A stretch of DNA of 64,000 bases from Octopus bimaculoides (lineage: Eukaryota): the NCBI RefSeq assembly GCF_001194135.2, contig NC_068998.1, positions 11,815,880 through 11,879,879 on the forward strand. The letters are read 5' to 3'. The notes under the pieces were generated by a model, which was not told the origin of the DNA, did not search any database, and was given only the letters and a program-made list of their open reading frames with translations. This document shows, one piece after another, positions 1 to 64,000 of this stretch (the stretch's first letter is position 1; every line of letters begins with the position of its first letter). The translations under genes and the position numbers were made by a program.

Positions 1-113
1 AAAAAAAAAAAAACAATAATGTAATTGTTGCCATCTATTTATAGAAATAGATTTCAAAACACTGAATGTAGTCCGGTAGTATTAAAAAAAAAAAAAAAAA
101 AAGTGTGGAAATA

Positions 114-406
114 CTAAGGAGCAGTAGATCCTTGGTAACTAGCAGCAGCCTGAGAGATAATTGAGCTGAGTAAATGTGTGTTGACTGATGAGCCTTGGCC
201 AGCTCGAATAATGTTGCCGTTTGTTGGATCAGGGGAACCCAAGCTACTGGAACCCACAGAACCCATGCTATCAGTCATATCAGTGTCTTGAAATCCAAGA
301 GGACTATTTTCCTGTCCAGCTGCATAACTGCCACCATAGCCTCCCGAGTTGCCAGATCGGCTACCACTTCGTTGTTGCTGACTTCTGCGAATCAACGCCG
401 TGCTAC
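114..406 (-). CDS. TCF12: E-protein last coding exon (G|[14 protein letters not shown]...YQGSTAP*)
   Basis: Acceptor tctgtattttgcag|GT; phase 1 matches the donor at 2857; open to TAG at 116-114; Ser/Gly-rich. Confidence 0.8.
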
Positions 407-3400
407 CTGCAAAATACAGAGAAACAATAGACTTCACATGAAAACAATTCTGAGACAAAACAACATGCAATATCAATATCAATATGTACGAGGGGGNNNN
501 NNNNNNAGAAGTTCCTGGTTTTGGGTAAAAAGAATGTTGTTGTTGTTGGCACTCCATTGCTTACGACGTCGAGGGTTCCAGTTGATCCGATCAATGGAAC
601 AGCCTGCTCGTGAAATTAACGTGCAAGTGGCTGAGCACTCCACAGACACGTGTACCCTTAACGTAGTTCTCGGGGATATTCAGCGTGACACAGTGTGACA
701 AGGCTGACCCTTTGAATTACAGGCACAACAGAAACAGGAAGTGAGAGAAAGTTGTGATGAAAGAGTACAGAAGGGTTCGTTACAATACCCTGCCGGAGCC
801 TCGTGGAGCTTTAGGTGTTTTCACTAACGCCTGGTCTGGGAATCGAAACCGGGATCCTATGACCGCGAGTCCACTGCCCTAACCACTGGGCCATTGCGCC
901 GCCACGGGTAAAAGAATATACAGAAGGAATCAGTTAATTATAATTTTATTCAATATATCCCCTCTTAGATTCTAACACTTATTGCAACGGTCCTTCAGTT
1001 TTGCTAAGCCCTGGAAAAGAATTTGGAAAGTCGGGCCTCCAATCAGGCCTTTCACGATATCCTTAAAACCAGGAACTTTGCAGCACCTCCTTGTATGCGT
1101 TCTCATGGTAATAATCAGTTATATTTCTAAGGTAGCAAGCTGGCAGAATCGTTAGCACACCAGGTAAAATGCTTAGTGATATTTCGTCCGTCTTTACAGT
1201 ATGAGTTCAAATTCTGCTGAGCTCAACTTTGCTTTTCATCCTTTTGGGGGTTGATAAATTAAGTACCAGTTGAGCACTGGGGTTGATGTAATCAACTTAC
1301 TCTCACCCCTGAAATTACTGGCCATGTGCCAAAATTTGAAATCAATAATCAATTAAGGATGCCACAAAGTACAATCTGATAGGAAGCTACTGATGCAAAA
1401 GATGAGAGATGGGCGAACATTGTTGGTGAGAAGTTTTTGTTGATGCCTAGGGCAACGACACTGCCCTCAGCAAAAAATTCTCCACGGTAGTACTGCTTAC
1501 AGCATCATCACTGTTTAGATGAAGAGGAAAAGAGAACCACACAAATTGGATGGAGATTCTTTGGCAAAGGATCAGACGGATCTGCTGCAGTTTGGAAAGC
1601 AGAAAAGCATGAGGGCTACAAGGTGCACAAAGGCACCCTTCGTACATGGGCACAGTATATCATGTAAATATGGTGACTAAAAATGTGATCTCATTTAGAA
1701 GTTTAGAGACAAAATAGACAATAAACAATCACAAGATTTTCCATGAAATTAAAAAAAGGTAAAGAAAGCAGTTATTATTCCAAATAATGTCATTATGGCT
1801 CAGGCACCAGCTGCCAAAGACAGCTTCCATATTCCCTTGAAGAGGGGCTGTTTATGCTAGCTATTGATGTAGGATATACAAGAGGTAGAAGCAAACCACT
1901 GTACAAGCAATAAGTACACAGCAGAAAAACAAGCAATGGAGCAACAGTAAAGAAATCATAACCAAACATAAATATTAGAATGGGCTTATGATTAGTGTAC
2001 ATTATAAAACATCATGTCATATAAATAAAAAGACCTGTTAATTATCTTTCTCAGAAGCTGTTATAAAGCACAGAATCATGCAGAGATAATTCCTAGTTAA
2101 AGTATTTTAGCACTGTGTTTTTGATAATTTGGTAAACTTCTCCTGGGAAGCATGTCATAGCAAGCAAGTAATTGTAAGTTTTAGTAAGAAAAATACTGAA
2201 ACTAAAGTAAAATAAGTTTAGGTTGGATGAGAAAACAGAAAATGGAATATATCCCCCCCTCTGTTATAACACAAGACCAAATGGTGGTTGTCAACAGAGT
2301 TCCTCTAACATTTGCATTAAAATCAAAATGAGATGCTGCAGGGAGGTGACCCCTTTAACCGTTCCACATACCAACTTAAACTTCCTTGCCTACTGAATTT
2401 TGCAAACACAGATTATCCTAATTTTCTTGAACTATATGTCACGTAGTTATAGAAACAGAGTTGACAGCATTGTAAAAAAATGGTGCTCTAATTACCAATG
2501 CTCTTTTTTCTTTAGTGACAGAGTGTGAGAGAGAGAGAGAGAAATCCAGGAAGCTAAGAGATAAAGAACCCAAGATGATGATACTCAAGTATTATCATAC
2601 CATACCAGAACTATGCTCTTATCTCAAGAAGTTAGAATTCACTGATTTCTGTGTTCTCACTTTTCAGTCATAAGAGGTGTGTAACCAATAGATTAAATCT
2701 ATTTCAAGTGTTAGTTAGATCCTAGTTCTACTGAAGTTGGGCATGTGTTATGTGCGCACGTGCATGCATGTGCATATTTAAGATAATAATATAAAAAAGA
2801 AGCTTGAAAATAAACCAACCGTGCTAACAATATAGAAGCAAGTGGCCATACCTTACCTGCCAGAGCAGCCTGCTGGGCTATCTCATCAGCACTCAAAGCC
2901 CGCCCAGGAAGCTCCTCAGTCTTCTCTTCTTCCCTGCGCTTCAAACAGGCTGCTTTGGGATTAAGATTCCTTTCTAAACACACAAGGAAAAAAAATAAAA
3001 GGAAAATGATTAAAGTTTGCTGTTATTAAATAAGAAACAAATTAGACATTAATCTTTTTTTTTTTTTGTTTGAAACTAATGCAACAAATCAGATCAGTAA
3101 TTGAAGACATTGTTTGTTACGATGATGATGAAGAAAGAAAATCCTGTTATTCTCAGCAAAATTATTTGGATAAGAATTTATAAGAGTACAAAAGTGGCCT
3201 AGATCTACTTTGATTCTACTTTTGGACAATTATCCCATCCCACAAAAATGTTTCCTCTTTTAACACTATTATGAATATAATTGAAGAGCTTCTCGTGGCC
3301 TTCACACCCTATCCTTTGTGCTGCTGCAGCTGAGTGGTCTCTCTCTAGAACAAACCCAGCTCTTCCTTTCTTTATAGACACCTTGAAGACACTCAAGTGA

Positions 3401-6400
3401 ACACCTAACCACTGATAAATAGCAAGTGACACTGAGAGTAGTTTTGAACATGTTGGCTTGTTTTTTTCTATCCTAACAAAAGTATTCACATGAACACACT
3501 GTTAAGTCTCATTTCTAGTCCACTTGCTCATATTTTTAAGCATACACCAATCCCTTCACTTCCTCTGTCATCTACTGCTTTGTATGAGCATCCTTTCTCA
3601 CAAGGTTTTCCAAAGCTAACCACCAAGCTGGAGCAGTCCAGGTGGATTTAGTTTCATCTCTCTCTCTTTCTCCTGATATTTACTGGTTAATATGACAGGT
3701 CAGCACTGAGAAAATAAATTTGACCAACTGGAGCAACTAAAAGAAGCTAAAATGTTATTTTTCATTTGTGTTGTCAATAACCCCAAGGTTTTACTATGGC
3801 ACACACAATCAAATGTTCTACATCATTAAATTACATTGATATAGTCTAAAAATAATTAACCACCAATTACTCTTTTGTTATATTCTACAATCTGTAAGCA
3901 AAAGCAGATGTACGGGAGAAAGAGACAGCAAAAATTGTTAATGCCTCATAATTCACACAAGCAAAAGCTGAATGAGCTTTTAAAATCAGACAGCAGAAAA
4001 GGAGGATCATCATCATTTTAATCCTCTTTCCCATGCTTGCATGGGTTGGATGGAGTTAATTGAGGCAGATTTTTTAAGGTCACTAGCCCTCATGGTTCCA
4101 AGAAAGTAATAAGGCAATATTTCTCCATGACCAGACAGGTTTCTGCAGAATATTGGAAATAAATGACAGTGACATTCATTTACAATTATCAATGCCAAGG
4201 TAACGAGGCAAATACATGCATGCATACATGTGTACACACACACACACACACAGTGAGCTTCTTTCAGTTTTCATCCCCCAAATCCATGAGGTTTTGCGCC
4301 CCACCGCATCCAACACTAAAGTAGATGTCATTTGCCCAAGGTGGAATGCAGTGGAACTGAAACTGTAACCATGTGACTGAAAAGCAAACTTCTTAACCAT
4401 ACAACCTTGCCTGCACCTAATTGTGAAAATAATAAGGGGACTGAAACCCCAGTAAATTAAATAGCAATTCAAGCCAGTTCCAGAAAATACTTCTACTACA
4501 ACCAGACCCACTGCTTAACACAGTCTCTGGCAGTTTTATCTAAAAGAATATGTTACACAAAAAAAAAACAAAAAAACTTCAAACCACTTTGGCAAGGGAA
4601 GTAAGTCCACATTATCATAAGTAACTTGTTACTTTAGTAGAACTATTGCCATTTAGTAGAACATTGTTCAGGCATTCTCTGAGTGAGATTAACTTCATCA
4701 CAAAGACAATTCAAAAACCATTTGAAGCAATCATCAAATCCACCACATCATAAATCATGGTTCAGTTGGGGTTGGGATTACACTGCATACTCTGTGAAGA
4801 AATTGTTGAAAAAATTTGCTTGAACTGAAATTTCTTTGAGTTCAATTCAAAAATACATAAGTTTTAAGAAATTGTTACGCTTACTACCATATTCTGCCTT
4901 AGAATTATTGTGAATTTCAGTGCCCACGCAGGTTGTTTTGAAGCCACCCTAAGCATCAAAGTCTGGTGACTGACCCGAATATAGAGCCAGAGCGCTGACC
5001 CTAAAATTTATAAATTTAAAAAACGTGCACAATAAAGCAAATTCTGGAATTAGCTATGTTCTTCAACACCGAAAGTATTCTTCATAATTTTAATAAACAG
5101 CCAAGGATTGAAATTGCCATATCTTATGGAGCATAGGTGGTTGGGTCATTTCAGTGCCATTGCTTCTATAATAGAAAATCACTCCAAGATTGTTGGTCTG
5201 CACAGAGTCATCAGATTCAAAAATGTGTATTGAGGCAGCTGGAATTTTACATCAAGTTTGTTATAAAAGGGTTGTTTTTCTAGCCTTTGTTCTTAGCAAA
5301 TTTTTGCTTGCAATTAGACCAGTAGACAAATAGCTTCAGAGTCACAAATGCGAATATACACCATGGCCTTGAGATTGCCAAGAGTGAAATTACCAAACTA
5401 TGAGACTCTTTAATATTTGACGAGATTCTGAAACAAATGAGTCAATTTAATTTTATTGAGGAATGCATGCATCAAAAAGCTTGCGGGTCCCAATGTTTTT
5501 TCAGATTATGTTGCCAAGGCCCTGGTACTATCACAAGATGACTGGATAATCTTTAATCGCAAAATTTATTTCGCCATCATTGATGAAAGCTTGGGAGAGC
5601 TAGATAATAGAATTTCAGAGCAAAACAACAGCATGCATTCTTCTTTGGCAAGTCTGCTATACCAATCTCTGAGACATTTTTAGATTTTGATACCTTAAAA
5701 CCTTTGAGTAATTTAGTTAATTGCTGTCTGAACTTACTGTGGCTAAAGCATACATTTCCAAACAAAACATGATGACACTGCTGGACATTTTTGGATCTTT
5801 ACATATCATACAGGATGCTTTTCCAAATGTTTATCTATTGAATGGTGCAACATTAACATTTGGGTCCAGCACAGCCACATCGCTTGCGACACTAACTCGA
5901 ATTATGACTGTTTCAACGAAATATGAAGGAACTGTGGAAATCAAACCTTGTGATGCTTGCTTCTCTTGAGAAATACAAATTAATTATGGACAAGGACGAT
6001 TTTCTTAAAGTTTTTGCATTGCGTCGCCATAGACTGCAGTTGTATTGAATAAATGTAACCTGATTTTATTTTGTGAATTTTTTTGGAAAATGTAATCAAA
6101 TTTACAAGCAGTATGATTTTTAGAGTTCTGTTCAGTACCCCCAGCTATCAAGATACCTCCTCCACCCAGTTGCAATCAGCCAGCTATGTACCTGTCACCA
6201 GCTTATTGCTCTCTTCAGCAACTAGACAATACAGGTCATTTATCAGTTTTTTTACGGGTTAGTCTTTTATTTGGACTAAATGTTCCATCTATCACTAGAG
6301 ACTGTGAAATGGTATGTTTAATATAACATAAAAATTAATTAAAAAACTCTTTTATCAGATTTAGGGCCATCACAATCCCATATCAGTTTGAACGACCTTG

Positions 6401-9400
6401 AGTAAAATGAGCTAAATGTGTGTTTAATATATGTATAATATATACATATTCTAGCAACAGATTTTGTCTTCCCATTCTACAAGTCAACCTCAATATGAAA
6501 TCCTTCCTAGGCAGATGCCAGGTAAAAGGAAATCAAGAGAGGAAGAGCTGAGAGATTACACAGGTAGGGATACGTGCTGGAGTTTAACCTTATGTTCACA
6601 TTGATCAAGATCTACAATTAGAGGGTACAGAATGAGACAACTGGGCACAGCTGTTTTGGATGCTGACAATTTGGTGTAACAGGCTGACATTCGGCCTGTT
6701 TAAGCAAGTTATTCCAGTGCTGGAGGCAAACACATGCACACAAGCACATGCTCAGACACAGATACATACAGGCACCATAATTTATTAATTGAACACAACT
6801 AACAAAAACACTTACTCTCTCCTCATAAACATTGAGAAATACGCATGCACACACACACACACAGAACATGAAATGCTTGTGTGTAACTTTAGCAAAAGTG
6901 AACTATGTATGTTATGGTGAAAGCTGAGGACAATAAAAGGGGTCCCTACCTCGTACTTGCTGCTCTAAGCTTGTGATCAGGGTGACTGCCTGCTGTAAGA
7001 TCAGTAATTTAGTCTGTTGTTTGTCATTTGATAGGTGTAAGGAGCACATACGACCCAGCTCCTTAAATGCTTCATTAATATCTCGTACTCGAACCCTGTA
7101 TAACAAAAGAAAACGAAAATGTCCAGAAATAAAAGAATGTTCACAATGAAGTTACCAGCCCAACATTTGCATTTTGGTAGGCTTACCGAAATTCAGAATT
7201 CTGTTAGTGTACTATTTTGACATTAAAAAAAAAAAAAAAAGTCTTTTCAAACTGTTTACTTATTGATTTCTGTCTGTGTGCACTGTACATATAACCCAAG
7301 GTAAATGGTATACCCGCAACCAAAACAACTCAAATTACTTTCAAAGCTTAGCTGAGTGCAAGACCGAGAAGATCAAGAGGGAAGTACAAATGTATATGAA
7401 GCTGAACGGGGGAAAAGAAATGGAACAAATAATACCAAAGACAGCTAAATGTGTTCACAAAGAGCAACTCAAGTGACAGTTTCACCAATTCAGATATAGG
7501 TAAACCCAAAGCTTGGATAGCAGAAGAAATGAAGGAGTAGGTTTTATTCCAAGTCTAAAGAGGCTGAATGATGGGGCAACTGCTAACACTTGTTAGAAGA
7601 TATAATTAAATGAGTTTTGTAGTACAGGACAAAATTATGATTCCGATAACAAAAGCAATAGTCAAGTGAATCAAACTCGGTAAGCGAAACTCAAATGACA
7701 ACTAAGAACCCAAATTCAGGAAGAAAATAATTTCTTGGAATTTAAAAAAAGAAATCTTCTTTTAACAGTTGAACTTTTCAAAACTTTGCACAAATGCAGT
7801 TACATATTTTTGGCACAAAGAAAAAAAAACTTTTCCTCAGTAAAGTCACAAGACTGGTGGTAAATATGAAGTGGAAATAAATAACAGCCTCCTAGAATGT
7901 GAAGAACCAAAATGCAAAAACGAAAGGAAAACTACACAAAATATCAATTGTAAACAAAGTAAAATATCATTTAACTTCAGCAAAATCATCTCAAAATACC
8001 CAAACTTTACATAAAAGTAAGAAAGAAAGAGGAAGTGAATAATCTAATAAATGGTGCAAACTTTAAAATTGTGACATAAAGAAATTGCCCCACCCTTCCC
8101 TCTTGCAGCTAAAATAAGCAAATAACATTCCACAGCCATGAAAATATCTTTATATTAGAAATAGAATCAACAGATAAAAACTAAAAATGTCATCCTGTAG
8201 CTCTGTTCCATCATGATGAACGCACATGGAAATAAGTAATAATCTACATTTAATTTGAAAATTATGTTAGTATTTAAATGACTATAATTATAATAATAAT
8301 AATGATAATAAAGTACACACAATATCTTCAATCTACAACACTGGATACTGTGCGACATCTTCAATATTAATAATAATAACGGTTTATTTTTAAATAGAAA
8401 ATACAAAAATGATGCCACAAGCATGCTGGCTTAACTAGTAACTTCCAGCAATGAAAAAGAAAAAAAAAAAAACAGAAAAAAGAAAAGAAAAATCATTGTT
8501 TACAGAAAGCTGAAAATTTAAGAATGGTGAACGTTCACACATTCTTTTTGTTTTTGGTTTTTTACTTTGATTTCCGACAAGTTTCTGCAAGGTGAGTTTC
8601 TAAAACAGCTGTCTGCAAGAACAGTTGGGCAAGTTAAACAGCTGTCTATAAGAAGAACAGTTGGGCGAGTTAAACAGCTGTCTGCAAAAACAGTTGGGCA
8701 TGTGCACAGATGTCTGTTCAAGTTTAAAGTAAAAGGGCAGAGAACAACTTGCATGGCTCATAAGGTTAACAAATACCATTCCATTTTCCTTAAATTTACA
8801 AACATAATGGAACAGCTTTAATTCAATGAATGGAAATTTTAACGTGCTTCATGTAAATTATAGCAACACTAGGGAAACAGTAACAACAACTTTATGTCTA
8901 AATAAACTTTGCCTATTTCACAACAGAGGAATAACTACAATACCTTTCACGTGCATTATTTGCTTGTCTGCGTAATCTTTCTCGTTCAGCTTTAGCTTCG
9001 GGTGAATCATCTTCATCGCCATCACTGCTATTGAAAATAACAAAAGTATAAAATATAGATGACTGCTTAAATATAGACGATTGTATAAAGCACTAACTGT
9101 AACATTTTCTACCAATAAAGATAACTGTAAATACCACTTAATGCTTAATCGCTTACAAAATTCAAACAAAGAAATCCACCACTTTCAAACAAAATATTTG
9201 CTGTAGCCAGAATTAATTTTAGAGAGTTAATGTAAGGAAGAAATATTTTAAATCCTTAACTAGAACATTTAAAAGACACAAAAGAAAAAAAAATCCATCC
9301 AAAACTTTAATAAACTCCCATTTTTTTACATTTCTCATAAATCAGTCATCCCAATGACCCTACATTAACATATTATCATCTTAAAATATCCCTTCATTTT

Positions 9401-12400
9401 CTATATTAACAATATAACACTTTCTCCAGTAATTACCAGTTAAAGGAAAAGCAAAACTCACATTGATTAGGTCAAAATTAAGCCCCAACAGGAAGCCTCA
9501 GAATAGTTTAAACTAACATTAGCATATTATTACTGGGACATTTAGCATTGAACCAGCAAGATTTGAAATTGGAACCAAGAGGGACAAATCTAAATACTGC
9601 AATGTAACCTATATTTTCAATTAATCCCACAACTGGATTGGAATTTTCACAACTTATAAATCCCAGCACCTTAATTTTGATAGCATCCTGCATGAGACTC
9701 TGCATTTTATACTATAAGACAGTTCTTTAAGTGTTATACTTCAATTTAAATGTTCAGCTGTAATTCTATGTAAGAATCTTTCCAAACTCTAGCTTAATGA
9801 TGGAAAAGTTAGATTATTAAATCCTTGCAAATTCTTAAAATATCTTCAAAATCAGTTGAAACACATTTTGAATAAATAATAAATTAGGTAACTAAAAGGT
9901 TTAAAGATCTATCTATTCATAAGTGAATCCTTACAGAATATCAAACCAGTTATTCACAGCAATGGATTGTTCTTCATCAGCATGTGAATATTTACATGAA
10001 TAAACTTGAAAAGTTTAAAGAGGGGAAAAGGAAAAAAGAATATTTTTTATTCATTCATCATTTTAACATTCACTTTTTTTTCTTCTATACTTGCATGGGT
10101 CCAAAGGTTATTATTGAAGCAGATTTTCTACTGTCAGATCCACTTCTTGTCATCAACATTCACCTGCTTCCAAGCAAGGTAATAATATTTCTCTGTGACC
10201 AGACATATTCACATTTACAAAGAGACGGACATTTAAAAGAACAAACCAAGTTTATACATTTGTTTCATTTGTTAAAACAAGAATTTCTTTTTGAAGCTGG
10301 ATGTTTTTCAGAGACCAAACTGCTTTTTTGCCATTATATCTTTGAGACATTTCAGGAATGAGGGGACCTGCAACCTTCTAGAAGTCCACTAGGACCACTT
10401 TTACATAACACTAGGAGAGATTTGACTATTTTGGGCAAACAATTACATATCAATTACATCATTGAGTTCTTTTTGCATTTTATGACAACCACCACCAAAT
10501 GTCTCCTTCAGTTTGGACATAAATCGCTATTTCTTCCAGGTATGCTTTCACTTTGCAGCAAAACTAATATTTCAATTTTTGCAATTCCTTTCATTAAATT
10601 AACAATAAATTCATTAACATCATCATCATCATCATTTAATGTCCGTTTCCATGCTGGCATGGCTTTTCTATTATACAATTGAAACATTATTATAAATTAT
10701 TTGATAACTATATGTGAATTTTTAACAAGAGATAATTACAAACTGATCTGAACAATTTTTCCATGGCAGCATGGGTTGGACAGTCAGACAAGAACGACAA
10801 GCCAGATGGCTGTGCTGAAATCCAGCTGGTTGCCTTTCCTAATGCCAAACACTTTACAGAGGTGTACTGGGTGCATTTTTTCCATATATGCATGTGTGTG
10901 TGTTTTTTTTTTCATAAAATATAATCAGCAGGAAGATACAGAAGTATCACAAAGGCCAAGAGTTTTGTGCATGGCAAGTGATAAATGCCACATACAAATA
11001 CACACACACACACATGTATGTTTGTAAACAAAAGAAATGAGCACTCAGTAAATTTGTGTATGGCACAGATTTGAAAGACATGAAGAAAAAAAAAAGTTAT
11101 GATAAATAAGCAACGTACACGTCAGGATTTTCCGGAAACAACTTGTTTCTGAAAATATATAAAAATATATTTAGAATAAATTAAACAACAGAAATTAAAC
11201 ACAATTTCTTACTTCTTTTAGATAAATTATATATGATACATTTACATAACGTTACTCAATTTTTGTATTTAGAATCTTAAGGTTATGACAAAGGAAGTAA
11301 AAGAAACTGTTCCGTATTGGGAAATAAGTAGCAATCAATTTGTTTGGAAGACACATATCAAGCCATTCAAAAACACACAAAAATTGTTAACTTCGTTTAA
11401 ACATCATCATCATCGTTTAACGTCTGCCTTCCATGCTAGCATGGGTTGGATGATTTGACTGAGGACTGGTGAACCAGATGGCTACACCAGGCTCCAATCT
11501 GATTTGGCAAACATTTAATATTTGGAATCAAAATTTTCACAGGACCAATTGTGATCTGGTCATTGACATAGTTCCACCGCAACTGGTTTGAGATGAGGTT
11601 GTTGGTCAGAGTATGTAGGCTCCAGAATTATAAATGTAGTGTTTCCAGTCATGTAGGTCAGTCGTTCTGATTTGTCAATGCCCGGTGCTTATAGTTTATC
11701 AGTTAATTCGATACTCGGTTGTACTCCACACATCCTCTCTTCCCTCTTTCTTTCAGTGGGGTCTCCTTTCACATTGTGAATTACAACCAAATACTAAGTT
11801 AACTGACCAACTATAAAATTTATAATCCTAAAACTTAGATATATATATATATATATGCTGACCAACAACCTTGCCTCAAACCAGTTGCAGTGGAACAGTG
11901 TCAGTGACCAGGTTGCAGTTGGACAAAACTTTTGACATGTTTATAATAAATGCCTAAGTTAACAACGGATTCAAGCACACTGGGCAAAATGCCAAAATGC
12001 TTAGCAGCATGTCATCCGTCTTTATGTTCTGAGTTCAAATTCAACCAGGGTTGACTTTGTCTTTCATCCTTTCAGGGTCAATAAAAATAAGTGCCAGTTG
12101 AGCACTGGGGGTCGATGTAATAGACTTACCCGTCCCCTGAAATTGCTGGCCTTGTGCCAAAATTTGTAAGCCTGTAATTGTTTTAGTTTCAAGTCACAGT
12201 CCTAAATCAAATCGCTTGCCTAGCAAATACATCTTTGAAATTATTAATAAGCTATCTTGAACTTACCTAGCTCGTTTTGAAGGGGGTGCATTTGAGTTCC
12301 CAGGTGAGCTATTTTTTTCCAATGTAATGCTATCACTTTTTGAAGCTTCTGTGTCGGACTGCATTTTGTCAGATTTTTCAACTTTAATCGTTGGCCCCTC

Positions 12401-15002
12401 TGAGGACTGATTACCAGATGATGCTAGAGAAAAAAAGTTGTGGGGAAAGACAGACCATAATTAAAAAATTAAAATAATGTTAAATGATTAAAACACTTGT
12501 TTAAAAAAAGAAACAAAGTACAGAATTCATCATCAGCATCATCATTTAATGCTAGCATGGACTGTATGGTTTGATAGGATCCCTTGGGCCCAAGAACTGC
12601 AATGTGTTCCAGTGTGCTTTGGAACGGTGTCTAAAGCTGGATGCCCTTCCTTAAGCCAACAGCTTTACATCATGTACCAGGTGCTTTTTTCTGTGCCACC
12701 AGCACAAGTAAGGTCAGCATGCAGCTCACAAAAAACCTGAGGGGAAGTGGGTAAGGTACAAGAGCAGGTTCTTGTAGAGGAGTTACATGGCAAGTGAGAA
12801 TGTTCAGTTGGAGCTTTGGAGCTGCAAAGACATAAATATAAATAGTGGTGATGAGGAGTTCAGGTGGCTCCTCAAGGTACGAGGTGAGCAGAAGTGAATG
12901 GGAACAGAAAAACTAGGAGTGTGGGTGAGTAGGGGTTTGCAAAGAGTGAACAGAGAAGCAAGAGATGGGAAGTAGACAACGTCTGTAAAGATAGAGTAGA
13001 TGTAAGAATTGCCGTTGTCGTCATTATTATTATTTAATGTGTTTTCCATGATGGCATGGGTTGGAGGGTTTGACAGGGGCTGGCAAGGCTGGGAGGCAAA
13101 CCAAGCTCCAATTATTGTTTTGGCATGGTTTTTACAGCCAGATGCCCTTTCTAATGCCAACCATTTTACAGAGTATACTGGGTGCTTTTTATGTAGCACC
13201 AGCAATATTAGTGCATATTGCTTTTTACGAGGTACCAGCATTGGTGCTTTTTACATAGCATAATTACTGACAGGGTCACTAAGTACCTTGCAAGAAAGAA
13301 GAAAGGCAAAAGGCAAATATAACTATAAGTTGAAACTAAGAAAACAATGAAAGAAATTGACAATACAAACCATCAAATGGTTTCTGATCTGGGACAGCTG
13401 ATAAACCACCTTGTCCTCTACCCTCTAGCGAAGAATGACTTCCCTGAAATAAAATAGAAAATACATGAATCTTTGTGTATTTGTACAAATGCATCTACAC
13501 AGAGGAAGAGGGGGAAATTATCAAATAAATTCCATTTAGATAATTAATTAGGTCTAGGGACTGAAACACTTTCTTACAATTAACTTGATTTTGTTACTAA
13601 TGACACAAATATTTGAAATTTTCCTTTGTTTTATTTATACATTACGTAACGGTAGTTCATTAGTTGTAGCAGTGTATCAGTATTATGGGATAGATAGAGA
13701 GAGAGAGGGATATATATATATATATATATATATATGTATAGGACCACTGTTGGTAATATAAGACTGTCTTGTATTAGGAGATGTAGCTATTTCAGAAAAT
13801 GACAGAAGCCAACGTACTGGGCTAAAGGATAACAATATAGAGAGATATTATTTGCTTTGAAGGCAACAAACTTGTTATGATAATACTCAGACAATTCCTA
13901 ACAAGATAAAAAAATTTTTGTCTTGAGGTTTTGCTTCATAACAAGCACCCAATGACATTAAATTTGAGAACCAATAGAAACTGCTAAACAGGATATAATG
14001 TGCTTCGATGGTCACACTGCTCAGTACAATATCCACTGATAGTTACATTACACCCCAAGTCTTAGGCATTCATTTAAGCTACCATTTCAACAAAATCTTT
14101 TATCATTTGAGCCAAAGTCATGTTAAACCTTTTAGCTTTTAGATGACCCTACCAAGTGTAAAGCTTATTTATTCACATTGTTTTGAATCAATTCTGTGTT
14201 ATAGCTTTAAAATTTCAATGATGTGACTGTTTATGTTTAGAATGACATTGACATTGTAGGGCAAGTGTGAGAGAACATAGCTGGTCAGTGTGAACATAAA
14301 ACAGGGTGAACACTAGAGCCACATATCACCAATTTAAATGTTAAAGAGTCACTAGGTGTCAACAATGCAAAGAATTTAGAAAGAGTTGGATGAATCTAAT
14401 GGTGATTATAAAGGTATGGTAGCTCATAAAATTCACTCTGATTTTTCTGAGAAGAAAAAACTCCTGTATTTGACCATGATTGACAATGATCCCTTCGAAG
14501 AACAAAATTTTGAAACAATATGTTACAAATAAAGCTATGAGCTCAACCACTGTAACTCAATAAGAGACAGCAAATATAGTGAAGGAAAAACAATACAGAT
14601 CGAAGGCTAAAAAAAGTCAACGGTCTAATAAATACATATAACACATTTCAGAAATACAGACATGTATGTGAAGAGGCTTTGTTTTCAATAAGTCAATCTT
14701 TTAGAACTCAAACTGGCCACATCCAGCCCAAATATTCTACCTGTTTTATGTTTAAACAGTCTCTCACACCCTAAAATGTTGTCCTAAAATTAAACAATCA
14801 AATCACCAAAATTTGAAAGCTACAAGAAAATGCATGATTAATTCAAAACAAAGTGAATAAATAAACATAGTTGATAGAATAATCTGAATGCTAAAGGGTT
14901 AAGACACTTTAAGTGCATATCCCATTCAACATCTTTGAGATTACCATCACAACTGTTAACATCATCAACAGACAACAGAGGGATGCTGTAGACTAAGAAA
15001 GC

Positions 15003-15044
<42 letters not shown>

Positions 15045-17600
15045 GTGGGGAGTACTTAGCAATCACCTAACATTCACCTTCTGCTAAATGGTCATGAATA
15101 AAAGAAGGAAAAATATCACCAGCTTGAAATGAGTTTGCAATACTCACTTCCATGTTTGACAACCAAATATGTTAAACATGTAAACACTAAACATCATGTT
15201 TGGTGCTTTTTTAAAAAAATTTCTGCTCTGTGCAAACACCCACCTAACTTTATTTGTCTATTTTTTCAGTGCATTAAACATATATATCATTCTTCTGCAC
15301 TTAAAAGTTGCACTGTCTTTACAGCATTGAGTTTCTGTCTTTGTTTACTATAAACAGACAGAAATTTAATATTCTGTATGAGAATCAGACACATGCTTTA
15401 CGAGAATGAAAATGCAACGGGCTACAGCCCAGAGCCTTGGCGAGCACCTAACCCAATGTAAAGTTACATAAATGAGAAAAATTAGCAAACACACACACAT
15501 GTAAGTGCATGTACAGACACATACAAGCGTGCACACAGATACATACATGAATACATGCACACACACATACATTCACGCACACAATTTTACTTAATGGAAA
15601 GAACAAACCACTCAATGTCAGAAACATCAAAAAGATTGAATAACACTTCACATTGAAAATTCAAGATTCTTCTGACTAAAATAAGCATCTGGTAATCATT
15701 TAACACTATATAGAGCTTGAGGCCATGTGGTCAACATAGCATTAAGCATCATACACACATTTTTTATAGCTTTCATCCAACTTACTCGAGCACTGACATT
15801 TTCCTGTTTGTTATGCCTAGCTGGCTCACTGTTCCCATTGGTGAACTGTATTTATTTTCCTAACTGTGCCAGTTACAAAATAAACATCATAGTGGCAAGT
15901 TCTAACATTCACAAACTAGCTTGGTAAAAGAGCATAGAAACCATCTGTGAGAACTTGGTAAGTATTAATAAAAGCCATATGTAAAAAGTAAAGAGGAGGG
16001 TATAAGTTTTAACTGCTTTTAACGGGAAAAAAAAAATGTAACTGATATAAAGACAGGAAATTATGAATCTGGCCAGAAATTTTAGGCTTATTACTTTTAA
16101 TGAATCTATTGTTGTAAAGTTTTGTAATTAATACATTTATAACCGTAAAGAGATAGGATTCATGATATATATTTATATCCAAATTTACAATGGTCATTAA
16201 TAAATGTTTAAACCCTCGTCCCAGCAATGTTCTCCCTCATATTCAAACAAATTAATAAAATAAATATTAAATAATAATAATATTAATAATGCAAACATTG
16301 GGTAATAAACAGCAAAGTCAACATTTTTTGCTAAATATTATTATAAAAGATGAAAAGCAAACTATATCTCACCATATGGGAATCCATGTGTGCAGCAGCT
16401 GCCACAGCCATTGAGAGGCTTTGGTAAGAAGGTATATTGGCATTTGGCCCACCTGGTATTCCAGCTGATGTCCCATTGGAATGTGGCGGTGGTTGCATTA
16501 TGCTGCTTGGACCTCCTGTCAAACCTGGAATCATACCGGGAGCTGGTTGACCTTCGGCATGGTTGCGTAGAACCAATATGGCATCATCTAAACGTTCTTC
16601 CATCCTACTTTGCTGTTTGGAGAAAAAGAAAATTACATCATTAATTAATTGAGAATTTACCCTTTTAATGATTTCTTCCAAGTAGGCATGAAGAACACTT
16701 CTGGAGAGTAACATGTATAGTCAATAAAACCAACTGTATTCATTTGCAATTAAATATCCAGAAACAGAAATCAGAAGTTGACCTCTGAAATTTGAACACA
16801 AAGAGACCAGACTCAATTGCTGTAAGGTATAAAATACAATCTAATGTGCTACTGTTATCAGCAGTTATACACAATGTGATGAAGTAATAATTATTGTTTG
16901 CTATTTGTCTGGGTCAAGCTACTTAACAGCATAGCATAGCTGTATGGTTAGGAAGTTTGCTTTGTGACAACATGGTTCTGGGTTCACGATCACTGCAGAG
17001 CACCTTGGGTAAATGTCTTCAACCACAGCCCTGAGTTGACCAATGTTTCCCCGAGTAAAATTTGGTCAACAGAGACTGTGCTAGAGTATTTTCACTGCTC
17101 TAAATAGGGATTTAATTTCTGAAATTCAAGCAGGTCTTGCAGAAGATTTTGAAGACACAAAAGGTGTAAAAGATTTATTGAAATTTTCTTTGAATTTCTA
17201 TCTTTCTGGTTTCTCTGTCAGCTTTACCAATTTGGATATAATTGGTATATATTCCTTAAGATTCTCTTTCTGCCCTCCCTTGATGACAACACCATATATC
17301 CTATTTTAAATGTGAGACTGTAAGAAATACAAATTTTCTATGCAAAGAGAAATATGTATTTCTGAGTGTGCCTTCTCGCCTTAGCCAGCTCTATATATAT
17401 GGATATTATATGCACACCATTCTTTTAGTGTTCACTTTTCCATGCTCTCATGGGTTCAATAGAGTTTATTGAGACAACCTTTCTGCAGCCAGGTGTCCTT
17501 CCTTCCACCAATCCCCCACCTGTTTTAGCAGAATATTGGAAATGAATGACACTGCTTCTATGTCAGTGACATAATTTACATTTATCACAAGATATCAAGA

Positions 17601-17635
<35 letters not shown>

Positions 17636-18029
17636 CACATATCATCATCATTTAACACCTATCTTGCATGCTGGTATGGGTTGGACAGTTTGACAGAAGC
17701 CAGCCAGGTAGAAGACCACACCAGGCTGCTGTGTTTGTTTCAGCATGGTTTTATGGCTGAACGCCCTTCCTAACAGCAATACATGTCCTGTGATTCAGGA
17801 AAAGATCAAATAGATAAAAACAGCGACAATTTACAACTTCAAGAAAATATACTTTCCACAAGAATCCAATTTGATGTCATGCAAACAAAAGCCACAAATT
17901 CTTTACATTTTTATTTCTTTTCTTCTTCAATCATACATGCAAGAAGTTTAAAACATTCTAATAAAATATGTATAGAGGGATTTGGGAAAAATACATATGA
18001 GATTTGAAAAGATCATGTTGGTTGACTAG

Positions 18030-18068
<39 letters not shown>

Positions 18069-20581
18069 CCATTCAAGTGTGGATTTGATGGAGCTTTAAG
18101 AGCTGGGTGTTCTTCTTAACCCCTTCAATACCAACCCAACTGAAACCGCCTCTAGATCTGTAGTACAAATGTCTTGTTTTCAAAAGTTCTGAATTGAAAT
18201 CTTCCACCAAACCTTAGTCACAATTTAAGTTCTTAACACTAGCTTAATGATAAGTAAGTTATTTTACTAAATTCTTTGTTATATTAAAAATTAACTGAAA
18301 GAAACACAGAGCATCTCAACAGAAATATAGTAACAAATGGTTAATGAGTACCATCTTCAATAGAAGAATGGTTGCATAACCAGCTCTGTGTGTGTGCTCT
18401 TTCCATGTGTAATACATGATACATCTCTATGGACGTGTCATTTCTCTCTATAAATTAGCATCTGTCCAAACCCTAAACTCTAATCAGTGCCCTTGATCCT
18501 TTACAGAGACTCCAAGACTCAAAGAGGGAGAGACGGAGAAGAAGGCATTTTGAAACCGAAGACCTCTCAAATGCTTGCAACAGAGTGGATTCTGCTAAAG
18601 GCAGGCACTCAAGGTGGCAAATGGTGGGGAATGGATTAAGTCTGCCACCTATGTAAGCCATGAAGAATACGCAACTGAGAAAAATAAAGGGCATGAACAA
18701 ATACTACAATTATTATTATTATTATTATTATACCATTTGACACACTAAAGGTTTCTATCAGTCCACTTGTCTTAGATTGGTGTATTTGTTGATTTGGAAG
18801 GATGAAAAGTAAAGTTGACCTCAGCGGGATTTGAACTCAGAACACAAGTTGTCAGAATAAATAAAGCAATGTATTTTGTCTGACACCGTAACAACTCAGC
18901 CACTCCAGCACCTACTCTTTATTTCATGGGATCTGTGATAGCACCAAGGAGAAGAAATGTCCACAAAATATGGTAAAAATCACTGGAGCTATCTAACAAT
19001 AATATAGGCACAGGAGTGGCTATGTGATAAGAAGTTTGCTTCCCAACCACATGGTTCCAGGTCCAGATCCACAAGTGTCTTCTACTACAGTCTTGGGCCA
19101 ACCAAAGCCTGCAAGTGAACCTGGTAGATGGAAACTGATAAAAGCTCATTGTACATATGTATACATCTATGTGAGTGAGTCTTTGTGCCAGTGTTTTCCC
19201 CCTGCCCCCACTACCGTCACTTGATAACCAATGTTGATGCCTTTATGTGCCTGAAATTTAGCAGTTTGACAAAAGACAGAGAGACTAAGTAACCAGGCTT
19301 AAAAGAATTTAAAAAGAAAAAAATACTGAGGTCTATTCTTCTTCTCACACAGCCATGCATGCGACTATAATTTGAAATCATTTCCACTCAATACACATCT
19401 TAACATAGTCTAAAAGCTTTAATATGCCAAAAGTGTGTATTGTAGTTCAATGGCAGTTAGCAGGTAGGTTCAAATAAATTTTACCATCCAAATATTCATC
19501 TGCCTCACAACTGTAATGTCACTGAAAGTTAAATGGAATCCTGAATGTGAGCCTTTGTTTAACCCTTTGCCTGTCTTGTTTACCACATGTGAAACATACA
19601 ACATGTTTCTCTGACATCCATGCATCGTATATGATACATATTACCTTTTTTTTTTTTCAACCACCAGAGTAATGTGTGACTTATAAAAGGAAAGCTTTAT
19701 ATTACTTAGATCACATGAGAAAGGGCTAAGTGGAAGTTTGAATACAAGCATGACTGTTAAGAACAAACTTATAAAAAATGCTTTGGGTAGGTAAGAGGTT
19801 AAATGTGGAGGTCAATATCCTGAAACTCAAAAGTTTCACTAAGAAAATACTGCTGAACGAACTAGATATGTATAGAAATGAAGGAAATACATGTGATTGC
19901 GAGGAAAGCCAAGGTAAAAGTAAACTAACGGGTGGAAGTCTTAAGATGAAATATTTCAAATTGTTGTCTACATGAAGCTGGCATGGAAAACCAGTTATGA
20001 CGACGGCAGTAGCAACAATAACGAAGCCGGCAAGGAAGGGTTTTATGCTTTTGAAGAAACAATGGCAGCAAAAACAGTTAAGTTACAAAACTGCTACCGC
20101 CACCACTAGCATCACCAGCAACACTAAGACGAACAACTGAGAAAATGAGATGATGGGAGTTTGCAATTAGCAAACACTACTTCTTCTATAAAGTGAAATC
20201 GTGAGTAATTAGGACAGTTCATAAATGCTACAACACCATTTTATGGGTATGTGTACACACAGAGATACACACAAACAGAAATTATTTACTGAGAGGGCCG
20301 AGAATATGAGTAAATCTTGAAGGTTGATGAGTTAATTGTTAGCTGAGAGTTTGATAAGTTCAGAGAGACAGGAATACAGCTTTGTAGAATATATTTAAGC
20401 ATTGCTGCCGCTGCTGCTCGCTGTTAGAAATGAAGCAAAAGGTTTAATGATATTCTTGGCAGCCTGACAAAACAGCACACACTTTAAATACATAAGCTGA
20501 TCATGGATGCAAATGCTCTGAAGTCTAGTCTGATATATAAACAGTGAGTCATTAAAAAAGAGAGAGAGAGAGAGAAAGGGA

Positions 20582-20612
<31 letters not shown>

Positions 20613-23600
20613 GACAGGCTGAAAAGGCAGGGAGAACTCAGTAGCTGAGGTTTGTGGTAGTTTGAAGCAACTCAGAAAACTTTTTGTTACTACTGATGAC
20701 AATAACAGGTATTGCTGCAAGACACAACAAAATCAGAAGTGTTATCTTACAAAAAGCAATGATGATATAAATAAATAAATAAATAAAAAACAAAAACAAG
20801 GTGATATAAAAGAAAGTAATGAAATAACACAATAATGCGAGTGAGAGAAGAAANNNNNNNNNNNNNNNNNNNNNNNNNNNNNNNNNNNNNNNNNNNNNNN
20901 NNNNNNNNNNNNNNNNNNNNNNNNNNNNNNNNNNNNNNNNNNNNNNNNNNNNNNNNNNNNNNNNNNNNNNNNNNNNNNNNNNNNNNNNNNNNNNNNNNNN
21001 NNNNNNNNNNNNNNNNNNNNNNNNNNNNNNNNNNNNNNNNNNNNNNNNNNNNNNNNNNNNNNNNNNNNNNNNNNNNNNNNNNNNNNNNNNNNNNNNNNNN
21101 NNNNNNNNNNNNNNNNNNNNNNNNNNNNNNNNNNNNNNNNNNNNNNTAAATAGATCGTATTGTAGATACTTTAGCCCCCAAAATCAATTTTACCTACTCA
21201 AGTTTCATATTTATGTGGGTGGCTGTATCATACACCCACACACTTGTATGTATATCATCATCATTATCGTTTTACATCTGGTTTTCCATGCTGGTATGGG
21301 TTGGGTAGGTTTCTTGTTGCAATTTGCAACAGGGGAAACAGAAGGAAAAACAAAAAAAAAAAAAAACACTCGGTTATGTTGGTGCATGTGCTTACAGCGT
21401 GGACTTCATGCATTTTATTAGGCCACTATCACAAAAGAGGTTGTCTCCAGTGGAAAATTAAAGGATCCTTCTGATCTGAAACAGCTCTTGGAATTCACAA
21501 GTTGCATCACAGATTGACAGGGTTGCATATTAATCAAATTTTCTATGGCTGGATGCCTACCCTATCATAAACCGCTTGGGTACTTTCTATCATGCCATCA
21601 ACATGAGAGAGGGTACCTATGTGAATGTGAGGACTAAAGAGTTCTCTCTACTCTGTATCATCAGAACTTATTTGAATGTGCTGCCCTCCTTGGAGGTCTG
21701 CCTGTGGTATTGCTTGTCAAGTCCACTTTTGACATGTATGTTTTGTTTTTGTGTAGTCTTTATGGCTAGATACCCTTTTTATCACCAATTATAGGAAGTC
21801 ACATAAAATATATATCATCATCATCATCGTTTAACGTCCGCTTTCCATGCTAGCATGGGTTGGACGATTTGACTGAGGACTGGTGAAACCGGATGGCAAC
21901 ACCAGGCTCCAGTCTGATTTGGCAGAGTTTCTACAGCTGGATGCCCTTCCTAACGCCAACCACTCAGAGAGTGTAGTGGGTGCTTTTACGTGTCACCCGC
22001 ATATATGTCTATATATATGCACAGAACACAGCTAATGTCATTTGAAAGTTGTCTAACTAGCTACAAAGCATGACACATACTAAGGTTGCTAAGTGTGGAA
22101 GAATGGCAATATTATAGACAGTACTTAATCATGGGCTAGATGAGATCACTAATTCTGAAATTTGCACAGATTCTCAAAGGAAGTGCTTCGGGTGTGCTTG
22201 CTCTGGTCAACTACACAATGAAAGTTGTAAGCTAGATTTCTGCAAGGCAAATAAATGGAGAGGGTAACACAATGACAACAGCATTGCTAAAAACTTACCA
22301 TAAAATCACCTCATCTGTCATAACAAGAACAACAATAAGAATAAGAATAATGATGATAATTATTTTGTAGTCAAGAGAGCTGACTCCAGAATATTAACGA
22401 TAAACGTTCTATCGGTTCTGGAAGAATGCAAAATAAAAGTAGCTCTTCAGAGATTTCAATTCAGAACAGTGAGACATGGAATTAGATACCAAAAAGCTTC
22501 TAGTCCACTATTCTAGTTCTGGCACCATTTTCAAAAATCTAATCCTCCAGTTCAATTTATGAAGATTTCTAACACTGACACAAGCCAGAATTTCTGTGAT
22601 CTTCATGCCTTTTGTCAAAGCATTAACGATTTCATTGTAGTCAAACTTGAAGCTGGTATCTGATCACAAAATTGAGTTTCTTTTTGAGAGCTTACTTCTA
22701 TAATACTCACCAACTTTCTATGTTATAATAAAGATGATGATGATGATGATGAAAAAATTATGAAACAAATATAGCATCAACTGCAAATACACAGAGTTAA
22801 GGAACCAGTTGTAGACCTGACCCACTTGTTTTGCTGTGTACTTACACAATTTTACAAAAAATATGACCAATGGCATGAAGACCATAACAGCATCTGAACA
22901 AGAGATCTTTCTTGAAAAACTATCAAACTGTTATTTCATGAAAACAAATTACTGAGCCTCAAAATACTGAACCTTTCAACACTTGCAAATGTCTAATGTT
23001 TTAGTCTTGTCTCGTGCATTTGGCCATGAACAAATAAGAAAATATACACAATCTCAACCTAGTGTTTTAATAATACTAAATATCAAAATCATCAGTATTT
23101 TTACTCAATTATTGCAATTGCTACACTTCATGTGACCATTTTGGTTTGTGTGCTAGGCCAGTGGCACTCCAATTCAGATTTCACCCAATGCAAAGCTGAT
23201 CTATTCTAAGCTGGGTTAAAGTTTCAAACCCAACCTACTACCCACCAACACCTATAGTTTTATCAAAACCACACAACTCCCGACTTGAAACTTTCCTAAG
23301 CTGTTTCAATTTAAGGATTGTTCCAGAAACTTCATGTAACTCTAACATTGTTTTGCACTAACAGCAAAGTTAAAGACAGATTTTAAAATCATTTACTTTC
23401 TGAAACTAATATCAAGCCATCCACACTTTGTCCACCATGTTTTCCTTCTAATAATACATAATACATATTACCATAAACTCTCCCACATAGGGATATTTTA
23501 GCCATTCTAACTTAATGATTCTATTTTGAATTTATAGTGCATTTTAATATAATAGAAAAAAAAAAAAAAGAAAATGAATACACTAACTGTTGAGTGTAAA

Positions 23601-26600
23601 ATAAAAAACAAAATTTATGTTTATAGCATGCAAACATCTCCACAGTTTTTTAATGATCATGCTGACTTTCTTTGCAAATACAAGGCAATACATTAAGCAC
23701 TGGTGCACCAGATTACCAAATCATTCCTTGATTTAACCATGCAGTATATTACAATTCTATCATCTGTAACTCTTTTTTTTTCAGAGAAACGATTGACCAA
23801 TCAAATCATGCAGTCTATCTTCTGCTACCATGCTACTGCTTAACCCAGTGTTGCTGTAGAAGCAAGGCAACTACAGTTGGAGATGTTTTCAACACACATT
23901 CACAGCAAAATTTAACACGGAATAACATAATAGAAGCCTACCTTCTGAATGTTCTTGTTTTCTCCCCTGCTATAGCGTAGCTTTAATGAAAGATAAAAAC
24001 AACAGTTTACCACAGTATTGAACCAAGTTTAATTTTAAAATGAGCAAAACAACCATAAAAATGCATCGCAGTCTTTATATTGTTTTTTTTTTATCCTTCA
24101 GAATTGTGGAAGAACCTACAGCAAAAGTATATTAGTATATCTTAAGCGTTTAACATGCTTCATTCCCCATGAAGCATATATACCTCATATTCATTCCCCA
24201 TGAAGTATGTATACCTCATATACTGACCCACACAACTACAATTATTGGTGTATATAAGTCTGTGAGGATGTATGAGTGATTATGAGTGTATGTGTGGTGG
24301 CATGCTGCATGAGATGAACCGATGTACAAAATTAAACACTTGCATATGTCCCTACTCCGCACACTGAATAAGTATTTTTACAAGTTGATGTCTGCCTTAA
24401 AATCCATAGCTTCAGCTAAATAGACTTGAGTAAATGTAAAGTGGACTGCCCGAGAATCTACAACCCAATGCCAATCACAGAGTTTGAAGCAATCATTTGT
24501 AGGAACTAACCACCATATTGACATCTAATAGTGATAAAACTGAGAGTTAGAAATTGATTTCACCACTGGAACGAAAGCAATCTGATAACACATTCATAAC
24601 AAATTGGATTAGCTGAAGTGTTTGGAAGATTTCAATAGAACATTTGAAGAAAATGATGCAAACACTTACTAATGAATGAAGATGGTTGTCAAAATGTGGC
24701 GAGGTAGTGCTGCTCTGAGTGCTTGGTCGCTGCCAGTGACTAGTTGGGCCTGAAATAGTAACAAAATAATTCAATAACAAGCTTTATTAAACAATTTCAT
24801 ACACAAATGAACAAATAAAATCAGTATGCTTTTGTATCAAACAATGTTTCCCACTTTTCCATAATAGTCAATAAAGCTGATATTTTGGCATTCAACACTC
24901 TAGATATAAGCACTGTTAAATTTCAAGACTGCTAATATTCTTTGAATTTCGCTCTTTTGTTTAAAGCTGTCACACCAGTATCTAACAAAGCCTTCTTCAT
25001 TCAGCTACCTTTCTTGAAAATAAAAATCCTTAAATAGGTTTTATTTTATAATATGATGTTGATACCATATTCCACTCACTTTGCAAAAGAAATTGTCTAT
25101 ATGGCTGACATTTCAGCATAAAATTGTGAGGTTAAAAGACATCATATTTTTGATGATGTCTTTGAATTCACTCTGTTATTGAAAGTTTCTGCATTACCAC
25201 TGAAATCCACATCCAAAAGTCTGGGTGTTGAACAATGATAGTATTAACCCCATTATGTGCATCCTCATTTTCATTGGTCCCATTTTGGTTAAACGATGTG
25301 TGTTATTAAAATACTTGAAGCATCTCCTACAAGTACTATAGAAATTACTTCTGCTAGTCAACATCAAAACAGTTGGAAGGTGATTTTGATATAATTTTCT
25401 CTCTCCACCGGAGAAAGTAATCTCGTGATACCAAAACACTTTAAAGGCAAACCTGTTAGGGATTTCGTCCTTACAAAAGTTTGCCAGATGATGATGAAAA
25501 CAAGATGGTGACAACCTTCAATGATGGAGTGAAGTGCAAAGAACATTTGAAGACCTGTCGATTCAAAATGCTTTATCTAGTAGAGTATTTTAAACTGGAC
25601 TGTATAGGTGCAGGCATGGATGTATGGTCAAGAAGCTTGCTTTCCACCATGCGGTGTCAGGTTCTGTCCCACAGCTCAGTACCTTGAGCAGTTGGCTTCT
25701 ACTATAGCCCCAGCCTGACCAAAGCCATTTGAGAGGATTTGATAGATGGAAAATAAAAAAAGAAGCTCATCATGTGTATACCCTTGTCTTGACAACAGTT
25801 GAGGGTTGGCAACAGCAAGGGCATCTGGCTTTGGATAATCTACTTCACTGAATTCCATCTAACTCATGCAAACATGGAAATATAGATACTAAAAGGTGAC
25901 GATAATATATAACTGCATTAATTCATTTTTATAGGATAAACAATACTTCCAGTTTCATCTATGTTGGATGAAAGAATATTCATAAGGCAAGTTTTAAAAA
26001 GAATCTTTGCTTAATTATTCTTTCCCATTACATATAACTTTATATAAGTCATTAACAAATGATATAATAATTATTAATACACTTATTCAATTAATATATA
26101 TAAGTGTACACTACATATTAATGTCCTAAAAATGGTGAACACACACATACACACATATATATATACCATTTATAGGACATATATATATATTATAGAACCT
26201 TTAGTTCTAATATATTTTATAGAACCTTTAGATCTAATGTACTCAATATTTCCCATAATTGCTTTCTCCTGATGATTTGAATTTTTACCTGACATAGGAG
26301 GAGGTGATGATACTGGAGTGGAAGGGTTCGAGCCATAACTGCTGTTAGTATGTTCTGTGGAGTAGATCTAGAAAACAGAAAAGCAAATCATAATAATAAA
26401 TAACGATAATGATGATGAACAATGAAAATGATGATGATGACAATGATGATGATATAGGCATAAGACCACAAAAATGGGGGGACGGAGGGAATGGTTGATT
26501 AAATCAGCATTGGTTCACGACTAGTACATGTTTGCATGATGCCAAAAGGATGAAAAGCCAAAGACACTCCCAGATTGATTTGAACTCAAAATGCAAAGGG

Positions 26601-29600
26601 GAAGTAACTAAATACCATAAGGCAGGCAATTCGTTCAGTGCCTGATTTTGCCATTTATATTAGTAATAGAGGAAGTAACAATTGCTTCAATAGGCAAAAG
26701 ACCAGAAATCTGGGGAGTGGGGATAGTTAGTCAATCAAATCAATCCCAGTACTTTTCATCGACCCAAGAAGGATGACAAGCAAAGCTAACAATGGCTGGA
26801 TATGAACACTGAATGTAAAGATCTGGAATATATATCACCAGACACTTTAACAATTCTACCAATAACAATGAAGGGAAAAGGGTTATTAGTTGATACCACT
26901 GATCCCTGTAATAGACTTGTACAGTGGTACTCAACCTGTAGTCCGCAAAGGTAGTACTGGGGGGGGGGTCTGTGAACTAAATTCAAAGTTTCATATATAT
27001 ATATATATATAAATAAGGATAAGCATATTAAAAGGGGTTTGTGGAAAAACTCATTTAAATGAAAGGGGTCCTTGGCAGTGAAAAGGTTGGGAACCACTGG
27101 ACTAGTACTTTATTGACTGGTAGGGTGAAAGGCAAAGTTGACCTCAGCAGGTTTGAACTCAGAATGTAAAGAGTCATAACAAACACTAATGATTCTGTCA
27201 ATCCCCTACCATAATAATAATAATAATAATAATAATAATCCTTTCTACAAAAGGCACAAGGCCTGAAATTTGGAGGGAGAGGACTAATTAATTACACTGA
27301 CCCCAGTGTTTTACTAGTACTTAATCTATCAAACTTGAAAGGATGAAAGACAAAGTCGACTCGGTGGAATTTGAACTCAGAACGTAGCGACAAGCAATAT
27401 ACCGCTAAACATTTCGTCCAGTGTGCCAACGGTTCTGCCGGCATTTCCGTTTTAAGCACAAGGCCAACAATTTTGAAAGGGAGATGTTAGTTGCTACCCC
27501 TCAGTACTTGACTGGTTCTTCGTTTTACTGGTCCCAAAGGAATGAAAAGCAAAGGCCGACCCATGTAGGATTCAAACTCAGTGAAAGTACCGGAACAAAT
27601 ATTGCAAGGCATTTTCTCCATGCTCTAATCATTCCTGCCAATCCACTATGATGATGATGACGATGATGATGATGATGATGATAAAAATAATGACAAAAAC
27701 AATAAAGAAAAGAGAATTTAAATTCTTCAGAGGACAATATATAAAATGGTAGAAATGATTTGCAGACTAAATCAGAATTCTAGCTTGAAACCCTTTAGAG
27801 AACCCTATGAGTGTGTTGCTGTAATGTCTGCACATGCACATATATTTACATGATACTGGTTTCAAAACTATCAACACAGCTTTGTCAATCCCTGTTGAAG
27901 ACAGACACGAACACATAATTATTCCATTCCATGTAAAATCCGACTTTGCTCTTTAGTACAGAATGAATTCAGAATTCTAAGTCAATATGTAGACCAACAC
28001 TCGTACCTTGGATAGCTAATACAGTTTCTCTATCTGCCTATCAATCTATGTATACATGCATATACATGTGAACCCACACAACACCACCAAATACATGCAT
28101 GTGTGTGTAACTGAATGGTAGATTTTGCAAGGCATACATATTATTGCATCTAATCTGTATGTAACATATGGCACACACTGCAGCAACTTAAGATAATGGC
28201 ATAGTTATGCGCCATACACTGGCTTGTCCCTAAAAATATACTCCCCCATTTACTGCACATTTAATGAGATCTCACCACCCATCACCATTACATCTCCATA
28301 TGGTAGAGTGGTTAAATAAATATATATCTTAGTTCATAGTAAAATATGAAAATATTAAGTTTTTTTCTCCTTCTTTCTTCTATTAAGCACACTACAAGTT
28401 AGATTGCCTGCTGACAATTTTTGGGGTCCTGATGCCAGTTCTAATGATCAGTATGAGACATTTCAAAAGTGTACAGTTTAAGGTTAATATAATACTTCTT
28501 CAATACATAAATTAAAATATTTATTAATCCAACTGATCAGCAACCATAACATCATATTTACATGCTATTTAATTATAGTATTCTGATAAAGATGCTTAAG
28601 ATGTCAAATAATAATTTGATAAAAGGGATTACAGACAAACAAAAATTAGAGGAAGAAAGAGGAGGTAGGGGACAGTTTTTTGAACTCAGCGGAGATCTTC
28701 AAAATCATCACAAATGTTTTAACATCTGTTTTTCCATGCCTTGCATGAGTTGGACCTTGTTTCAATCTTTTGTCATCTCCCCTGAAAGCCTACTTTCCTG
28801 AGTTTCTTGAGATCAGACACCACCTCTTCTTTCCATGTTTTTCTTCATTTTTCTCCCATCACGGGCAGTCTCCTCTGACAGCAGACAGCACTTTTTCACC
28901 CAGCCACTACTGGTCCACTATACCACATAGCTTATAAGAGTGTAGTTGTCTCTCCTGCACTCACTGGCTAATAATACATTAATGCCTAGCTGTGCTTGCA
29001 ACTTATTTCTGAGCTAACAACATACATTCAACAAAACATGCTTGCCTCATTACTCTCCCGTCTCCACAGATCATCTACAGTCAATGCCCATGTCTCACTA
29101 TCTACTCAACATCACAATGCCTCCACATTTTTCATATTTCATTCACATGGAGGGAGAAACCTCTTATTGACAATTAATAAATTAAATTATAATATTCTGC
29201 TACTAGAGCTAGAAGTTGTGTGTTGAAACATTGGACATTAAACTTGTTGTTTTAGATTATTCACAGTTTGTTATCTTAGATAATGTAAATATCATATAAG
29301 ACTTCAGCCAATTAGTCAGAGGCCCACTTCTGTATCAATTATCATTCTAATAACAACGCTGTAAATTAAGTCTCTCTTTCTCCACTTGGTGCCTCTTTCT
29401 CAACAACTATTACATGACTAATCCAGTATGTAACACCCTTGTGAAATTCAAGGCACAGCATTTTTTTTTTTGTTTCTTTATATAAAGTAGTTGTATAAAA
29501 TAATATCTAAAATTTTCTTTACAATTAAATTTGAAGTCAAAACAGAGAAAAAAAAAAAAAAAAAAACTAAATACTAGAAAGCTGTGGTCAACTTGTTACT

Positions 29601-31375
29601 CTGAGGCTTAAAGATTGTAAGTCAGATGCTCTAAGTTTTGATAGCATTGAGACAACGAAAATATATATATAAAAATAAACTAAGTCATTTAAAACAACTG
29701 AAATAACATGAATAATCCCATTACATAGAGTCTTATATTCTAGCTTACACTTTAGAATACTAATTGTTAGGCTTATTAGATAATGAGTTGAAACACTGTG
29801 CAAATGCTTTTGGGTAAAGGAACATATTTCGCTGGCACCAATAAACGAACAAAAAAAAAATTGATCCATCTCATTCTATAGCAGAACATCTAAACAAAAG
29901 TCATTTAAACTATTTTTGAAAATATTGTAAAATTGCAAATCTGATCAACCAATGCCAATAAAATATTCCACTGGGTCTAAATATAGCAGTTTATTTTATT
30001 AATTTATAAAATTTATTACAGCAATTTGAAAAATATTTGGAACCAACAGTGGCACAAATTTTTGTAATGGCAAAGATATTTCAGATCAGGATGTTTACTT
30101 GTTACATGTAAATCACTGTATAATTTGTAAATAAATATTCCAAATACACTTTACATTAAAGAGCAGAACAGCCAATTTAATTAACTTTATGGTTTCAAGT
30201 ATCACTACCTTACAATGTACATGATGTGAATCATGTAATTTAATGAAAGAATAACTTTAATAGAACTTAGGGAATTAACCTCATCTACAGCTTCCCATAA
30301 GCACTTTTATTGTTCTTAGTAGATCTAAGTTAATTAGTTTATTTTGGAGTTAATTATACAAATGACTTGGCTTAATGAAGGAACACTTACAGAGGCTAAT
30401 GCTTTTCCTAATGTGTCTCCTGTTTGTGTAGTTCCTTGATTACGAGAGGCCTGCATAATATCAGAGCCATTCACTGTAGGTGAAGTGTTGGAAAATGTGG
30501 ATGATGACACAGGAGGCACAGTAGGTAGCGTGTTGCTACTACTGCGAAATGTTGACATAGGAGGAAGACCTGATGATAGCATAGCTTCATGATTTGGGGA
30601 AACAGTATGGTAACCCTAAAAAATAAACAAATTTTACTTTATTGAAGATGGCACTAAAATTATTTTTTGGTTAAAATGCAATTAAAAAAAAAACAAAGCA
30701 AGAAATAAACAATAAATAAAAATGAAAATGTTTAAAAGTGGACAAGTCATCTGTTTTCTGCTGGCAAAACTGGTTTTTCTTTTTAAGTCCATTCTGGTGT
30801 AAATGGGGAAATTGTTGTCAGAGTAAATGTTCAGAGAGGAAAATATTCAGGATAAATTCTGCTTTATTAAAACTTTTACTGGAGATTCTAAACAATTATT
30901 ATTAGTTGCTAATTAAGACAAATCTACATAATCACATTAGGGAACATGTTATCAGATCTAATATAAATTTAGAAAACAAAGAAGTCAGAGGCATTTAAAA
31001 TAAATTTTAGACATAAATGAATATACTACAGTTGTGGGGAGTATAGGAAGCAGAGTCCCAAGTTTGCTGGGGTCATGAAAATCAAATAAATTTCAGAAGA
31101 AACTGGCGAACCAACAGGAAATAAAATGATCATAAAATAAAAAAAAAATAAAAAAAAAAAAAAANNNNNNNNNNNNNNNNNNNNNNNNNNNNNNNNNNNN
31201 NNNNNNNNNNNNNNNNNNNNNNNNNNNNNNNNNNNNNNNNNNNNNNNNNNNNNNNNNNNNNNNNNNNNNNNNNNNNNNNNNNNNNNNNNNNNNNNNNNNN
31301 NNNNNNNNNNNNNNNNNNNNNNNNNNNNNNNNNNNNNNNNNNNNNNNNNNNNNNNNNNNNNNNNNNNNNNNNNNN

Positions 31376-31425
<50 letters not shown>

Positions 31426-34400
31426 TGAGTATGCATGTGTACACATACACACCAACATACAAACACACACATATATATATATATATATATAACACAAACA
31501 TATTCAAGAAATGGTCTTTTTTTTTCTGTTTCTGAAGCCAGTTTTAAAGAAAGGCTTGCTACTACCACCTAATATAGGTTAGAAAAACATAGGGTAAGGG
31601 AGGTTAAAGAAAGAATGAATTAACAGCAGCATTCTATTTGAAAAGAAACCCAAGCTGTTGCTTAGCTAGCTACTTGTGTTGAACAAACTAATTCCTTCCC
31701 TATCATGGAGATTGAGTGATACCACATGGGAGTAGGAAGCTAAGATTTTCCTTCAGAAGAACTGATTTCCTTCAGGCTCCTGACAGTAGCTTGACCCCTG
31801 TAAAAAGTTGCTGAGGGAAGCCATCTCCTCAAGATTGATATCTGATATATTGACTAAGAAGTAAAGATTAATTAGATTTACTAAGTGAAGATCAACAATA
31901 AACTTTAAATATTTTTGTTATAGATTAACAAATTAAAAATTTCTTGTGATTTTGTTGATTGCTTTAATCAACAAAATCACAAGAAATTTTTAATTCTGGA
32001 AAAAAAGAAAGAAAGAAAGAAAAAAAAAGCAACAAAACAAAACAAAAACAAATCACAATGTTATTGTAATATAATATATATAAATGTTATTGTAGAGAAG
32101 TGTGTGCATGTGTTTACAATTTTTAAATAGACTGATGAACAGATACATAAAGCAAATCGCATATCTTATGAGGTTTACCTGTACAACAGTGTTTAAAAAA
32201 TGTAAACATATTTGCGATTTAATGCTAGTGGCTTCACAGAAATAAAAAATCATTACATATAAACACATACATGAGAACGAGAGGGCATTTATATCATTTT
32301 GACCTAGTAAAAAAAAAGAACAGCTAACATGTTTTTGACATTTTAAAGAAAACCAAACATGTAGATATAATAAAGAGTACTTGCATATGGAAGAAAAATA
32401 AAAATGGGGAACACATTCTACTATGTTTGAAAATGATTTGGAATAATTTAGCTATTTATATCCATTTTTGAAACAATGATTGATGAAGGTGTGAATATAT
32501 TTGAAACCAGTAAAATGTAAACATGTGCATGTATAGATATCACAGTAACACAAATACATAATCTTTAGTTTAAGGGTTTCAAAAGAATCAGCTTAATACT
32601 GAAAATCACACACACACACGAGAGCAAGAGAAAGGGACTTAGAAGTGAATATAAAAGTCTTTGTGTTCTTAAATGACTAAAATGACTTTTCCACATCATA
32701 TATATTATACCCTTATAAATACATTTATATATACAAAGGTGAGAAAAGTACTCAATACATATAGTGGAGTCTTATATTAAGAAGAATCTGAAATATCAAT
32801 GTTGCACGACTAACAGGTGATGCGAAACAGATTAACAAGTATGGTATCTCAAGTTTATATACACACACGGCTGTGTGATTTCAAAGTTTGCTTCCCAACC
32901 ACATGCTTTCAGGTTCAATCCCACAGTGTAGTACCTTCAAGTGTTTTCTACAAAAGGCTTTGACCAACCAATGTTTTGTGGGAGAATCTGGCAGATAAAA
33001 ACTATCTCATTTATACCACACACACATACATACATACACACTAAAACAATCACTGGAGTCGATATGATCAATTAGAAGTAGAAAACTAATAGAAATATTT
33101 TCCTGTTATTGACAGCCAATTTATAATTTTCTAAAGGATTAGTAAATGAACTATTAACACTCATGAGATGGGTTTAATAGTTGATAGGCAAACTTTTGAA
33201 ATAGCCATCATTACTTTATGGAGAATGAAATAGGCAAGGATTCAGGAGACTGTTTCCTTTTTGAAAGAATTTTTTGTCCAAAACATTCCCCACTCCTTAC
33301 ATTTTTGCCCATCAACTCCATGTCCTTTTCTGGTAAAATTTTACTGGTACTTTTCTCCACGAGGTGGAGATAGTTATTCTGGAAGTCCACTGATCACCTA
33401 TTAACCTGTCTCACAAGTACAGTAGTTTTCTTTACTAATCATCATCATTGTTTAATGTCTGCTTTCCATGCTGGCATGGGTTGGACGATTTGACTGAGGA
33501 CTGGCGAACCAGATGGCTACACCAGGCTCCAATCTGATCTGGCAGAGTTTCTACAGCTGGATGCCCTTCCTAATGCCAACCACTCCGAGAGTGTAGTGGG
33601 TACTTTTATGTGCCACCGGCACAAAGGCCAGTCAGGCGGTACTGGAAATGCCCACACTCAAATGATGTTTTTTATGTGCCATCTGCACAGGAGCCAGTCC
33701 GGCGGCACTGGCAACGACCTTGCTCAAAAATATTTTTTCACATGCCACTGGCACAAGTTCCAGTAAGGTAATACTGATAACAATCGCGCTCAAATGGTGC
33801 TTTTTACATGCCACTGGCACGGTTAAGAAATTGGCTGTATGTGTGTGTCTGTGTGTCAACATGCATGTGTGCATGTTACAAACAATAGCAGATCCTACTA
33901 GAGAGTAACACAGAATGAAAATTAAATTTTTTTTTTATAAGTAAAGCCTGCAGAGCAGTTTGAAATGGCTTCTTGCACTGAGTTCATGCCCCACTGAAGC
34001 CAAATACTGGTACTTTACTAGAAAAATGAAAGGCAAAGTTGACATCAGTACTGAATTCATTAAACCATACACTCTCCCGAAATATGTGGATCTGCGTCTC
34101 TGTGTCTCTGCTAGAAACCTTTAGATTTGGGTTTTAAGCCTTTAAAATCTAAAGGCTCCAAGAATAAGATGAAGGAGGGCATGGAAGAAGAAAAAAAGCA
34201 GTCTTTTATATATATTGATTATCAAGTGCATATTTTTGCATGAGAGAGAAAAGAAATAAATGGCCAACTACATCAAGCTGAAGATGTTTAATGATAGAAG
34301 AAAGATTGAGAATCATAACTGTAGAGGATTCTTTGCTAGCTTGAAACGTTTGTAGTTCTTATTTAGCTCCATTGAGACCTGATTGAGAAAACCTATGATT

Positions 34401-34974
34401 AAAGCCTTCCAACAATAAACATCTGTCAAATTGTATAGCAGGGACTAACATTCTCATGCATGCTCCCCCCACTTTTTTTTTTTTTGAAGACAAGTAGAGT
34501 GTGATTTGAGCTTAGCTGCTATTTCTAGCAAGTGCAATTGACCACAAAGAGGCTCCATTAGTTAGTTGTTTAGCCCCAGGTTAGCATCATTTTAGACTGA
34601 ACTTGCGATGAAAAGCATTCCAGCAGTGACCACCCCGTCCCATTCCCAAGCGCAGAGCATGTACTGAGAACCACATTATTCCAATATGTCTTTTCCAGAT
34701 GGTAGGATGTAATTTGAGAGTTATGCGACTGCTATTTGCAACTTGTCAAATGGCCATGTTAAGGGGCCTCCTCATTGGCCCATGTCATTGAGTAAAAAGA
34801 ACCAATCACAAAAAGGGTATATATATATATATATATATACATATATATTTTTTGTTTTTAAACACAAGCAACGTCCAAAACATTAGATTTGCTTCCTTTT
34901 GTTCTTGCATGTGTGTTTGTGCATGTAGTCAGTTTGTACACATGTAACCAAGAGCATATATATATGTATGTATG

Positions 34975-35021
<47 letters not shown>

Positions 35022-38000
35022 CTTACTGATATATAGTCAGCTCTGACTGAGAAGACCATTGATAAAAGTTATCCAGCCAACCCATCTATTTCAAAATATC
35101 AGAATTCACATTTTCTAATGAATCTTTTTTTTCTTTTTTTATTAAGCTTTAGTTGCTATTTCTTGCAAGTGGATCAACTTACATAGAGGCTTTATTGCTG
35201 TTTAGTCCCAGGCTCTGAATGAGCAAATGTATGATAAAAGGCATTGCAGCACTGACCAGAAGAGATTTGGCCGCCATTTGTAATATGTCAAGCAACCGTG
35301 GAGATACCTCACTGGTCTGTGACTGTTTCAGTTATTGTGTACTTCCTGATCATACCTGATCAAAACATATTCACTATGAAATGCATTCCAGTTATGGCCA
35401 TCCCATTCCTTTCCCAGACAAAGAGCACACTCCACTGAGAATTACATGAGTCCAATCTCCCCTTTTCCAGACAGTAGAATGTAATTTGAGAACGACATGG
35501 CTGCTATTTGTAGCATTATTGAAGGGCCATGTATATTGGCTCATGTCATTGAGTAAAATGAATGAACCAACCAACCATAAAAAGAGAACATGTTCATATA
35601 TATTTGTGTACATACGTATGTTTGTTTTAGTACAAACGCAGTTTCCGAAACGGTTCCTGCTTGTGCCTGGATTCATTACTCAACTTGCATGTGTGAATAA
35701 GCTTACTTTCATGCTTACATGACAGCGTGTGTATATGTGTATTCTTCATTTACATCTGGTTGTGTGCTTAAATTTGTATGTATGTTTATGTGACTGTAAG
35801 CACACGCAAGTATAGTATATGTTCATGTATGAGCTGTAGGAACATGAATGTATACTTAGGCTTGTCTCCGCATATGTGAACATGTATATTGTGTGTATAT
35901 GTACTTGTCTGTGCACATACCTGTCTATAACAACAAATCAATCCACAGTAATGGATTGAGCTAATCATGGATTTCTAATTAGTGTCAGTCAGGAAAAGTA
36001 CAATAAATGAATCCACGAATGGTTTCAAGTATTTCTGTTGTTCAACTGAATTACGGAGATAATGCCTGAGTAGTTTCTTTTTAAAACCATAACTTAATTC
36101 TCAGGCAGAATCAGCAATATAGAGTATGTTGTGACAAGGCAGGCCTTTTAAACTAAATGTGCTGTCCATTATAAAAATGAACCTTTTAAGCACTAGGCCA
36201 TGTCTACAAATACACACATACACGCACATGTGTGTGTGTGTTTATTGACAAATTGGGTTCACTTCCATAGCATGACATGAAGGGCAAGTGTTCTACTTGA
36301 GCCTTGGGTTCACAAATGACTTGTAAAGCAAGTCTGGAAGGCAGAAACTGTACAGAAGCCAGTTGCACATGCAGGGACTTACATGCATACATGGTTATGT
36401 GTATGCGCATACATAAGGAACAACTTTTCTTTCAAATATGCTATATATATATATATATATATATAATAAAGATCACCTTAATGCATACGTTTCCATAATT
36501 GCTTGACGCAGATGTACACTTTACTGATGCAGATATTCTATGACTGAATACTCTTCCGTCAAATCTCACCTGTGTCCTAGATAATATTACCCCATGGCCA
36601 GACACATTTCCATGGAAGAGTGGAAATGAACAATACTGTTTGTACGATGATGGTACAACTACCAAGCAAATGTTCAAGACAAGGAGACACAAATAATCCT
36701 CACTCCACTCATGCAAACACACACACACACAGAGCAGGCTTCTTAAACCTTCTGCCAACCAAATCATCTCGTAAAGGCTTTTGTAGGCCAAAGGCTGTAG
36801 TAGAAAACATTTACTCAAGGTGCCATGCAGTAGGACTGAACTGGACACTACACACTTGGCTGGTTTGGGGCTGCCATAAAAGACATTTACCCAAGATACT
36901 GAGCATGAAATCAGCTATTTATAGGAAGAAAAAAAATTTTAATCTTGCATTTATTTCACAGGTAACAGAAAGCATCTTTTTAAAAATATAAATCATGTAT
37001 TCTATATATGTTCAGTACAAAATCAATACAATGAAAATAATAAAACAGACTGATTCTAAGAAAAAATAGTGTTTTGTGTGAATAGGGTTTATTATATTTA
37101 ACTACCACGATGGCAATTAAACAAATAAAACATCAAACTAAGGAATAAATTAAAAGAGTAAAGAGTAACACAAATCCATATCCAATAAATGCCTCCAGCA
37201 TTAACAAATTATGCTGCTAAATCCCACAAATTACCGAGTCTCAAATTTCTTATTATGTTTACTACAAGTCATTATTTTGATTTATTTCCTTTGAATCCTG
37301 GTGCAGACACTTTACCCTAATTCACAGCTTTTTTATGCCTTGTTCACACTATTTAAATTCATAAATATACAACTAAACTCATTAAAAACATCTTGCCTAA
37401 ATCTCTTGGGGAATGCATTTACTAATAAGTCTATTGAGGGTAAATGTCATGGTTTGCCTAAATGCATCTAATACGCAGATGATCTGCAGTATACAGGCAA
37501 TATGAGAAAGGAACAAAGAAGTAATTATATTTTTTGCGGTCTGACGTATTTAAAATCTATTTGTGGGTGAAATCATGAATGTTTAGTTACTATTCTATAT
37601 TACTATCATGAAATCATGGGCCTTGACAAATGTTTCGTTAAATTTTATTATAAACCCACTTGACCTGATGAACTGTGTCAAATTTCTTCATGTTAATTTA
37701 GAACAACAGCGAAATTGTTCATGATGCAGACATTGGTGGTGTCAGAAATCAAATTAGCCAAAAAACTGAAATTAGATGATAAAAGTAACGACAACAATGA
37801 TTTCTGTCGTTTTACTGCCCTTTTTTTTATACCTGCGTGAGGTGGATACATGAAATAATCAATGGTATTAACATATAGAAATTTAAATTGCTAAACCTAT
37901 AACATGAGAAATAGAAAACCTATCATGTTAATCATCTTTAAAAGCAGACTACACAATGTGGTCGTGCATTCTAAATTTACTTAAAATTTCTAAGCTTGTC

Positions 38001-40634
38001 ATCAGTCAATAAAGTTAAGGATTAGAAGAACAATATATGGCTGATTTTGTTAAGCGATGAAATAATTTGCCCAACAAACCAGCCTGATATTTTATATGCA
38101 GAAAGATAGCAACATTTAATTTTTGTGCCAGGAGCCTCACAATAGTTTCCTAATATTAACTATCATAACAAGCAGTCAAGCAGATAATAAATGAAAATAA
38201 TATTCCTCTGAGATTTCTTACTCAGCCTTATTTTCCTCCATGCCACCCATCTGCTCCAATTAAAATTTATTTAATGCTGTAGGCGGGTATAATGAATACA
38301 GCAAAAAAATAAGAAAACAAGAGAAAACAAAAAAAAAAACACACACACTAAGAAACCCAGGTATAAAGTAACAGGATTTTAATTTGCTGGGGCAACTGGA
38401 GATAGAGGAAGAAAGATTAAATAGTGTTAAGATATAAGTTATCTTAATAACATGGATGAAGAAGGGAAGGTGATGATCACGTGGCGTCCTGAAAGCAACA
38501 GTAGCAGAACAGTAATTCAGAACAATGATGATGAATATTACAGACCTTCTGGTAGAAAGTATGTTCAGGATGAGAGACTACAGTTAATGCAATGATGGAA
38601 AATAAGGCACATTCTTGTATGTACATACAAGAATATACACAGTAACAAGTTTCTCGTATTAGTAAGTTCATCTCAACTATGTTCTAAGAAACAATTGAAT
38701 TATTTCAATGAATTTGAAAACCTAATGAAATTTCTGGTGTCAATTGTTCAGTAGAATATATGACCATCTCTACTGGTCTTAACCATTAATCTAGAATTAA
38801 TCATGCTGGAATTTGATTTAATATCACACATCAAAGAACTATTGTAGTCTGGATATATGTCTGATGAAGGTTTCTAATTGAAGGTTTGCTTACTTTTAAA
38901 CTACACAATACCACAAACCCTTATACATATATCTGGGCTATGTTTGATGTTTAGAGAGAAATGAACCAAATCAAGAGACAACAAAAATAATTTACTTACC
39001 ATGTCATGGGTATGATGCATGCCACTGTAAGTTGATGGCTGACTATAATGATGGGAGCTACTATTGTGTAGAACTGATGAAGTGTATGAGGATGTAGGAA
39101 GGCCATTATTTTGAGACCATGGGTCGCTAGAACTATGTGGATTATCTGTCAAGAGAAAGAAACATTAAACAGTTTAAATTTAATTATGAAGCATTAAATA
39201 TTGTCCAAGCTGGTATATAAGATGCATTTTTTTTTTTATTCTTAAATATAACAAAAGGTTGCCAAGAATCTAATTTGACTGCATTGCGGATAGGATACAA
39301 AGGGAATGATGAAACGTTAAATTTTTTTTCTTTAAAAACATAAAAAAAGGAAGGGTTTATTTTATGCAAGAGTAAGTCTTACAGACTGGCAAATACAGTG
39401 CTTTAAATTCAATCAACAGTACTAATTACAAAGTTTAACTCGAAAATGGGTAATTGCTGGAATTTAGTCTAAGCTGAAATTAAAAAATGAGTTAAAGACC
39501 AGCTAACTTAATACCAATTAGGGGCAATATTTTCCTAATTTTGTTGATACAAAAGAGTACAAAAATACTGAATATTTGGACCAAAAGCTTAAAATTTATG
39601 CTGTAAAAGTAAAACCATATCGAATAGGAAATCTCTTTAATGTTGTACACATGTATGTATGTTTATATAAACACACACTTATTATCTTTTTTTTATTCCA
39701 GTGTAGGAGCCTGTACTTGGTTGTTCAACTGCTGATGTGTTTTTCAAGCTTCTTACTGCCTTGAAAATGGAAACCATATTTTATGACAACATTAAAAAAA
39801 AAAAGATGGCCATGGAACACCAATTAAATTATGAACTTTAACTGAGCTAACACACCAGATAGACAAGATAGAGTTTACGATGGTTTTAATGTAAAGGGCC
39901 AGTGGATTACTCTTAAGCATACCTACAAACCCAGTACATTAATGTTAAATGTAATGAACCAGAGAATCTACTGCTATACTGTCAAGTATGCAAATATTTT
40001 ATGTTGTTAAATATATGCCCTAACATATATGATTAAGTACACACACACACACACACACACACACCAAGCATTACTTAGTTAAATATACTGGTTTATTTGC
40101 TTTGAAATAAATAAATAAAACTAGTGAGAATTTACATTTCATTTAATTCTACTGGTAAAAAATTCAACTTCACTAGACTTGATGTGGCTCCGTTGTTAAG
40201 TAGCAAATTATATACTAACAGGATCAACAATATTACTGAAACTATCAGAAGTTATATAATTAAATCTAATTAAACATTAACAAATGGTACATATATATTA
40301 TTTTGCAATGGGTAGTCATTTCTAATCTCAAGAAACTTTATTTAAATGAAGATCAAAGTTAAACAAAACAATAGATTGGTTTAATAATATATCATATTTT
40401 TATGTTGTATATTTAATACTTTAGCATCTCAGTCAGAGCAGAATTTACACCTAGAACAGATAAATATCACAGCTACCACAACAACTACTGTTGGCAGAAA
40501 TGAAAGGGTCAAGAATGAAAATATTTATAACAGATAGAAAAAATATGCAGCAGTCAACAACATGAAAACCAAGAATGTTATGTATATCTTTCAGTATATG
40601 TATTGCACACATGCTTATATGAGTTTTGGGTTTA

Positions 40635-40675
<41 letters not shown>

Positions 40676-43600
40676 TGTTGAAACACAGAGAGTCTTAATC
40701 TTTTACTGGCTTATAACCTGCCAGCTGAAATCAACATAGGATTATACAGAAAATAAAATGTATCCATGGTCGAAACATATCTAAGTTTATATATATATAT
40801 TGAATTTTATTCCAATATAATTGTATTGTATGCATTCTTATTTATGTCTTTCAAACACGGTGCATGTGTGTGTATGTGTGTACTGAAGGCTAGATTCAAC
40901 AAACAGTAATGGGATTAGGTGCTTGTAGCTATAAAAAAATTAAAAAATTTAAAAAAAAGTTTTCTAAACCTAACTTTAGATCAGTAAGTATTCCATGTGT
41001 TTGTGTTACACTAAGAAAATGAAACAATGAGAATGGAAGTAGAATCAAATTGATTGATATATCGATTATCAGAACAAAAATATTTTACAAAGCAGTCAAA
41101 TTTTAAGATATGTATGAGAATTAAAAATACCTGAGTTTATACACCAAGAAAACAGCTCCTAAATTTCACATGGATCAATTTAGCTGTACCATTCATGACG
41201 GAAATTTTAACTTGCTTTTTGCTTTTAACTCTTTAGCATTCAGATTTTTCTATCAAATGTAAAGCTTATTTATTCACATTATTTTGAATTAATTATGCAT
41301 TATCTCGTAGCTTTGAGAGTTCAATAATATGATCGTTGCATTTTTAGAATAACATTGTAGGAAAGGCATGAGAGATCAGATCTGGCTGGTTTGGACATAA
41401 AAGATAAAATATTTGGGCCAGATATGTCTGGTTGAAACACTAAAGGGTTAAAGCTATGTAAATACAAATTTCATACTGGCTGGTACCTATCAGAGCAATA
41501 CCTGTCATGTTTCAATTAGTGCAACTTATGCACAAATAAATATAGTAATTTCAGAGTAATTTGCTAATTAGAAACTAAGTAAATCATCCTGAAAAAGAAT
41601 CTTTCCTTAAAACAAAAATGACAGTCTAGTTTTAAACATTTCATGGAATTTCAACTATTATATACATATATATATTTACATGCACACACACACAGACACA
41701 CAGAAAACCAGCATGAAGAACTATTTACAATGATTAACATTTTATACTGTTAAATATTCACACCAGCTAATGTGTTTAAATATATGCACCAAACTTTATA
41801 TTGCTAAATACAACTGTTCCTTTACTTCTGATCTTTGAGAAAATTAACAGGACAAAATAATGTGGATCTATTGTGAAGTAGCAAATTATAAACTGATAAG
41901 ATTAAGAACTTCACTGAAACTATCTGAAGCTCTATTACATTCTAATTGAACTTCAGTGAACACTATTATAATAGTTAACCATTTCTAATCTTAAGCAACT
42001 GTATTCCAATTTAGACTTGTGCAAAAAAAATATTTAAAAAAACTCAACTAAATGCCCCAGTAAAATACTGAATTTGAAGCAAAACACATGTGCACACTTG
42101 ATGGGATATCTAGCATGTTTATTTTTTTTTTAAATAAGAGAGACAAACTTTCTGTAAATGATAATGTATAAAATATTGTTTTAATAAGCATCACTCACTG
42201 ATATTTTATGCTGTAAAAACAGCAATATAATAATGAAAAAAATATAGATTTTATCTTTTTGCTACTCTATTTCAATATATTTTAAAAATAAACAAGCATT
42301 AAGTAAAACTATTTTGTCATTATTAAACTGCTGTTTAGAATATAAATCAGCATGGAATTCTGATAAAAGGTTTTTAATTTAGGTTACTCTAAAACTGGAA
42401 GCTTGTACTGTAGGAACAAGGGTCGTCTCAGGCAGGTTTGGTATCAAAAGGATGAACTCTTTCGGAGTTTATGAAGAAGAAGTAAAAATAATCCCTTTTG
42501 TAAACACATTTCAAATAGCATTAAAGTAGATTAGCTCTTCCTGATATGAGTTATTCTGATAGACTTCAAAGAAGAACAAAATGAGTCTTAGACCAAATGG
42601 GAGGTAGGAAAGGAAACAAACTATTAACCACAAAATTTTGATTTGTAAAATAATGGAGAAAGAAATATCAGGTACTCACCGTACATATAGGACTCATAGA
42701 TACTTGGTTTTGGAGACGGATACTGCGGTGAATCTTGACGGTACTCATCTGGGCTAGGTGAGTAAACCTTCAAAAGAAAAAGAAATTTTTTTTTTTGAGT
42801 ATTGTAATTTAATGATTACCAGTAGTGTCTGTGGAAATTTCATGTAATATTGAAAACTAAAACAATGTCAACAATTTATAGAGATCCACAAAATACATTA
42901 TTTTCTTTTTTGTTTTTTTTTTTAAATGCATTTGTGTTTGGCTCTTGAAATGGTGTAAAATCCCGCATGGGTAGTACTTAAGAGAGAACATCTTTGGAAA
43001 CTATATTCTTTGTTATACACTTATTGTTTTTTTCTACCTTGTTACTAATTATTTTTATGTTTATGTCAAAAAGGAAAAAAATCTTAACTATGGAATGAAA
43101 CCGAAGCTGCTTTGCTACAGTATGACTATGTTAGTAAATCTTTAACCTGCACGATTTACTACATCATTTAGTTTCACATCAGATGAAAGTTCAAACATTT
43201 GGGTTTGAAGCCACAGTCCCAGTTTACAAAGTGCAGTAGTGCTTCACTGAACTATAGATTCTAGATAGAAAAACAAAAAAGTAATACACACATAATCACA
43301 TTCACATACATTGATAGAAATATACAGATCTGGAGAAAGACTGTAAACACATTATAAACACAAACATACACACACACATTTGTGCAATTGATGTAAATAT
43401 AGCCTTGCAAGTATATTTCTACTAGTTATACATGAAATCTGGAGAGAACATCCTTTCTGAGAATGCTTGCATATAACCAACCATGTGGTGTATGTATACA
43501 GACTCAACAGTAATTAGAGTATGAGAATGGATACTTTTTTTTAGATGTTTATAAACTGTTGGGTCTCTATACATATACAACATCCTGAGTAACACACACA

Positions 43601-45595
43601 CCCTAGTGTGAGAGGCCAGATATGACTAGTTTGAGCATAAAACAGGTAGAATATCCTGGCCGGATATAGCCAGTTTAAATGCTAAAGGGTTAAATGTTTT
43701 TATTAAATACAACAATCTGATTACAATAAATTACTATAATTATTATATGCACTATATCATTAATATAGAAGGTGGGTTGTAGAAGGTATAGGAGCTTAAC
43801 GAATTAATCAGCTTCAAGAAATTTCTAGACAATACCATTACAGAATCATTGAACCATTACCCCCTCAATAAGATGTTGGGGACATAGCATTAAGCATCTT
43901 GCTTAAGAAAGTAATATTATGTCTGCTATGAAAGCACAAAAAATCTTGGGAACCCAGAGGCCTGAAGCATCATCACCATCATCATCATCATCATCATGAC
44001 TACATTACACCTATAATACCACCACTGCTGTCTTATCAAAAGACAAAAATGGGTTTTTTGTAAAAAACTGAACAACACCAGTAGAATTTGGGAATGAGAT
44101 TTTAAAATGAAAACTTGGAAACTGATTAGTTTTTCTTCCAGGAGTAACTTTTAAGAGAAAAGAAGGAGTACATCCAAGAATAATACTCATAGATTTCTCT
44201 TGACTAGACACAACAGTATATTGCTTTATCAATCTCAAGGGATAATGAAAGACAAAGTTTACCCTAATGGGATTTGAAACTTGTGAGAAAAGGAGAAAAC
44301 TAAACACTACAAAACATTTTAGCCTTACATCCTATGACCTCAACCATTACCATATATTATGATGATGATGATGATGATGAGAAGAAGGAGGAGGTAGAGA
44401 TGATGTTCATGCCTTTCACAATAACATTAGCATAGTAAATGAAGCTACTCAAATAAGGAATTGAAACGAAGCCATCAGAAACTATTGCTACATTATGAGC
44501 CCACCATCACCACCACTACCATTATGAACAACTATAACAAAACAATAAGCCAAACAGATCCTCCATGTGGTCATTCAAACCTACTAGAAATAGCAGTTAA
44601 ATTTCCTTCAAATCACATCCTAAACAAAACAAAATGGAAGACATAAGATGATACACTGATCTTCCACCAAAAATAAAACTGGATAGTCATAGCTGGAATG
44701 TCATTTGGCTGAACTGACCTGGCATAAAACAATTGAATTGGAGGTATAAAACAAGAGCACAGTAATTAACGCTAATGCAATATATACATAATGGAGTAAA
44801 AATAAAATACACAATGACATCTTGTGAATTATATAAACAAAACAAAAAAAAGATTATACAAAAGACACTAAAACAAAAACAAAGAAATCACTTAAAAAAA
44901 CTGGTCCCTGATTTTAAAATGATAATGCCAATAAATTGCACTCAGTCATATTTGTAAAATTGACCAGATTATTTTAAAAGTTACTTTTTGTTTTTCATGA
45001 AAATTAAAAGTCATCTGCTTTTAAAAGTAACTCAAGGTAAAAGTTTTGTTTCAAGAAAGTTATTGAAACAAACTTGGCAAGATATTAATAAATATGAAGT
45101 AAAAGAGAAAAAAAACATAAGGAACAAGCATGAGCTATTTTTTGCATTGTATTGAAATTAAATTAAGCAGCTTTTTTAAACGAGCATTAAACTTTTTTTT
45201 TTAAGCTACTCAAAGATCTAACTTGGTAAAAATTGAGATAAAAAGAAAGTAACTTAAAATATCTTTTGTCATTATTTATAAATTTATTTCATTTTTCTCT
45301 CTGGCTTGGATTCCTAGCAACCATTTGTTCTCATAGAATGAAACTATGTCGTGGATTTAAATATATTAGGAGTAGGGAGAGAAAGGGAAAANNNNNNNNN
45401 NNNNNNNNNNNNNNNNNNNNNNNNNNNNNNNNNNNNNNNNNNNNNNNNNNNNNNNNNNNNNNNNNNNNNNNNNNNNNNNNNNNNNNNNNNNNNNNNNNNN
45501 NNNNNNNNNNNNNNNNNNNNNNNNNNNNNNNNNNNNNNNNNNNNNNNNNNNNNNNNNNNNNNNNNNNNNNNNNNNNNNNNNNNNNNNNNNNNNNN

Positions 45596-45630
<35 letters not shown>

Positions 45631-45814
45631 ACCAACACCACCAGTAGTAGTAAATTCCAACAGAGCCACAAGGCCACAAATTTAGAGGACAGTGTAATTA
45701 ATTAAATACAAATTGCTTCATTGACTTTATAAGGATGAAAGGCGATATGAAGCCCTACTGGGATTTAAATTCAGAATCTGTTCAGAGATCTACTGATTCT
45801 GTCATTCACAGCCC

Positions 45815-45867
<53 letters not shown>

Positions 45868-47634
45868 CCTTTCTACTATAGGCATAAGGCCTGAAATTTG
45901 GTGGGAGGGAATTAGTACTTATTTCACTGATCCCGAAAGGATGAAAAGCAAGGTTGACCCCCAGCGGAATTTGAACTCAGAACATAAAGATGGATGAAAT
46001 ATCGCTAAGCATTTCGCCCGACACGCTAACAATTCTGCCAGCTTGTTGCCTTAATAATAATAATAATGATGGTTTCAAATTTTGGCACAAAGCCAGTATT
46101 TTCATGGGAGGTACATCGATCCCATTACTCAACTGATACTTCTTTTATTGAGCTCAAGAGGATGAAAGGCAAATTCAACCTCAGCAAAATTTTTACTCAA
46201 GACTCAAAGACGGACAAATTACCGCTAAGCATTTTGCCCAGCATGCTAATGGTTCTGCTAGCTTGCCGCCTTATTATAATAACAATCCTTTCTACTATAG
46301 GCACAAAGCCTGCAATTTTGGGGGAGAGGACTAGTTGATTACATCGCCCCTAGTGTTTCCCTAGTACTTAATTTATTGACTCCAAAAGGATGAAAGGCAA
46401 AGTCGACCTTGGCAGAATTTGAACTCAAAACATAGTGACAGGTGAAATACCGATAAGCATTTTGTCCAGCATGCTAATGATTCTGGCAGCTCGCCACCTT
46501 CAATAATAATAATAATAATAATAACAGCAGCAATATCTAACTTTTATCATAACAACAATTTCTAACCAAGGCACAAGTGTATTTTTCATGAAGAGTATAA
46601 TCGATTAAGATCAACTGGTGCTTATTTCATCAGACACAGAAAGATCAGAGGCAAAGTCAATTCAGACTGAATTTGAACTCAGACTATTAAAAAAAATTAA
46701 AATAAAATAAAAGAAACTGAAAATACGAATAAAATTCTGGTTTATAAAATTAACTGAGCTCCATGTGTAATGCCGAAGGCCAATGCAAAAATATGAGTAG
46801 ATGAAAATAATCCTATGTGGTAAAAATATTCACTTGCGAGTTGTTTAATATAAAAAGCAAGAAATTAGTGTCAATAACTCCGAGTAAAATCCAATGTAGA
46901 TATCCAATATGTAAACTTAAGAGTAGGTCCAATGTGGAAATATTGAAGGTAAATTATACATCAAATCAAACTGGACATTAAAGCAGTTCACTAAAGTTCC
47001 ATGATGATGTAAATGAATATCCAATATAAGAGATAGTTAAAGAAAAAAACAGTCAGTCCTTTGGTGCTTAACTCCAAATAAATCCATGTAGCATCCAATG
47101 GAGATGGCCACAAGTAGAGAGGTCCAAGTCAGGTTCAATGAAGACAGAAGAAAGAAATTTGCAAAACCACATATATACACACTAAAGAAGGGTAAGCATT
47201 ATTAAATTGGTTTGTCTGAGTCTGTGTGTGTGTGTAAACATACAGAGAAAGAGAGAAAGAGAGATATTTAGTTATGAAGTAGATGAAAGTAGTCAATTAT
47301 ATTTACCAAATAAACAGCGGATATATAAATGACTTACTGTCTCAAGATAACATTGTATAACTTAAATTATATCATGAAACCACTACAATTAACTAACCAT
47401 ACTGCCTCAGAAAATAACATTATATAACTAATTAAATTGTAAACAAGCTAATTCCCAAGTTAGCTCCTGTTCCTTAATTTCATTAAGTTCAAAATAAAAT
47501 ATTATATAAGTGAAAACTAAATAAATCTAAACAGAAAATTTTTCAGTTAAAAAAAAAAAAGGTACTATACTTACATTTCCTTTGGGAGGGAGATACATAA
47601 GGGTTCTATAGAATGGATATGTTGTACAATACAT
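114..47634 (-). CDS. TCF12: E-protein (class I bHLH, daughterless/TCF3/TCF4/TCF12 co-ortholog). Span of predicted Alt-A isoform: 13 exons, 1788 nt, 595 aa. Canonical 5' exons lie outside the window.
   Basis: Hand-assembled join (minus): 47634-47575, 42767-42680, 39145-39000, 30615-30391, 26367-26289, 24749-24670, 16612-16373, 13443-13371, 12423-12267, 9027-8944, 7095-6950, 2973-2857, 406-114. All introns GT-AG, phases consistent, no internal stop. Symbol is nominal: invertebrates usually have one E-protein. Confidence 0.95.
536..900 (-). mobile_element. tRNA-derived SINE (tRNA-Arg-like head; octopus OR-type)
   Basis: Minus-strand head GGCGCAATGGCCCAGTGGTTAGGGCAGTGGACTCGCGG...GGTTTCGATTCC with A and B boxes; (CAA)n tail. 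Confidence 0.8.
1131..1345 (+). mobile_element. SINE family B (head GGCGAGCTGGCAGAA; core gagttcaaatt..gactttgcctttcatcctttcggggtcgataaa)
   Basis: More than 15 diverged copies recognisable in the window. Confidence 0.8.
2857..2973 (-). CDS. TCF12: E-protein C-domain exon (E|[39 protein letters not shown])
   Basis: Invariant E-protein motif [17 protein letters not shown]; acceptor tgtgtttag|AA; donor G|gtaagg; 117 nt, phase 1-1. Confidence 0.97.
4930..6070 (+). mobile_element. Decayed hAT-superfamily transposase (ZMYM1-like type), frameshifted
   Basis: Fragments [13 protein letters not shown] (RW motif), [26 protein letters not shown] (C-terminal dimerisation domain) and [17 protein letters not shown]; multiple stops. 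Confidence 0.75.
6950..7095 (-). CDS. TCF12: HLH exon (R|[48 protein letters not shown])
   Basis: Class I HLH sequence; acceptor ttttgttatacag|G; donor G|gtaggg; phase 2-1. Confidence 0.98.
8603..8712. repeat. Three-copy 33-36 bp tandem repeat with 8 E-boxes
   Basis: Unit aaaCAGCTGtctgcaagaaCAGTTGggcaagtt. CAGCTG at 8606, 8639, 8675; CAGTTG at 8622, 8658, 8691; CATGTG 8699; CAGATG 8707. Confidence 0.9.
8944..9027 (-). CDS. TCF12: Basic-region exon (S|[28 protein letters not shown])
   Basis: E-protein basic region (R..ANNARER); tandem acceptor ttttcaaTAG CAG (starts 9027 or 9024); donor AG|gtattg; 84 nt, phase 2-2. Confidence 0.96.
11543..11924. mobile_element. Degenerate foldback/MITE-like element with 67-bp inverted arms
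   Basis: Arms 11543-11609 and 11858-11924 align ungapped with 12 mismatches out of 67. Confidence 0.75.
11955..12170 (+). mobile_element. SINE family B copy
   Basis: Shares the core and tail with 1131-1345. Confidence 0.75.
12267..12423 (-). CDS. TCF12: E-protein exon (A|[19 protein letters not shown]...PPSKRA)
   Basis: Acceptor ttttttttctctag; donor AG|gtaagt; 157 nt open, phase 1-2; IKVE and PSKRA motifs like the pre-bHLH region of E-proteins. Confidence 0.9.
13371..13443 (-). CDS. TCF12: E-protein exon ([24 protein letters not shown]|A)
   Basis: Acceptor tttctattttatttcag; donor G|gtttgt; 73 nt, phase 0-1, exactly bridges the exons at 16373 and 12423. Confidence 0.85.
14123..14902. mobile_element. 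Two TTAA-MITE copies in inverted orientation
   Basis: 14123-14350 (+) and 14701-14902 (-) share tttatttattcac.ttgttttgaat.aat and aacataaaacagg segments. Confidence 0.7.
16373..16612 (-). CDS. TCF12: AD2-region exon ([21 protein letters not shown]...AHMDSHM)
   Basis: Conserved ERLDDAI.VLRNHA motif; acceptor ttttctccaaacag; donor ATG|gtgaga; 240 nt, phase 0-0. Confidence 0.96.
18116..18344 (+). mobile_element. Second TTAA-flanked MITE family
   Basis: TTAAcccctt ... aaatggTTAA, 229 bp; partial related sequence near 9770-9830. Confidence 0.55.
19010..19260 (+). mobile_element. SINE with tRNA head and CORE-like segment
   Basis: ggctatgtgataagaagtttgcttcccaaccacatggttccagg...gtgtcttctactacag; related copies at about 16930, 25610, 32865, 36260 (+) and 4330 (-). 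Confidence 0.7.
19720..20010 (+). mobile_element. RTE-clade LINE 3' fragment, decayed
   Basis: Degenerate W.G.V.R...RG.P.K.W pattern ending in the gcatggaaaa tail shared with SINE family C. Confidence 0.5.
20854..21146. other. Assembly gap; other gaps at 497-506, 31165-31375, 45392-45595 and 54685-54694
   Basis: Runs of N. Confidence 1.
21815..22000 (-). mobile_element. SINE family C 3' part, young copy
   Basis: catcatcatcgtttaacgtccgctttccatgctagcatgggttggacgatttgac... shared with other copies. Confidence 0.8.
24159..24220. repeat. 31-bp tandem duplication
   Basis: ttcattccccatgaagcatatatacctcata twice, 2 mismatches. Confidence 0.85.
24670..24749 (-). CDS. TCF12: E-protein exon (G|[26 protein letters not shown])
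   Basis: Resembles the vertebrate W.R...SP.Y...LHSL exon; acceptor ttactatttcag; donor TTA|gtaagt; phase 1-0. Confidence 0.92.
26289..26367 (-). CDS. TCF12: E-protein exon ([26 protein letters not shown]|G)
   Basis: Conserved [16 protein letters not shown]; acceptor ttttctgttttctag; donor G|gtaaaa; phase 0-1. Confidence 0.95.
26500..27650 (-). mobile_element. Cluster of about 5 family B SINE copies separated by (TAA)n/(TGA)n
   Basis: Repeated ggatgaaaggcaaagt.gacc..g.ggaatttgaactcag motif at about 26545, 26770, 27125, 27340 and 27540. Confidence 0.8.
26922..27099. mobile_element. hAT/Charlie-type MITE inserted within the SINE cluster
   Basis: TIRs cagtggtactcaacct / aggttgggaaccactg; 8-bp target-site duplication gacttgta / gactagta. 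Confidence 0.85.
28720..29110 (-). mobile_element. RTE-clade LINE 3' fragment, decayed
   Basis: Minus strand reads [15 protein letters not shown] and ends in the family C tail. Confidence 0.55.
30391..30615 (-). CDS. TCF12: E-protein exon ([24 protein letters not shown]...[12 protein letters not shown])
   Basis: LPPMSTF and QTGD.LGKALAS motifs; acceptor tttattttttag; donor TCT|gtaagt; 225 nt, phase 0-0. Confidence 0.96.
31931..31995. repeat. Perfect 30-bp inverted repeat with 5-nt loop
   Basis: aattaaaaatttcttgtgattttgttgatt-gcttt-aatcaacaaaatcacaagaaatttttaatt, checked base by base. Confidence 0.97.
33440..33820 (-). mobile_element. SINE family C 3' part (ggaagggcatccagctgtagaa core, RTE-like tail, (GAT)n)
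   Basis: Near-identical to 21815-22000 and 11400-11517; further copies at about 10615, 12530, 13020, 17440, 17640, 21250 and 62150. Confidence 0.8.
34330..35590 (+). repeat. Cluster of a ~150-bp interspersed repeat (family D) within an old tandem duplication
   Basis: Recurrent gtttag.cccagg, ggcattccagc..tgacca and gctgctatttctagca; other copies near 44640 (-), 49490 (-) and 61880 (+). Confidence 0.65.
39000..39145 (-). CDS. TCF12: E-protein exon (D|[16 protein letters not shown]...HHTHDM)
   Basis: SSDPW motif; acceptor tttctttctcttgacag; donor ATG|gtaagt; phase 1-0. Confidence 0.93.
41225..41451 (+). mobile_element. TTAA-flanked piggyBac-like MITE (full length, 227 bp)
   Basis: TTAActctttagcatt ... 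cactaaagggTTAA; related copies at 14123-14350, 14701-14902 (inverted), 43605-43692 and 58940-59122. Confidence 0.75.
42680..42767 (-). CDS. TCF12: First shared exon ([29 protein letters not shown]|D)
   Basis: Homologous to the vertebrate VYAPS..D..R.SP.YPS.KP exon; acceptor ttttcttttgaag; donor G|gtgagt; phase 0-1. Confidence 0.95.
45660..46690 (-). mobile_element. Head-to-tail array of 5 family B SINEs linked by (TAA)n
   Basis: Copies at about 45660-45815, 45868-46051, 46069-46272, 46285-46500 and 46560-46690. Confidence 0.85.
45816..45867. repeat. (TAA)n microsatellite; many other (TA)n, (CA)n, (GA)n and (CAT)n tracts in the window
   Basis: Read directly; other examples at 15006-15040, 18035-18065, 31376-31424, 34965-35017 and 63270-63343. 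Confidence 0.95.
47575..47634 (-). CDS. TCF12: Alternative first coding exon Alt-A ([20 protein letters not shown])
   Basis: acaATG start with an in-frame TGA upstream; 20 codons; donor AAT|gtaagt, phase 0; MYC..YP...LMY pattern resembles HEBAlt/TCF4-A. Confidence 0.85.
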
Positions 47635-49718
47635 TGTAACTAGTTTCAAAAAATGAGAGAAAGTGAATGAACCAAAAACTCTTCAGCTGGTCATTAGATC
47701 CAAAGTGAACGAATTAGACCAATATATATTCAGAGACATTGAGAACCTAGCTACAAGTGACCACTCACAGCTATAATCCATTAGTTAGGAGAGAAAGAAC
47801 TTTTCCAATTAATTCACATTATTATGAAGTAACTTTCAGAAACTAATCATTGCTGTTGTTGTTGATGATAATGATGGGAGATGAGAGACGATAATGAGTG
47901 TAGTAAACCTTGGTATCAATTATCTGCTTAGCTGTTTGAAAGAATAGTAAAAAGCCTTCATGAATGGACAGGTATTCCTTTTAGTATGAGACGCCAAGAT
48001 TATTAGGCCAATGTGGGAAACAAGCTAAACTAAGAGTAGAGGTTCAGGCAGCATAAGCTGAAATAACATCTTTGTCTGGTAGTAGAAGTTGGTTTCTTAA
48101 AATTCAGCAGCAGCAGCACACATGGTATCACCAGCACAAGCCAGTCTATTCACAGACTTGCAGTAGTAGGATTTAAACTAGGTTAAGAATGTGATTTGTG
48201 TCAACTTACAAACTAGATTATTGCATACTGTGTTGATTCTAGAGAGAAGGGATAATTTGACAAAAAAGAAAAAAATAATAATCTACATCAGTAATAAGTT
48301 AGGGTACATCTCTCTTTTTCTCTCTCTCTATTTCAAGAACAGTTATTAATAGTTTAAAAACATTAAGTTTTGCAATGGGTTTATTATATTTGTAGTTCAA
48401 CCCAAGTGTGTGTGTGTATATGTGTTCACACATGCTCACACAAACACAACATAAATAGTGTTAAGGGGGGAAAAAAAGGATAAAAAACAAGACAAATCTA
48501 ACACTTGCTAAATGAAAGATTTTAAATAAGGATTTTTAAATAAAAATAATAATAATAATAATAGTAACTTGATAGAAGAAATTGTTTTTTTTCCCTCCCT
48601 TTGAATTAGAACTAAATTAATTAGACTTGAGCAAAAGACATTTAAAAATACAAGAAAAAAAGCTAGAATTATGACAAATCCTTACTTTTATATAAAAATT
48701 TTTTTTTAAATGGAAGGAAAAGTCATTTTATGAAATATTAATAAAGTGTTGTGGGTATGAAGTGGGGGTGGGACAGGATTAAAGCCTAAAGCATACAGAA
48801 ACTTTATTTTTAATGTCAGTAAAACCTGGCATTTAAGTATAAAATTATTTTAACTCTATATTTTCAAATATGAATGCATAGAGGAACAATTTAGGAAAAG
48901 TTATTAATTCTTTTTTTGACAGACAAAACAACTACGTTTTTATTTTATATACAGAAGGAGAGGGTGTGGCCATCAATACTCTACCAATATTAAATTATAA
49001 TAGGTGAATTGTGTGTTAAGGAGAGAGAGAGAGACAAGAGATGGAGCTTGGGGTGTATAGGACTTGGTCAAAGCAAAAAAGAAAGGAAAAGGAAAAATTG
49101 GGTCAAAAGTATTTTTACGGAAAAGTAGCAGCATTTCCCTCAATGGTTTAGAATCATGAACTAAATTTCATCAAGAATCAACAGCAAAATTGGGGGAAAA
49201 AAATATACATATTGCTTTTTTTTTATATATATATTTCCACACAATAAAATAGTTATTCATTAATAATAGCAAACAGCTAATGCTGTCAGAATTAATTAAA
49301 TAAAAAGAATTATCCAAAAATATAAAACTGTTTATTTCATTGTGTGTGTGCGTGTGTCAGTTATTTAGGTGGCTTTGAAGAATATGCTGTCACATAATGA
49401 ATATATAAAAAACAAAAAAGGCAAATGTTTTTTGTTGTTTAATAGTAAAGATGGCAACACTTTTTCCAAACAGAACAAAGGAATCTCTGAGATTACACAG
49501 TCTGCTAGAAATAGCCACCAAATCTCCCTCAAATCACATACAACTGGTGGGGTACACGTATTCTCAAAAAGAAATGACAGGATGAGCCTGGCTTGAATAT
49601 CTTTGATCACTGGTTTACTCTTTGAGATCCAACTAAGAACTAAACAACAACATATATGGAAGGTAGAAAAAGGGATTATTAATTATGAATGATACACACA
49701 CACACACACAAACACACA

Positions 49719-49943
49719 TGGTTGGCCAAAAGTCACCTGATGGTAAATCAAAACCATTTAATTCCAAGATTTATTTATTTATGTTTAACAACTGAATGAA
49801 TTTAATAAAACATCTAAATATGAAACATCATAAAAATTGTTCAAACTAAAGTCCTTCTTGAGCGACACATTTCCCCATTCGGGTCAATACAGAATTACAG
49901 AGTATTTATGTAACTTTGATTTACTATGTGGTGACTTTTGGCC

Positions 49944-49946
<3 letters not shown>
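49719..49946 (-). mobile_element. Tc1/mariner-derived MITE
   Basis: Perfect 17-bp TIR gttggccaaaagtcacc (49721-49737 / 49930-49946); internal minus-strand TRMGKCVAQEG.*FEQ resembles a transposase C-terminus. Confidence 0.8.
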
Positions 49947-49988
<42 letters not shown>

Positions 49989-51809
49989 TATATATATATA
50001 CATACATACACACACTAGCTGACACAAAATGTAGATATTCATTTAATTATAAGCTCTCACACAATCAAGAACTCAGTTTGTTTACATTTCATCTTATTTA
50101 ATTACATTCATTTACTTCCAAAGTTTTCTAGCTGTTTTTTAAAGAACTGTTATCACTCCTAAGAAAACCATCATTGGAATAGAGATGTTTTTTCCCTTTT
50201 CGGGGGGGGGGGTTGCCTATAAGATCATTCACACACACAAACACTCACACATGTGTGCATGCACACACACACAGGCACAATGTATTGCTATGTTCTATAT
50301 TCTCCCTTTCCTTATTTCTTTCACACAGACTTTTGTCATGACTCAAATTAATTCTTAATTAGTTATGGAGCATACTCAGTGAAAAAATACTGTGTCTAGC
50401 TGAATTAAAATATGCTCTATGAAGTACATGTGTGTATTTTACACACACATTCACACAGGCACGTGTGTAAATACAGACACACACATACATGTATACACAT
50501 GCAAGTATCATTTTAATAATTAAACTATAAAGTAATTTCCTCAATAAATAATAGCTAATTAACTTCTAAACATGACCAAGCTAATAAACAAATAAAGACG
50601 ATTCAATTATCTGGTTAATGTATTAAGTTTAGAAAGCTCAAATCAAAATATTTATTGATGAAACTCAGGGTATTTGAAATCTTTAGCATGCAGACAGGAA
50701 GTTTATATGGGGAAGTAGAAGAGAGAAGCCAGAGAAAAGGGTAGAGGGATCTAAGACATGCCCCACTCCCAAACATGTTCCTATTAGCATGGCAGGCCCG
50801 AATGGTCAGAATATAATTGATAAAACACATTGACTAGAAAGAGAATAATCTATTTATTGCTAGGGTTTGTAGGGATAATTTTTTTTTTCATTCTAAACAA
50901 ATATAAATTTCTAAAATTATAAAAAAATAACAGTATTTTTCAATAAAATGGATCCAGGAGATTTTATCTAGTGAGTTGAGACATATCTAATGAACTAATA
51001 AAAAGATTAGATTAGTTAATAATATGGCTTCAACAAATCAGCAGGAAATAGATATAAAAAGTTAACTCTAAGAAAAGTGAGAATTCTATAAAATATATAA
51101 ACCTATGCCAAAATATTTACTCTTTTAGACTACCAGCAGAATATAAGATCCATCCATATTATAAATATATATTTGTATATGTATTTATTATATACAGTAA
51201 TTAGAAGCCTCATTAAAGTCTTAATCATAGTCTGGTAAAAAAAAAAAAGAAAGGTAAAATAAAATCATGAAATAATAAAGTCAATATAAATAAAACAAAC
51301 TTTTTTCTCCTAAGATTTTTAATTTCTTGAGAAGGAATAGGTTCAAAGATTTGGGCATCTTTCAAATATTAAAACTGTTGAACAGAATTATAAAGAATTA
51401 TACTTTATCAAAAAGCAGAGGAAGCTAATTAAGGGACAAATTTTACTAAAGTACATTGTGATTATGCCCATGTGTTATAATCCTGTTAAAACATCAGAAT
51501 TGGAAATAAAGTGGTATAAGATTTTAAAACTTTAGCAGAAGCTGTTGAACCACATAAAATAATTAAGTGCTAGATAGTATTTAACTATTTCTATTTAATT
51601 GTTAGTTTTAAAAACTAGAAGGAAAACAAATAATATGCCCTTTATTTTTTTTATTGTTGAGACAAATTTCCTTGGTTCTATTCTGAGAAAGAGAGCAGAA
51701 CAAAAAAAAATGATAGTAGTCAGTCATGCTATAGTTGTGAGACCCAGTAAACAATAAACAAACAAACATATAGAAAACATTTAGACAGTAAGCATGAAAT
51801 GAAGCACAC

Positions 51810-51839
51810 CTGTAACTTGGGTCTGGAGTAGTAGTACAT
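51810..51839 (-). CDS. TCF12: Candidate alternative first coding exon Alt-B (MYYYSRPKLQ)
   Basis: ATG with an in-frame TAA upstream; donor CAG|gtgtgc, phase 0; MYYY matches the Alt-domain core; CT-rich tract (minus strand) just upstream. Confidence 0.65.
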
Positions 51840-51937
51840 TGGCACCAAATGTGCAATGTCAGACAGCTGCAACCCACTCTGTCCTTAAATCAAGCACTGC
51901 TGCTACAGTTAAATTGCCAGCAAAGGAGATATAGGTA

Positions 51938-52098
51938 AGAGAGAGTGAGAGAGAAAGAGAAAGAGAGAGTGAGGGGGAAGAGGGAGGAGAGAGAGAGAAA
52001 GAGGGAGAGTGTTGGAGCATAAGAATGAGTTAGTGGTGGTAAGAGGGAGAGTGAGAAAATGAGTGAGAGTCAGTGGGAGGGGGAAGGAGAGAAGAGAT
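51938..52098 (-). promoter_or_regulatory. Imperfect GA/CT-rich tract upstream of Alt-B (promoter/5'UTR-like)
   Basis: About 160 bp near-pure purine tract on the plus strand, about 100 bp upstream of the Alt-B ATG. Function inferred. Confidence 0.35.
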
Positions 52099-54109
52099 AA
52101 CATCTAGTAAAAGTTAATAGTCATCACACACAGTTTTAAAGACAACGATATATTCCCATGAATATGAGAATTCCAAAATCTAAGTATCATCAGCAGATTC
52201 TGAAGGTTTGGTCCAATTTCAACCACAGTAGGTAACAACCAACTTGACACAGATGTTTAGCAACACACCAGAAGCAAACTTCAGTCAAGACACTCACAGT
52301 AGAACAAAAATAATACCCATAAAAAGTCTTTCCTAATTATGTAAATAAATCTCAGGAAACATTTAAAGTTGAAATTATAAACCTTATTATAAAGTAGTGA
52401 AATAAAACAGTATAGGAATATAAGAAAATAAGTTATCCTATTCATAAGGGTGTGAATTCAAACAACCACATACACAAATGAATACAACAAAGTTGAAATA
52501 TTTTAAGATAGTCCTTTAGAGTGAGTAAAAATGGATTAGAGAACTTATGAACATATGTGGCAGAAAGCAACTGAAGCTGAACACCCCTAAATGAAATTGG
52601 GATTTCCCTGAGTGAAATATGAGCTAGGTGTAAAGTTAAGTGCTAACAGAGAGTTTGGTCTATGATTGAGACCATATGGAAAAGCTGAAGTGAGAAATCT
52701 ATTCAGAGATACATATTCTAAAAGAGAATAGCAGCAATCAAGAGAGAAGGGAACAGATATTAATAAAGAAGAAAAAAAAGCATAGAAGAAAATCAAATGC
52801 TTTTAATTTTTAATATTAATTTAAAGAAAGAAATTAAATTTCATAAAATTAACAACAAAATCTGAAGTAAATTTTTTTTGTTTTTAAATGAAAACTTTTA
52901 TTTAGTAGTAAATATATTTTAAAAAGTGGAATATATTTGCAGCTAAGTTATTTATCTTCTATCAAAAGTATTAATATTTCATGTTATTATTTTATCTGGG
53001 AAAAAAGAAAAGTTCCAGCAGTGTAGACAGATCTCCTGCTGTGTGAATGAAGTCTTATAGTATTTATAAAACCAAGTTTCATACTATGCTACTGTTCCAG
53101 CTAGTTAAGTCTGATACAGTTTAGGACCTGGAGATCACCCCTCCTCCATTGCTATGTTATGCCACATTAAAAGCAATAAGATAATAGGCATTGTTTACTA
53201 CTAAAAGCTATTTTCAAAATTTAATTACCCATGGCACAGTTTCAGACTATAGCAAAAGATATTAGTGTTTTGAATTCTTCTATAGTAACCTAACAACCAC
53301 ACTAATAAACATCCAAATAATTTAATGTTTTGGTTGCAAAGTTTTCAAATTCATTATAGTGTGATATCCTACAAAATTAAGAACATATTTAATGTTTACC
53401 ATTCTGTTGGACATAACTAAAGACAGCAATTTATTTTATTATTTAGTCTATGGTTACATCCTATAGAAACAAATTTACAGATTAGTAAAGGCTAATTAGA
53501 AATAATAATCTAATATTTTGTGATAGCAATTAGGCTATATTTAAAAAGAAAATCCTTTCCTAGTAATACTTCAAATCAAAATGTTAAAAATTCCCCTCAC
53601 TCTTTTAAAACTTCACCCAAGCAATTCACGTGTAGGGACACATGACCAGTCTAAGTCTTGTAATTAATGGATAATCCTGAACTAGTTTACTAAGTTATAG
53701 TTTATTCACTTGAAATGCATCATGCTTTGGGTCTCCTTGTGCCTTACAAAGACCAATTTTCAATCATATCCTCAACAGAGTAACTTTTATTTTATTGTTT
53801 TTATACGAATATATATAAATACATACATTTCTCACCAGTTGTTTTGTAATAAGAGAGAAAATATATATAAAGTTGCTTTTTCACAGTAAAATACTTCATT
53901 CTATACCAGTACTACAACATTTAAAGCCCAAGTTTAATATATAACTTTGATATGATCTGTAAAGCTTTATTCTTTCATGTTTAAAGTTTTTTCATCTAAA
54001 AACTATTTTCCTTTAATCATAAAAATTACTAATGAGTTCTTAACAATTCTAACTTACAAACAGCAATTGAAAAATCTTAAAAATAAATATACATAAAAAC
54101 ATCAACATA

Positions 54110-54430
54110 GAAGTTGCTGGAATGCAACTGTCCATGTTCAAAGGACTTGCCATTTATATATAACATGTTTAACAGATATTATCTGGAAAATAAAAATCTG
54201 AAATGGCTTTTCACTGGACATGCGTTTAGAAGAAAGGACAATAGATGGAATACCAAATTATATAACAGAGAGAAGACCATGTCCAGGAAAAAAGAAGGAG
54301 GGAAAGACCATGCAAAGTTGGAATGAAAACTTTGTTAAATTCTTTGGCACTCAAACATGGATGAGGTAAACATCAGACCGTGGTTGATGGAGAGAACATA
54401 CTGAGGTGGACTGAACAAGTGCAAGGATGA
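54110..54430 (+). mobile_element. RTE-clade LINE ORF2 C-terminal fragment
   Basis: KWLFTGHAFRRKDNRWNTKL matches the W..AGH..R..D.RWT motif. Confidence 0.6.
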
Positions 54431-57400
54431 TATATATATATATATATATATATATATCCATTTTCACACCAATTACTTTTTAATGTGAGAAAAAAATATA
54501 AGAAAGGAATTAGCTACTTGACATGATTTAAAATTCAGTACTGTAAGGTTTGACAGGATTTGAAAGATAACTTCAGTTTAACAATAACTTTTGGTTCATA
54601 AGTTTTCTTCCTTTGTGGCATTTGAAAATCTCTTTTCCTTCAAGGTTAAAACCATTTTAAACATCTAACAACTTTTAACTTACTNNNNNNNNNNCACACA
54701 AAATAAAATAAGAATTTAGGGGGAAAAATAACCCTTCAATAAGAAATACTGCAGAGATTTGTCGAAAAATAAAACTGCTATCCTTATAGATATTAGAGTC
54801 TTCTTGCAACACATCAGAAATGTGGCTCTCAAAATCATGGGCAGAGATGTCAGAGCTAAGAGTGAATGTGGCCACCTGGATATTTAAAACTGGGGCCTAG
54901 GTGGGCTGAAAAAAGGATGTGGGGATATGTTGGTATATTGTGAAGATGGAGCATGATTGGATTGAAGAGGACATGAAGTAGTTGATAAAATCTAGGACAC
55001 GTAAACTGCTGGAAATCCGAAGCTAAAAACAGTACCATAAATTTGCCATAAAATGCATGTTTGTTTGGAAAATCAAATCATTGAAAATGAAAAGTATATA
55101 TTCACCCCTTCAGTTTATAGTAATCTTGTAGTAAAACAACCCAGTTGGTCAACAGGGAGCTAAGACACCTACCAGAATAAACTGAATTATATAATGTTAA
55201 ACAATAAAGTAACATTTTCATGAATCTGTCACTCCAAATCTTTACTCTCCTCTTTGCTATAGACATTACTTAAATATGCATTCATACAAGCACACTGGAG
55301 AGCTGAGATGTGCCTAAGATTGGAGTATTTGTATTATTTCATAATTGGTAGTAATGAACTATCTTACTTTAAATATTCATTGCTATCATACATTTTAAAA
55401 GTCACATATCTAATCATTATTTCAACACCTAATGTTCGTATTTTATTAGCACCATCAATATCATTTGATGCAATGTAACTCAAAATGAATAATATAGATA
55501 TAAACTTTTAAAAAATATCTTAAAACAATGTATACATCAATTCAAGTTAGTATATACCTTGTTGATAGCAAATACGCAAAATATTGAAAAAACAACACGC
55601 TGTGTAACGCAAGGGAGATAACTAATGATCTACGAAGGCACAGATTATCTTTTCTTGAAACATGCTGTTAAAAACTCGGCATTTAGCATTAGTTACAGTT
55701 GATAGTAATTTGAATAAGGAGAAGGGATAGTTTATTTTTTTAGTTTAAACACCATATTTCGATCGATATTTTTGAAATTGGAGAAAAGCGTAAAAATAAG
55801 GTTGATTTACAATTGTGTTAGAAGGAATCAATCGCCGTTCTATAAACAATAACATGTCAATTCATTTTCACAAGATGTTCCTTCTTGTTCGTGTGTGGCA
55901 CACGATGCGACACTCAACGCATTTTGCCTTAGTTTACTGCCATCTGACAAGATGGCATCAAAACGGTTTCTAATTTAGACATAAAGCAAGCAATTCTGAG
56001 AGGAACTTTCTTAGACACAAAGTTAGCAATTCTGAGGGGTTAGTCGACACCATCGACCCCAATACTAGACTGGTATGTTATTTTATCGACCCTGGAGGGT
56101 TGAAAGGTTAAGTTGATCACAGCAAGATTTAATGAGAACAAATACTGTAACTTTTTAAAACTTTCTTTGGATTTATATTTTAAAATACAATTGTAATTAC
56201 AATGTAGATAAGAGACATATAAATAGGTCTTTCTAAAAATTCGTATTTAACTGTAAAGGCAAGCTTTCAATAAATTTAAATCAACAAAAATATAATCCAA
56301 TATAATGATTTGTACTTCTTTCTGAAGGACTTAAGCATCCCACCCACACCACCGACCCTGGGTATAGCAACAATGCTACTGCTGCAGCTATCAATTTTTA
56401 CCCAGCCATTATACTTCAGAGTATTTTAATAATATTTTAGGAGTTTAATCCAAACCCTACAAAATGACATTAATAAAAATTGATGTATTTTAAACATAGC
56501 AAATCAAAGTTCACTTTCAATCAGACATATATATTCCTTGGGTGACCAACGGATGACCAAGATTTAACAGGATTGTTTCTGCTGCTATGTTCAACATCTC
56601 TTATACCTGTGCATACTTAAAAAAAAAAATACAAAGCCAACTTGAAGAGGAAATTGATTGAATCAGCATAATGTACACAGCAATAAAAAGCATTGGATCA
56701 ATTGTTATAAATGATCAAGAAATATAAACAATGCAATGAAAACTATGATTGGAAATGGGACCCCCTTAGCACTCCATGTGATTAGTGTGAAAGAATATCA
56801 GTTTTAATCTAATACTGTCATTTCAGTATTAGGGATTAGATGTCTATAAGCATTATAAACCAGAGGAGTTGATTTAATGTAGAGTCCAACAAAGTAAAGC
56901 ATTTGACAAGTGCTGTATTGTATAGTGAGGTGTGGTGAAAAAGGCAGGAATTAAATATGGATGAATGACTTATCAAAGGAAGTTATAAATTCAGGTGTGG
57001 GAAATATATATAAAAATTAAAAAAAATAAGAAAAAAAGGCAATCTGAGGTTATTATTTTCATACAGAGGAATTCAAAATCTATGTGGGTCCAATTCTGGG
57101 CATGTTAATTGTAATCCAACTACTTAAAAGTGTCACAACAGAATTCAAGGCTCGAGTGTTATTGAGGGTGTCTGTAAAACATTAAGATGACCTAATTTGT
57201 GAATAGAATCAGTGGAATTTAGAAACAGAGTGTGGAATTAAAAGGATTAAAGGCTCAGTGGTATGTAGATATGGTTAAAGAAAGCTCAGCTAGACACTAG
57301 TAAAAGCAACCATTAAATAAGGAAAAGTGATACACTTAAAAATTGATACTACTATCACCTCTATAGCCCACAACTTATTCTAAAATAAATATTACGGCTT

Positions 57401-60062
57401 TTAACAGTAATAGAATTTAATATCTAACTTTGGCATGATGCCAACTTTGGGAGGAGTACAGCGAACTGAATCAATTGCACTAGTACGTATTTTATCAATT
57501 ACAGAACGATGAAAGTTGTAGTTGATCCCAATGGGATTTGAACTCATAATGTTGAACCTAACTACGAACACTGTTAGGCATTTTGTCCAATATCTTAATG
57601 TTTCTGCCAATACACCACTGCAATGACAATGATGACAATGATTCTTTAAATGGTACTTATGGTCTACATAACAATGAAAGGTAAAGCTGATTAAGAGGAT
57701 CTAAAGAAATGAAACTGTATAACCATAAAGCATTTAATCAAACTTTCTACTATTTATGTTCTTCATTGCATTTGTAATAAAAAATGGTGATGACAACAAC
57801 AGGTTCGCCATCAGATCTTTGACACGAAAAATGGGGAGGGGGAGGATGAAAAGAATGATATCCATGATTTTCTCCACAATTTTTAACAATATAAAGATTT
57901 ATCAAGGGATTACCACCTTATAGTGAGCAAACAGGTTGAAAGGACTTAATGAATAGGTCTCATAATCACAATACAAGATAGATATTTCAGCATTGGACAC
58001 TGTGAAAATATCTGAAATGAATGAAATAGCAATCATCTAGGTTGTGGGTGCGCACATCAATATGAAATTAACTGCAAATAATAAGTTATTATAATCTGAA
58101 AACTAACTGATATATGCTATGGTCAACAGAGAGAAATAGCCAACAATCAAAAGTGTTACTCTCAAAAAAAAAAAATTAAAAATACACACATGCTAGTGTT
58201 CCTGCTACAGTGAAAAAACTTACTCCACAGAAGAGAATTTACCCAATTAATCAAATTTCATAACTCCAAAATTCTGTCCTATCAGAAAATACATGTATCT
58301 TAAAAAATTATACATTCTGCATGCTTTTAATAAAGATAATATGTTTATGCTGCTCTATGCAGAGCATGTGTGTACACTGGGGAAAAACTCAGTGCAAAAG
58401 GATGAGTTATTGTTGTGATGGCTGCAGTTAGTATATGACTTAAGGGAAAAAGAAAATAAGTTAAACCACAGTGATGGATCTTGGCAAAAATAATTCTTCA
58501 CATTATATTAATCCTTTTCTGCTTAAACTCCACTGAAAATCTATCAGATATAACCTGAAGTTATCTCTTTCAATATGATTAGCATTAGAAAATAGATGGG
58601 AGAGTCACAAATGGCTGAATGGATAAGACATAAGAAAACCCAGAACATGGCTGGTTGTTTGTAATGTTATACACAGGTGCAATGTGACAAAAGCTGAATC
58701 CCAGGTTTACCTGGCTGTCAATCCCAACAAAACAGCAAAAAATTTTACTGTTGTGAGTAGCAGCAGGAACAGCAAGCAAAACTTGATGAAATGCTCCATT
58801 GGTATAGCATGAAATGTAGTAAAGCTACTTGATATGGATGAACATTCATTGATAGTAGCTATCTCTGATCTGAATAAGTCAAGTAAGACTGACAACAGAA
58901 TCATTGCAGGAAGTAGCACATTTGAACATTCTACACTGTTTAACACTTTAGCATTCGGATTACACTATCAAATGTAATGTTCATTTATTAATCATAACAG
59001 TATCTCGTAGCTTTGGGATTTCAATGATGTGGTTTTTTAAAATTTTTTAGTAGGACTTTATATAGGGTAGTTGGAACATAGAACGGAAAGAATATTTGGG
59101 TCGGTTTAAATGTTAAAGGATTATATACATAAGAGCATAACAGTATACACGCATGCACAAAACAGAGACAACAGCAACATACCAGTGCTGCTGCATTACA
59201 GAAAATATTGAAAATTACTATTATTATTATTTTAATCAGCTCAAATCCTTATGCCAGTGAAGAAGCAGTATATTTCATTTAGTAAAACCCAGTACATTAC
59301 AGGTACTTAATTCACCGAAGCTAGAGAGATAATTTTGTTGAGAATAAAATTGTGTCGAGGTATTTCCAGTCATGAAATACTACTCACTAAAAAGACAGAG
59401 CTGTTAATCCAATTTAAAATGAAGACTTGAAGCAGAGATAGGAAGGAAAAGTATTTTCAGTTATAGAATACCAGGCTCGTTCATGCTGACTGAGGGGCTG
59501 GTGAATAAACTCATGTAATTCATGATGGAAGATGATGATACCATAAAGGAAACTCCATACAAACTAGTTAATGCAATAATGCTAAACTAATACATCCTTT
59601 ACGATAAACTACAATATAGAGGGGGAGGAGAAATTATTATATGAGTAATACGAGTTTTGCACAACATAATGGTAATTAATAAACTATAATTAAAAGTACA
59701 TTTTTAGATTATCCATTATAACTACCATTTTTCAGGTAATACTAATTTTAATAATGCGAAAAATACAAATTGGGTTGAAAAACAGGAACACACACACACA
59801 CACACAGAAGTTGTCTATAAACAAATCAAGTAACATGATCAAAAGTCTGAATATAGCCAAATAATACTGATTAGGAGAAAGAATTAATTGTCTGACCTGT
59901 GTAATACAAAAAGAGAGTTTAAAATAATAAATACACAGTAGAACTGTAACTTCTTTTAAACATTTGGTTAAGTACAACGAACAAATATTAAAGGCACATA
60001 TTAAAGACCTATACCTTTTTCACATTGATTTATGAGGAGAGGAGAAGAAGAAATAAACTTAC

Positions 60063-60104
60063 CTCATGGTAAAATTGTAATGGCTTTAGCTCAATATAAT
60101 CCAT
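60063..60104 (-). CDS. TCF12: Candidate alternative first coding exon Alt-C (MDYIELKPLQFYHE)
   Basis: ATGG start with an in-frame TGA upstream; consensus donor GAG|gtaagt, phase 0; possible acceptor tttctgttag at 60131; no recognised homology. Confidence 0.45.
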
Positions 60105-60826
60105 TGAAAAGAATTGTTTACAACAAACTTCTAACAGAAAATCATAAGTTCAAGCTTATTTTAGAGAATATATCAACCAAAGAGCATTGCAGCCAAAAAG
60201 AAATGTATTGTTACTTTACACTATCATTGCATATGCTTTAGCTCCAATACACAGCAAGTGAGTATTACATAGTTGAAGTTAAATCTTAATCAAAGCAAAC
60301 AGAATATATATTACAAAGAATGAAATGCTTTCACATCCTTACAGTTGCTCCTTCCAACAGAAAGTAAATACTGTAGAAAAGAAGATCCCAAATAACAGCT
60401 ATTTCACTGTCACTTCCTATCATTGAATGGAAATGAGGTGTTCTTTACAAACATTCTATTTCTGAAGCCAGGAAGTCTTTAAGACTATCCATTATAATAT
60501 AAAGGTCATTTAAACTATTGATTGAACTATTTCTAATAGCAACATCTACTTCAAGTGAGTTCATGACACAATTAGAGAGAGAGACTACCTGAAACTACTG
60601 AAGAATAGGAGGGAAAGAAAATATTAAAACAAAAAAAAAGTAAAAATAAGCAAACAAAAGTCAACTATTTAAAAAAATATATATACTATTTCATTATGAA
60701 TTAGAAAATATCTAATTGAAATAATGCATGGAATAATTGTTAAATAACACACATACACACACAAATACATGCATGAAAAAAAAAAAAAATCTTTTATCAG
60801 TTAGAAAATAATGTTCAATAAAATTG

Positions 60827-60905
60827 TAGCCAGCTGTTGCATTTTGTTAAATTTTATAAAGAGCAGTAAATGGGAACGGCACAGCTGAGGCTTGCTTCAT
60901 TGGCT
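60827..60905 (-). promoter_or_regulatory. Candidate Pol II core promoter (CCAAT + TATA + E-boxes)
   Basis: Minus strand: AGCCAATGA with CCAAT at 60903-60899, CAGCTG 60887-60882, TATAAAA 60858-60852, CAGCTG 60836-60831, CT-A initiator-like site at 60827. Spacing is about -75/-31/+1. Confidence 0.45.
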
Positions 60906-62090
60906 CAAGTTGAGTGAGCAGATAAACAGCCTTATGTCGTCAAAAATATCGGGTCTTACAGTGAAGCTACAAGTTTTAAATGGCACAGTTGAGAACAATG
61001 GAAAGGGACAAACATACAAATGTTGAACGAGAAGGAAAAGGAATACACTAAGATACATACTAAATATAGTGAGTGTGTGTGTGTGCATACGTGTAAATAT
61101 ATATATATACAGGTAATAATAATAGGGAATTTATAACTAAGAACCTGACATAAAAATATTTTTTTTAAAGTTACAAAAACTACTGTAACTTTTTTTTACA
61201 TCTCTGCTCTAAATTTAAGTTTTCTGTGGGTGGGGGTCCCAATGAAATTTGGGTTAACTTTACTACTAATTGTCAATAACATTCTTGGTACAAAGTCCCT
61301 CGAGATGCTTTAATGCATGCAAACTATACTGACTCAATGTCCTGTGTAGAAATTTTGGTGAGATCAATTTTGCTTTTAAACTTGCTGTTAAACAACCAAT
61401 AAAACAAGTCTCAATAATCTATTGAGATTAATTCGATTGACTATATTTCCCTAATGGACAAAATGTGACAGGTCAAAATGAAAATTAGGATTTAAAAAAT
61501 TAATAAAAAATAAAAAAACTCCAACAAATAACAGTCTCTCTCTGAACAAGAGAAGAGAAATTGATCAGACCTCTATATACAATGAAATAATAATTTTGCA
61601 AGCTAAGTTTTGTACAGGACATTTATAAATATTGGCTTATTAAAAACAGGTTTTCAAGCTTAATGATCAGGGTATGTGATTAGATGCTAATTTAAAGGAA
61701 AGAAATAACAAAAAACAAAAATACAACTAGGAGCATATGCAGGGAAGATTGCAATGTTTAGTGATTAAAAAAAAAAATTATGATTCTATTCAAATCATTG
61801 AATCTGTGACAAGTTAATTTATTCATTGAATATTTCTGTCATACAGGTACATGTGTATGTACCTCGTTACTGTCACTTGGCCCTATAATAAAACTGATCA
61901 AGAAGATATAATCAGAAATGTTCCAGCCTGGAAAAATACATTTTATTGTAGATCCAGGACCACAATGTCCAGTGTCCCCTTTCAGTTTTAAGATGGAACG
62001 GTTTGATTCGTGGAAAATCTGGTTGCTATTTATAATACGATCAAGCAATCACATAAGTGTTTTTTTCATTGGTTTGTAAGGTGTTAGATA

Positions 62091-62124
<34 letters not shown>

Positions 62125-62979
62125 CTGCATATGCACACATGCCATGATCCATCATCTAAAATCTGTCATCCATGCTGTCATGGGTTGAACAGCTTGAGAT
62201 CTGAAGAGTCAGAGGAATGCATCATACTCCACTGTCTACTCTGGCATGGTTTCTATGAATGGATGCCCTTCCTAATGCCACCGTTTTACAGAGTGTACTG
62301 GGTGCCTTTTTTCGTGGCATCAGCACCATCTCGCAAAGTTAAATGCCTAAAGTAGCCCCTATAATCGAGAGAGAATGCAGAGATCCTGGAGTAACAGTAG
62401 TAGAATAGGCATTAATAATAGCAGGGAAGGAGGGAAGGGACAAAATGGAAAGGCAATAGTGTAGGTTGTGTGGGAGGGGTCTTTATATATGCACAGAGAG
62501 AGAAAGATAGACAGACAAACGAAGAGGAGATTTTGTTTATAACTGTTTTAGAATGCTAGCATTGGTTAGATGAATATTATATTTGTTTCATATTTACAGG
62601 TTTTTCTATGCTAGCATGGGAAAGACAAATATTAAACGAACACAAACACACATTGTATGTGTGTGTGTGTGTGTGTGTGTTGATTCAGCAGTGTCTACAT
62701 TAAGTTTGCCCCCAAAATGCCAATGATTTGATGTTCTCCAGTAAAGAACACTCATCTGCTTCATCAGCTGTGATATGTGAAGGCCAAAAGAATTTAAATT
62801 ACTTTAATTACGAAAACCAGTGCGATTTGGTGACCAAAAGAGTCTCTGGCTAGAGAAAGCATGTAACAATAAAACTCAAGCCTAACCCATGCTAATAGGA
62901 GAAATGAATGTAAAACCATGCATATATACGAGCGTTTAAACACGTTTGTGTATATATATATATATATATATATTTGTGA

Positions 62980-63245
62980 AGACACATGCCTTAGTGGTTA
63001 GGGTCTTGCACACACGATTGCGAGATCATGGGTTGTTCAATTCCCAGACCGGGTGTTGCGTTCTTGAGCAAAGCACTTCATTTCACATAGCTCTGTGATC
63101 ATTTTGACATCTGATATGTGGCACCTGTACAGGTAATGTCGATCTGACGGAGGGAATGAGCTTATGTCTACACAAACATTTGATCGCTATAAACAAATCT
63201 TCTGTGTGGTTGTTCGATAAGAAATTGTCGAACCTTCATAAATCA
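62980..63245 (+). mobile_element. Related tRNA-derived SINE, diverged
   Basis: Head gccttagtggttagggt...ttcaattcccagaccggg resembles the head of the 536-900 element. Confidence 0.65.
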
Positions 63246-63269
63246 TCTAACGACAGGAGTGTCCATCAT

Positions 63270-63345
<76 letters not shown>

Positions 63346-63469
63346 GAAAATGGATGAAAAACGATAGCTATATATATATCCATATTAGTACATACACACA
63401 GACATAAATATAGGAATGCATATTGTACCAAAAGTAATGCAAAAGTGGGAATACTCTTATTTTTAACAG

Positions 63470-63760
63470 ACACAGGTCATTCAAATTACAAAGGTTGATA
63501 GAGTTATTACTCTTCTTCTTCCTGTCCGTCTTCATTGCAAGCAATTAATGAATTCTGAGCAGAAGCAATGTGTTGTTGTTAAGCTTTTGATGATGTCCAA
63601 AACTCACAGAAGGCTACACATCATTCAAGTAGATGATGTCATTGTCAAAAGCAAAAAGTGTACAGATGGATGTAAAAGTTTAAAGAAGGAGAAACCTAGC
63701 ACTGAAGACAAACTACACAGTGGGAAACTAATCCACTGTGACCACCAACACAAATTACCT
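63470..63760 (+). mobile_element. Decayed mariner transposase N-terminus
   Basis: EQKQCVVVKL..SKTHRRL, then VYRW.*KFKEG and STEDKLHSG across frameshifts, matching the mariner HTH pattern V.RW...F..G..S.ED..RSGRP. Confidence 0.7.
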
Positions 63761-64000
63761 GGAAGTACATACTTTAAAGTAAAATTCAGAATTAGTATTA
63801 AAAAATGTTTTTTTTTACAATGTCCTTTAAAAATGTTGCTTGAAATAATTTTAAACATTGCATATAAATAATAGGCTCTTTCTATGTTGCATTTGCTCTG
63901 AAAATTTTGTAATTACTTATGATACCTAACTAAAACAAATAAAAATTATGTTGTTCCTTTGTGAAATCATTGTTAAAATTAGCTCAACAAGGAAGACCAG

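Follow-up and report, generated by a model that had tools for sequence, protein, structure and literature searches.

Proneural, myogenic and haematopoietic bHLH factors depend on E-proteins as obligate partners, and the AD1-less Alt forms of E-proteins alter both the activation strength and the localisation of the resulting dimers. In vertebrates, HEBAlt and E2-2Alt (from TCF12 and TCF4) have their own start site beside a unique Alt exon, which codes for ~23 Tyr-rich residues in place of AD1 and is joined to the VYAPS exon (PMC3346973, PMC9385190). This joining, on which the original prediction had relied, is confirmed by the literature and by our protein alignments. Within the vertebrate Alt domain, YYY is a functional motif and is phosphorylated (PMC9385190). 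Human TCF4 also possesses three mutually exclusive 5′ exons, 10a–10c, before exon 10 (TCF4-A, -H and -I; Sepp et al. 2011, PMC3137626), and these forms have short N-termini without AD1 and the NLS while AD2 and bHLH are kept (PMC3137626).

Here, we analyzed a window of 64,000 nucleotides of Octopus bimaculoides DNA, which covers the 5′ region of the E-protein gene of octopus (orthologous to TCF4/TCF12/TCF3 and daughterless). The locus very probably has at least three internal first exons (c1, c2 and c3; Table 1), each spliced onto the acceptor at 42767 and giving E-proteins without the canonical N-terminus, with c1 representing the ancient Alt exon. As in human TCF4, three first exons therefore precede the homologous VYSPSP exon, so that the parallel drawn with human TCF4 5′ complexity in the original prediction proved apt and closer than it had stated. 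Unlike in human TCF4, only octopus c1 matches a vertebrate exon (the MYCAY… Alt/TCF4-A type), and a correspondence of c2 or c3 to any of exons 10a–10c is unlikely. Similarly to HEBAlt/E2-2Alt, c1 starts with MYC, has (S/T)LMY and a K near its end, and shares the junction phase; unlike them, it is 20 residues long with LMYLPP replacing the phosphorylated YYY, and the octopus YYY lies on the separate exon c2.

The sea urchin SpE-protein gene is reportedly, as in octopus, a single invertebrate E-protein gene with canonical and Alt forms. Among lophotrochozoans, gene models with alternative N-termini on the VYSP exon were found in Ridgeia (KAK2186930.1), Mizuhopecten (XP_021366278.1), Tubulanus (XP_074661186.1) and Elysia marginata ('isoform X9'), of which those of Ridgeia and the scallop Mizuhopecten carry a c1-like peptide. 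These models are automatic, whereas octopus c1–c3 are supported by RNA junctions and c2 also by 5′-end evidence.

Gene identity and RNA junctions

That the gene encodes a class I bHLH E-protein and lies on the minus strand, as had been claimed, was borne out by the exons downstream of the acceptor exon E2, where the bHLH, the conserved tail and the AD2-region motif are all present, and by a 93% identity of the N-terminal region to the Argonauta 'transcription factor 4-like' protein. E2 encodes 29 residues plus 1 nt, and its phase-0 acceptor reads ttttcttttgaag/GTT TAC TCA (here and below a slash marks the splice boundary). The vertebrate homologue of E2 is the VYAPS exon, and a conserved counterpart is present at positions 17491–17577 of L002, a distant cephalopod-like locus. 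The host intron of the alternative first exons spans more than 21 kb upstream of E2, and an Rfam search of 42000–64000 found nothing. Both assembly gaps lie at least 1,980 nt from the nearest exon edge and do not affect the result, since they are intronic and it is the RNA junctions, not the genomic sequence in between, that fix the frame. Cis-spliced junctions spanning both gaps support the scaffold order and orientation and do not inform the true intron lengths.

Table 1. Features of the octopus E-protein locus, in positions of the window
Feature	Position	Open frame	Strand	Evidence or remark
c1, Alt exon orthologue	47575..47987	47634-47575	minus	X1 contig, X21 reads, homology
c2, MYYY exon	51810..51906	51839-51810	minus	X1 contig, X22 reads, Iso-Seq 5′ primer ends
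c3, long-leader exon	60063..60774	60104-60063	minus	contigs of X1, X25, X26
E2, shared acceptor exon (VYSPSP)	42680..42767		minus	sequence, tblastn with TCF4-A probe, RNA depth and junction loose ends
E3, next constitutive exon (...HTHDM)	39000..39145		minus	loose end at 42680 matches 39145-39125; conserved in L002
E-protein exons (bHLH, tail, AD2-region motif)	9035-8943, 7097-6942, 2974-, 16612-		minus	within the window, downstream of E2
Assembly gap	45392..45595			intronic, between c1 and acceptor; bridged by RNA junctions
Assembly gap	54685..54694			intronic, between c3 and c2; bridged by c3 junction

The canonical exon, ending in NSQKRRKSGS, and the canonical promoter lie beyond the window. 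The canonical junction was nevertheless observed in RNA as …AATTCACAAAAACGAAGGAAAAGTGGTTCA/GTTTAC (NSQKRRKSGS/VY; 18 and 15 reads), in agreement with …NSQKRRKSGSVYSPSP of the Argonauta protein. In the canonical Argonauta sequence (P0001), the AD1 motif LSDLLDFSAMF is located ~160 residues N-terminal to VYSPSP. The alternative forms thus skip the AD1-bearing N-terminus, in line with the predicted replacement of AD1.

All three predicted first-exon frames read as described on the minus strand, each being an ATG-started open frame with an upstream in-frame stop and a phase-0 GT donor. The same pattern (ATG after an in-frame stop, 10–20 codons, phase-0 GT) was matched 102 times on the minus strand of 42768–64000 and 93 times on the plus strand, while Markov simulations gave 81±10 matches; requiring a GTRAGT donor left 2 observed vs 0.72 expected (P(≥2) = 0.16). 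The ATG/ORF/GT pattern by itself is therefore not beyond chance. Sequence alone proves nothing here, since about 100 such candidates arise by chance in the intron, and it is RNA and homology that decide.

In RNA, c1, c2 and c3 were all found spliced GT–AG onto 42767, each in at least two independent runs, which substantiates the anticipated convergence on this acceptor. Three first exons sharing one next internal exon form an array of the TCF4 type, and each lies as a unique exon within the intron that precedes the VY(A/S)PS exon and is spliced onto it in frame, the AD1 exons being skipped. Support for the c1 junction comes from 2 raw reads of X21 as well as from a 446-nt contig of X1 with a depth of 343. 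For c2 and c3 the junctions were read from loose ends over narrow stretches: an X1 contig (depth 111) runs from c2 into the acceptor exon, together with 3 raw reads of X22; beyond position 60061 of c3, the first 25–28 nt of the exon at 42767 follow in an X1 contig of 739 nt (depth 38.5) and likewise in contigs of X25 and X26, the three runs belonging to two studies. A contig of organism B has the identical c3 boundary followed by 28 further nt, so c3 splicing probably also occurs in this sister species. The first-exon status of c1 and c3 rests on long contigs lacking an upstream joint; the c1 contig extends 353 nt or more beyond the ATG, so that the transcribed leader reaches at least 47987, and no 5′ tag was seen in it.

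The unitig depths in X1 (shared exon 2476, against those given above for c1, c2 and c3; the exon+CT node, at 152.5, approximates c2 plus c3 plus unspliced RNA) correspond, contig depth being a poor measure of expression, to a usage in one run of ~80% for the canonical form, ~14% for c1, ~4.5% for c2 and ~1.6% for c3. The canonical form dominates and the alternatives are minor in the runs seen.

Conservation of the c1 exon

The c1 frame encodes 20 residues, with an in-frame TGA at 47685 and the donor AAT/GTAAGT. With the annelid Alt N-terminus (Ridgeia, MFCTTYPYYRHLVYMPGKLGA/VYSPNP; tblastn E 5.8e-9) the peptide shares 67% identity, and it aligns with the vertebrate Alt sequence MYCAYPVPGMG.NSLMYYYNGKT/VYAPS. 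The pattern of the Alt domain, MYC(A/T)…Y…(S/T)LMY…K over about 20–23 aa, was found in c1 only. In the distant cephalopod-like genome (L001/L002), where c1, E2 and E3 are the only alignable islands, the c1 peptide is 95% identical, its gtaagt donor is kept, and the codon changes comprise 7 synonymous and 1 nonsynonymous. Judged by these alignments, c1 is a true orthologue of the ancient Alt exon shared with vertebrates and annelids, and it alone among the three appears as a conserved coding N-terminus. Its Tyr-rich peptide would be translated and is probably under purifying selection. c1 has LMYLPPKGN where vertebrates have the YYY motif, which is likewise missing from the Alt forms of annelid and scallop. 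With the N-termini of the c1 and c2 isoforms as queries, word-indexed protein searches returned nothing useful, whereas an exhaustive HMMER search did yield useful matches.

Coding potential of c2 and c3

The c2 frame encodes MYYYSRPKLQ, with an in-frame TAA at 51887 and the donor CAG/GTGTGC. Its contigs run into the Iso-Seq 5′ primer GCAATGAAGTCGCAGGGTTGGGG, which puts the 5′ ends of the cDNAs at 51906 and 51898 and proves c2 to be a first exon. As the second of the set, TATA-proximal and with a short, uncluttered leader, it would add its ten-codon peptide in Octopus; since the MYYY frame looks lineage-specific, the conserved role of c2 is more likely that of a promoter and leader. A probable orthologous donor is located at L002 528–568, without an ORF; the donor is thus probably conserved in the distant genome, and comparison of the two loci suggests that the exon is probably older than Octopus. 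At c2, RNA of other Octopus-like species showed only unspliced low-depth contigs. These findings do not establish the proposal that the Alt slot was expanded into several promoters in octopus, as c2 probably predates Octopus and the alternatives are minor.

The c3 frame, MDYIELKPLQFYHE, has an in-frame TGA at 60152 and the donor GAG/GTAAGT. The leader is at least 670 nt long; the contig breaks at a T-run (60775–60789), and the exon may reach ~60994. No homologue of c3 was found, and the distant-locus comparison ends at the edge of L002, 527 nt upstream of the c2-like island. We regard c3 as a probable third, weaker first exon, whose use of its own ATG is doubtful because the leader is long and rich in upstream ATGs (17). 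The predicted N-terminal peptides are (Ac-)MYYYSRPKLQVYSPSP… for c2 and MDYIELKPLQFYHEVYSP… for c3. Of the expected Tyr-rich N-terminal variants, c1 alone is thus shown to be a conserved coding N-terminus; c2 and c3 have no significant homology.

A serious alternative, falling just short of being probable, is that only c1 is a functional alternative N-terminus, whereas c2 and c3 represent promoters, alternative or cryptic, with accidental short ORFs, whose transcripts start at a downstream Met (e.g. …ESYMYD of E2) or are poorly translated or regulatory. In support of this notion, matching frames abound by chance, the c2 frame overlies a TAC microsatellite and neither its ATG nor the MYYY frame is present in L002, the c3 ATG follows many others and c3 has no homologue, the shares of both exons are low, and among the 5′ exons of human TCF4, many either lack coding sequence or give rise to diverse N-termini (PMC3137626). 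However, the c2 leader of 59–67 nt contains no upstream ATG, so that the MYYY start is the first met by a scanning ribosome; an ATG followed by three Tyr codons occurs once in the entire 64 kb on both strands, exactly at c2, and YYY is the motif through which the vertebrate Alt domain functions; and the splicing of c3 was seen in three separate runs and is probably shared by the sister species.

It is less probable, indeed unlikely, that c2 is an Alt-derived paralogue, the ancestral Alt (MYC…LMYYY..K) having been duplicated or split so that c1 kept MYC…YPFYR and c2 the YYY phospho-switch. MYYYSRPK does resemble the last third of the vertebrate Alt, LMYYYNGK, the part required for activity, and c1 lacks YYY at the corresponding place. 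The singular occurrence of ATG-Tyr3 in the window and the probable age of the c2 exon and donor agree with such an origin. Against it, the likeness to vertebrate MYYY covers 4–5 residues (E 0.14, not significant alone), c1 and c2 share no nucleotide similarity, the Tyr run is a microsatellite, which in L002 lacks an ATG and lies out of frame, and YYY is missing from the Alt forms of annelid and scallop too. If the paralogue origin were true, octopus would have two differently regulated Alt proteins. Also improbable in our view is that the Alt position of cephalopods still has two ancient internal promoters and that Octopus made c2 coding, thereby supplying the YYY switch that c1 lacks; in that case, there would be two separately regulated, signal-responsive AD1-less E-proteins, amounting to the vertebrate Alt domain in a split or convergent version.

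As candidate c2 homologues, Lottia YMYRRCPLQ/VYSPGG and Elysia crispata MISPSPYPPMFQ/VYSPGP were considered and dropped, because their ends, a pyrimidine tract plus CAG, fit predictor read-through of the acceptor. The ENA ORFs P0037 and P0059 have a like pattern (…LLQ/VYSP and …VFQ/VYSP).

That the junctions are artefacts of assembly chimeras, template switching or genomic contamination is close to refuted: although most support comes from Logan contigs whose run type is guessed ('RNA?') and unspliced low-depth contigs cross the donors too, the GT–AG boundaries are exact and share one acceptor, c1 and c2 are present in raw paired Illumina RNA reads (of X21 and X22, respectively), c3 was recovered in three runs from two studies, depths are 15–150× the intronic background of ~2.4, and the conservation of c1 is of the coding-exon type.

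Forms of the E-protein and their significance

Returning to the preferred reading of at least three internal first exons, the mRNAs that start at them would encode E-proteins without the canonical N-terminus, in which AD1 with its LDFS motif is gone. Judging by homology, they would also lose the nuclear localisation signal KRRK, which lies shortly before the junction, while the downstream activation and bHLH exons would be retained. The full-length structure, from an alternative first exon through the bHLH exons, is assumed here, as contigs and reads contained no linkage between the two. The promoters would presumably be separately regulated.

The mechanism is not new, and the layout mirrors that known from human TCF4. 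The Alt exon appears to be under strong purifying selection in cephalopods and is recognisable in annelid and scallop, which therefore places the Alt/Can switch firmly in lophotrochozoans. The three exons also provide exon-specific probes for studies of octopus neurogenesis. Octopus has at least two further promoters at the Alt slot, as does human TCF4, and this analogy suggests that promoter multiplicity in this intron may be an old or recurrent means of tuning E-protein dosage and form.

RNA support for three first exons on one acceptor

The original prediction placed three short first exons (c1, c2 and c3) upstream of a shared acceptor exon (E2). The sequence confirms this on the minus strand: each has an ATG with an in-frame stop upstream and an open frame ending in phase 0, and no further ATG lies between stop and start. 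Clear E-protein exons, including the bHLH region, were recognized downstream in the window, so this is indeed an E-protein gene (TCF4/TCF12/TCF3, daughterless family).

Exons of the E-protein gene and its candidate first exons (a slash marks an exon boundary)
Feature	Position	Strand	Description	Basis
c3 ORF	60104-60063	-	MDYIELKPLQFYHE, donor GTAAGT; predicted N-terminal peptide MDYIELKPLQFYHEVYSP	
c2 ORF	51839-51810	-	MYYYSRPKLQ, donor GTGTGC; predicted N-terminal peptide MYYYSRPKLQVYSPSP	
c1 ORF	47634-47575	-	20 residues, donor GTAAGT	
Acceptor exon E2	42767-42680	-	ttttcttttgaag/GTT TAC TCA…; 29 residues and one base, then G/gtgagt	
E-protein exon E3	39145-39000	-		sequence
E-protein exon	30615-30391	-	contains …GLPPMSTFR…	sequence
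E-protein exon	~16612	-	22-residue motif	sequence
bHLH, two exons	9035-8943 and 7097-6942	-		sequence
E-protein exon	2974	-	18-residue motif	sequence

All three predicted junctions (47575>42767, 51810>42767 and 60063>42767) were found in RNA, which supports the convergence of three first exons on one acceptor. For c1, a 446-nt contig of sequencing run X1 (depth 343) spans 47573-47987 and then enters the acceptor exon; its joint, listed as 42765>47573 with CT..AC and a 2-nt ambiguity, corresponds on the minus strand to 47575>42767 with GT..AG ends. Two raw reads of run X21 carry it as well. The c2 contig of X1 (depth 111) covers 51808-51875 before passing into acceptor exon sequence, and three raw reads of run X22 carry the same joint (…GTAAAC/CTGTAACTTGGGTCTGGAGTAGTAGTACATTG). 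For c3, a 739-nt X1 contig (depth 38.5) covers 60061-60774, and contigs from X1, X25 and X26 (three runs, two studies) all end their match at 60061 and continue as ACGGTACTCATCTGGGCTAGGTGAGTAA, which matches the opening 28 nt of the acceptor exon in reverse complement.

The canonical junction dominates the raw reads (18 in X21 and 15 in X22). The loose end of these reads, once reverse-complemented, reads AATTCACAAAAACGAAGGAAAAGTGGTTCA and encodes NSQKRRKSGS, in agreement with the canonical protein of Argonauta hians, which has the same residues before the junction. The exon that carries them lies outside the window; the intron preceding the acceptor at 42767 must therefore exceed 21 kb, and c1, c2 and c3 all lie inside it. 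Unitig depths in X1 were 2476 for the shared exon, 343 for c1, 111 for c2 and 38.5 for c3, with consistent sums; an 'exon+CT' node at depth 152.5 is common to c2, c3 and unspliced RNA. Taking contig depth as a rough measure, the canonical form accounts for roughly 80% in X1, c1 for 14%, c2 for 4.5% and c3 for 1.6%.

X1 contigs of c2 end at 51906 and 51898 and run on into CCCCAACCCTGCGACTTCATTGC. In reverse complement this is GCAATGAAGTCGCAGGGTTGGGG, the PacBio Iso-Seq 5' primer; these positions are therefore cDNA 5' ends, and c2 is a first exon. It measures 89-97 nt, with a leader of 59-67 nt containing zero upstream ATGs, and a TATAT sequence sits 23-27 nt 5' of 51906. Joint-free sequence extends at least 353 nt 5' of the ATG in the c1 contig, which has six short uORFs. 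The c3 leader is 670 nt long or more and holds 17 upstream ATGs, and its contig is interrupted by a T-run (60775-60789); in another species, transcription of the c3 region reaches about 60994. c1 and c3 are likely first exons as well. At 51876, in the c2 leader, an A>T difference was observed. The assembly has the rarer allele here, since T is found in X47, X57, X56 (organism B), X58 (organism I) and roughly half of X1. Since the X1 Logan contigs retain the Iso-Seq 5' primer, their ends can be read as cDNA 5'-end tags, possibly for other loci too.

Conservation of the alternative N-termini

An exhaustive HMMER search with the N-terminus of the c1 isoform (173 aa) matched E-proteins of many animals. 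The annelid Ridgeia piscesae protein KAK2186930.1 begins MDTLDARKQAMFCTTYPYYRHLVYMPGKLGA/VYSPNP, vertebrate Alt N-termini read MYCAYPVPGMG.NSLMYYYNGKT/VYAPS (HEBAlt type) or MYCAYTIPGMTGSSLMYYYNGKA/VYAPSAS (TCF4-A type), and a scallop model contains …DPYYRVYRPYPNMYPPLGLCRPTKV/VYPPQSP. When compared with the window, the annelid peptide matched 47634-47581, from the ATG onward, with 67% identity (E 5.8e-9), far ahead of all other matches.

A genomic contig (ENA ERZ21867824, ctg116342l) bears an orthologous E-protein locus. At the DNA level, the shared exon there matches that of octopus at 78.5% identity, whereas the Argonauta exon peptide is identical, which places this locus further from octopus than Argonauta. 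Between 64000 and 38900, only three islands could be aligned with it, namely the c1 exon, the acceptor exon and the exon after it. The c1 island (84% over 82 nt) encodes 20 residues, keeps the gtaagt donor and shows seven codon changes that are synonymous against one that is nonsynonymous. This marks c1 as the orthologue of the Alt exon and as an exon that is translated and subject to purifying selection. For this animal contig (L001/L002), genes were called with genetic code 4 (TGA=Trp), which makes the recorded 'proteins' read-through ORFs of intron and exon. Spacing also differs, with 2.1 kb between E2 and E3 versus 3.5 kb in octopus, and 10.6 kb between c1 and c2 versus 4.2 kb.

A c2-like island lies 10.6 kb upstream of c1 in the distant locus (…tactactactactactctctgcagCCAGGTTACAG/GTGTGCCTC versus …atgtactactactccagaCCCAAGTTACAG/GTGTGCTTC in octopus), with 83% identity over 41 nt and an E-value of 8.7e-5 for a 231-nt query, or about 0.01 when adjusted for the full intron. 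Both loci share the donor, the final 20 bases of the exon and, further 5', a TTGCAGCT.GT..AC block, but in the distant locus the 36-residue phase-0 open segment has no ATG and the Tyr frame is in phase 2. The c2 exon and donor are thus probably old, and the MYYY frame, which in octopus sits on a TAC/TAT microsatellite, is not conserved in the distant locus. In the Octopus-like organisms E, I and J, c2 is covered by unspliced low-depth contigs only, with no listed change in the 30-nt ORF, a comparison of little power. On both strands of the whole window, c2 is the one place where three Tyr codons directly follow an ATG; the likeness of this stretch to the YYY motif, a functional motif that controls the activity of the vertebrate Alt domain (PMC9385190), is a notable but statistically thin coincidence.

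Use of c3 is probably shared among close relatives, as organism B has an RNA contig that shares the 60061 boundary and runs on for 28 bases, like the spliced X25 and X26 contigs, and organisms E and F have c3 leader contigs. A protein-versus-window search found no homologue of the c3 peptide. The organism B leader lacks 14 nt at 60131-60144 and has 13 other differences over 567 nt; the 42-nt c3 ORF is unchanged there, with too few sites to be meaningful. The proposed bank of alternative N-termini is therefore shown for c1 alone, a conserved coding N-terminus homologous to Alt. For c2 it is plausible, though lineage-specific, and for c3 it is doubtful; no support emerged for an octopus expansion of the Alt slot.

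In scallop and other lophotrochozoan protein models (P0004, P0005 and P0007), two tandem basic-region segments were seen (…RRQANNARE…RRQANN.RERVRVRD…), which look like mutually exclusive E12/E47-like exons both retained by the predictor. The octopus window has one basic-region exon of that kind (9035-8943).

Chance expectation, assembly gaps and repeats

Judged by sequence alone, the three-exon pattern does not exceed chance. Within 42768-64000, the criteria of the original prediction pick out 102 sites on the minus strand and 93 on the plus strand, against 81±10 expected from order-1 Markov simulations; filtering for GTRAGT donors leaves c1 and c3, with 0.72 expected (P(>=2) = 0.16). RNA and homology thus had to decide. 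Two N-runs (45392-45595 and 54685-54694) are intronic, between the candidate exons and the acceptor and at least 1,980 nt from exon edges. They cannot break the frame, which is fixed by the mRNA junctions, and both are bridged in cis and in the correct orientation by these junctions, which supports the scaffold join but not the lengths of the introns. Intronic high-copy repeats (45806-46591, 49474-50240, 61732-62189, 62648-63563, and also at 42901 and 44501) stand out by their RNA word depth, which climbs as high as about 50,000-75,000 in X1, and give many 'opposite strands' joints, such as 42901<>44501 with about 1,400 reads in X21. They look like expressed inverted-repeat or transposon copies together with CA/TA microsatellites.

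Known arrangements and proposed function

A sea-urchin Alt form has reportedly been published. Several N-terminal isoforms are already present in NCBI models for scallop, nemertean and Elysia. In vertebrates, the Alt forms of HEB and E2-2 are transcribed from their own start site, adjacent to a unique 23-residue exon (PMC3346973), and human TCF4 has three 5' exons, 10a-10c, ahead of exon 10 (PMC3137626). The octopus layout is the same, with three 5' exons before one exon, so the suggested parallel with human TCF4 5' complexity is apt. Given this layout and the listed NCBI isoforms, the octopus locus is an RNA-supported instance of an already known arrangement, not a new kind.

In the Argonauta canonical N-terminus, activation domain AD1 (LSDLLDFSAMF) lies about 160 residues upstream of VYSPSP. 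The alternative octopus transcripts most likely bypass the canonical N-terminus with AD1, and also the KRRK stretch just before the junction. In human TCF4, exons 8-9, which immediately precede exon 10, encode the bipartite NLS; TCF4-A, -H and -I have neither AD1 nor this NLS, enter the nucleus via partners and activate less than the full-length, AD1-bearing TCF4-B isoforms (PMC3137626). By homology, the octopus alternative forms would be E-proteins devoid of AD1 and NLS, whose amount may be set by separate promoters.

Follow-up and report, generated by a model that had tools for sequence, protein, structure and literature searches.

A probable alternative 5' (Alt) exon in a cephalopod E-protein gene resembles the vertebrate HEBAlt/TCF4-A exon

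We analysed a stretch of DNA of 64,000 nucleotides (hereafter the window) and find that positions 47575-47634 of its minus strand probably make up the coding portion of an alternative 5' ('Alt') exon in a cephalopod E-protein gene. Judged from sequence and gene structure, this exon very probably corresponds to the HEBAlt/TCF4-A exon of vertebrates. The preliminary description had already read it as the orthologous Alt exon, and this reading is supported by its position, its junction and two short motifs rather than by strong sequence statistics.

Results

The host gene encodes a class I bHLH factor of the TCF4/TCF12/TCF3/daughterless family and is the only E-protein gene of an octopod-like cephalopod. 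It lies on the minus strand, was matched by tblastn with a HEB query, and is 93% identical to a TCF4-like protein of Argonauta hians, all of whose residues 197-795 are found in the window. Residues 1-196 of the Argonauta protein, which hold AD1, were not found in the window, including 47635-64000, and the AD1 exons must therefore lie further 5', outside it. In the gene model (Table 1), an open frame of 595-608 aa runs from the Alt ATG through GT-AG exons to the stop, and includes the bHLH domain. An exact look-up of six modelled Alt-isoform proteins in a collection of 15 billion proteins returned no match, and no cephalopod transcript-derived protein was among the matches of the protein searches.

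Table 1. Features of the E-protein locus, in window coordinates
Feature	Position	Strand	Remark
TA-rich, TATA-like aatatatatt, candidate core-promoter element	47721..47730	-	88-97 nt 5' of the ATG
In-frame TGA stop	47683..47685	-	17 codons 5' of the Alt ATG
Start context gttaca before ATG, A at -3, Kozak-like	47635..47640	-	gtcacc before ATG in L001
Alt exon, coding part	47575..47634	-	ATG + 19 codons, 20 aa, phase-0 end
Alt exon 5' splice donor gtaagt	47569..47574	-	also in L001 and annelid L002
Exon B, first exon common to the canonical isoform	42680..42767	-	homologue of vertebrate VYAPS exon
Exon C, ...HHTHDM	39000..39145	-	
Exon D	30391..30615	-	
Exon E	26289..26367	-	
Exon F	24670..24749	-	
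Optional exon F2, 39 nt	23942..23980	-	in Argonauta isoform X2 (P0005)
Exon G, AD2 / loop-helix-like motif	16373..16612	-	
Exon G2	13371..13443	-	
Exon H, ...PPSKRA	12267..12423	-	
Exon I, basic region	8944..9027	-	
Exon J, helix-loop-helix, ...SLEQQVR	6950..7095	-	Pfam HLH PF00010, E=1.9e-10
Exon K	2857..2973	-	
Last coding exon, ...SYQGSTAP, stop TAG	114..406	-	stop at 114

The Alt exon lies on the coding strand of the gene, in the intron that immediately precedes the VY[AS]PS exon. A direct read of the minus strand gives ATGTATTGTACAACATATCCATTCTATAGAACCCTTATGTATCTCCCTCCCAAAGGAAAT and then gtaagt, with the start ATG at 47634-47632 and the final codon AAT at 47577-47575, and thus exactly the 20-aa peptide that the preliminary description had claimed. 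No in-frame ATG occurs between the upstream TGA and 47634, so that no start earlier than 47634 is available in this frame. Exon B, which starts VYSPSP, lies about 4.8 kb downstream, a distance that is approximate because of an assembly gap between the two exons; it begins at 42767, directly after its acceptor (ttttgaag), and the Alt-exon B junction is in phase 0. A possible acceptor (ctag/ttaca) with a polypyrimidine tract is found 5 nt 5' of the Alt ATG, and the exon could follow a non-coding leader exon, i.e., not be the true first exon. More than 1100 ATG..GT mini-ORFs of a size similar to that of the Alt exon occur in the window.

To assess conservation, 12 kb were compared between the window and a second, more distant cephalopod-like contig (L001). 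Only two blocks align, one at the Alt exon (84% across 82 nt) and one at exon B (78.5%). The Alt exon of L001 (3774-3833) encodes a peptide 95% identical to that of the window, with eight differences in 60 nucleotides, seven synonymous and one non-synonymous, and seven of the eight fall at codon position 3 (binomial p=0.0026). Conservation starts about 10 nt 5' of the ATG, and the flanks of the exon are ~35-43% identical, which equals the background. Protein identity declines along the gene from Alt (95%) to exon B (83-86%), exon C (78%) and exon D (72%). Loss of the ATG, the frame or the donor in relatives had been named beforehand as a check; all three are kept in L001, as is the start context, and the annelid homologue sits at the matching site in the same phase. 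By its pattern of substitution, the Alt exon is under purifying selection in exactly the frame of the ATG. No conserved promoter block was found when the regions upstream of the Alt ATG were compared between the window and L001. A (TA)n tract in L001 lies at a distance from the ATG similar to that of the TA-rich stretch in the window.

Public gene models of invertebrates already include Alt-type N-termini. The gene model KAK2186930.1 of Ridgeia piscesae starts MDTLDARKQAMFCTTYPYYRHLVYMPGKLGA, joined to VYSPNP; its Alt peptide, MFCTTYPYYRHLVYMPGKLGA before VYSPNP, is identical to that of the window at 13 of 20 residues (z=8.9; the observed score was reached by 0 of 20,000 shuffles), and it differs by ten extra N-terminal codons (MDTLDARKQA). 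The siboglinid annelid Alt exon has the same position and phase as that of the window, and at the annelid locus L002 exon B follows 3.4 kb downstream. The leader of Mytilus galloprovincialis (VDH91719.1), MFYSYPVYPPIGMYLPTKVSG, has YP.Y and MYLP.K in common with the window. The corals Orbicella faveolata (XP_020608522.1) and Oculina patagonica (XP_078356550.1) have the leader MWRHPYPHQRPLLPYHARGK, which is also 20 aa long and matches the window without gaps at M1, Y6, P7, R10, L12 and G19. The short leaders of Ridgeia, Mytilus and the corals all join a VYSP/VYPP exon directly, although the bivalve and coral leaders, unlike that of the window, have no Cys. The homologue checked at the DNA level is that of the Ridgeia-type locus L002, and those of mussel, scallop and coral are gene models. 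Short leaders unrelated to that of the window occur at the same junction in Tubulanus (MILPW, MDYAELKPLQ) and Elysia, indicating that leaders at this junction can turn over, and in Ptychodera a leader rich in Tyr (...GYPAYYYRG) is attached at another junction. The search matches included no echinoderm Alt sequence.

For comparison with vertebrates, P0004, P0045 and P0028 served as HEBAlt sequences. P0004 (Anolis TCF4, UniRef A0A803SMQ5) reads MYCAYPVPGLGGPSLMYYYNGKT before VYAPS, P0045 reads MYCAYPVPGMGANSLMYYYNGKT, and P0032, of the TCF4-A type, reads MYCAYTIPGMTGSSLMYYYNGKA before VYAPSAST; the HEBAlt and TCF4-A sequences that the preliminary description had quoted were checked against these database proteins. 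Its list of likenesses (the MYC start, YP, LMY, a length of 20 versus 23 aa, the join to the VY[SA]PS exon, and YLP for YYY) holds; phase 0 of the junction was verified in the window and the annelid, and the vertebrates agree at the level of the protein junction. Set against MYCAYPVPGMGSNSLMYYYNGKT, the window has MYC, YP and LMY in common, the last in register with the junction, while the middle third is unrelated. Two leader blocks are common to the window and vertebrate Alt, a Met-aromatic-Cys..YP start and L-M-Y, which in both occupies positions -9 to -7 from the splice junction. The statistical likeness is weak, with shuffle p values of 0.024 against HEBAlt and 0.053 against TCF4-A, and p=0.16 for Ridgeia against vertebrate Alt. 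By a naive semi-global score against vertebrate Alt, the exon ranks 3rd to 8th of 1205, and by an end-anchored score it ranks second among 1134 ATG..GT mini-ORFs of the window (z=4.3). With hhalign, the exon B alignment runs ungapped into the Alt domain, placing the last 11 aa before VY in the window opposite NSLMYYYNGKT. The YYY motif, which was defined for vertebrate HEBAlt/E2-2Alt and may not hold for the whole family, was not found in the window or L001 (both LMYLPP) or in Ridgeia (LVYMPG); the first Tyr alone is kept.

Discussion

The Alt exon of the window resembles that of HEBAlt in being an alternative 5' exon in the intron just before the VYAPS exon, and in its short leader with an MYC.YP start and LMY 7-9 residues before the junction. 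It differs in length (20 aa versus 23 aa in HEBAlt), in the central linker (FYRT versus VPGMG(S/A)NS) and in having YLPPKG for YYYNGK. TCF4-A / E2-2Alt (SEF2-1A, ITF2-A) is likewise similar in exon position and leader type (MYCAYTIPGM.G.SLMYYYNGKA in P0032), and departs from the window in sequence in the same way as HEBAlt. Where vertebrates have three E-protein paralogues, the cephalopod has a single gene.

These comparisons suggest how the exon might work. Transcription of HEBAlt begins just 5' of the Alt exon (PMC3346973), and its product lacks AD1 and has AD2 and the bHLH domain (PMC9385190, PMC3346973). We would expect the cephalopod isoform to be alike: transcription may start from an internal promoter just 5' of the Alt exon, as for HEBAlt and TCF4-A, and because of such a start the product would lack the canonical N-terminus, comprising AD1 and the KRRK cluster that the canonical Argonauta protein carries just before exon B, yet would keep the AD2-like region and the bHLH domain. 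The KRRK cluster is likely an NLS, and its predicted absence has a parallel in TCF4-A, which is without AD1 and without the bipartite NLS whose coding sequence lies immediately 5', enters the nucleus by piggy-back import on its dimer partners, localises according to them, and is a weaker activator (PMC3137626). By analogy with TCF4-A and HEBAlt, the cephalopod Alt product might therefore be a weaker, partner-dependent E-protein, and its dimer partners and short Tyr/Pro-rich leader would govern its entry into the nucleus and its activity. Since YLPPKG stands in place of YYYNGK, leaving one Tyr where vertebrates have the JAK-responsive YYY, the JAK-dependent phospho-switch, which was defined by its function in mouse, is probably missing or simpler in the cephalopod.

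It might be argued that this is a genuine lophotrochozoan start exon that arose or was remodelled independently of vertebrate Alt, with MYC, YP and LMY reflecting convergence or chance. The modest shuffle p values of the window and of Ridgeia against vertebrate Alt speak for such an origin, as do the differences in the central segment (FYRT versus VPGMGSNS) and at YYY and the unrelated leaders of Tubulanus and Elysia on the same junction; the Ptychodera leader further indicates that such sequences can arise at more than one place. However, the exon shares with vertebrate Alt its intron, its junction at the protein level and its length class, Met-aromatic-Cys stands at the very start, LMY is equally far from the junction, and the end-anchored rank is high. 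Moreover, a chain of intermediates links cephalopod, annelid, mussel and coral, and the title of one sea urchin study speaks of a 'conserved' Alt form. We thus regard independent origin as unlikely, though it is the rival that deserves most attention.

It is a good deal less probable that the conserved sequence is intronic and not translated as a start, whether it acts as a cassette or 'poison' exon within canonical transcripts or as a regulatory element whose frame is open by chance. The polypyrimidine tract and AG 5 nt 5' of the ATG would fit an internal exon, and no conserved promoter was detected against L001. Nevertheless, inclusion from this AG would add 65 nt and shift the frame away from the selected one, the AG is not conserved in L001, and the substitutions are periodic in the ATG frame. 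The ATG, start context and donor are all kept, and the homologous peptides are N-termini of annelid, mussel and coral gene models. A chance ORF that happens to end at a GT within a long intron rich in A and T might seem plausible given the abundance of similar mini-ORFs in the window and the unexceptional naive alignment score. It is, however, extremely improbable and effectively refuted by the conservation in L001, where the exon is one of only two blocks conserved in 12 kb and its changes are almost purely synonymous, by the annelid L002 exon, and by the unmistakable homologue in Ridgeia.

E-proteins are obligate partners of tissue-specific bHLH factors, and in vertebrates HEBAlt and TCF4-A play roles of their own in the development of lymphocytes and of the nervous system. 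In sea urchin, the single E-protein gene reportedly gives rise to both Alt and canonical forms, the Alt form (SpE-Alt) being the one that Schrankel et al. (2016, Dev Biol 416:149; PubMed 27265865) call 'conserved' in their title. SpE-Alt would resemble the cephalopod case as an invertebrate Alt form from a single E-protein gene, and would place the origin of the Alt form before the vertebrates. With a conserved Alt form of an invertebrate already published, a counterpart of HEBAlt/TCF4-A in the cephalopod overturns nothing. It would, however, extend the two-promoter design of the E-protein family to another major lophotrochozoan lineage, and correct or extend cephalopod gene annotation. It would also fix the invariant core of the leader as the Met-aromatic-Cys..YP start plus LMY at a set distance from the junction, with the signal-responsive YYY motif outside that core.

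It is tempting to place the origin of the exon even earlier. The coral leader raises the possibility, about which we are rather doubtful, that the Alt exon is older than Bilateria and that the common ancestor of cnidarians and bilaterians already had a 20-aa leader attached to the VYSP exon. Such an ancestral leader would have had a Met-aromatic start, YP and a single Tyr or aromatic residue about seven residues before the junction. If so, the YYY/JAK switch of vertebrates would have been elaborated late from a single ancestral tyrosine, and the exons of the cephalopod and the annelids, naturally 'YYY-less', would lay open the original function. As a matter of speculation, that function could be the control of stability or localisation via the invariant Met-hydrophobic N-terminus.

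The Alt exon and its host gene

The minus strand at 47634-47569 reads ATG TAT TGT ACA ACA TAT CCA TTC TAT AGA ACC CTT ATG TAT CTC CCT CCC AAA GGA AAT followed by gtaagt, exactly the 20-residue Alt peptide and donor of the preliminary description, and the Alt donor and the acceptor of exon B (the first exon common to the Alt and canonical isoforms), as read from the sequence, are therefore joined in phase 0, in agreement with the junction claimed there. The Alt region is single-copy within the window in a repeat check. Its distance from exon B, 4.8 kb, is approximate because an assembly gap (45392-45595) falls in that intron; several of the assembly gaps are bordered by (CA)n/(TA)n microsatellites.

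The window contains, on its minus strand, the greater part of one E-protein gene. A human HEB sequence matches seven exons, the bHLH among them, and the best named relative is the Argonauta hians 'transcription factor 4-like isoform X2' (GAB1605694.1), with 93% identity over the query. Residues 197-795 of the Argonauta protein are all present in order, and residues 1-196, including the motif LSDLLDFSAMF of the N-terminal activation domain (AD1), are absent from the window. Neither AD1 nor an exon preceding exon B was found in 47635-64000, and the canonical 5' exons are therefore placed beyond 64000, so that over 16 kb separates them from the Alt exon. The match to Argonauta marks the host as an octopod-like cephalopod. 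From the Alt ATG, 13-14 exons, all with GT-AG borders, form one open frame, modelled as an Alt isoform of 595 aa, or of 608 aa with the optional 39-nt exon, with a Pfam HLH domain at residues 402-455. The modelled isoform retains the AD2-like motif and the bHLH and is without both AD1 and the basic cluster …SQKRRKSGS, which in Argonauta stands directly before exon B. Six modelled Alt-isoform proteins had no exact match in the protein collection by identity look-up, a negative that may reflect splice variants or annotation status.

Coordinates of the Alt exon, its surroundings and other features of the window
Feature	Position	Strand	Remark
Alt exon	47575-47634	-	20 codons
Alt exon 5' donor gtaagt	47574-47569	-	consensus, read from sequence
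In-frame TGA		-	17 codons 5' of Alt ATG; no ATG between them
Polypyrimidine tract + AG	47640-47665	-	ttcactttctctcattttttgaaactag, then ttaca; 5 nt 5' of Alt ATG
TA-rich stretch	47721-47730		88-97 nt upstream of Alt ATG
Exon B	42680-42767	-	acceptor ttttgaag ahead of 42767; donor gtgagt at 42679
Small optional exon, 13 aa	23942-23980	-	GT-AG borders; counterpart LRYSRGDKNIQK in Argonauta hians isoform X2
Small optional exon, (R)NKLFPENPD(V)	11119-11148	-	GT-AG borders; counterpart NKLFPEPSE in Argonauta hians isoform X2; next acceptor 9027 or 9024 (two candidates)
Stop codon TAG	116-114	-	end of the open frame
N runs (assembly gaps)	497-506; 20854-21146; 31165-31375; 45392-45595; 54685-54694

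Selection on the Alt reading frame

A prokaryote-style ORF call over exon B (P0003) on a 182-kb ENA contig, taken with 10 kb of flank, provided a comparison locus (L001). L001 is from a second cephalopod-like species: its exon B has the cephalopod-specific 10-aa stretch with …YESYMY after it, and it is about as far from the window as from Argonauta. When the 12 kb around the Alt exon were compared with L001 by blastn, only two blocks were found, in order, one of 82 nt (84%) at the Alt exon and one of 107 nt (78.5%) at exon B. L001:3774-3833 encodes a 20-aa Alt peptide, then gtaagt. Thus the ATG, frame and donor, whose loss in close relatives the preliminary description had named as counting against the exon, are all kept. 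The 60 nt differ at eight sites, seven of them synonymous third positions and one non-synonymous (binomial p = 0.0026 for at least 7 of 8 changes at position 3), and the 60-nt flanks to either side show only background identity (35-43%). Protein identity per exon is 95% for Alt, 83-86% for B, 78% for C and 72% for D, so that the Alt leader is by this measure the best conserved among the N-terminal exons.

A chance ORF is ruled out by the lone conserved blocks, the near-purely synonymous changes, the background-level flanks and the conserved start context, with A at -3 in both loci. It might also be proposed that the Alt exon is a cassette or poison exon spliced into canonical transcripts, as a polypyrimidine tract with an AG sits just upstream of the ATG. 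However, that AG is not conserved in L001, splicing to it from the canonical exon further 5' would insert 65 nt, read in a different frame from the selected one, and the substitution periodicity follows the frame of the Alt ATG, all of which makes this reading unlikely. L001 has another candidate AG, 29 nt upstream; given these candidate AGs, the Alt ATG exon might have a non-coding leader exon 5' of it.

Relatives outside cephalopods

We scanned 1.84 billion representatives by HMMER, with the N-terminal 173 aa of the Alt isoform as query, which yielded 61 E-protein matches. Word-indexed homologue searches, through which L001 and the annelid locus L002 were found, returned nearly all prokaryote-style ORF calls on eukaryotic contigs and missed Ridgeia and scallop proteins present in the collection. 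The annelid Ridgeia piscesae (KAK2186930.1, 529 aa) begins with MDTLDARKQAMFCTTYPYYRHLVYMPGKLGA joined to VYSPNPEEF…, and a profile search found this peptide, continuing into an intron, in genomic ORFs of three siboglinid-type contigs (P0069-P0071). In L002, the exon (10079-10171) ends …GGAGCC/gtaagt, and exon B lies 3.4 kb downstream, itself followed by exons C and D; architecture and phase are those of the window, so that the alignment with annelids proposed in the preliminary description gives a clear homologue at the same position and phase. The Octopus and Ridgeia peptides are identical at 13 of 20 residues (z=8.9; none of 20,000 shuffles that preserve composition scores as high), a level of sequence agreement that places their homology beyond doubt. 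A selection test within annelids is without power because L002 and two further annelid loci (L004, L005) are 95% identical, flanks included. The siboglinid Alt ORF (L002:10079-10108; P0010, P0069-P0071) begins ten codons further 5', with MDTLD[A/T]RKQA ahead of the conserved MFCTTYP, and either of the two Met codons may serve as the start; cephalopods have an in-frame stop where this extension sits. Searched with a degenerate nucleotide pattern encoding M[YF]CTTYP[FY]YR, JGI metagenome contigs gave no match.

In bivalves and corals, the leaders come from protein-level gene models only, joined to exon B: MFYSYPVYPPIGMYLPTKVSG before VYPP in Mytilus galloprovincialis (VDH91719.1; p=0.006 against the window), MFYLPRPLRPVAQ before VYSP in Sinanodonta woodiana and …DPYYRVYRPYPNMYPPLGLCRPTKV before VYPP in Mizuhopecten yessoensis X2. 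The corals Orbicella faveolata X5 (P0125) and Oculina patagonica X7 (P0121) have an identical 20-aa leader, MWRHPYPHQRPLLPYHARGK, before VYSP (p=0.002 against the window, ungapped), which hints that an Alt-type exon is present in cnidarians. This leader joins VYSPGADD in both, and the remainder of the two proteins differs slightly.

Unrelated short leaders occur at the exon-B junction in Tubulanus polymorphus X2/X3 (P0064, P0022) and Elysia spp. (P0042, P0058), namely MDYAELKPLQ, MILPW, MISPSPYPPMFQ and MFPPYTLYPGAY…, the first two being those of Tubulanus. This junction seems to be a site where alternative first exons recur, their sequences having turned over in some lineages. In the hemichordate Ptychodera flava, isoforms X15/X18 (P0110, P0119) have the alternative N-terminus MCKLVHQAAMRSGYPAYYYRG, with YP and a YYY run, which is joined to an exon further 5' (MIEEGRSSW) instead of the VYSP exon; this may represent either an Alt relative that has been displaced or an independent Tyr-rich leader.

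Relationship to the vertebrate Alt domain

Vertebrate Alt isoforms are thoroughly documented. A sea urchin form has already been published, to go by the title of Schrankel et al. 2016 in citing papers, and leaders of Alt type are already present, without comment, in public gene models of annelids, bivalves and corals; a literature search on lophotrochozoan Alt forms found nothing relevant. Because these forms precede it, the cephalopod exon is a further example of known Alt exons.

The vertebrate HEBAlt and TCF4-A sequences given in the preliminary description are essentially right against database proteins: Anolis TCF4 (UniRef A0A803SMQ5) begins with MYCAYPVPGLGGPSLMYYYNGKT joined to VYAPS, P0045 with MYCAYPVPGMGANSLMYYYNGKT, and P0032 with MYCAYTIPGMTGSSLMYYYNGKA joined to VYAPSAST. 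When every ATG..GT mini-ORF was compared with vertebrate Alt by a semi-global BLOSUM score, the exon came just 3rd-8th of 1205; this score was not discriminating and was therefore replaced by shuffle tests and by an end-anchored score, which compares the first residues and the last nine of each mini-ORF in the window with vertebrate Alt.

It could be argued that the exon arose independently of its vertebrate counterpart, and this is a live rival: taken alone, the similarity to vertebrate Alt is modest (shuffle p = 0.024 for HEBAlt, 0.053 for TCF4-A), and the Tubulanus and Elysia leaders on the same junction are unrelated. However, the end-anchored score ranks the exon 2 of 1134 mini-ORFs (z=4.3), and the exon sits in the intron ahead of the VY[AS]PS exon as in vertebrates, with an identical protein-level junction, which at the protein level bears out the common intron position claimed earlier. 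A profile-profile alignment of cephalopod and annelid sequences with five vertebrate ones (97% probability, driven by exon B) runs gap-free into the leader, pairing the 11 aa before VY in cephalopods with NSLMYYYNGKT before VY, and the claimed LMY likeness proves to be in register with the splice junction, at -9..-7 in both. Given these points and the chain of intermediates in other invertebrates, we favor orthology with the HEBAlt/TCF4-A Alt exon, as first proposed, which, if the exon is real, is the best reading and a quite probable one. The triple-tyrosine motif (YYY) is indeed missing, as claimed: whereas vertebrates have YYY, cephalopods have YLP and the annelid YMP, with only the first tyrosine in common. 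It is conceivable, if somewhat doubtful, that the Alt exon arose before Bilateria and has a defined invariant core, with YYY added in vertebrates.

Proposed working of the Alt isoform

What is shown is a 5' coding exon that bears an ATG, is under selection and is compatible in phase, together with the protein that it would head. HEBAlt transcription starts just upstream of the Alt exon, from an internal promoter (PMC3346973), and TCF4-A is a weaker activator whose nuclear localisation is set by dimer partners (PMC3137626). By analogy, we expect that an internal promoter just 5' of the Octopus Alt exon would start transcription, and that the product, without AD1 and the NLS-like basic cluster, would, like TCF4-A, activate more weakly and depend on its dimer partners for nuclear localisation. 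The YYY switch is probably absent or simpler in the cephalopod, because its leader has one tyrosine at that site. Over 1.5 kb upstream, the window and L001 have no conserved promoter block, and only low-complexity A/T matches. L001:3680-3730 is a long (TA)n microsatellite, 40-110 nt 5' of the Alt ATG, at about the distance of the TA-rich stretch in the window.
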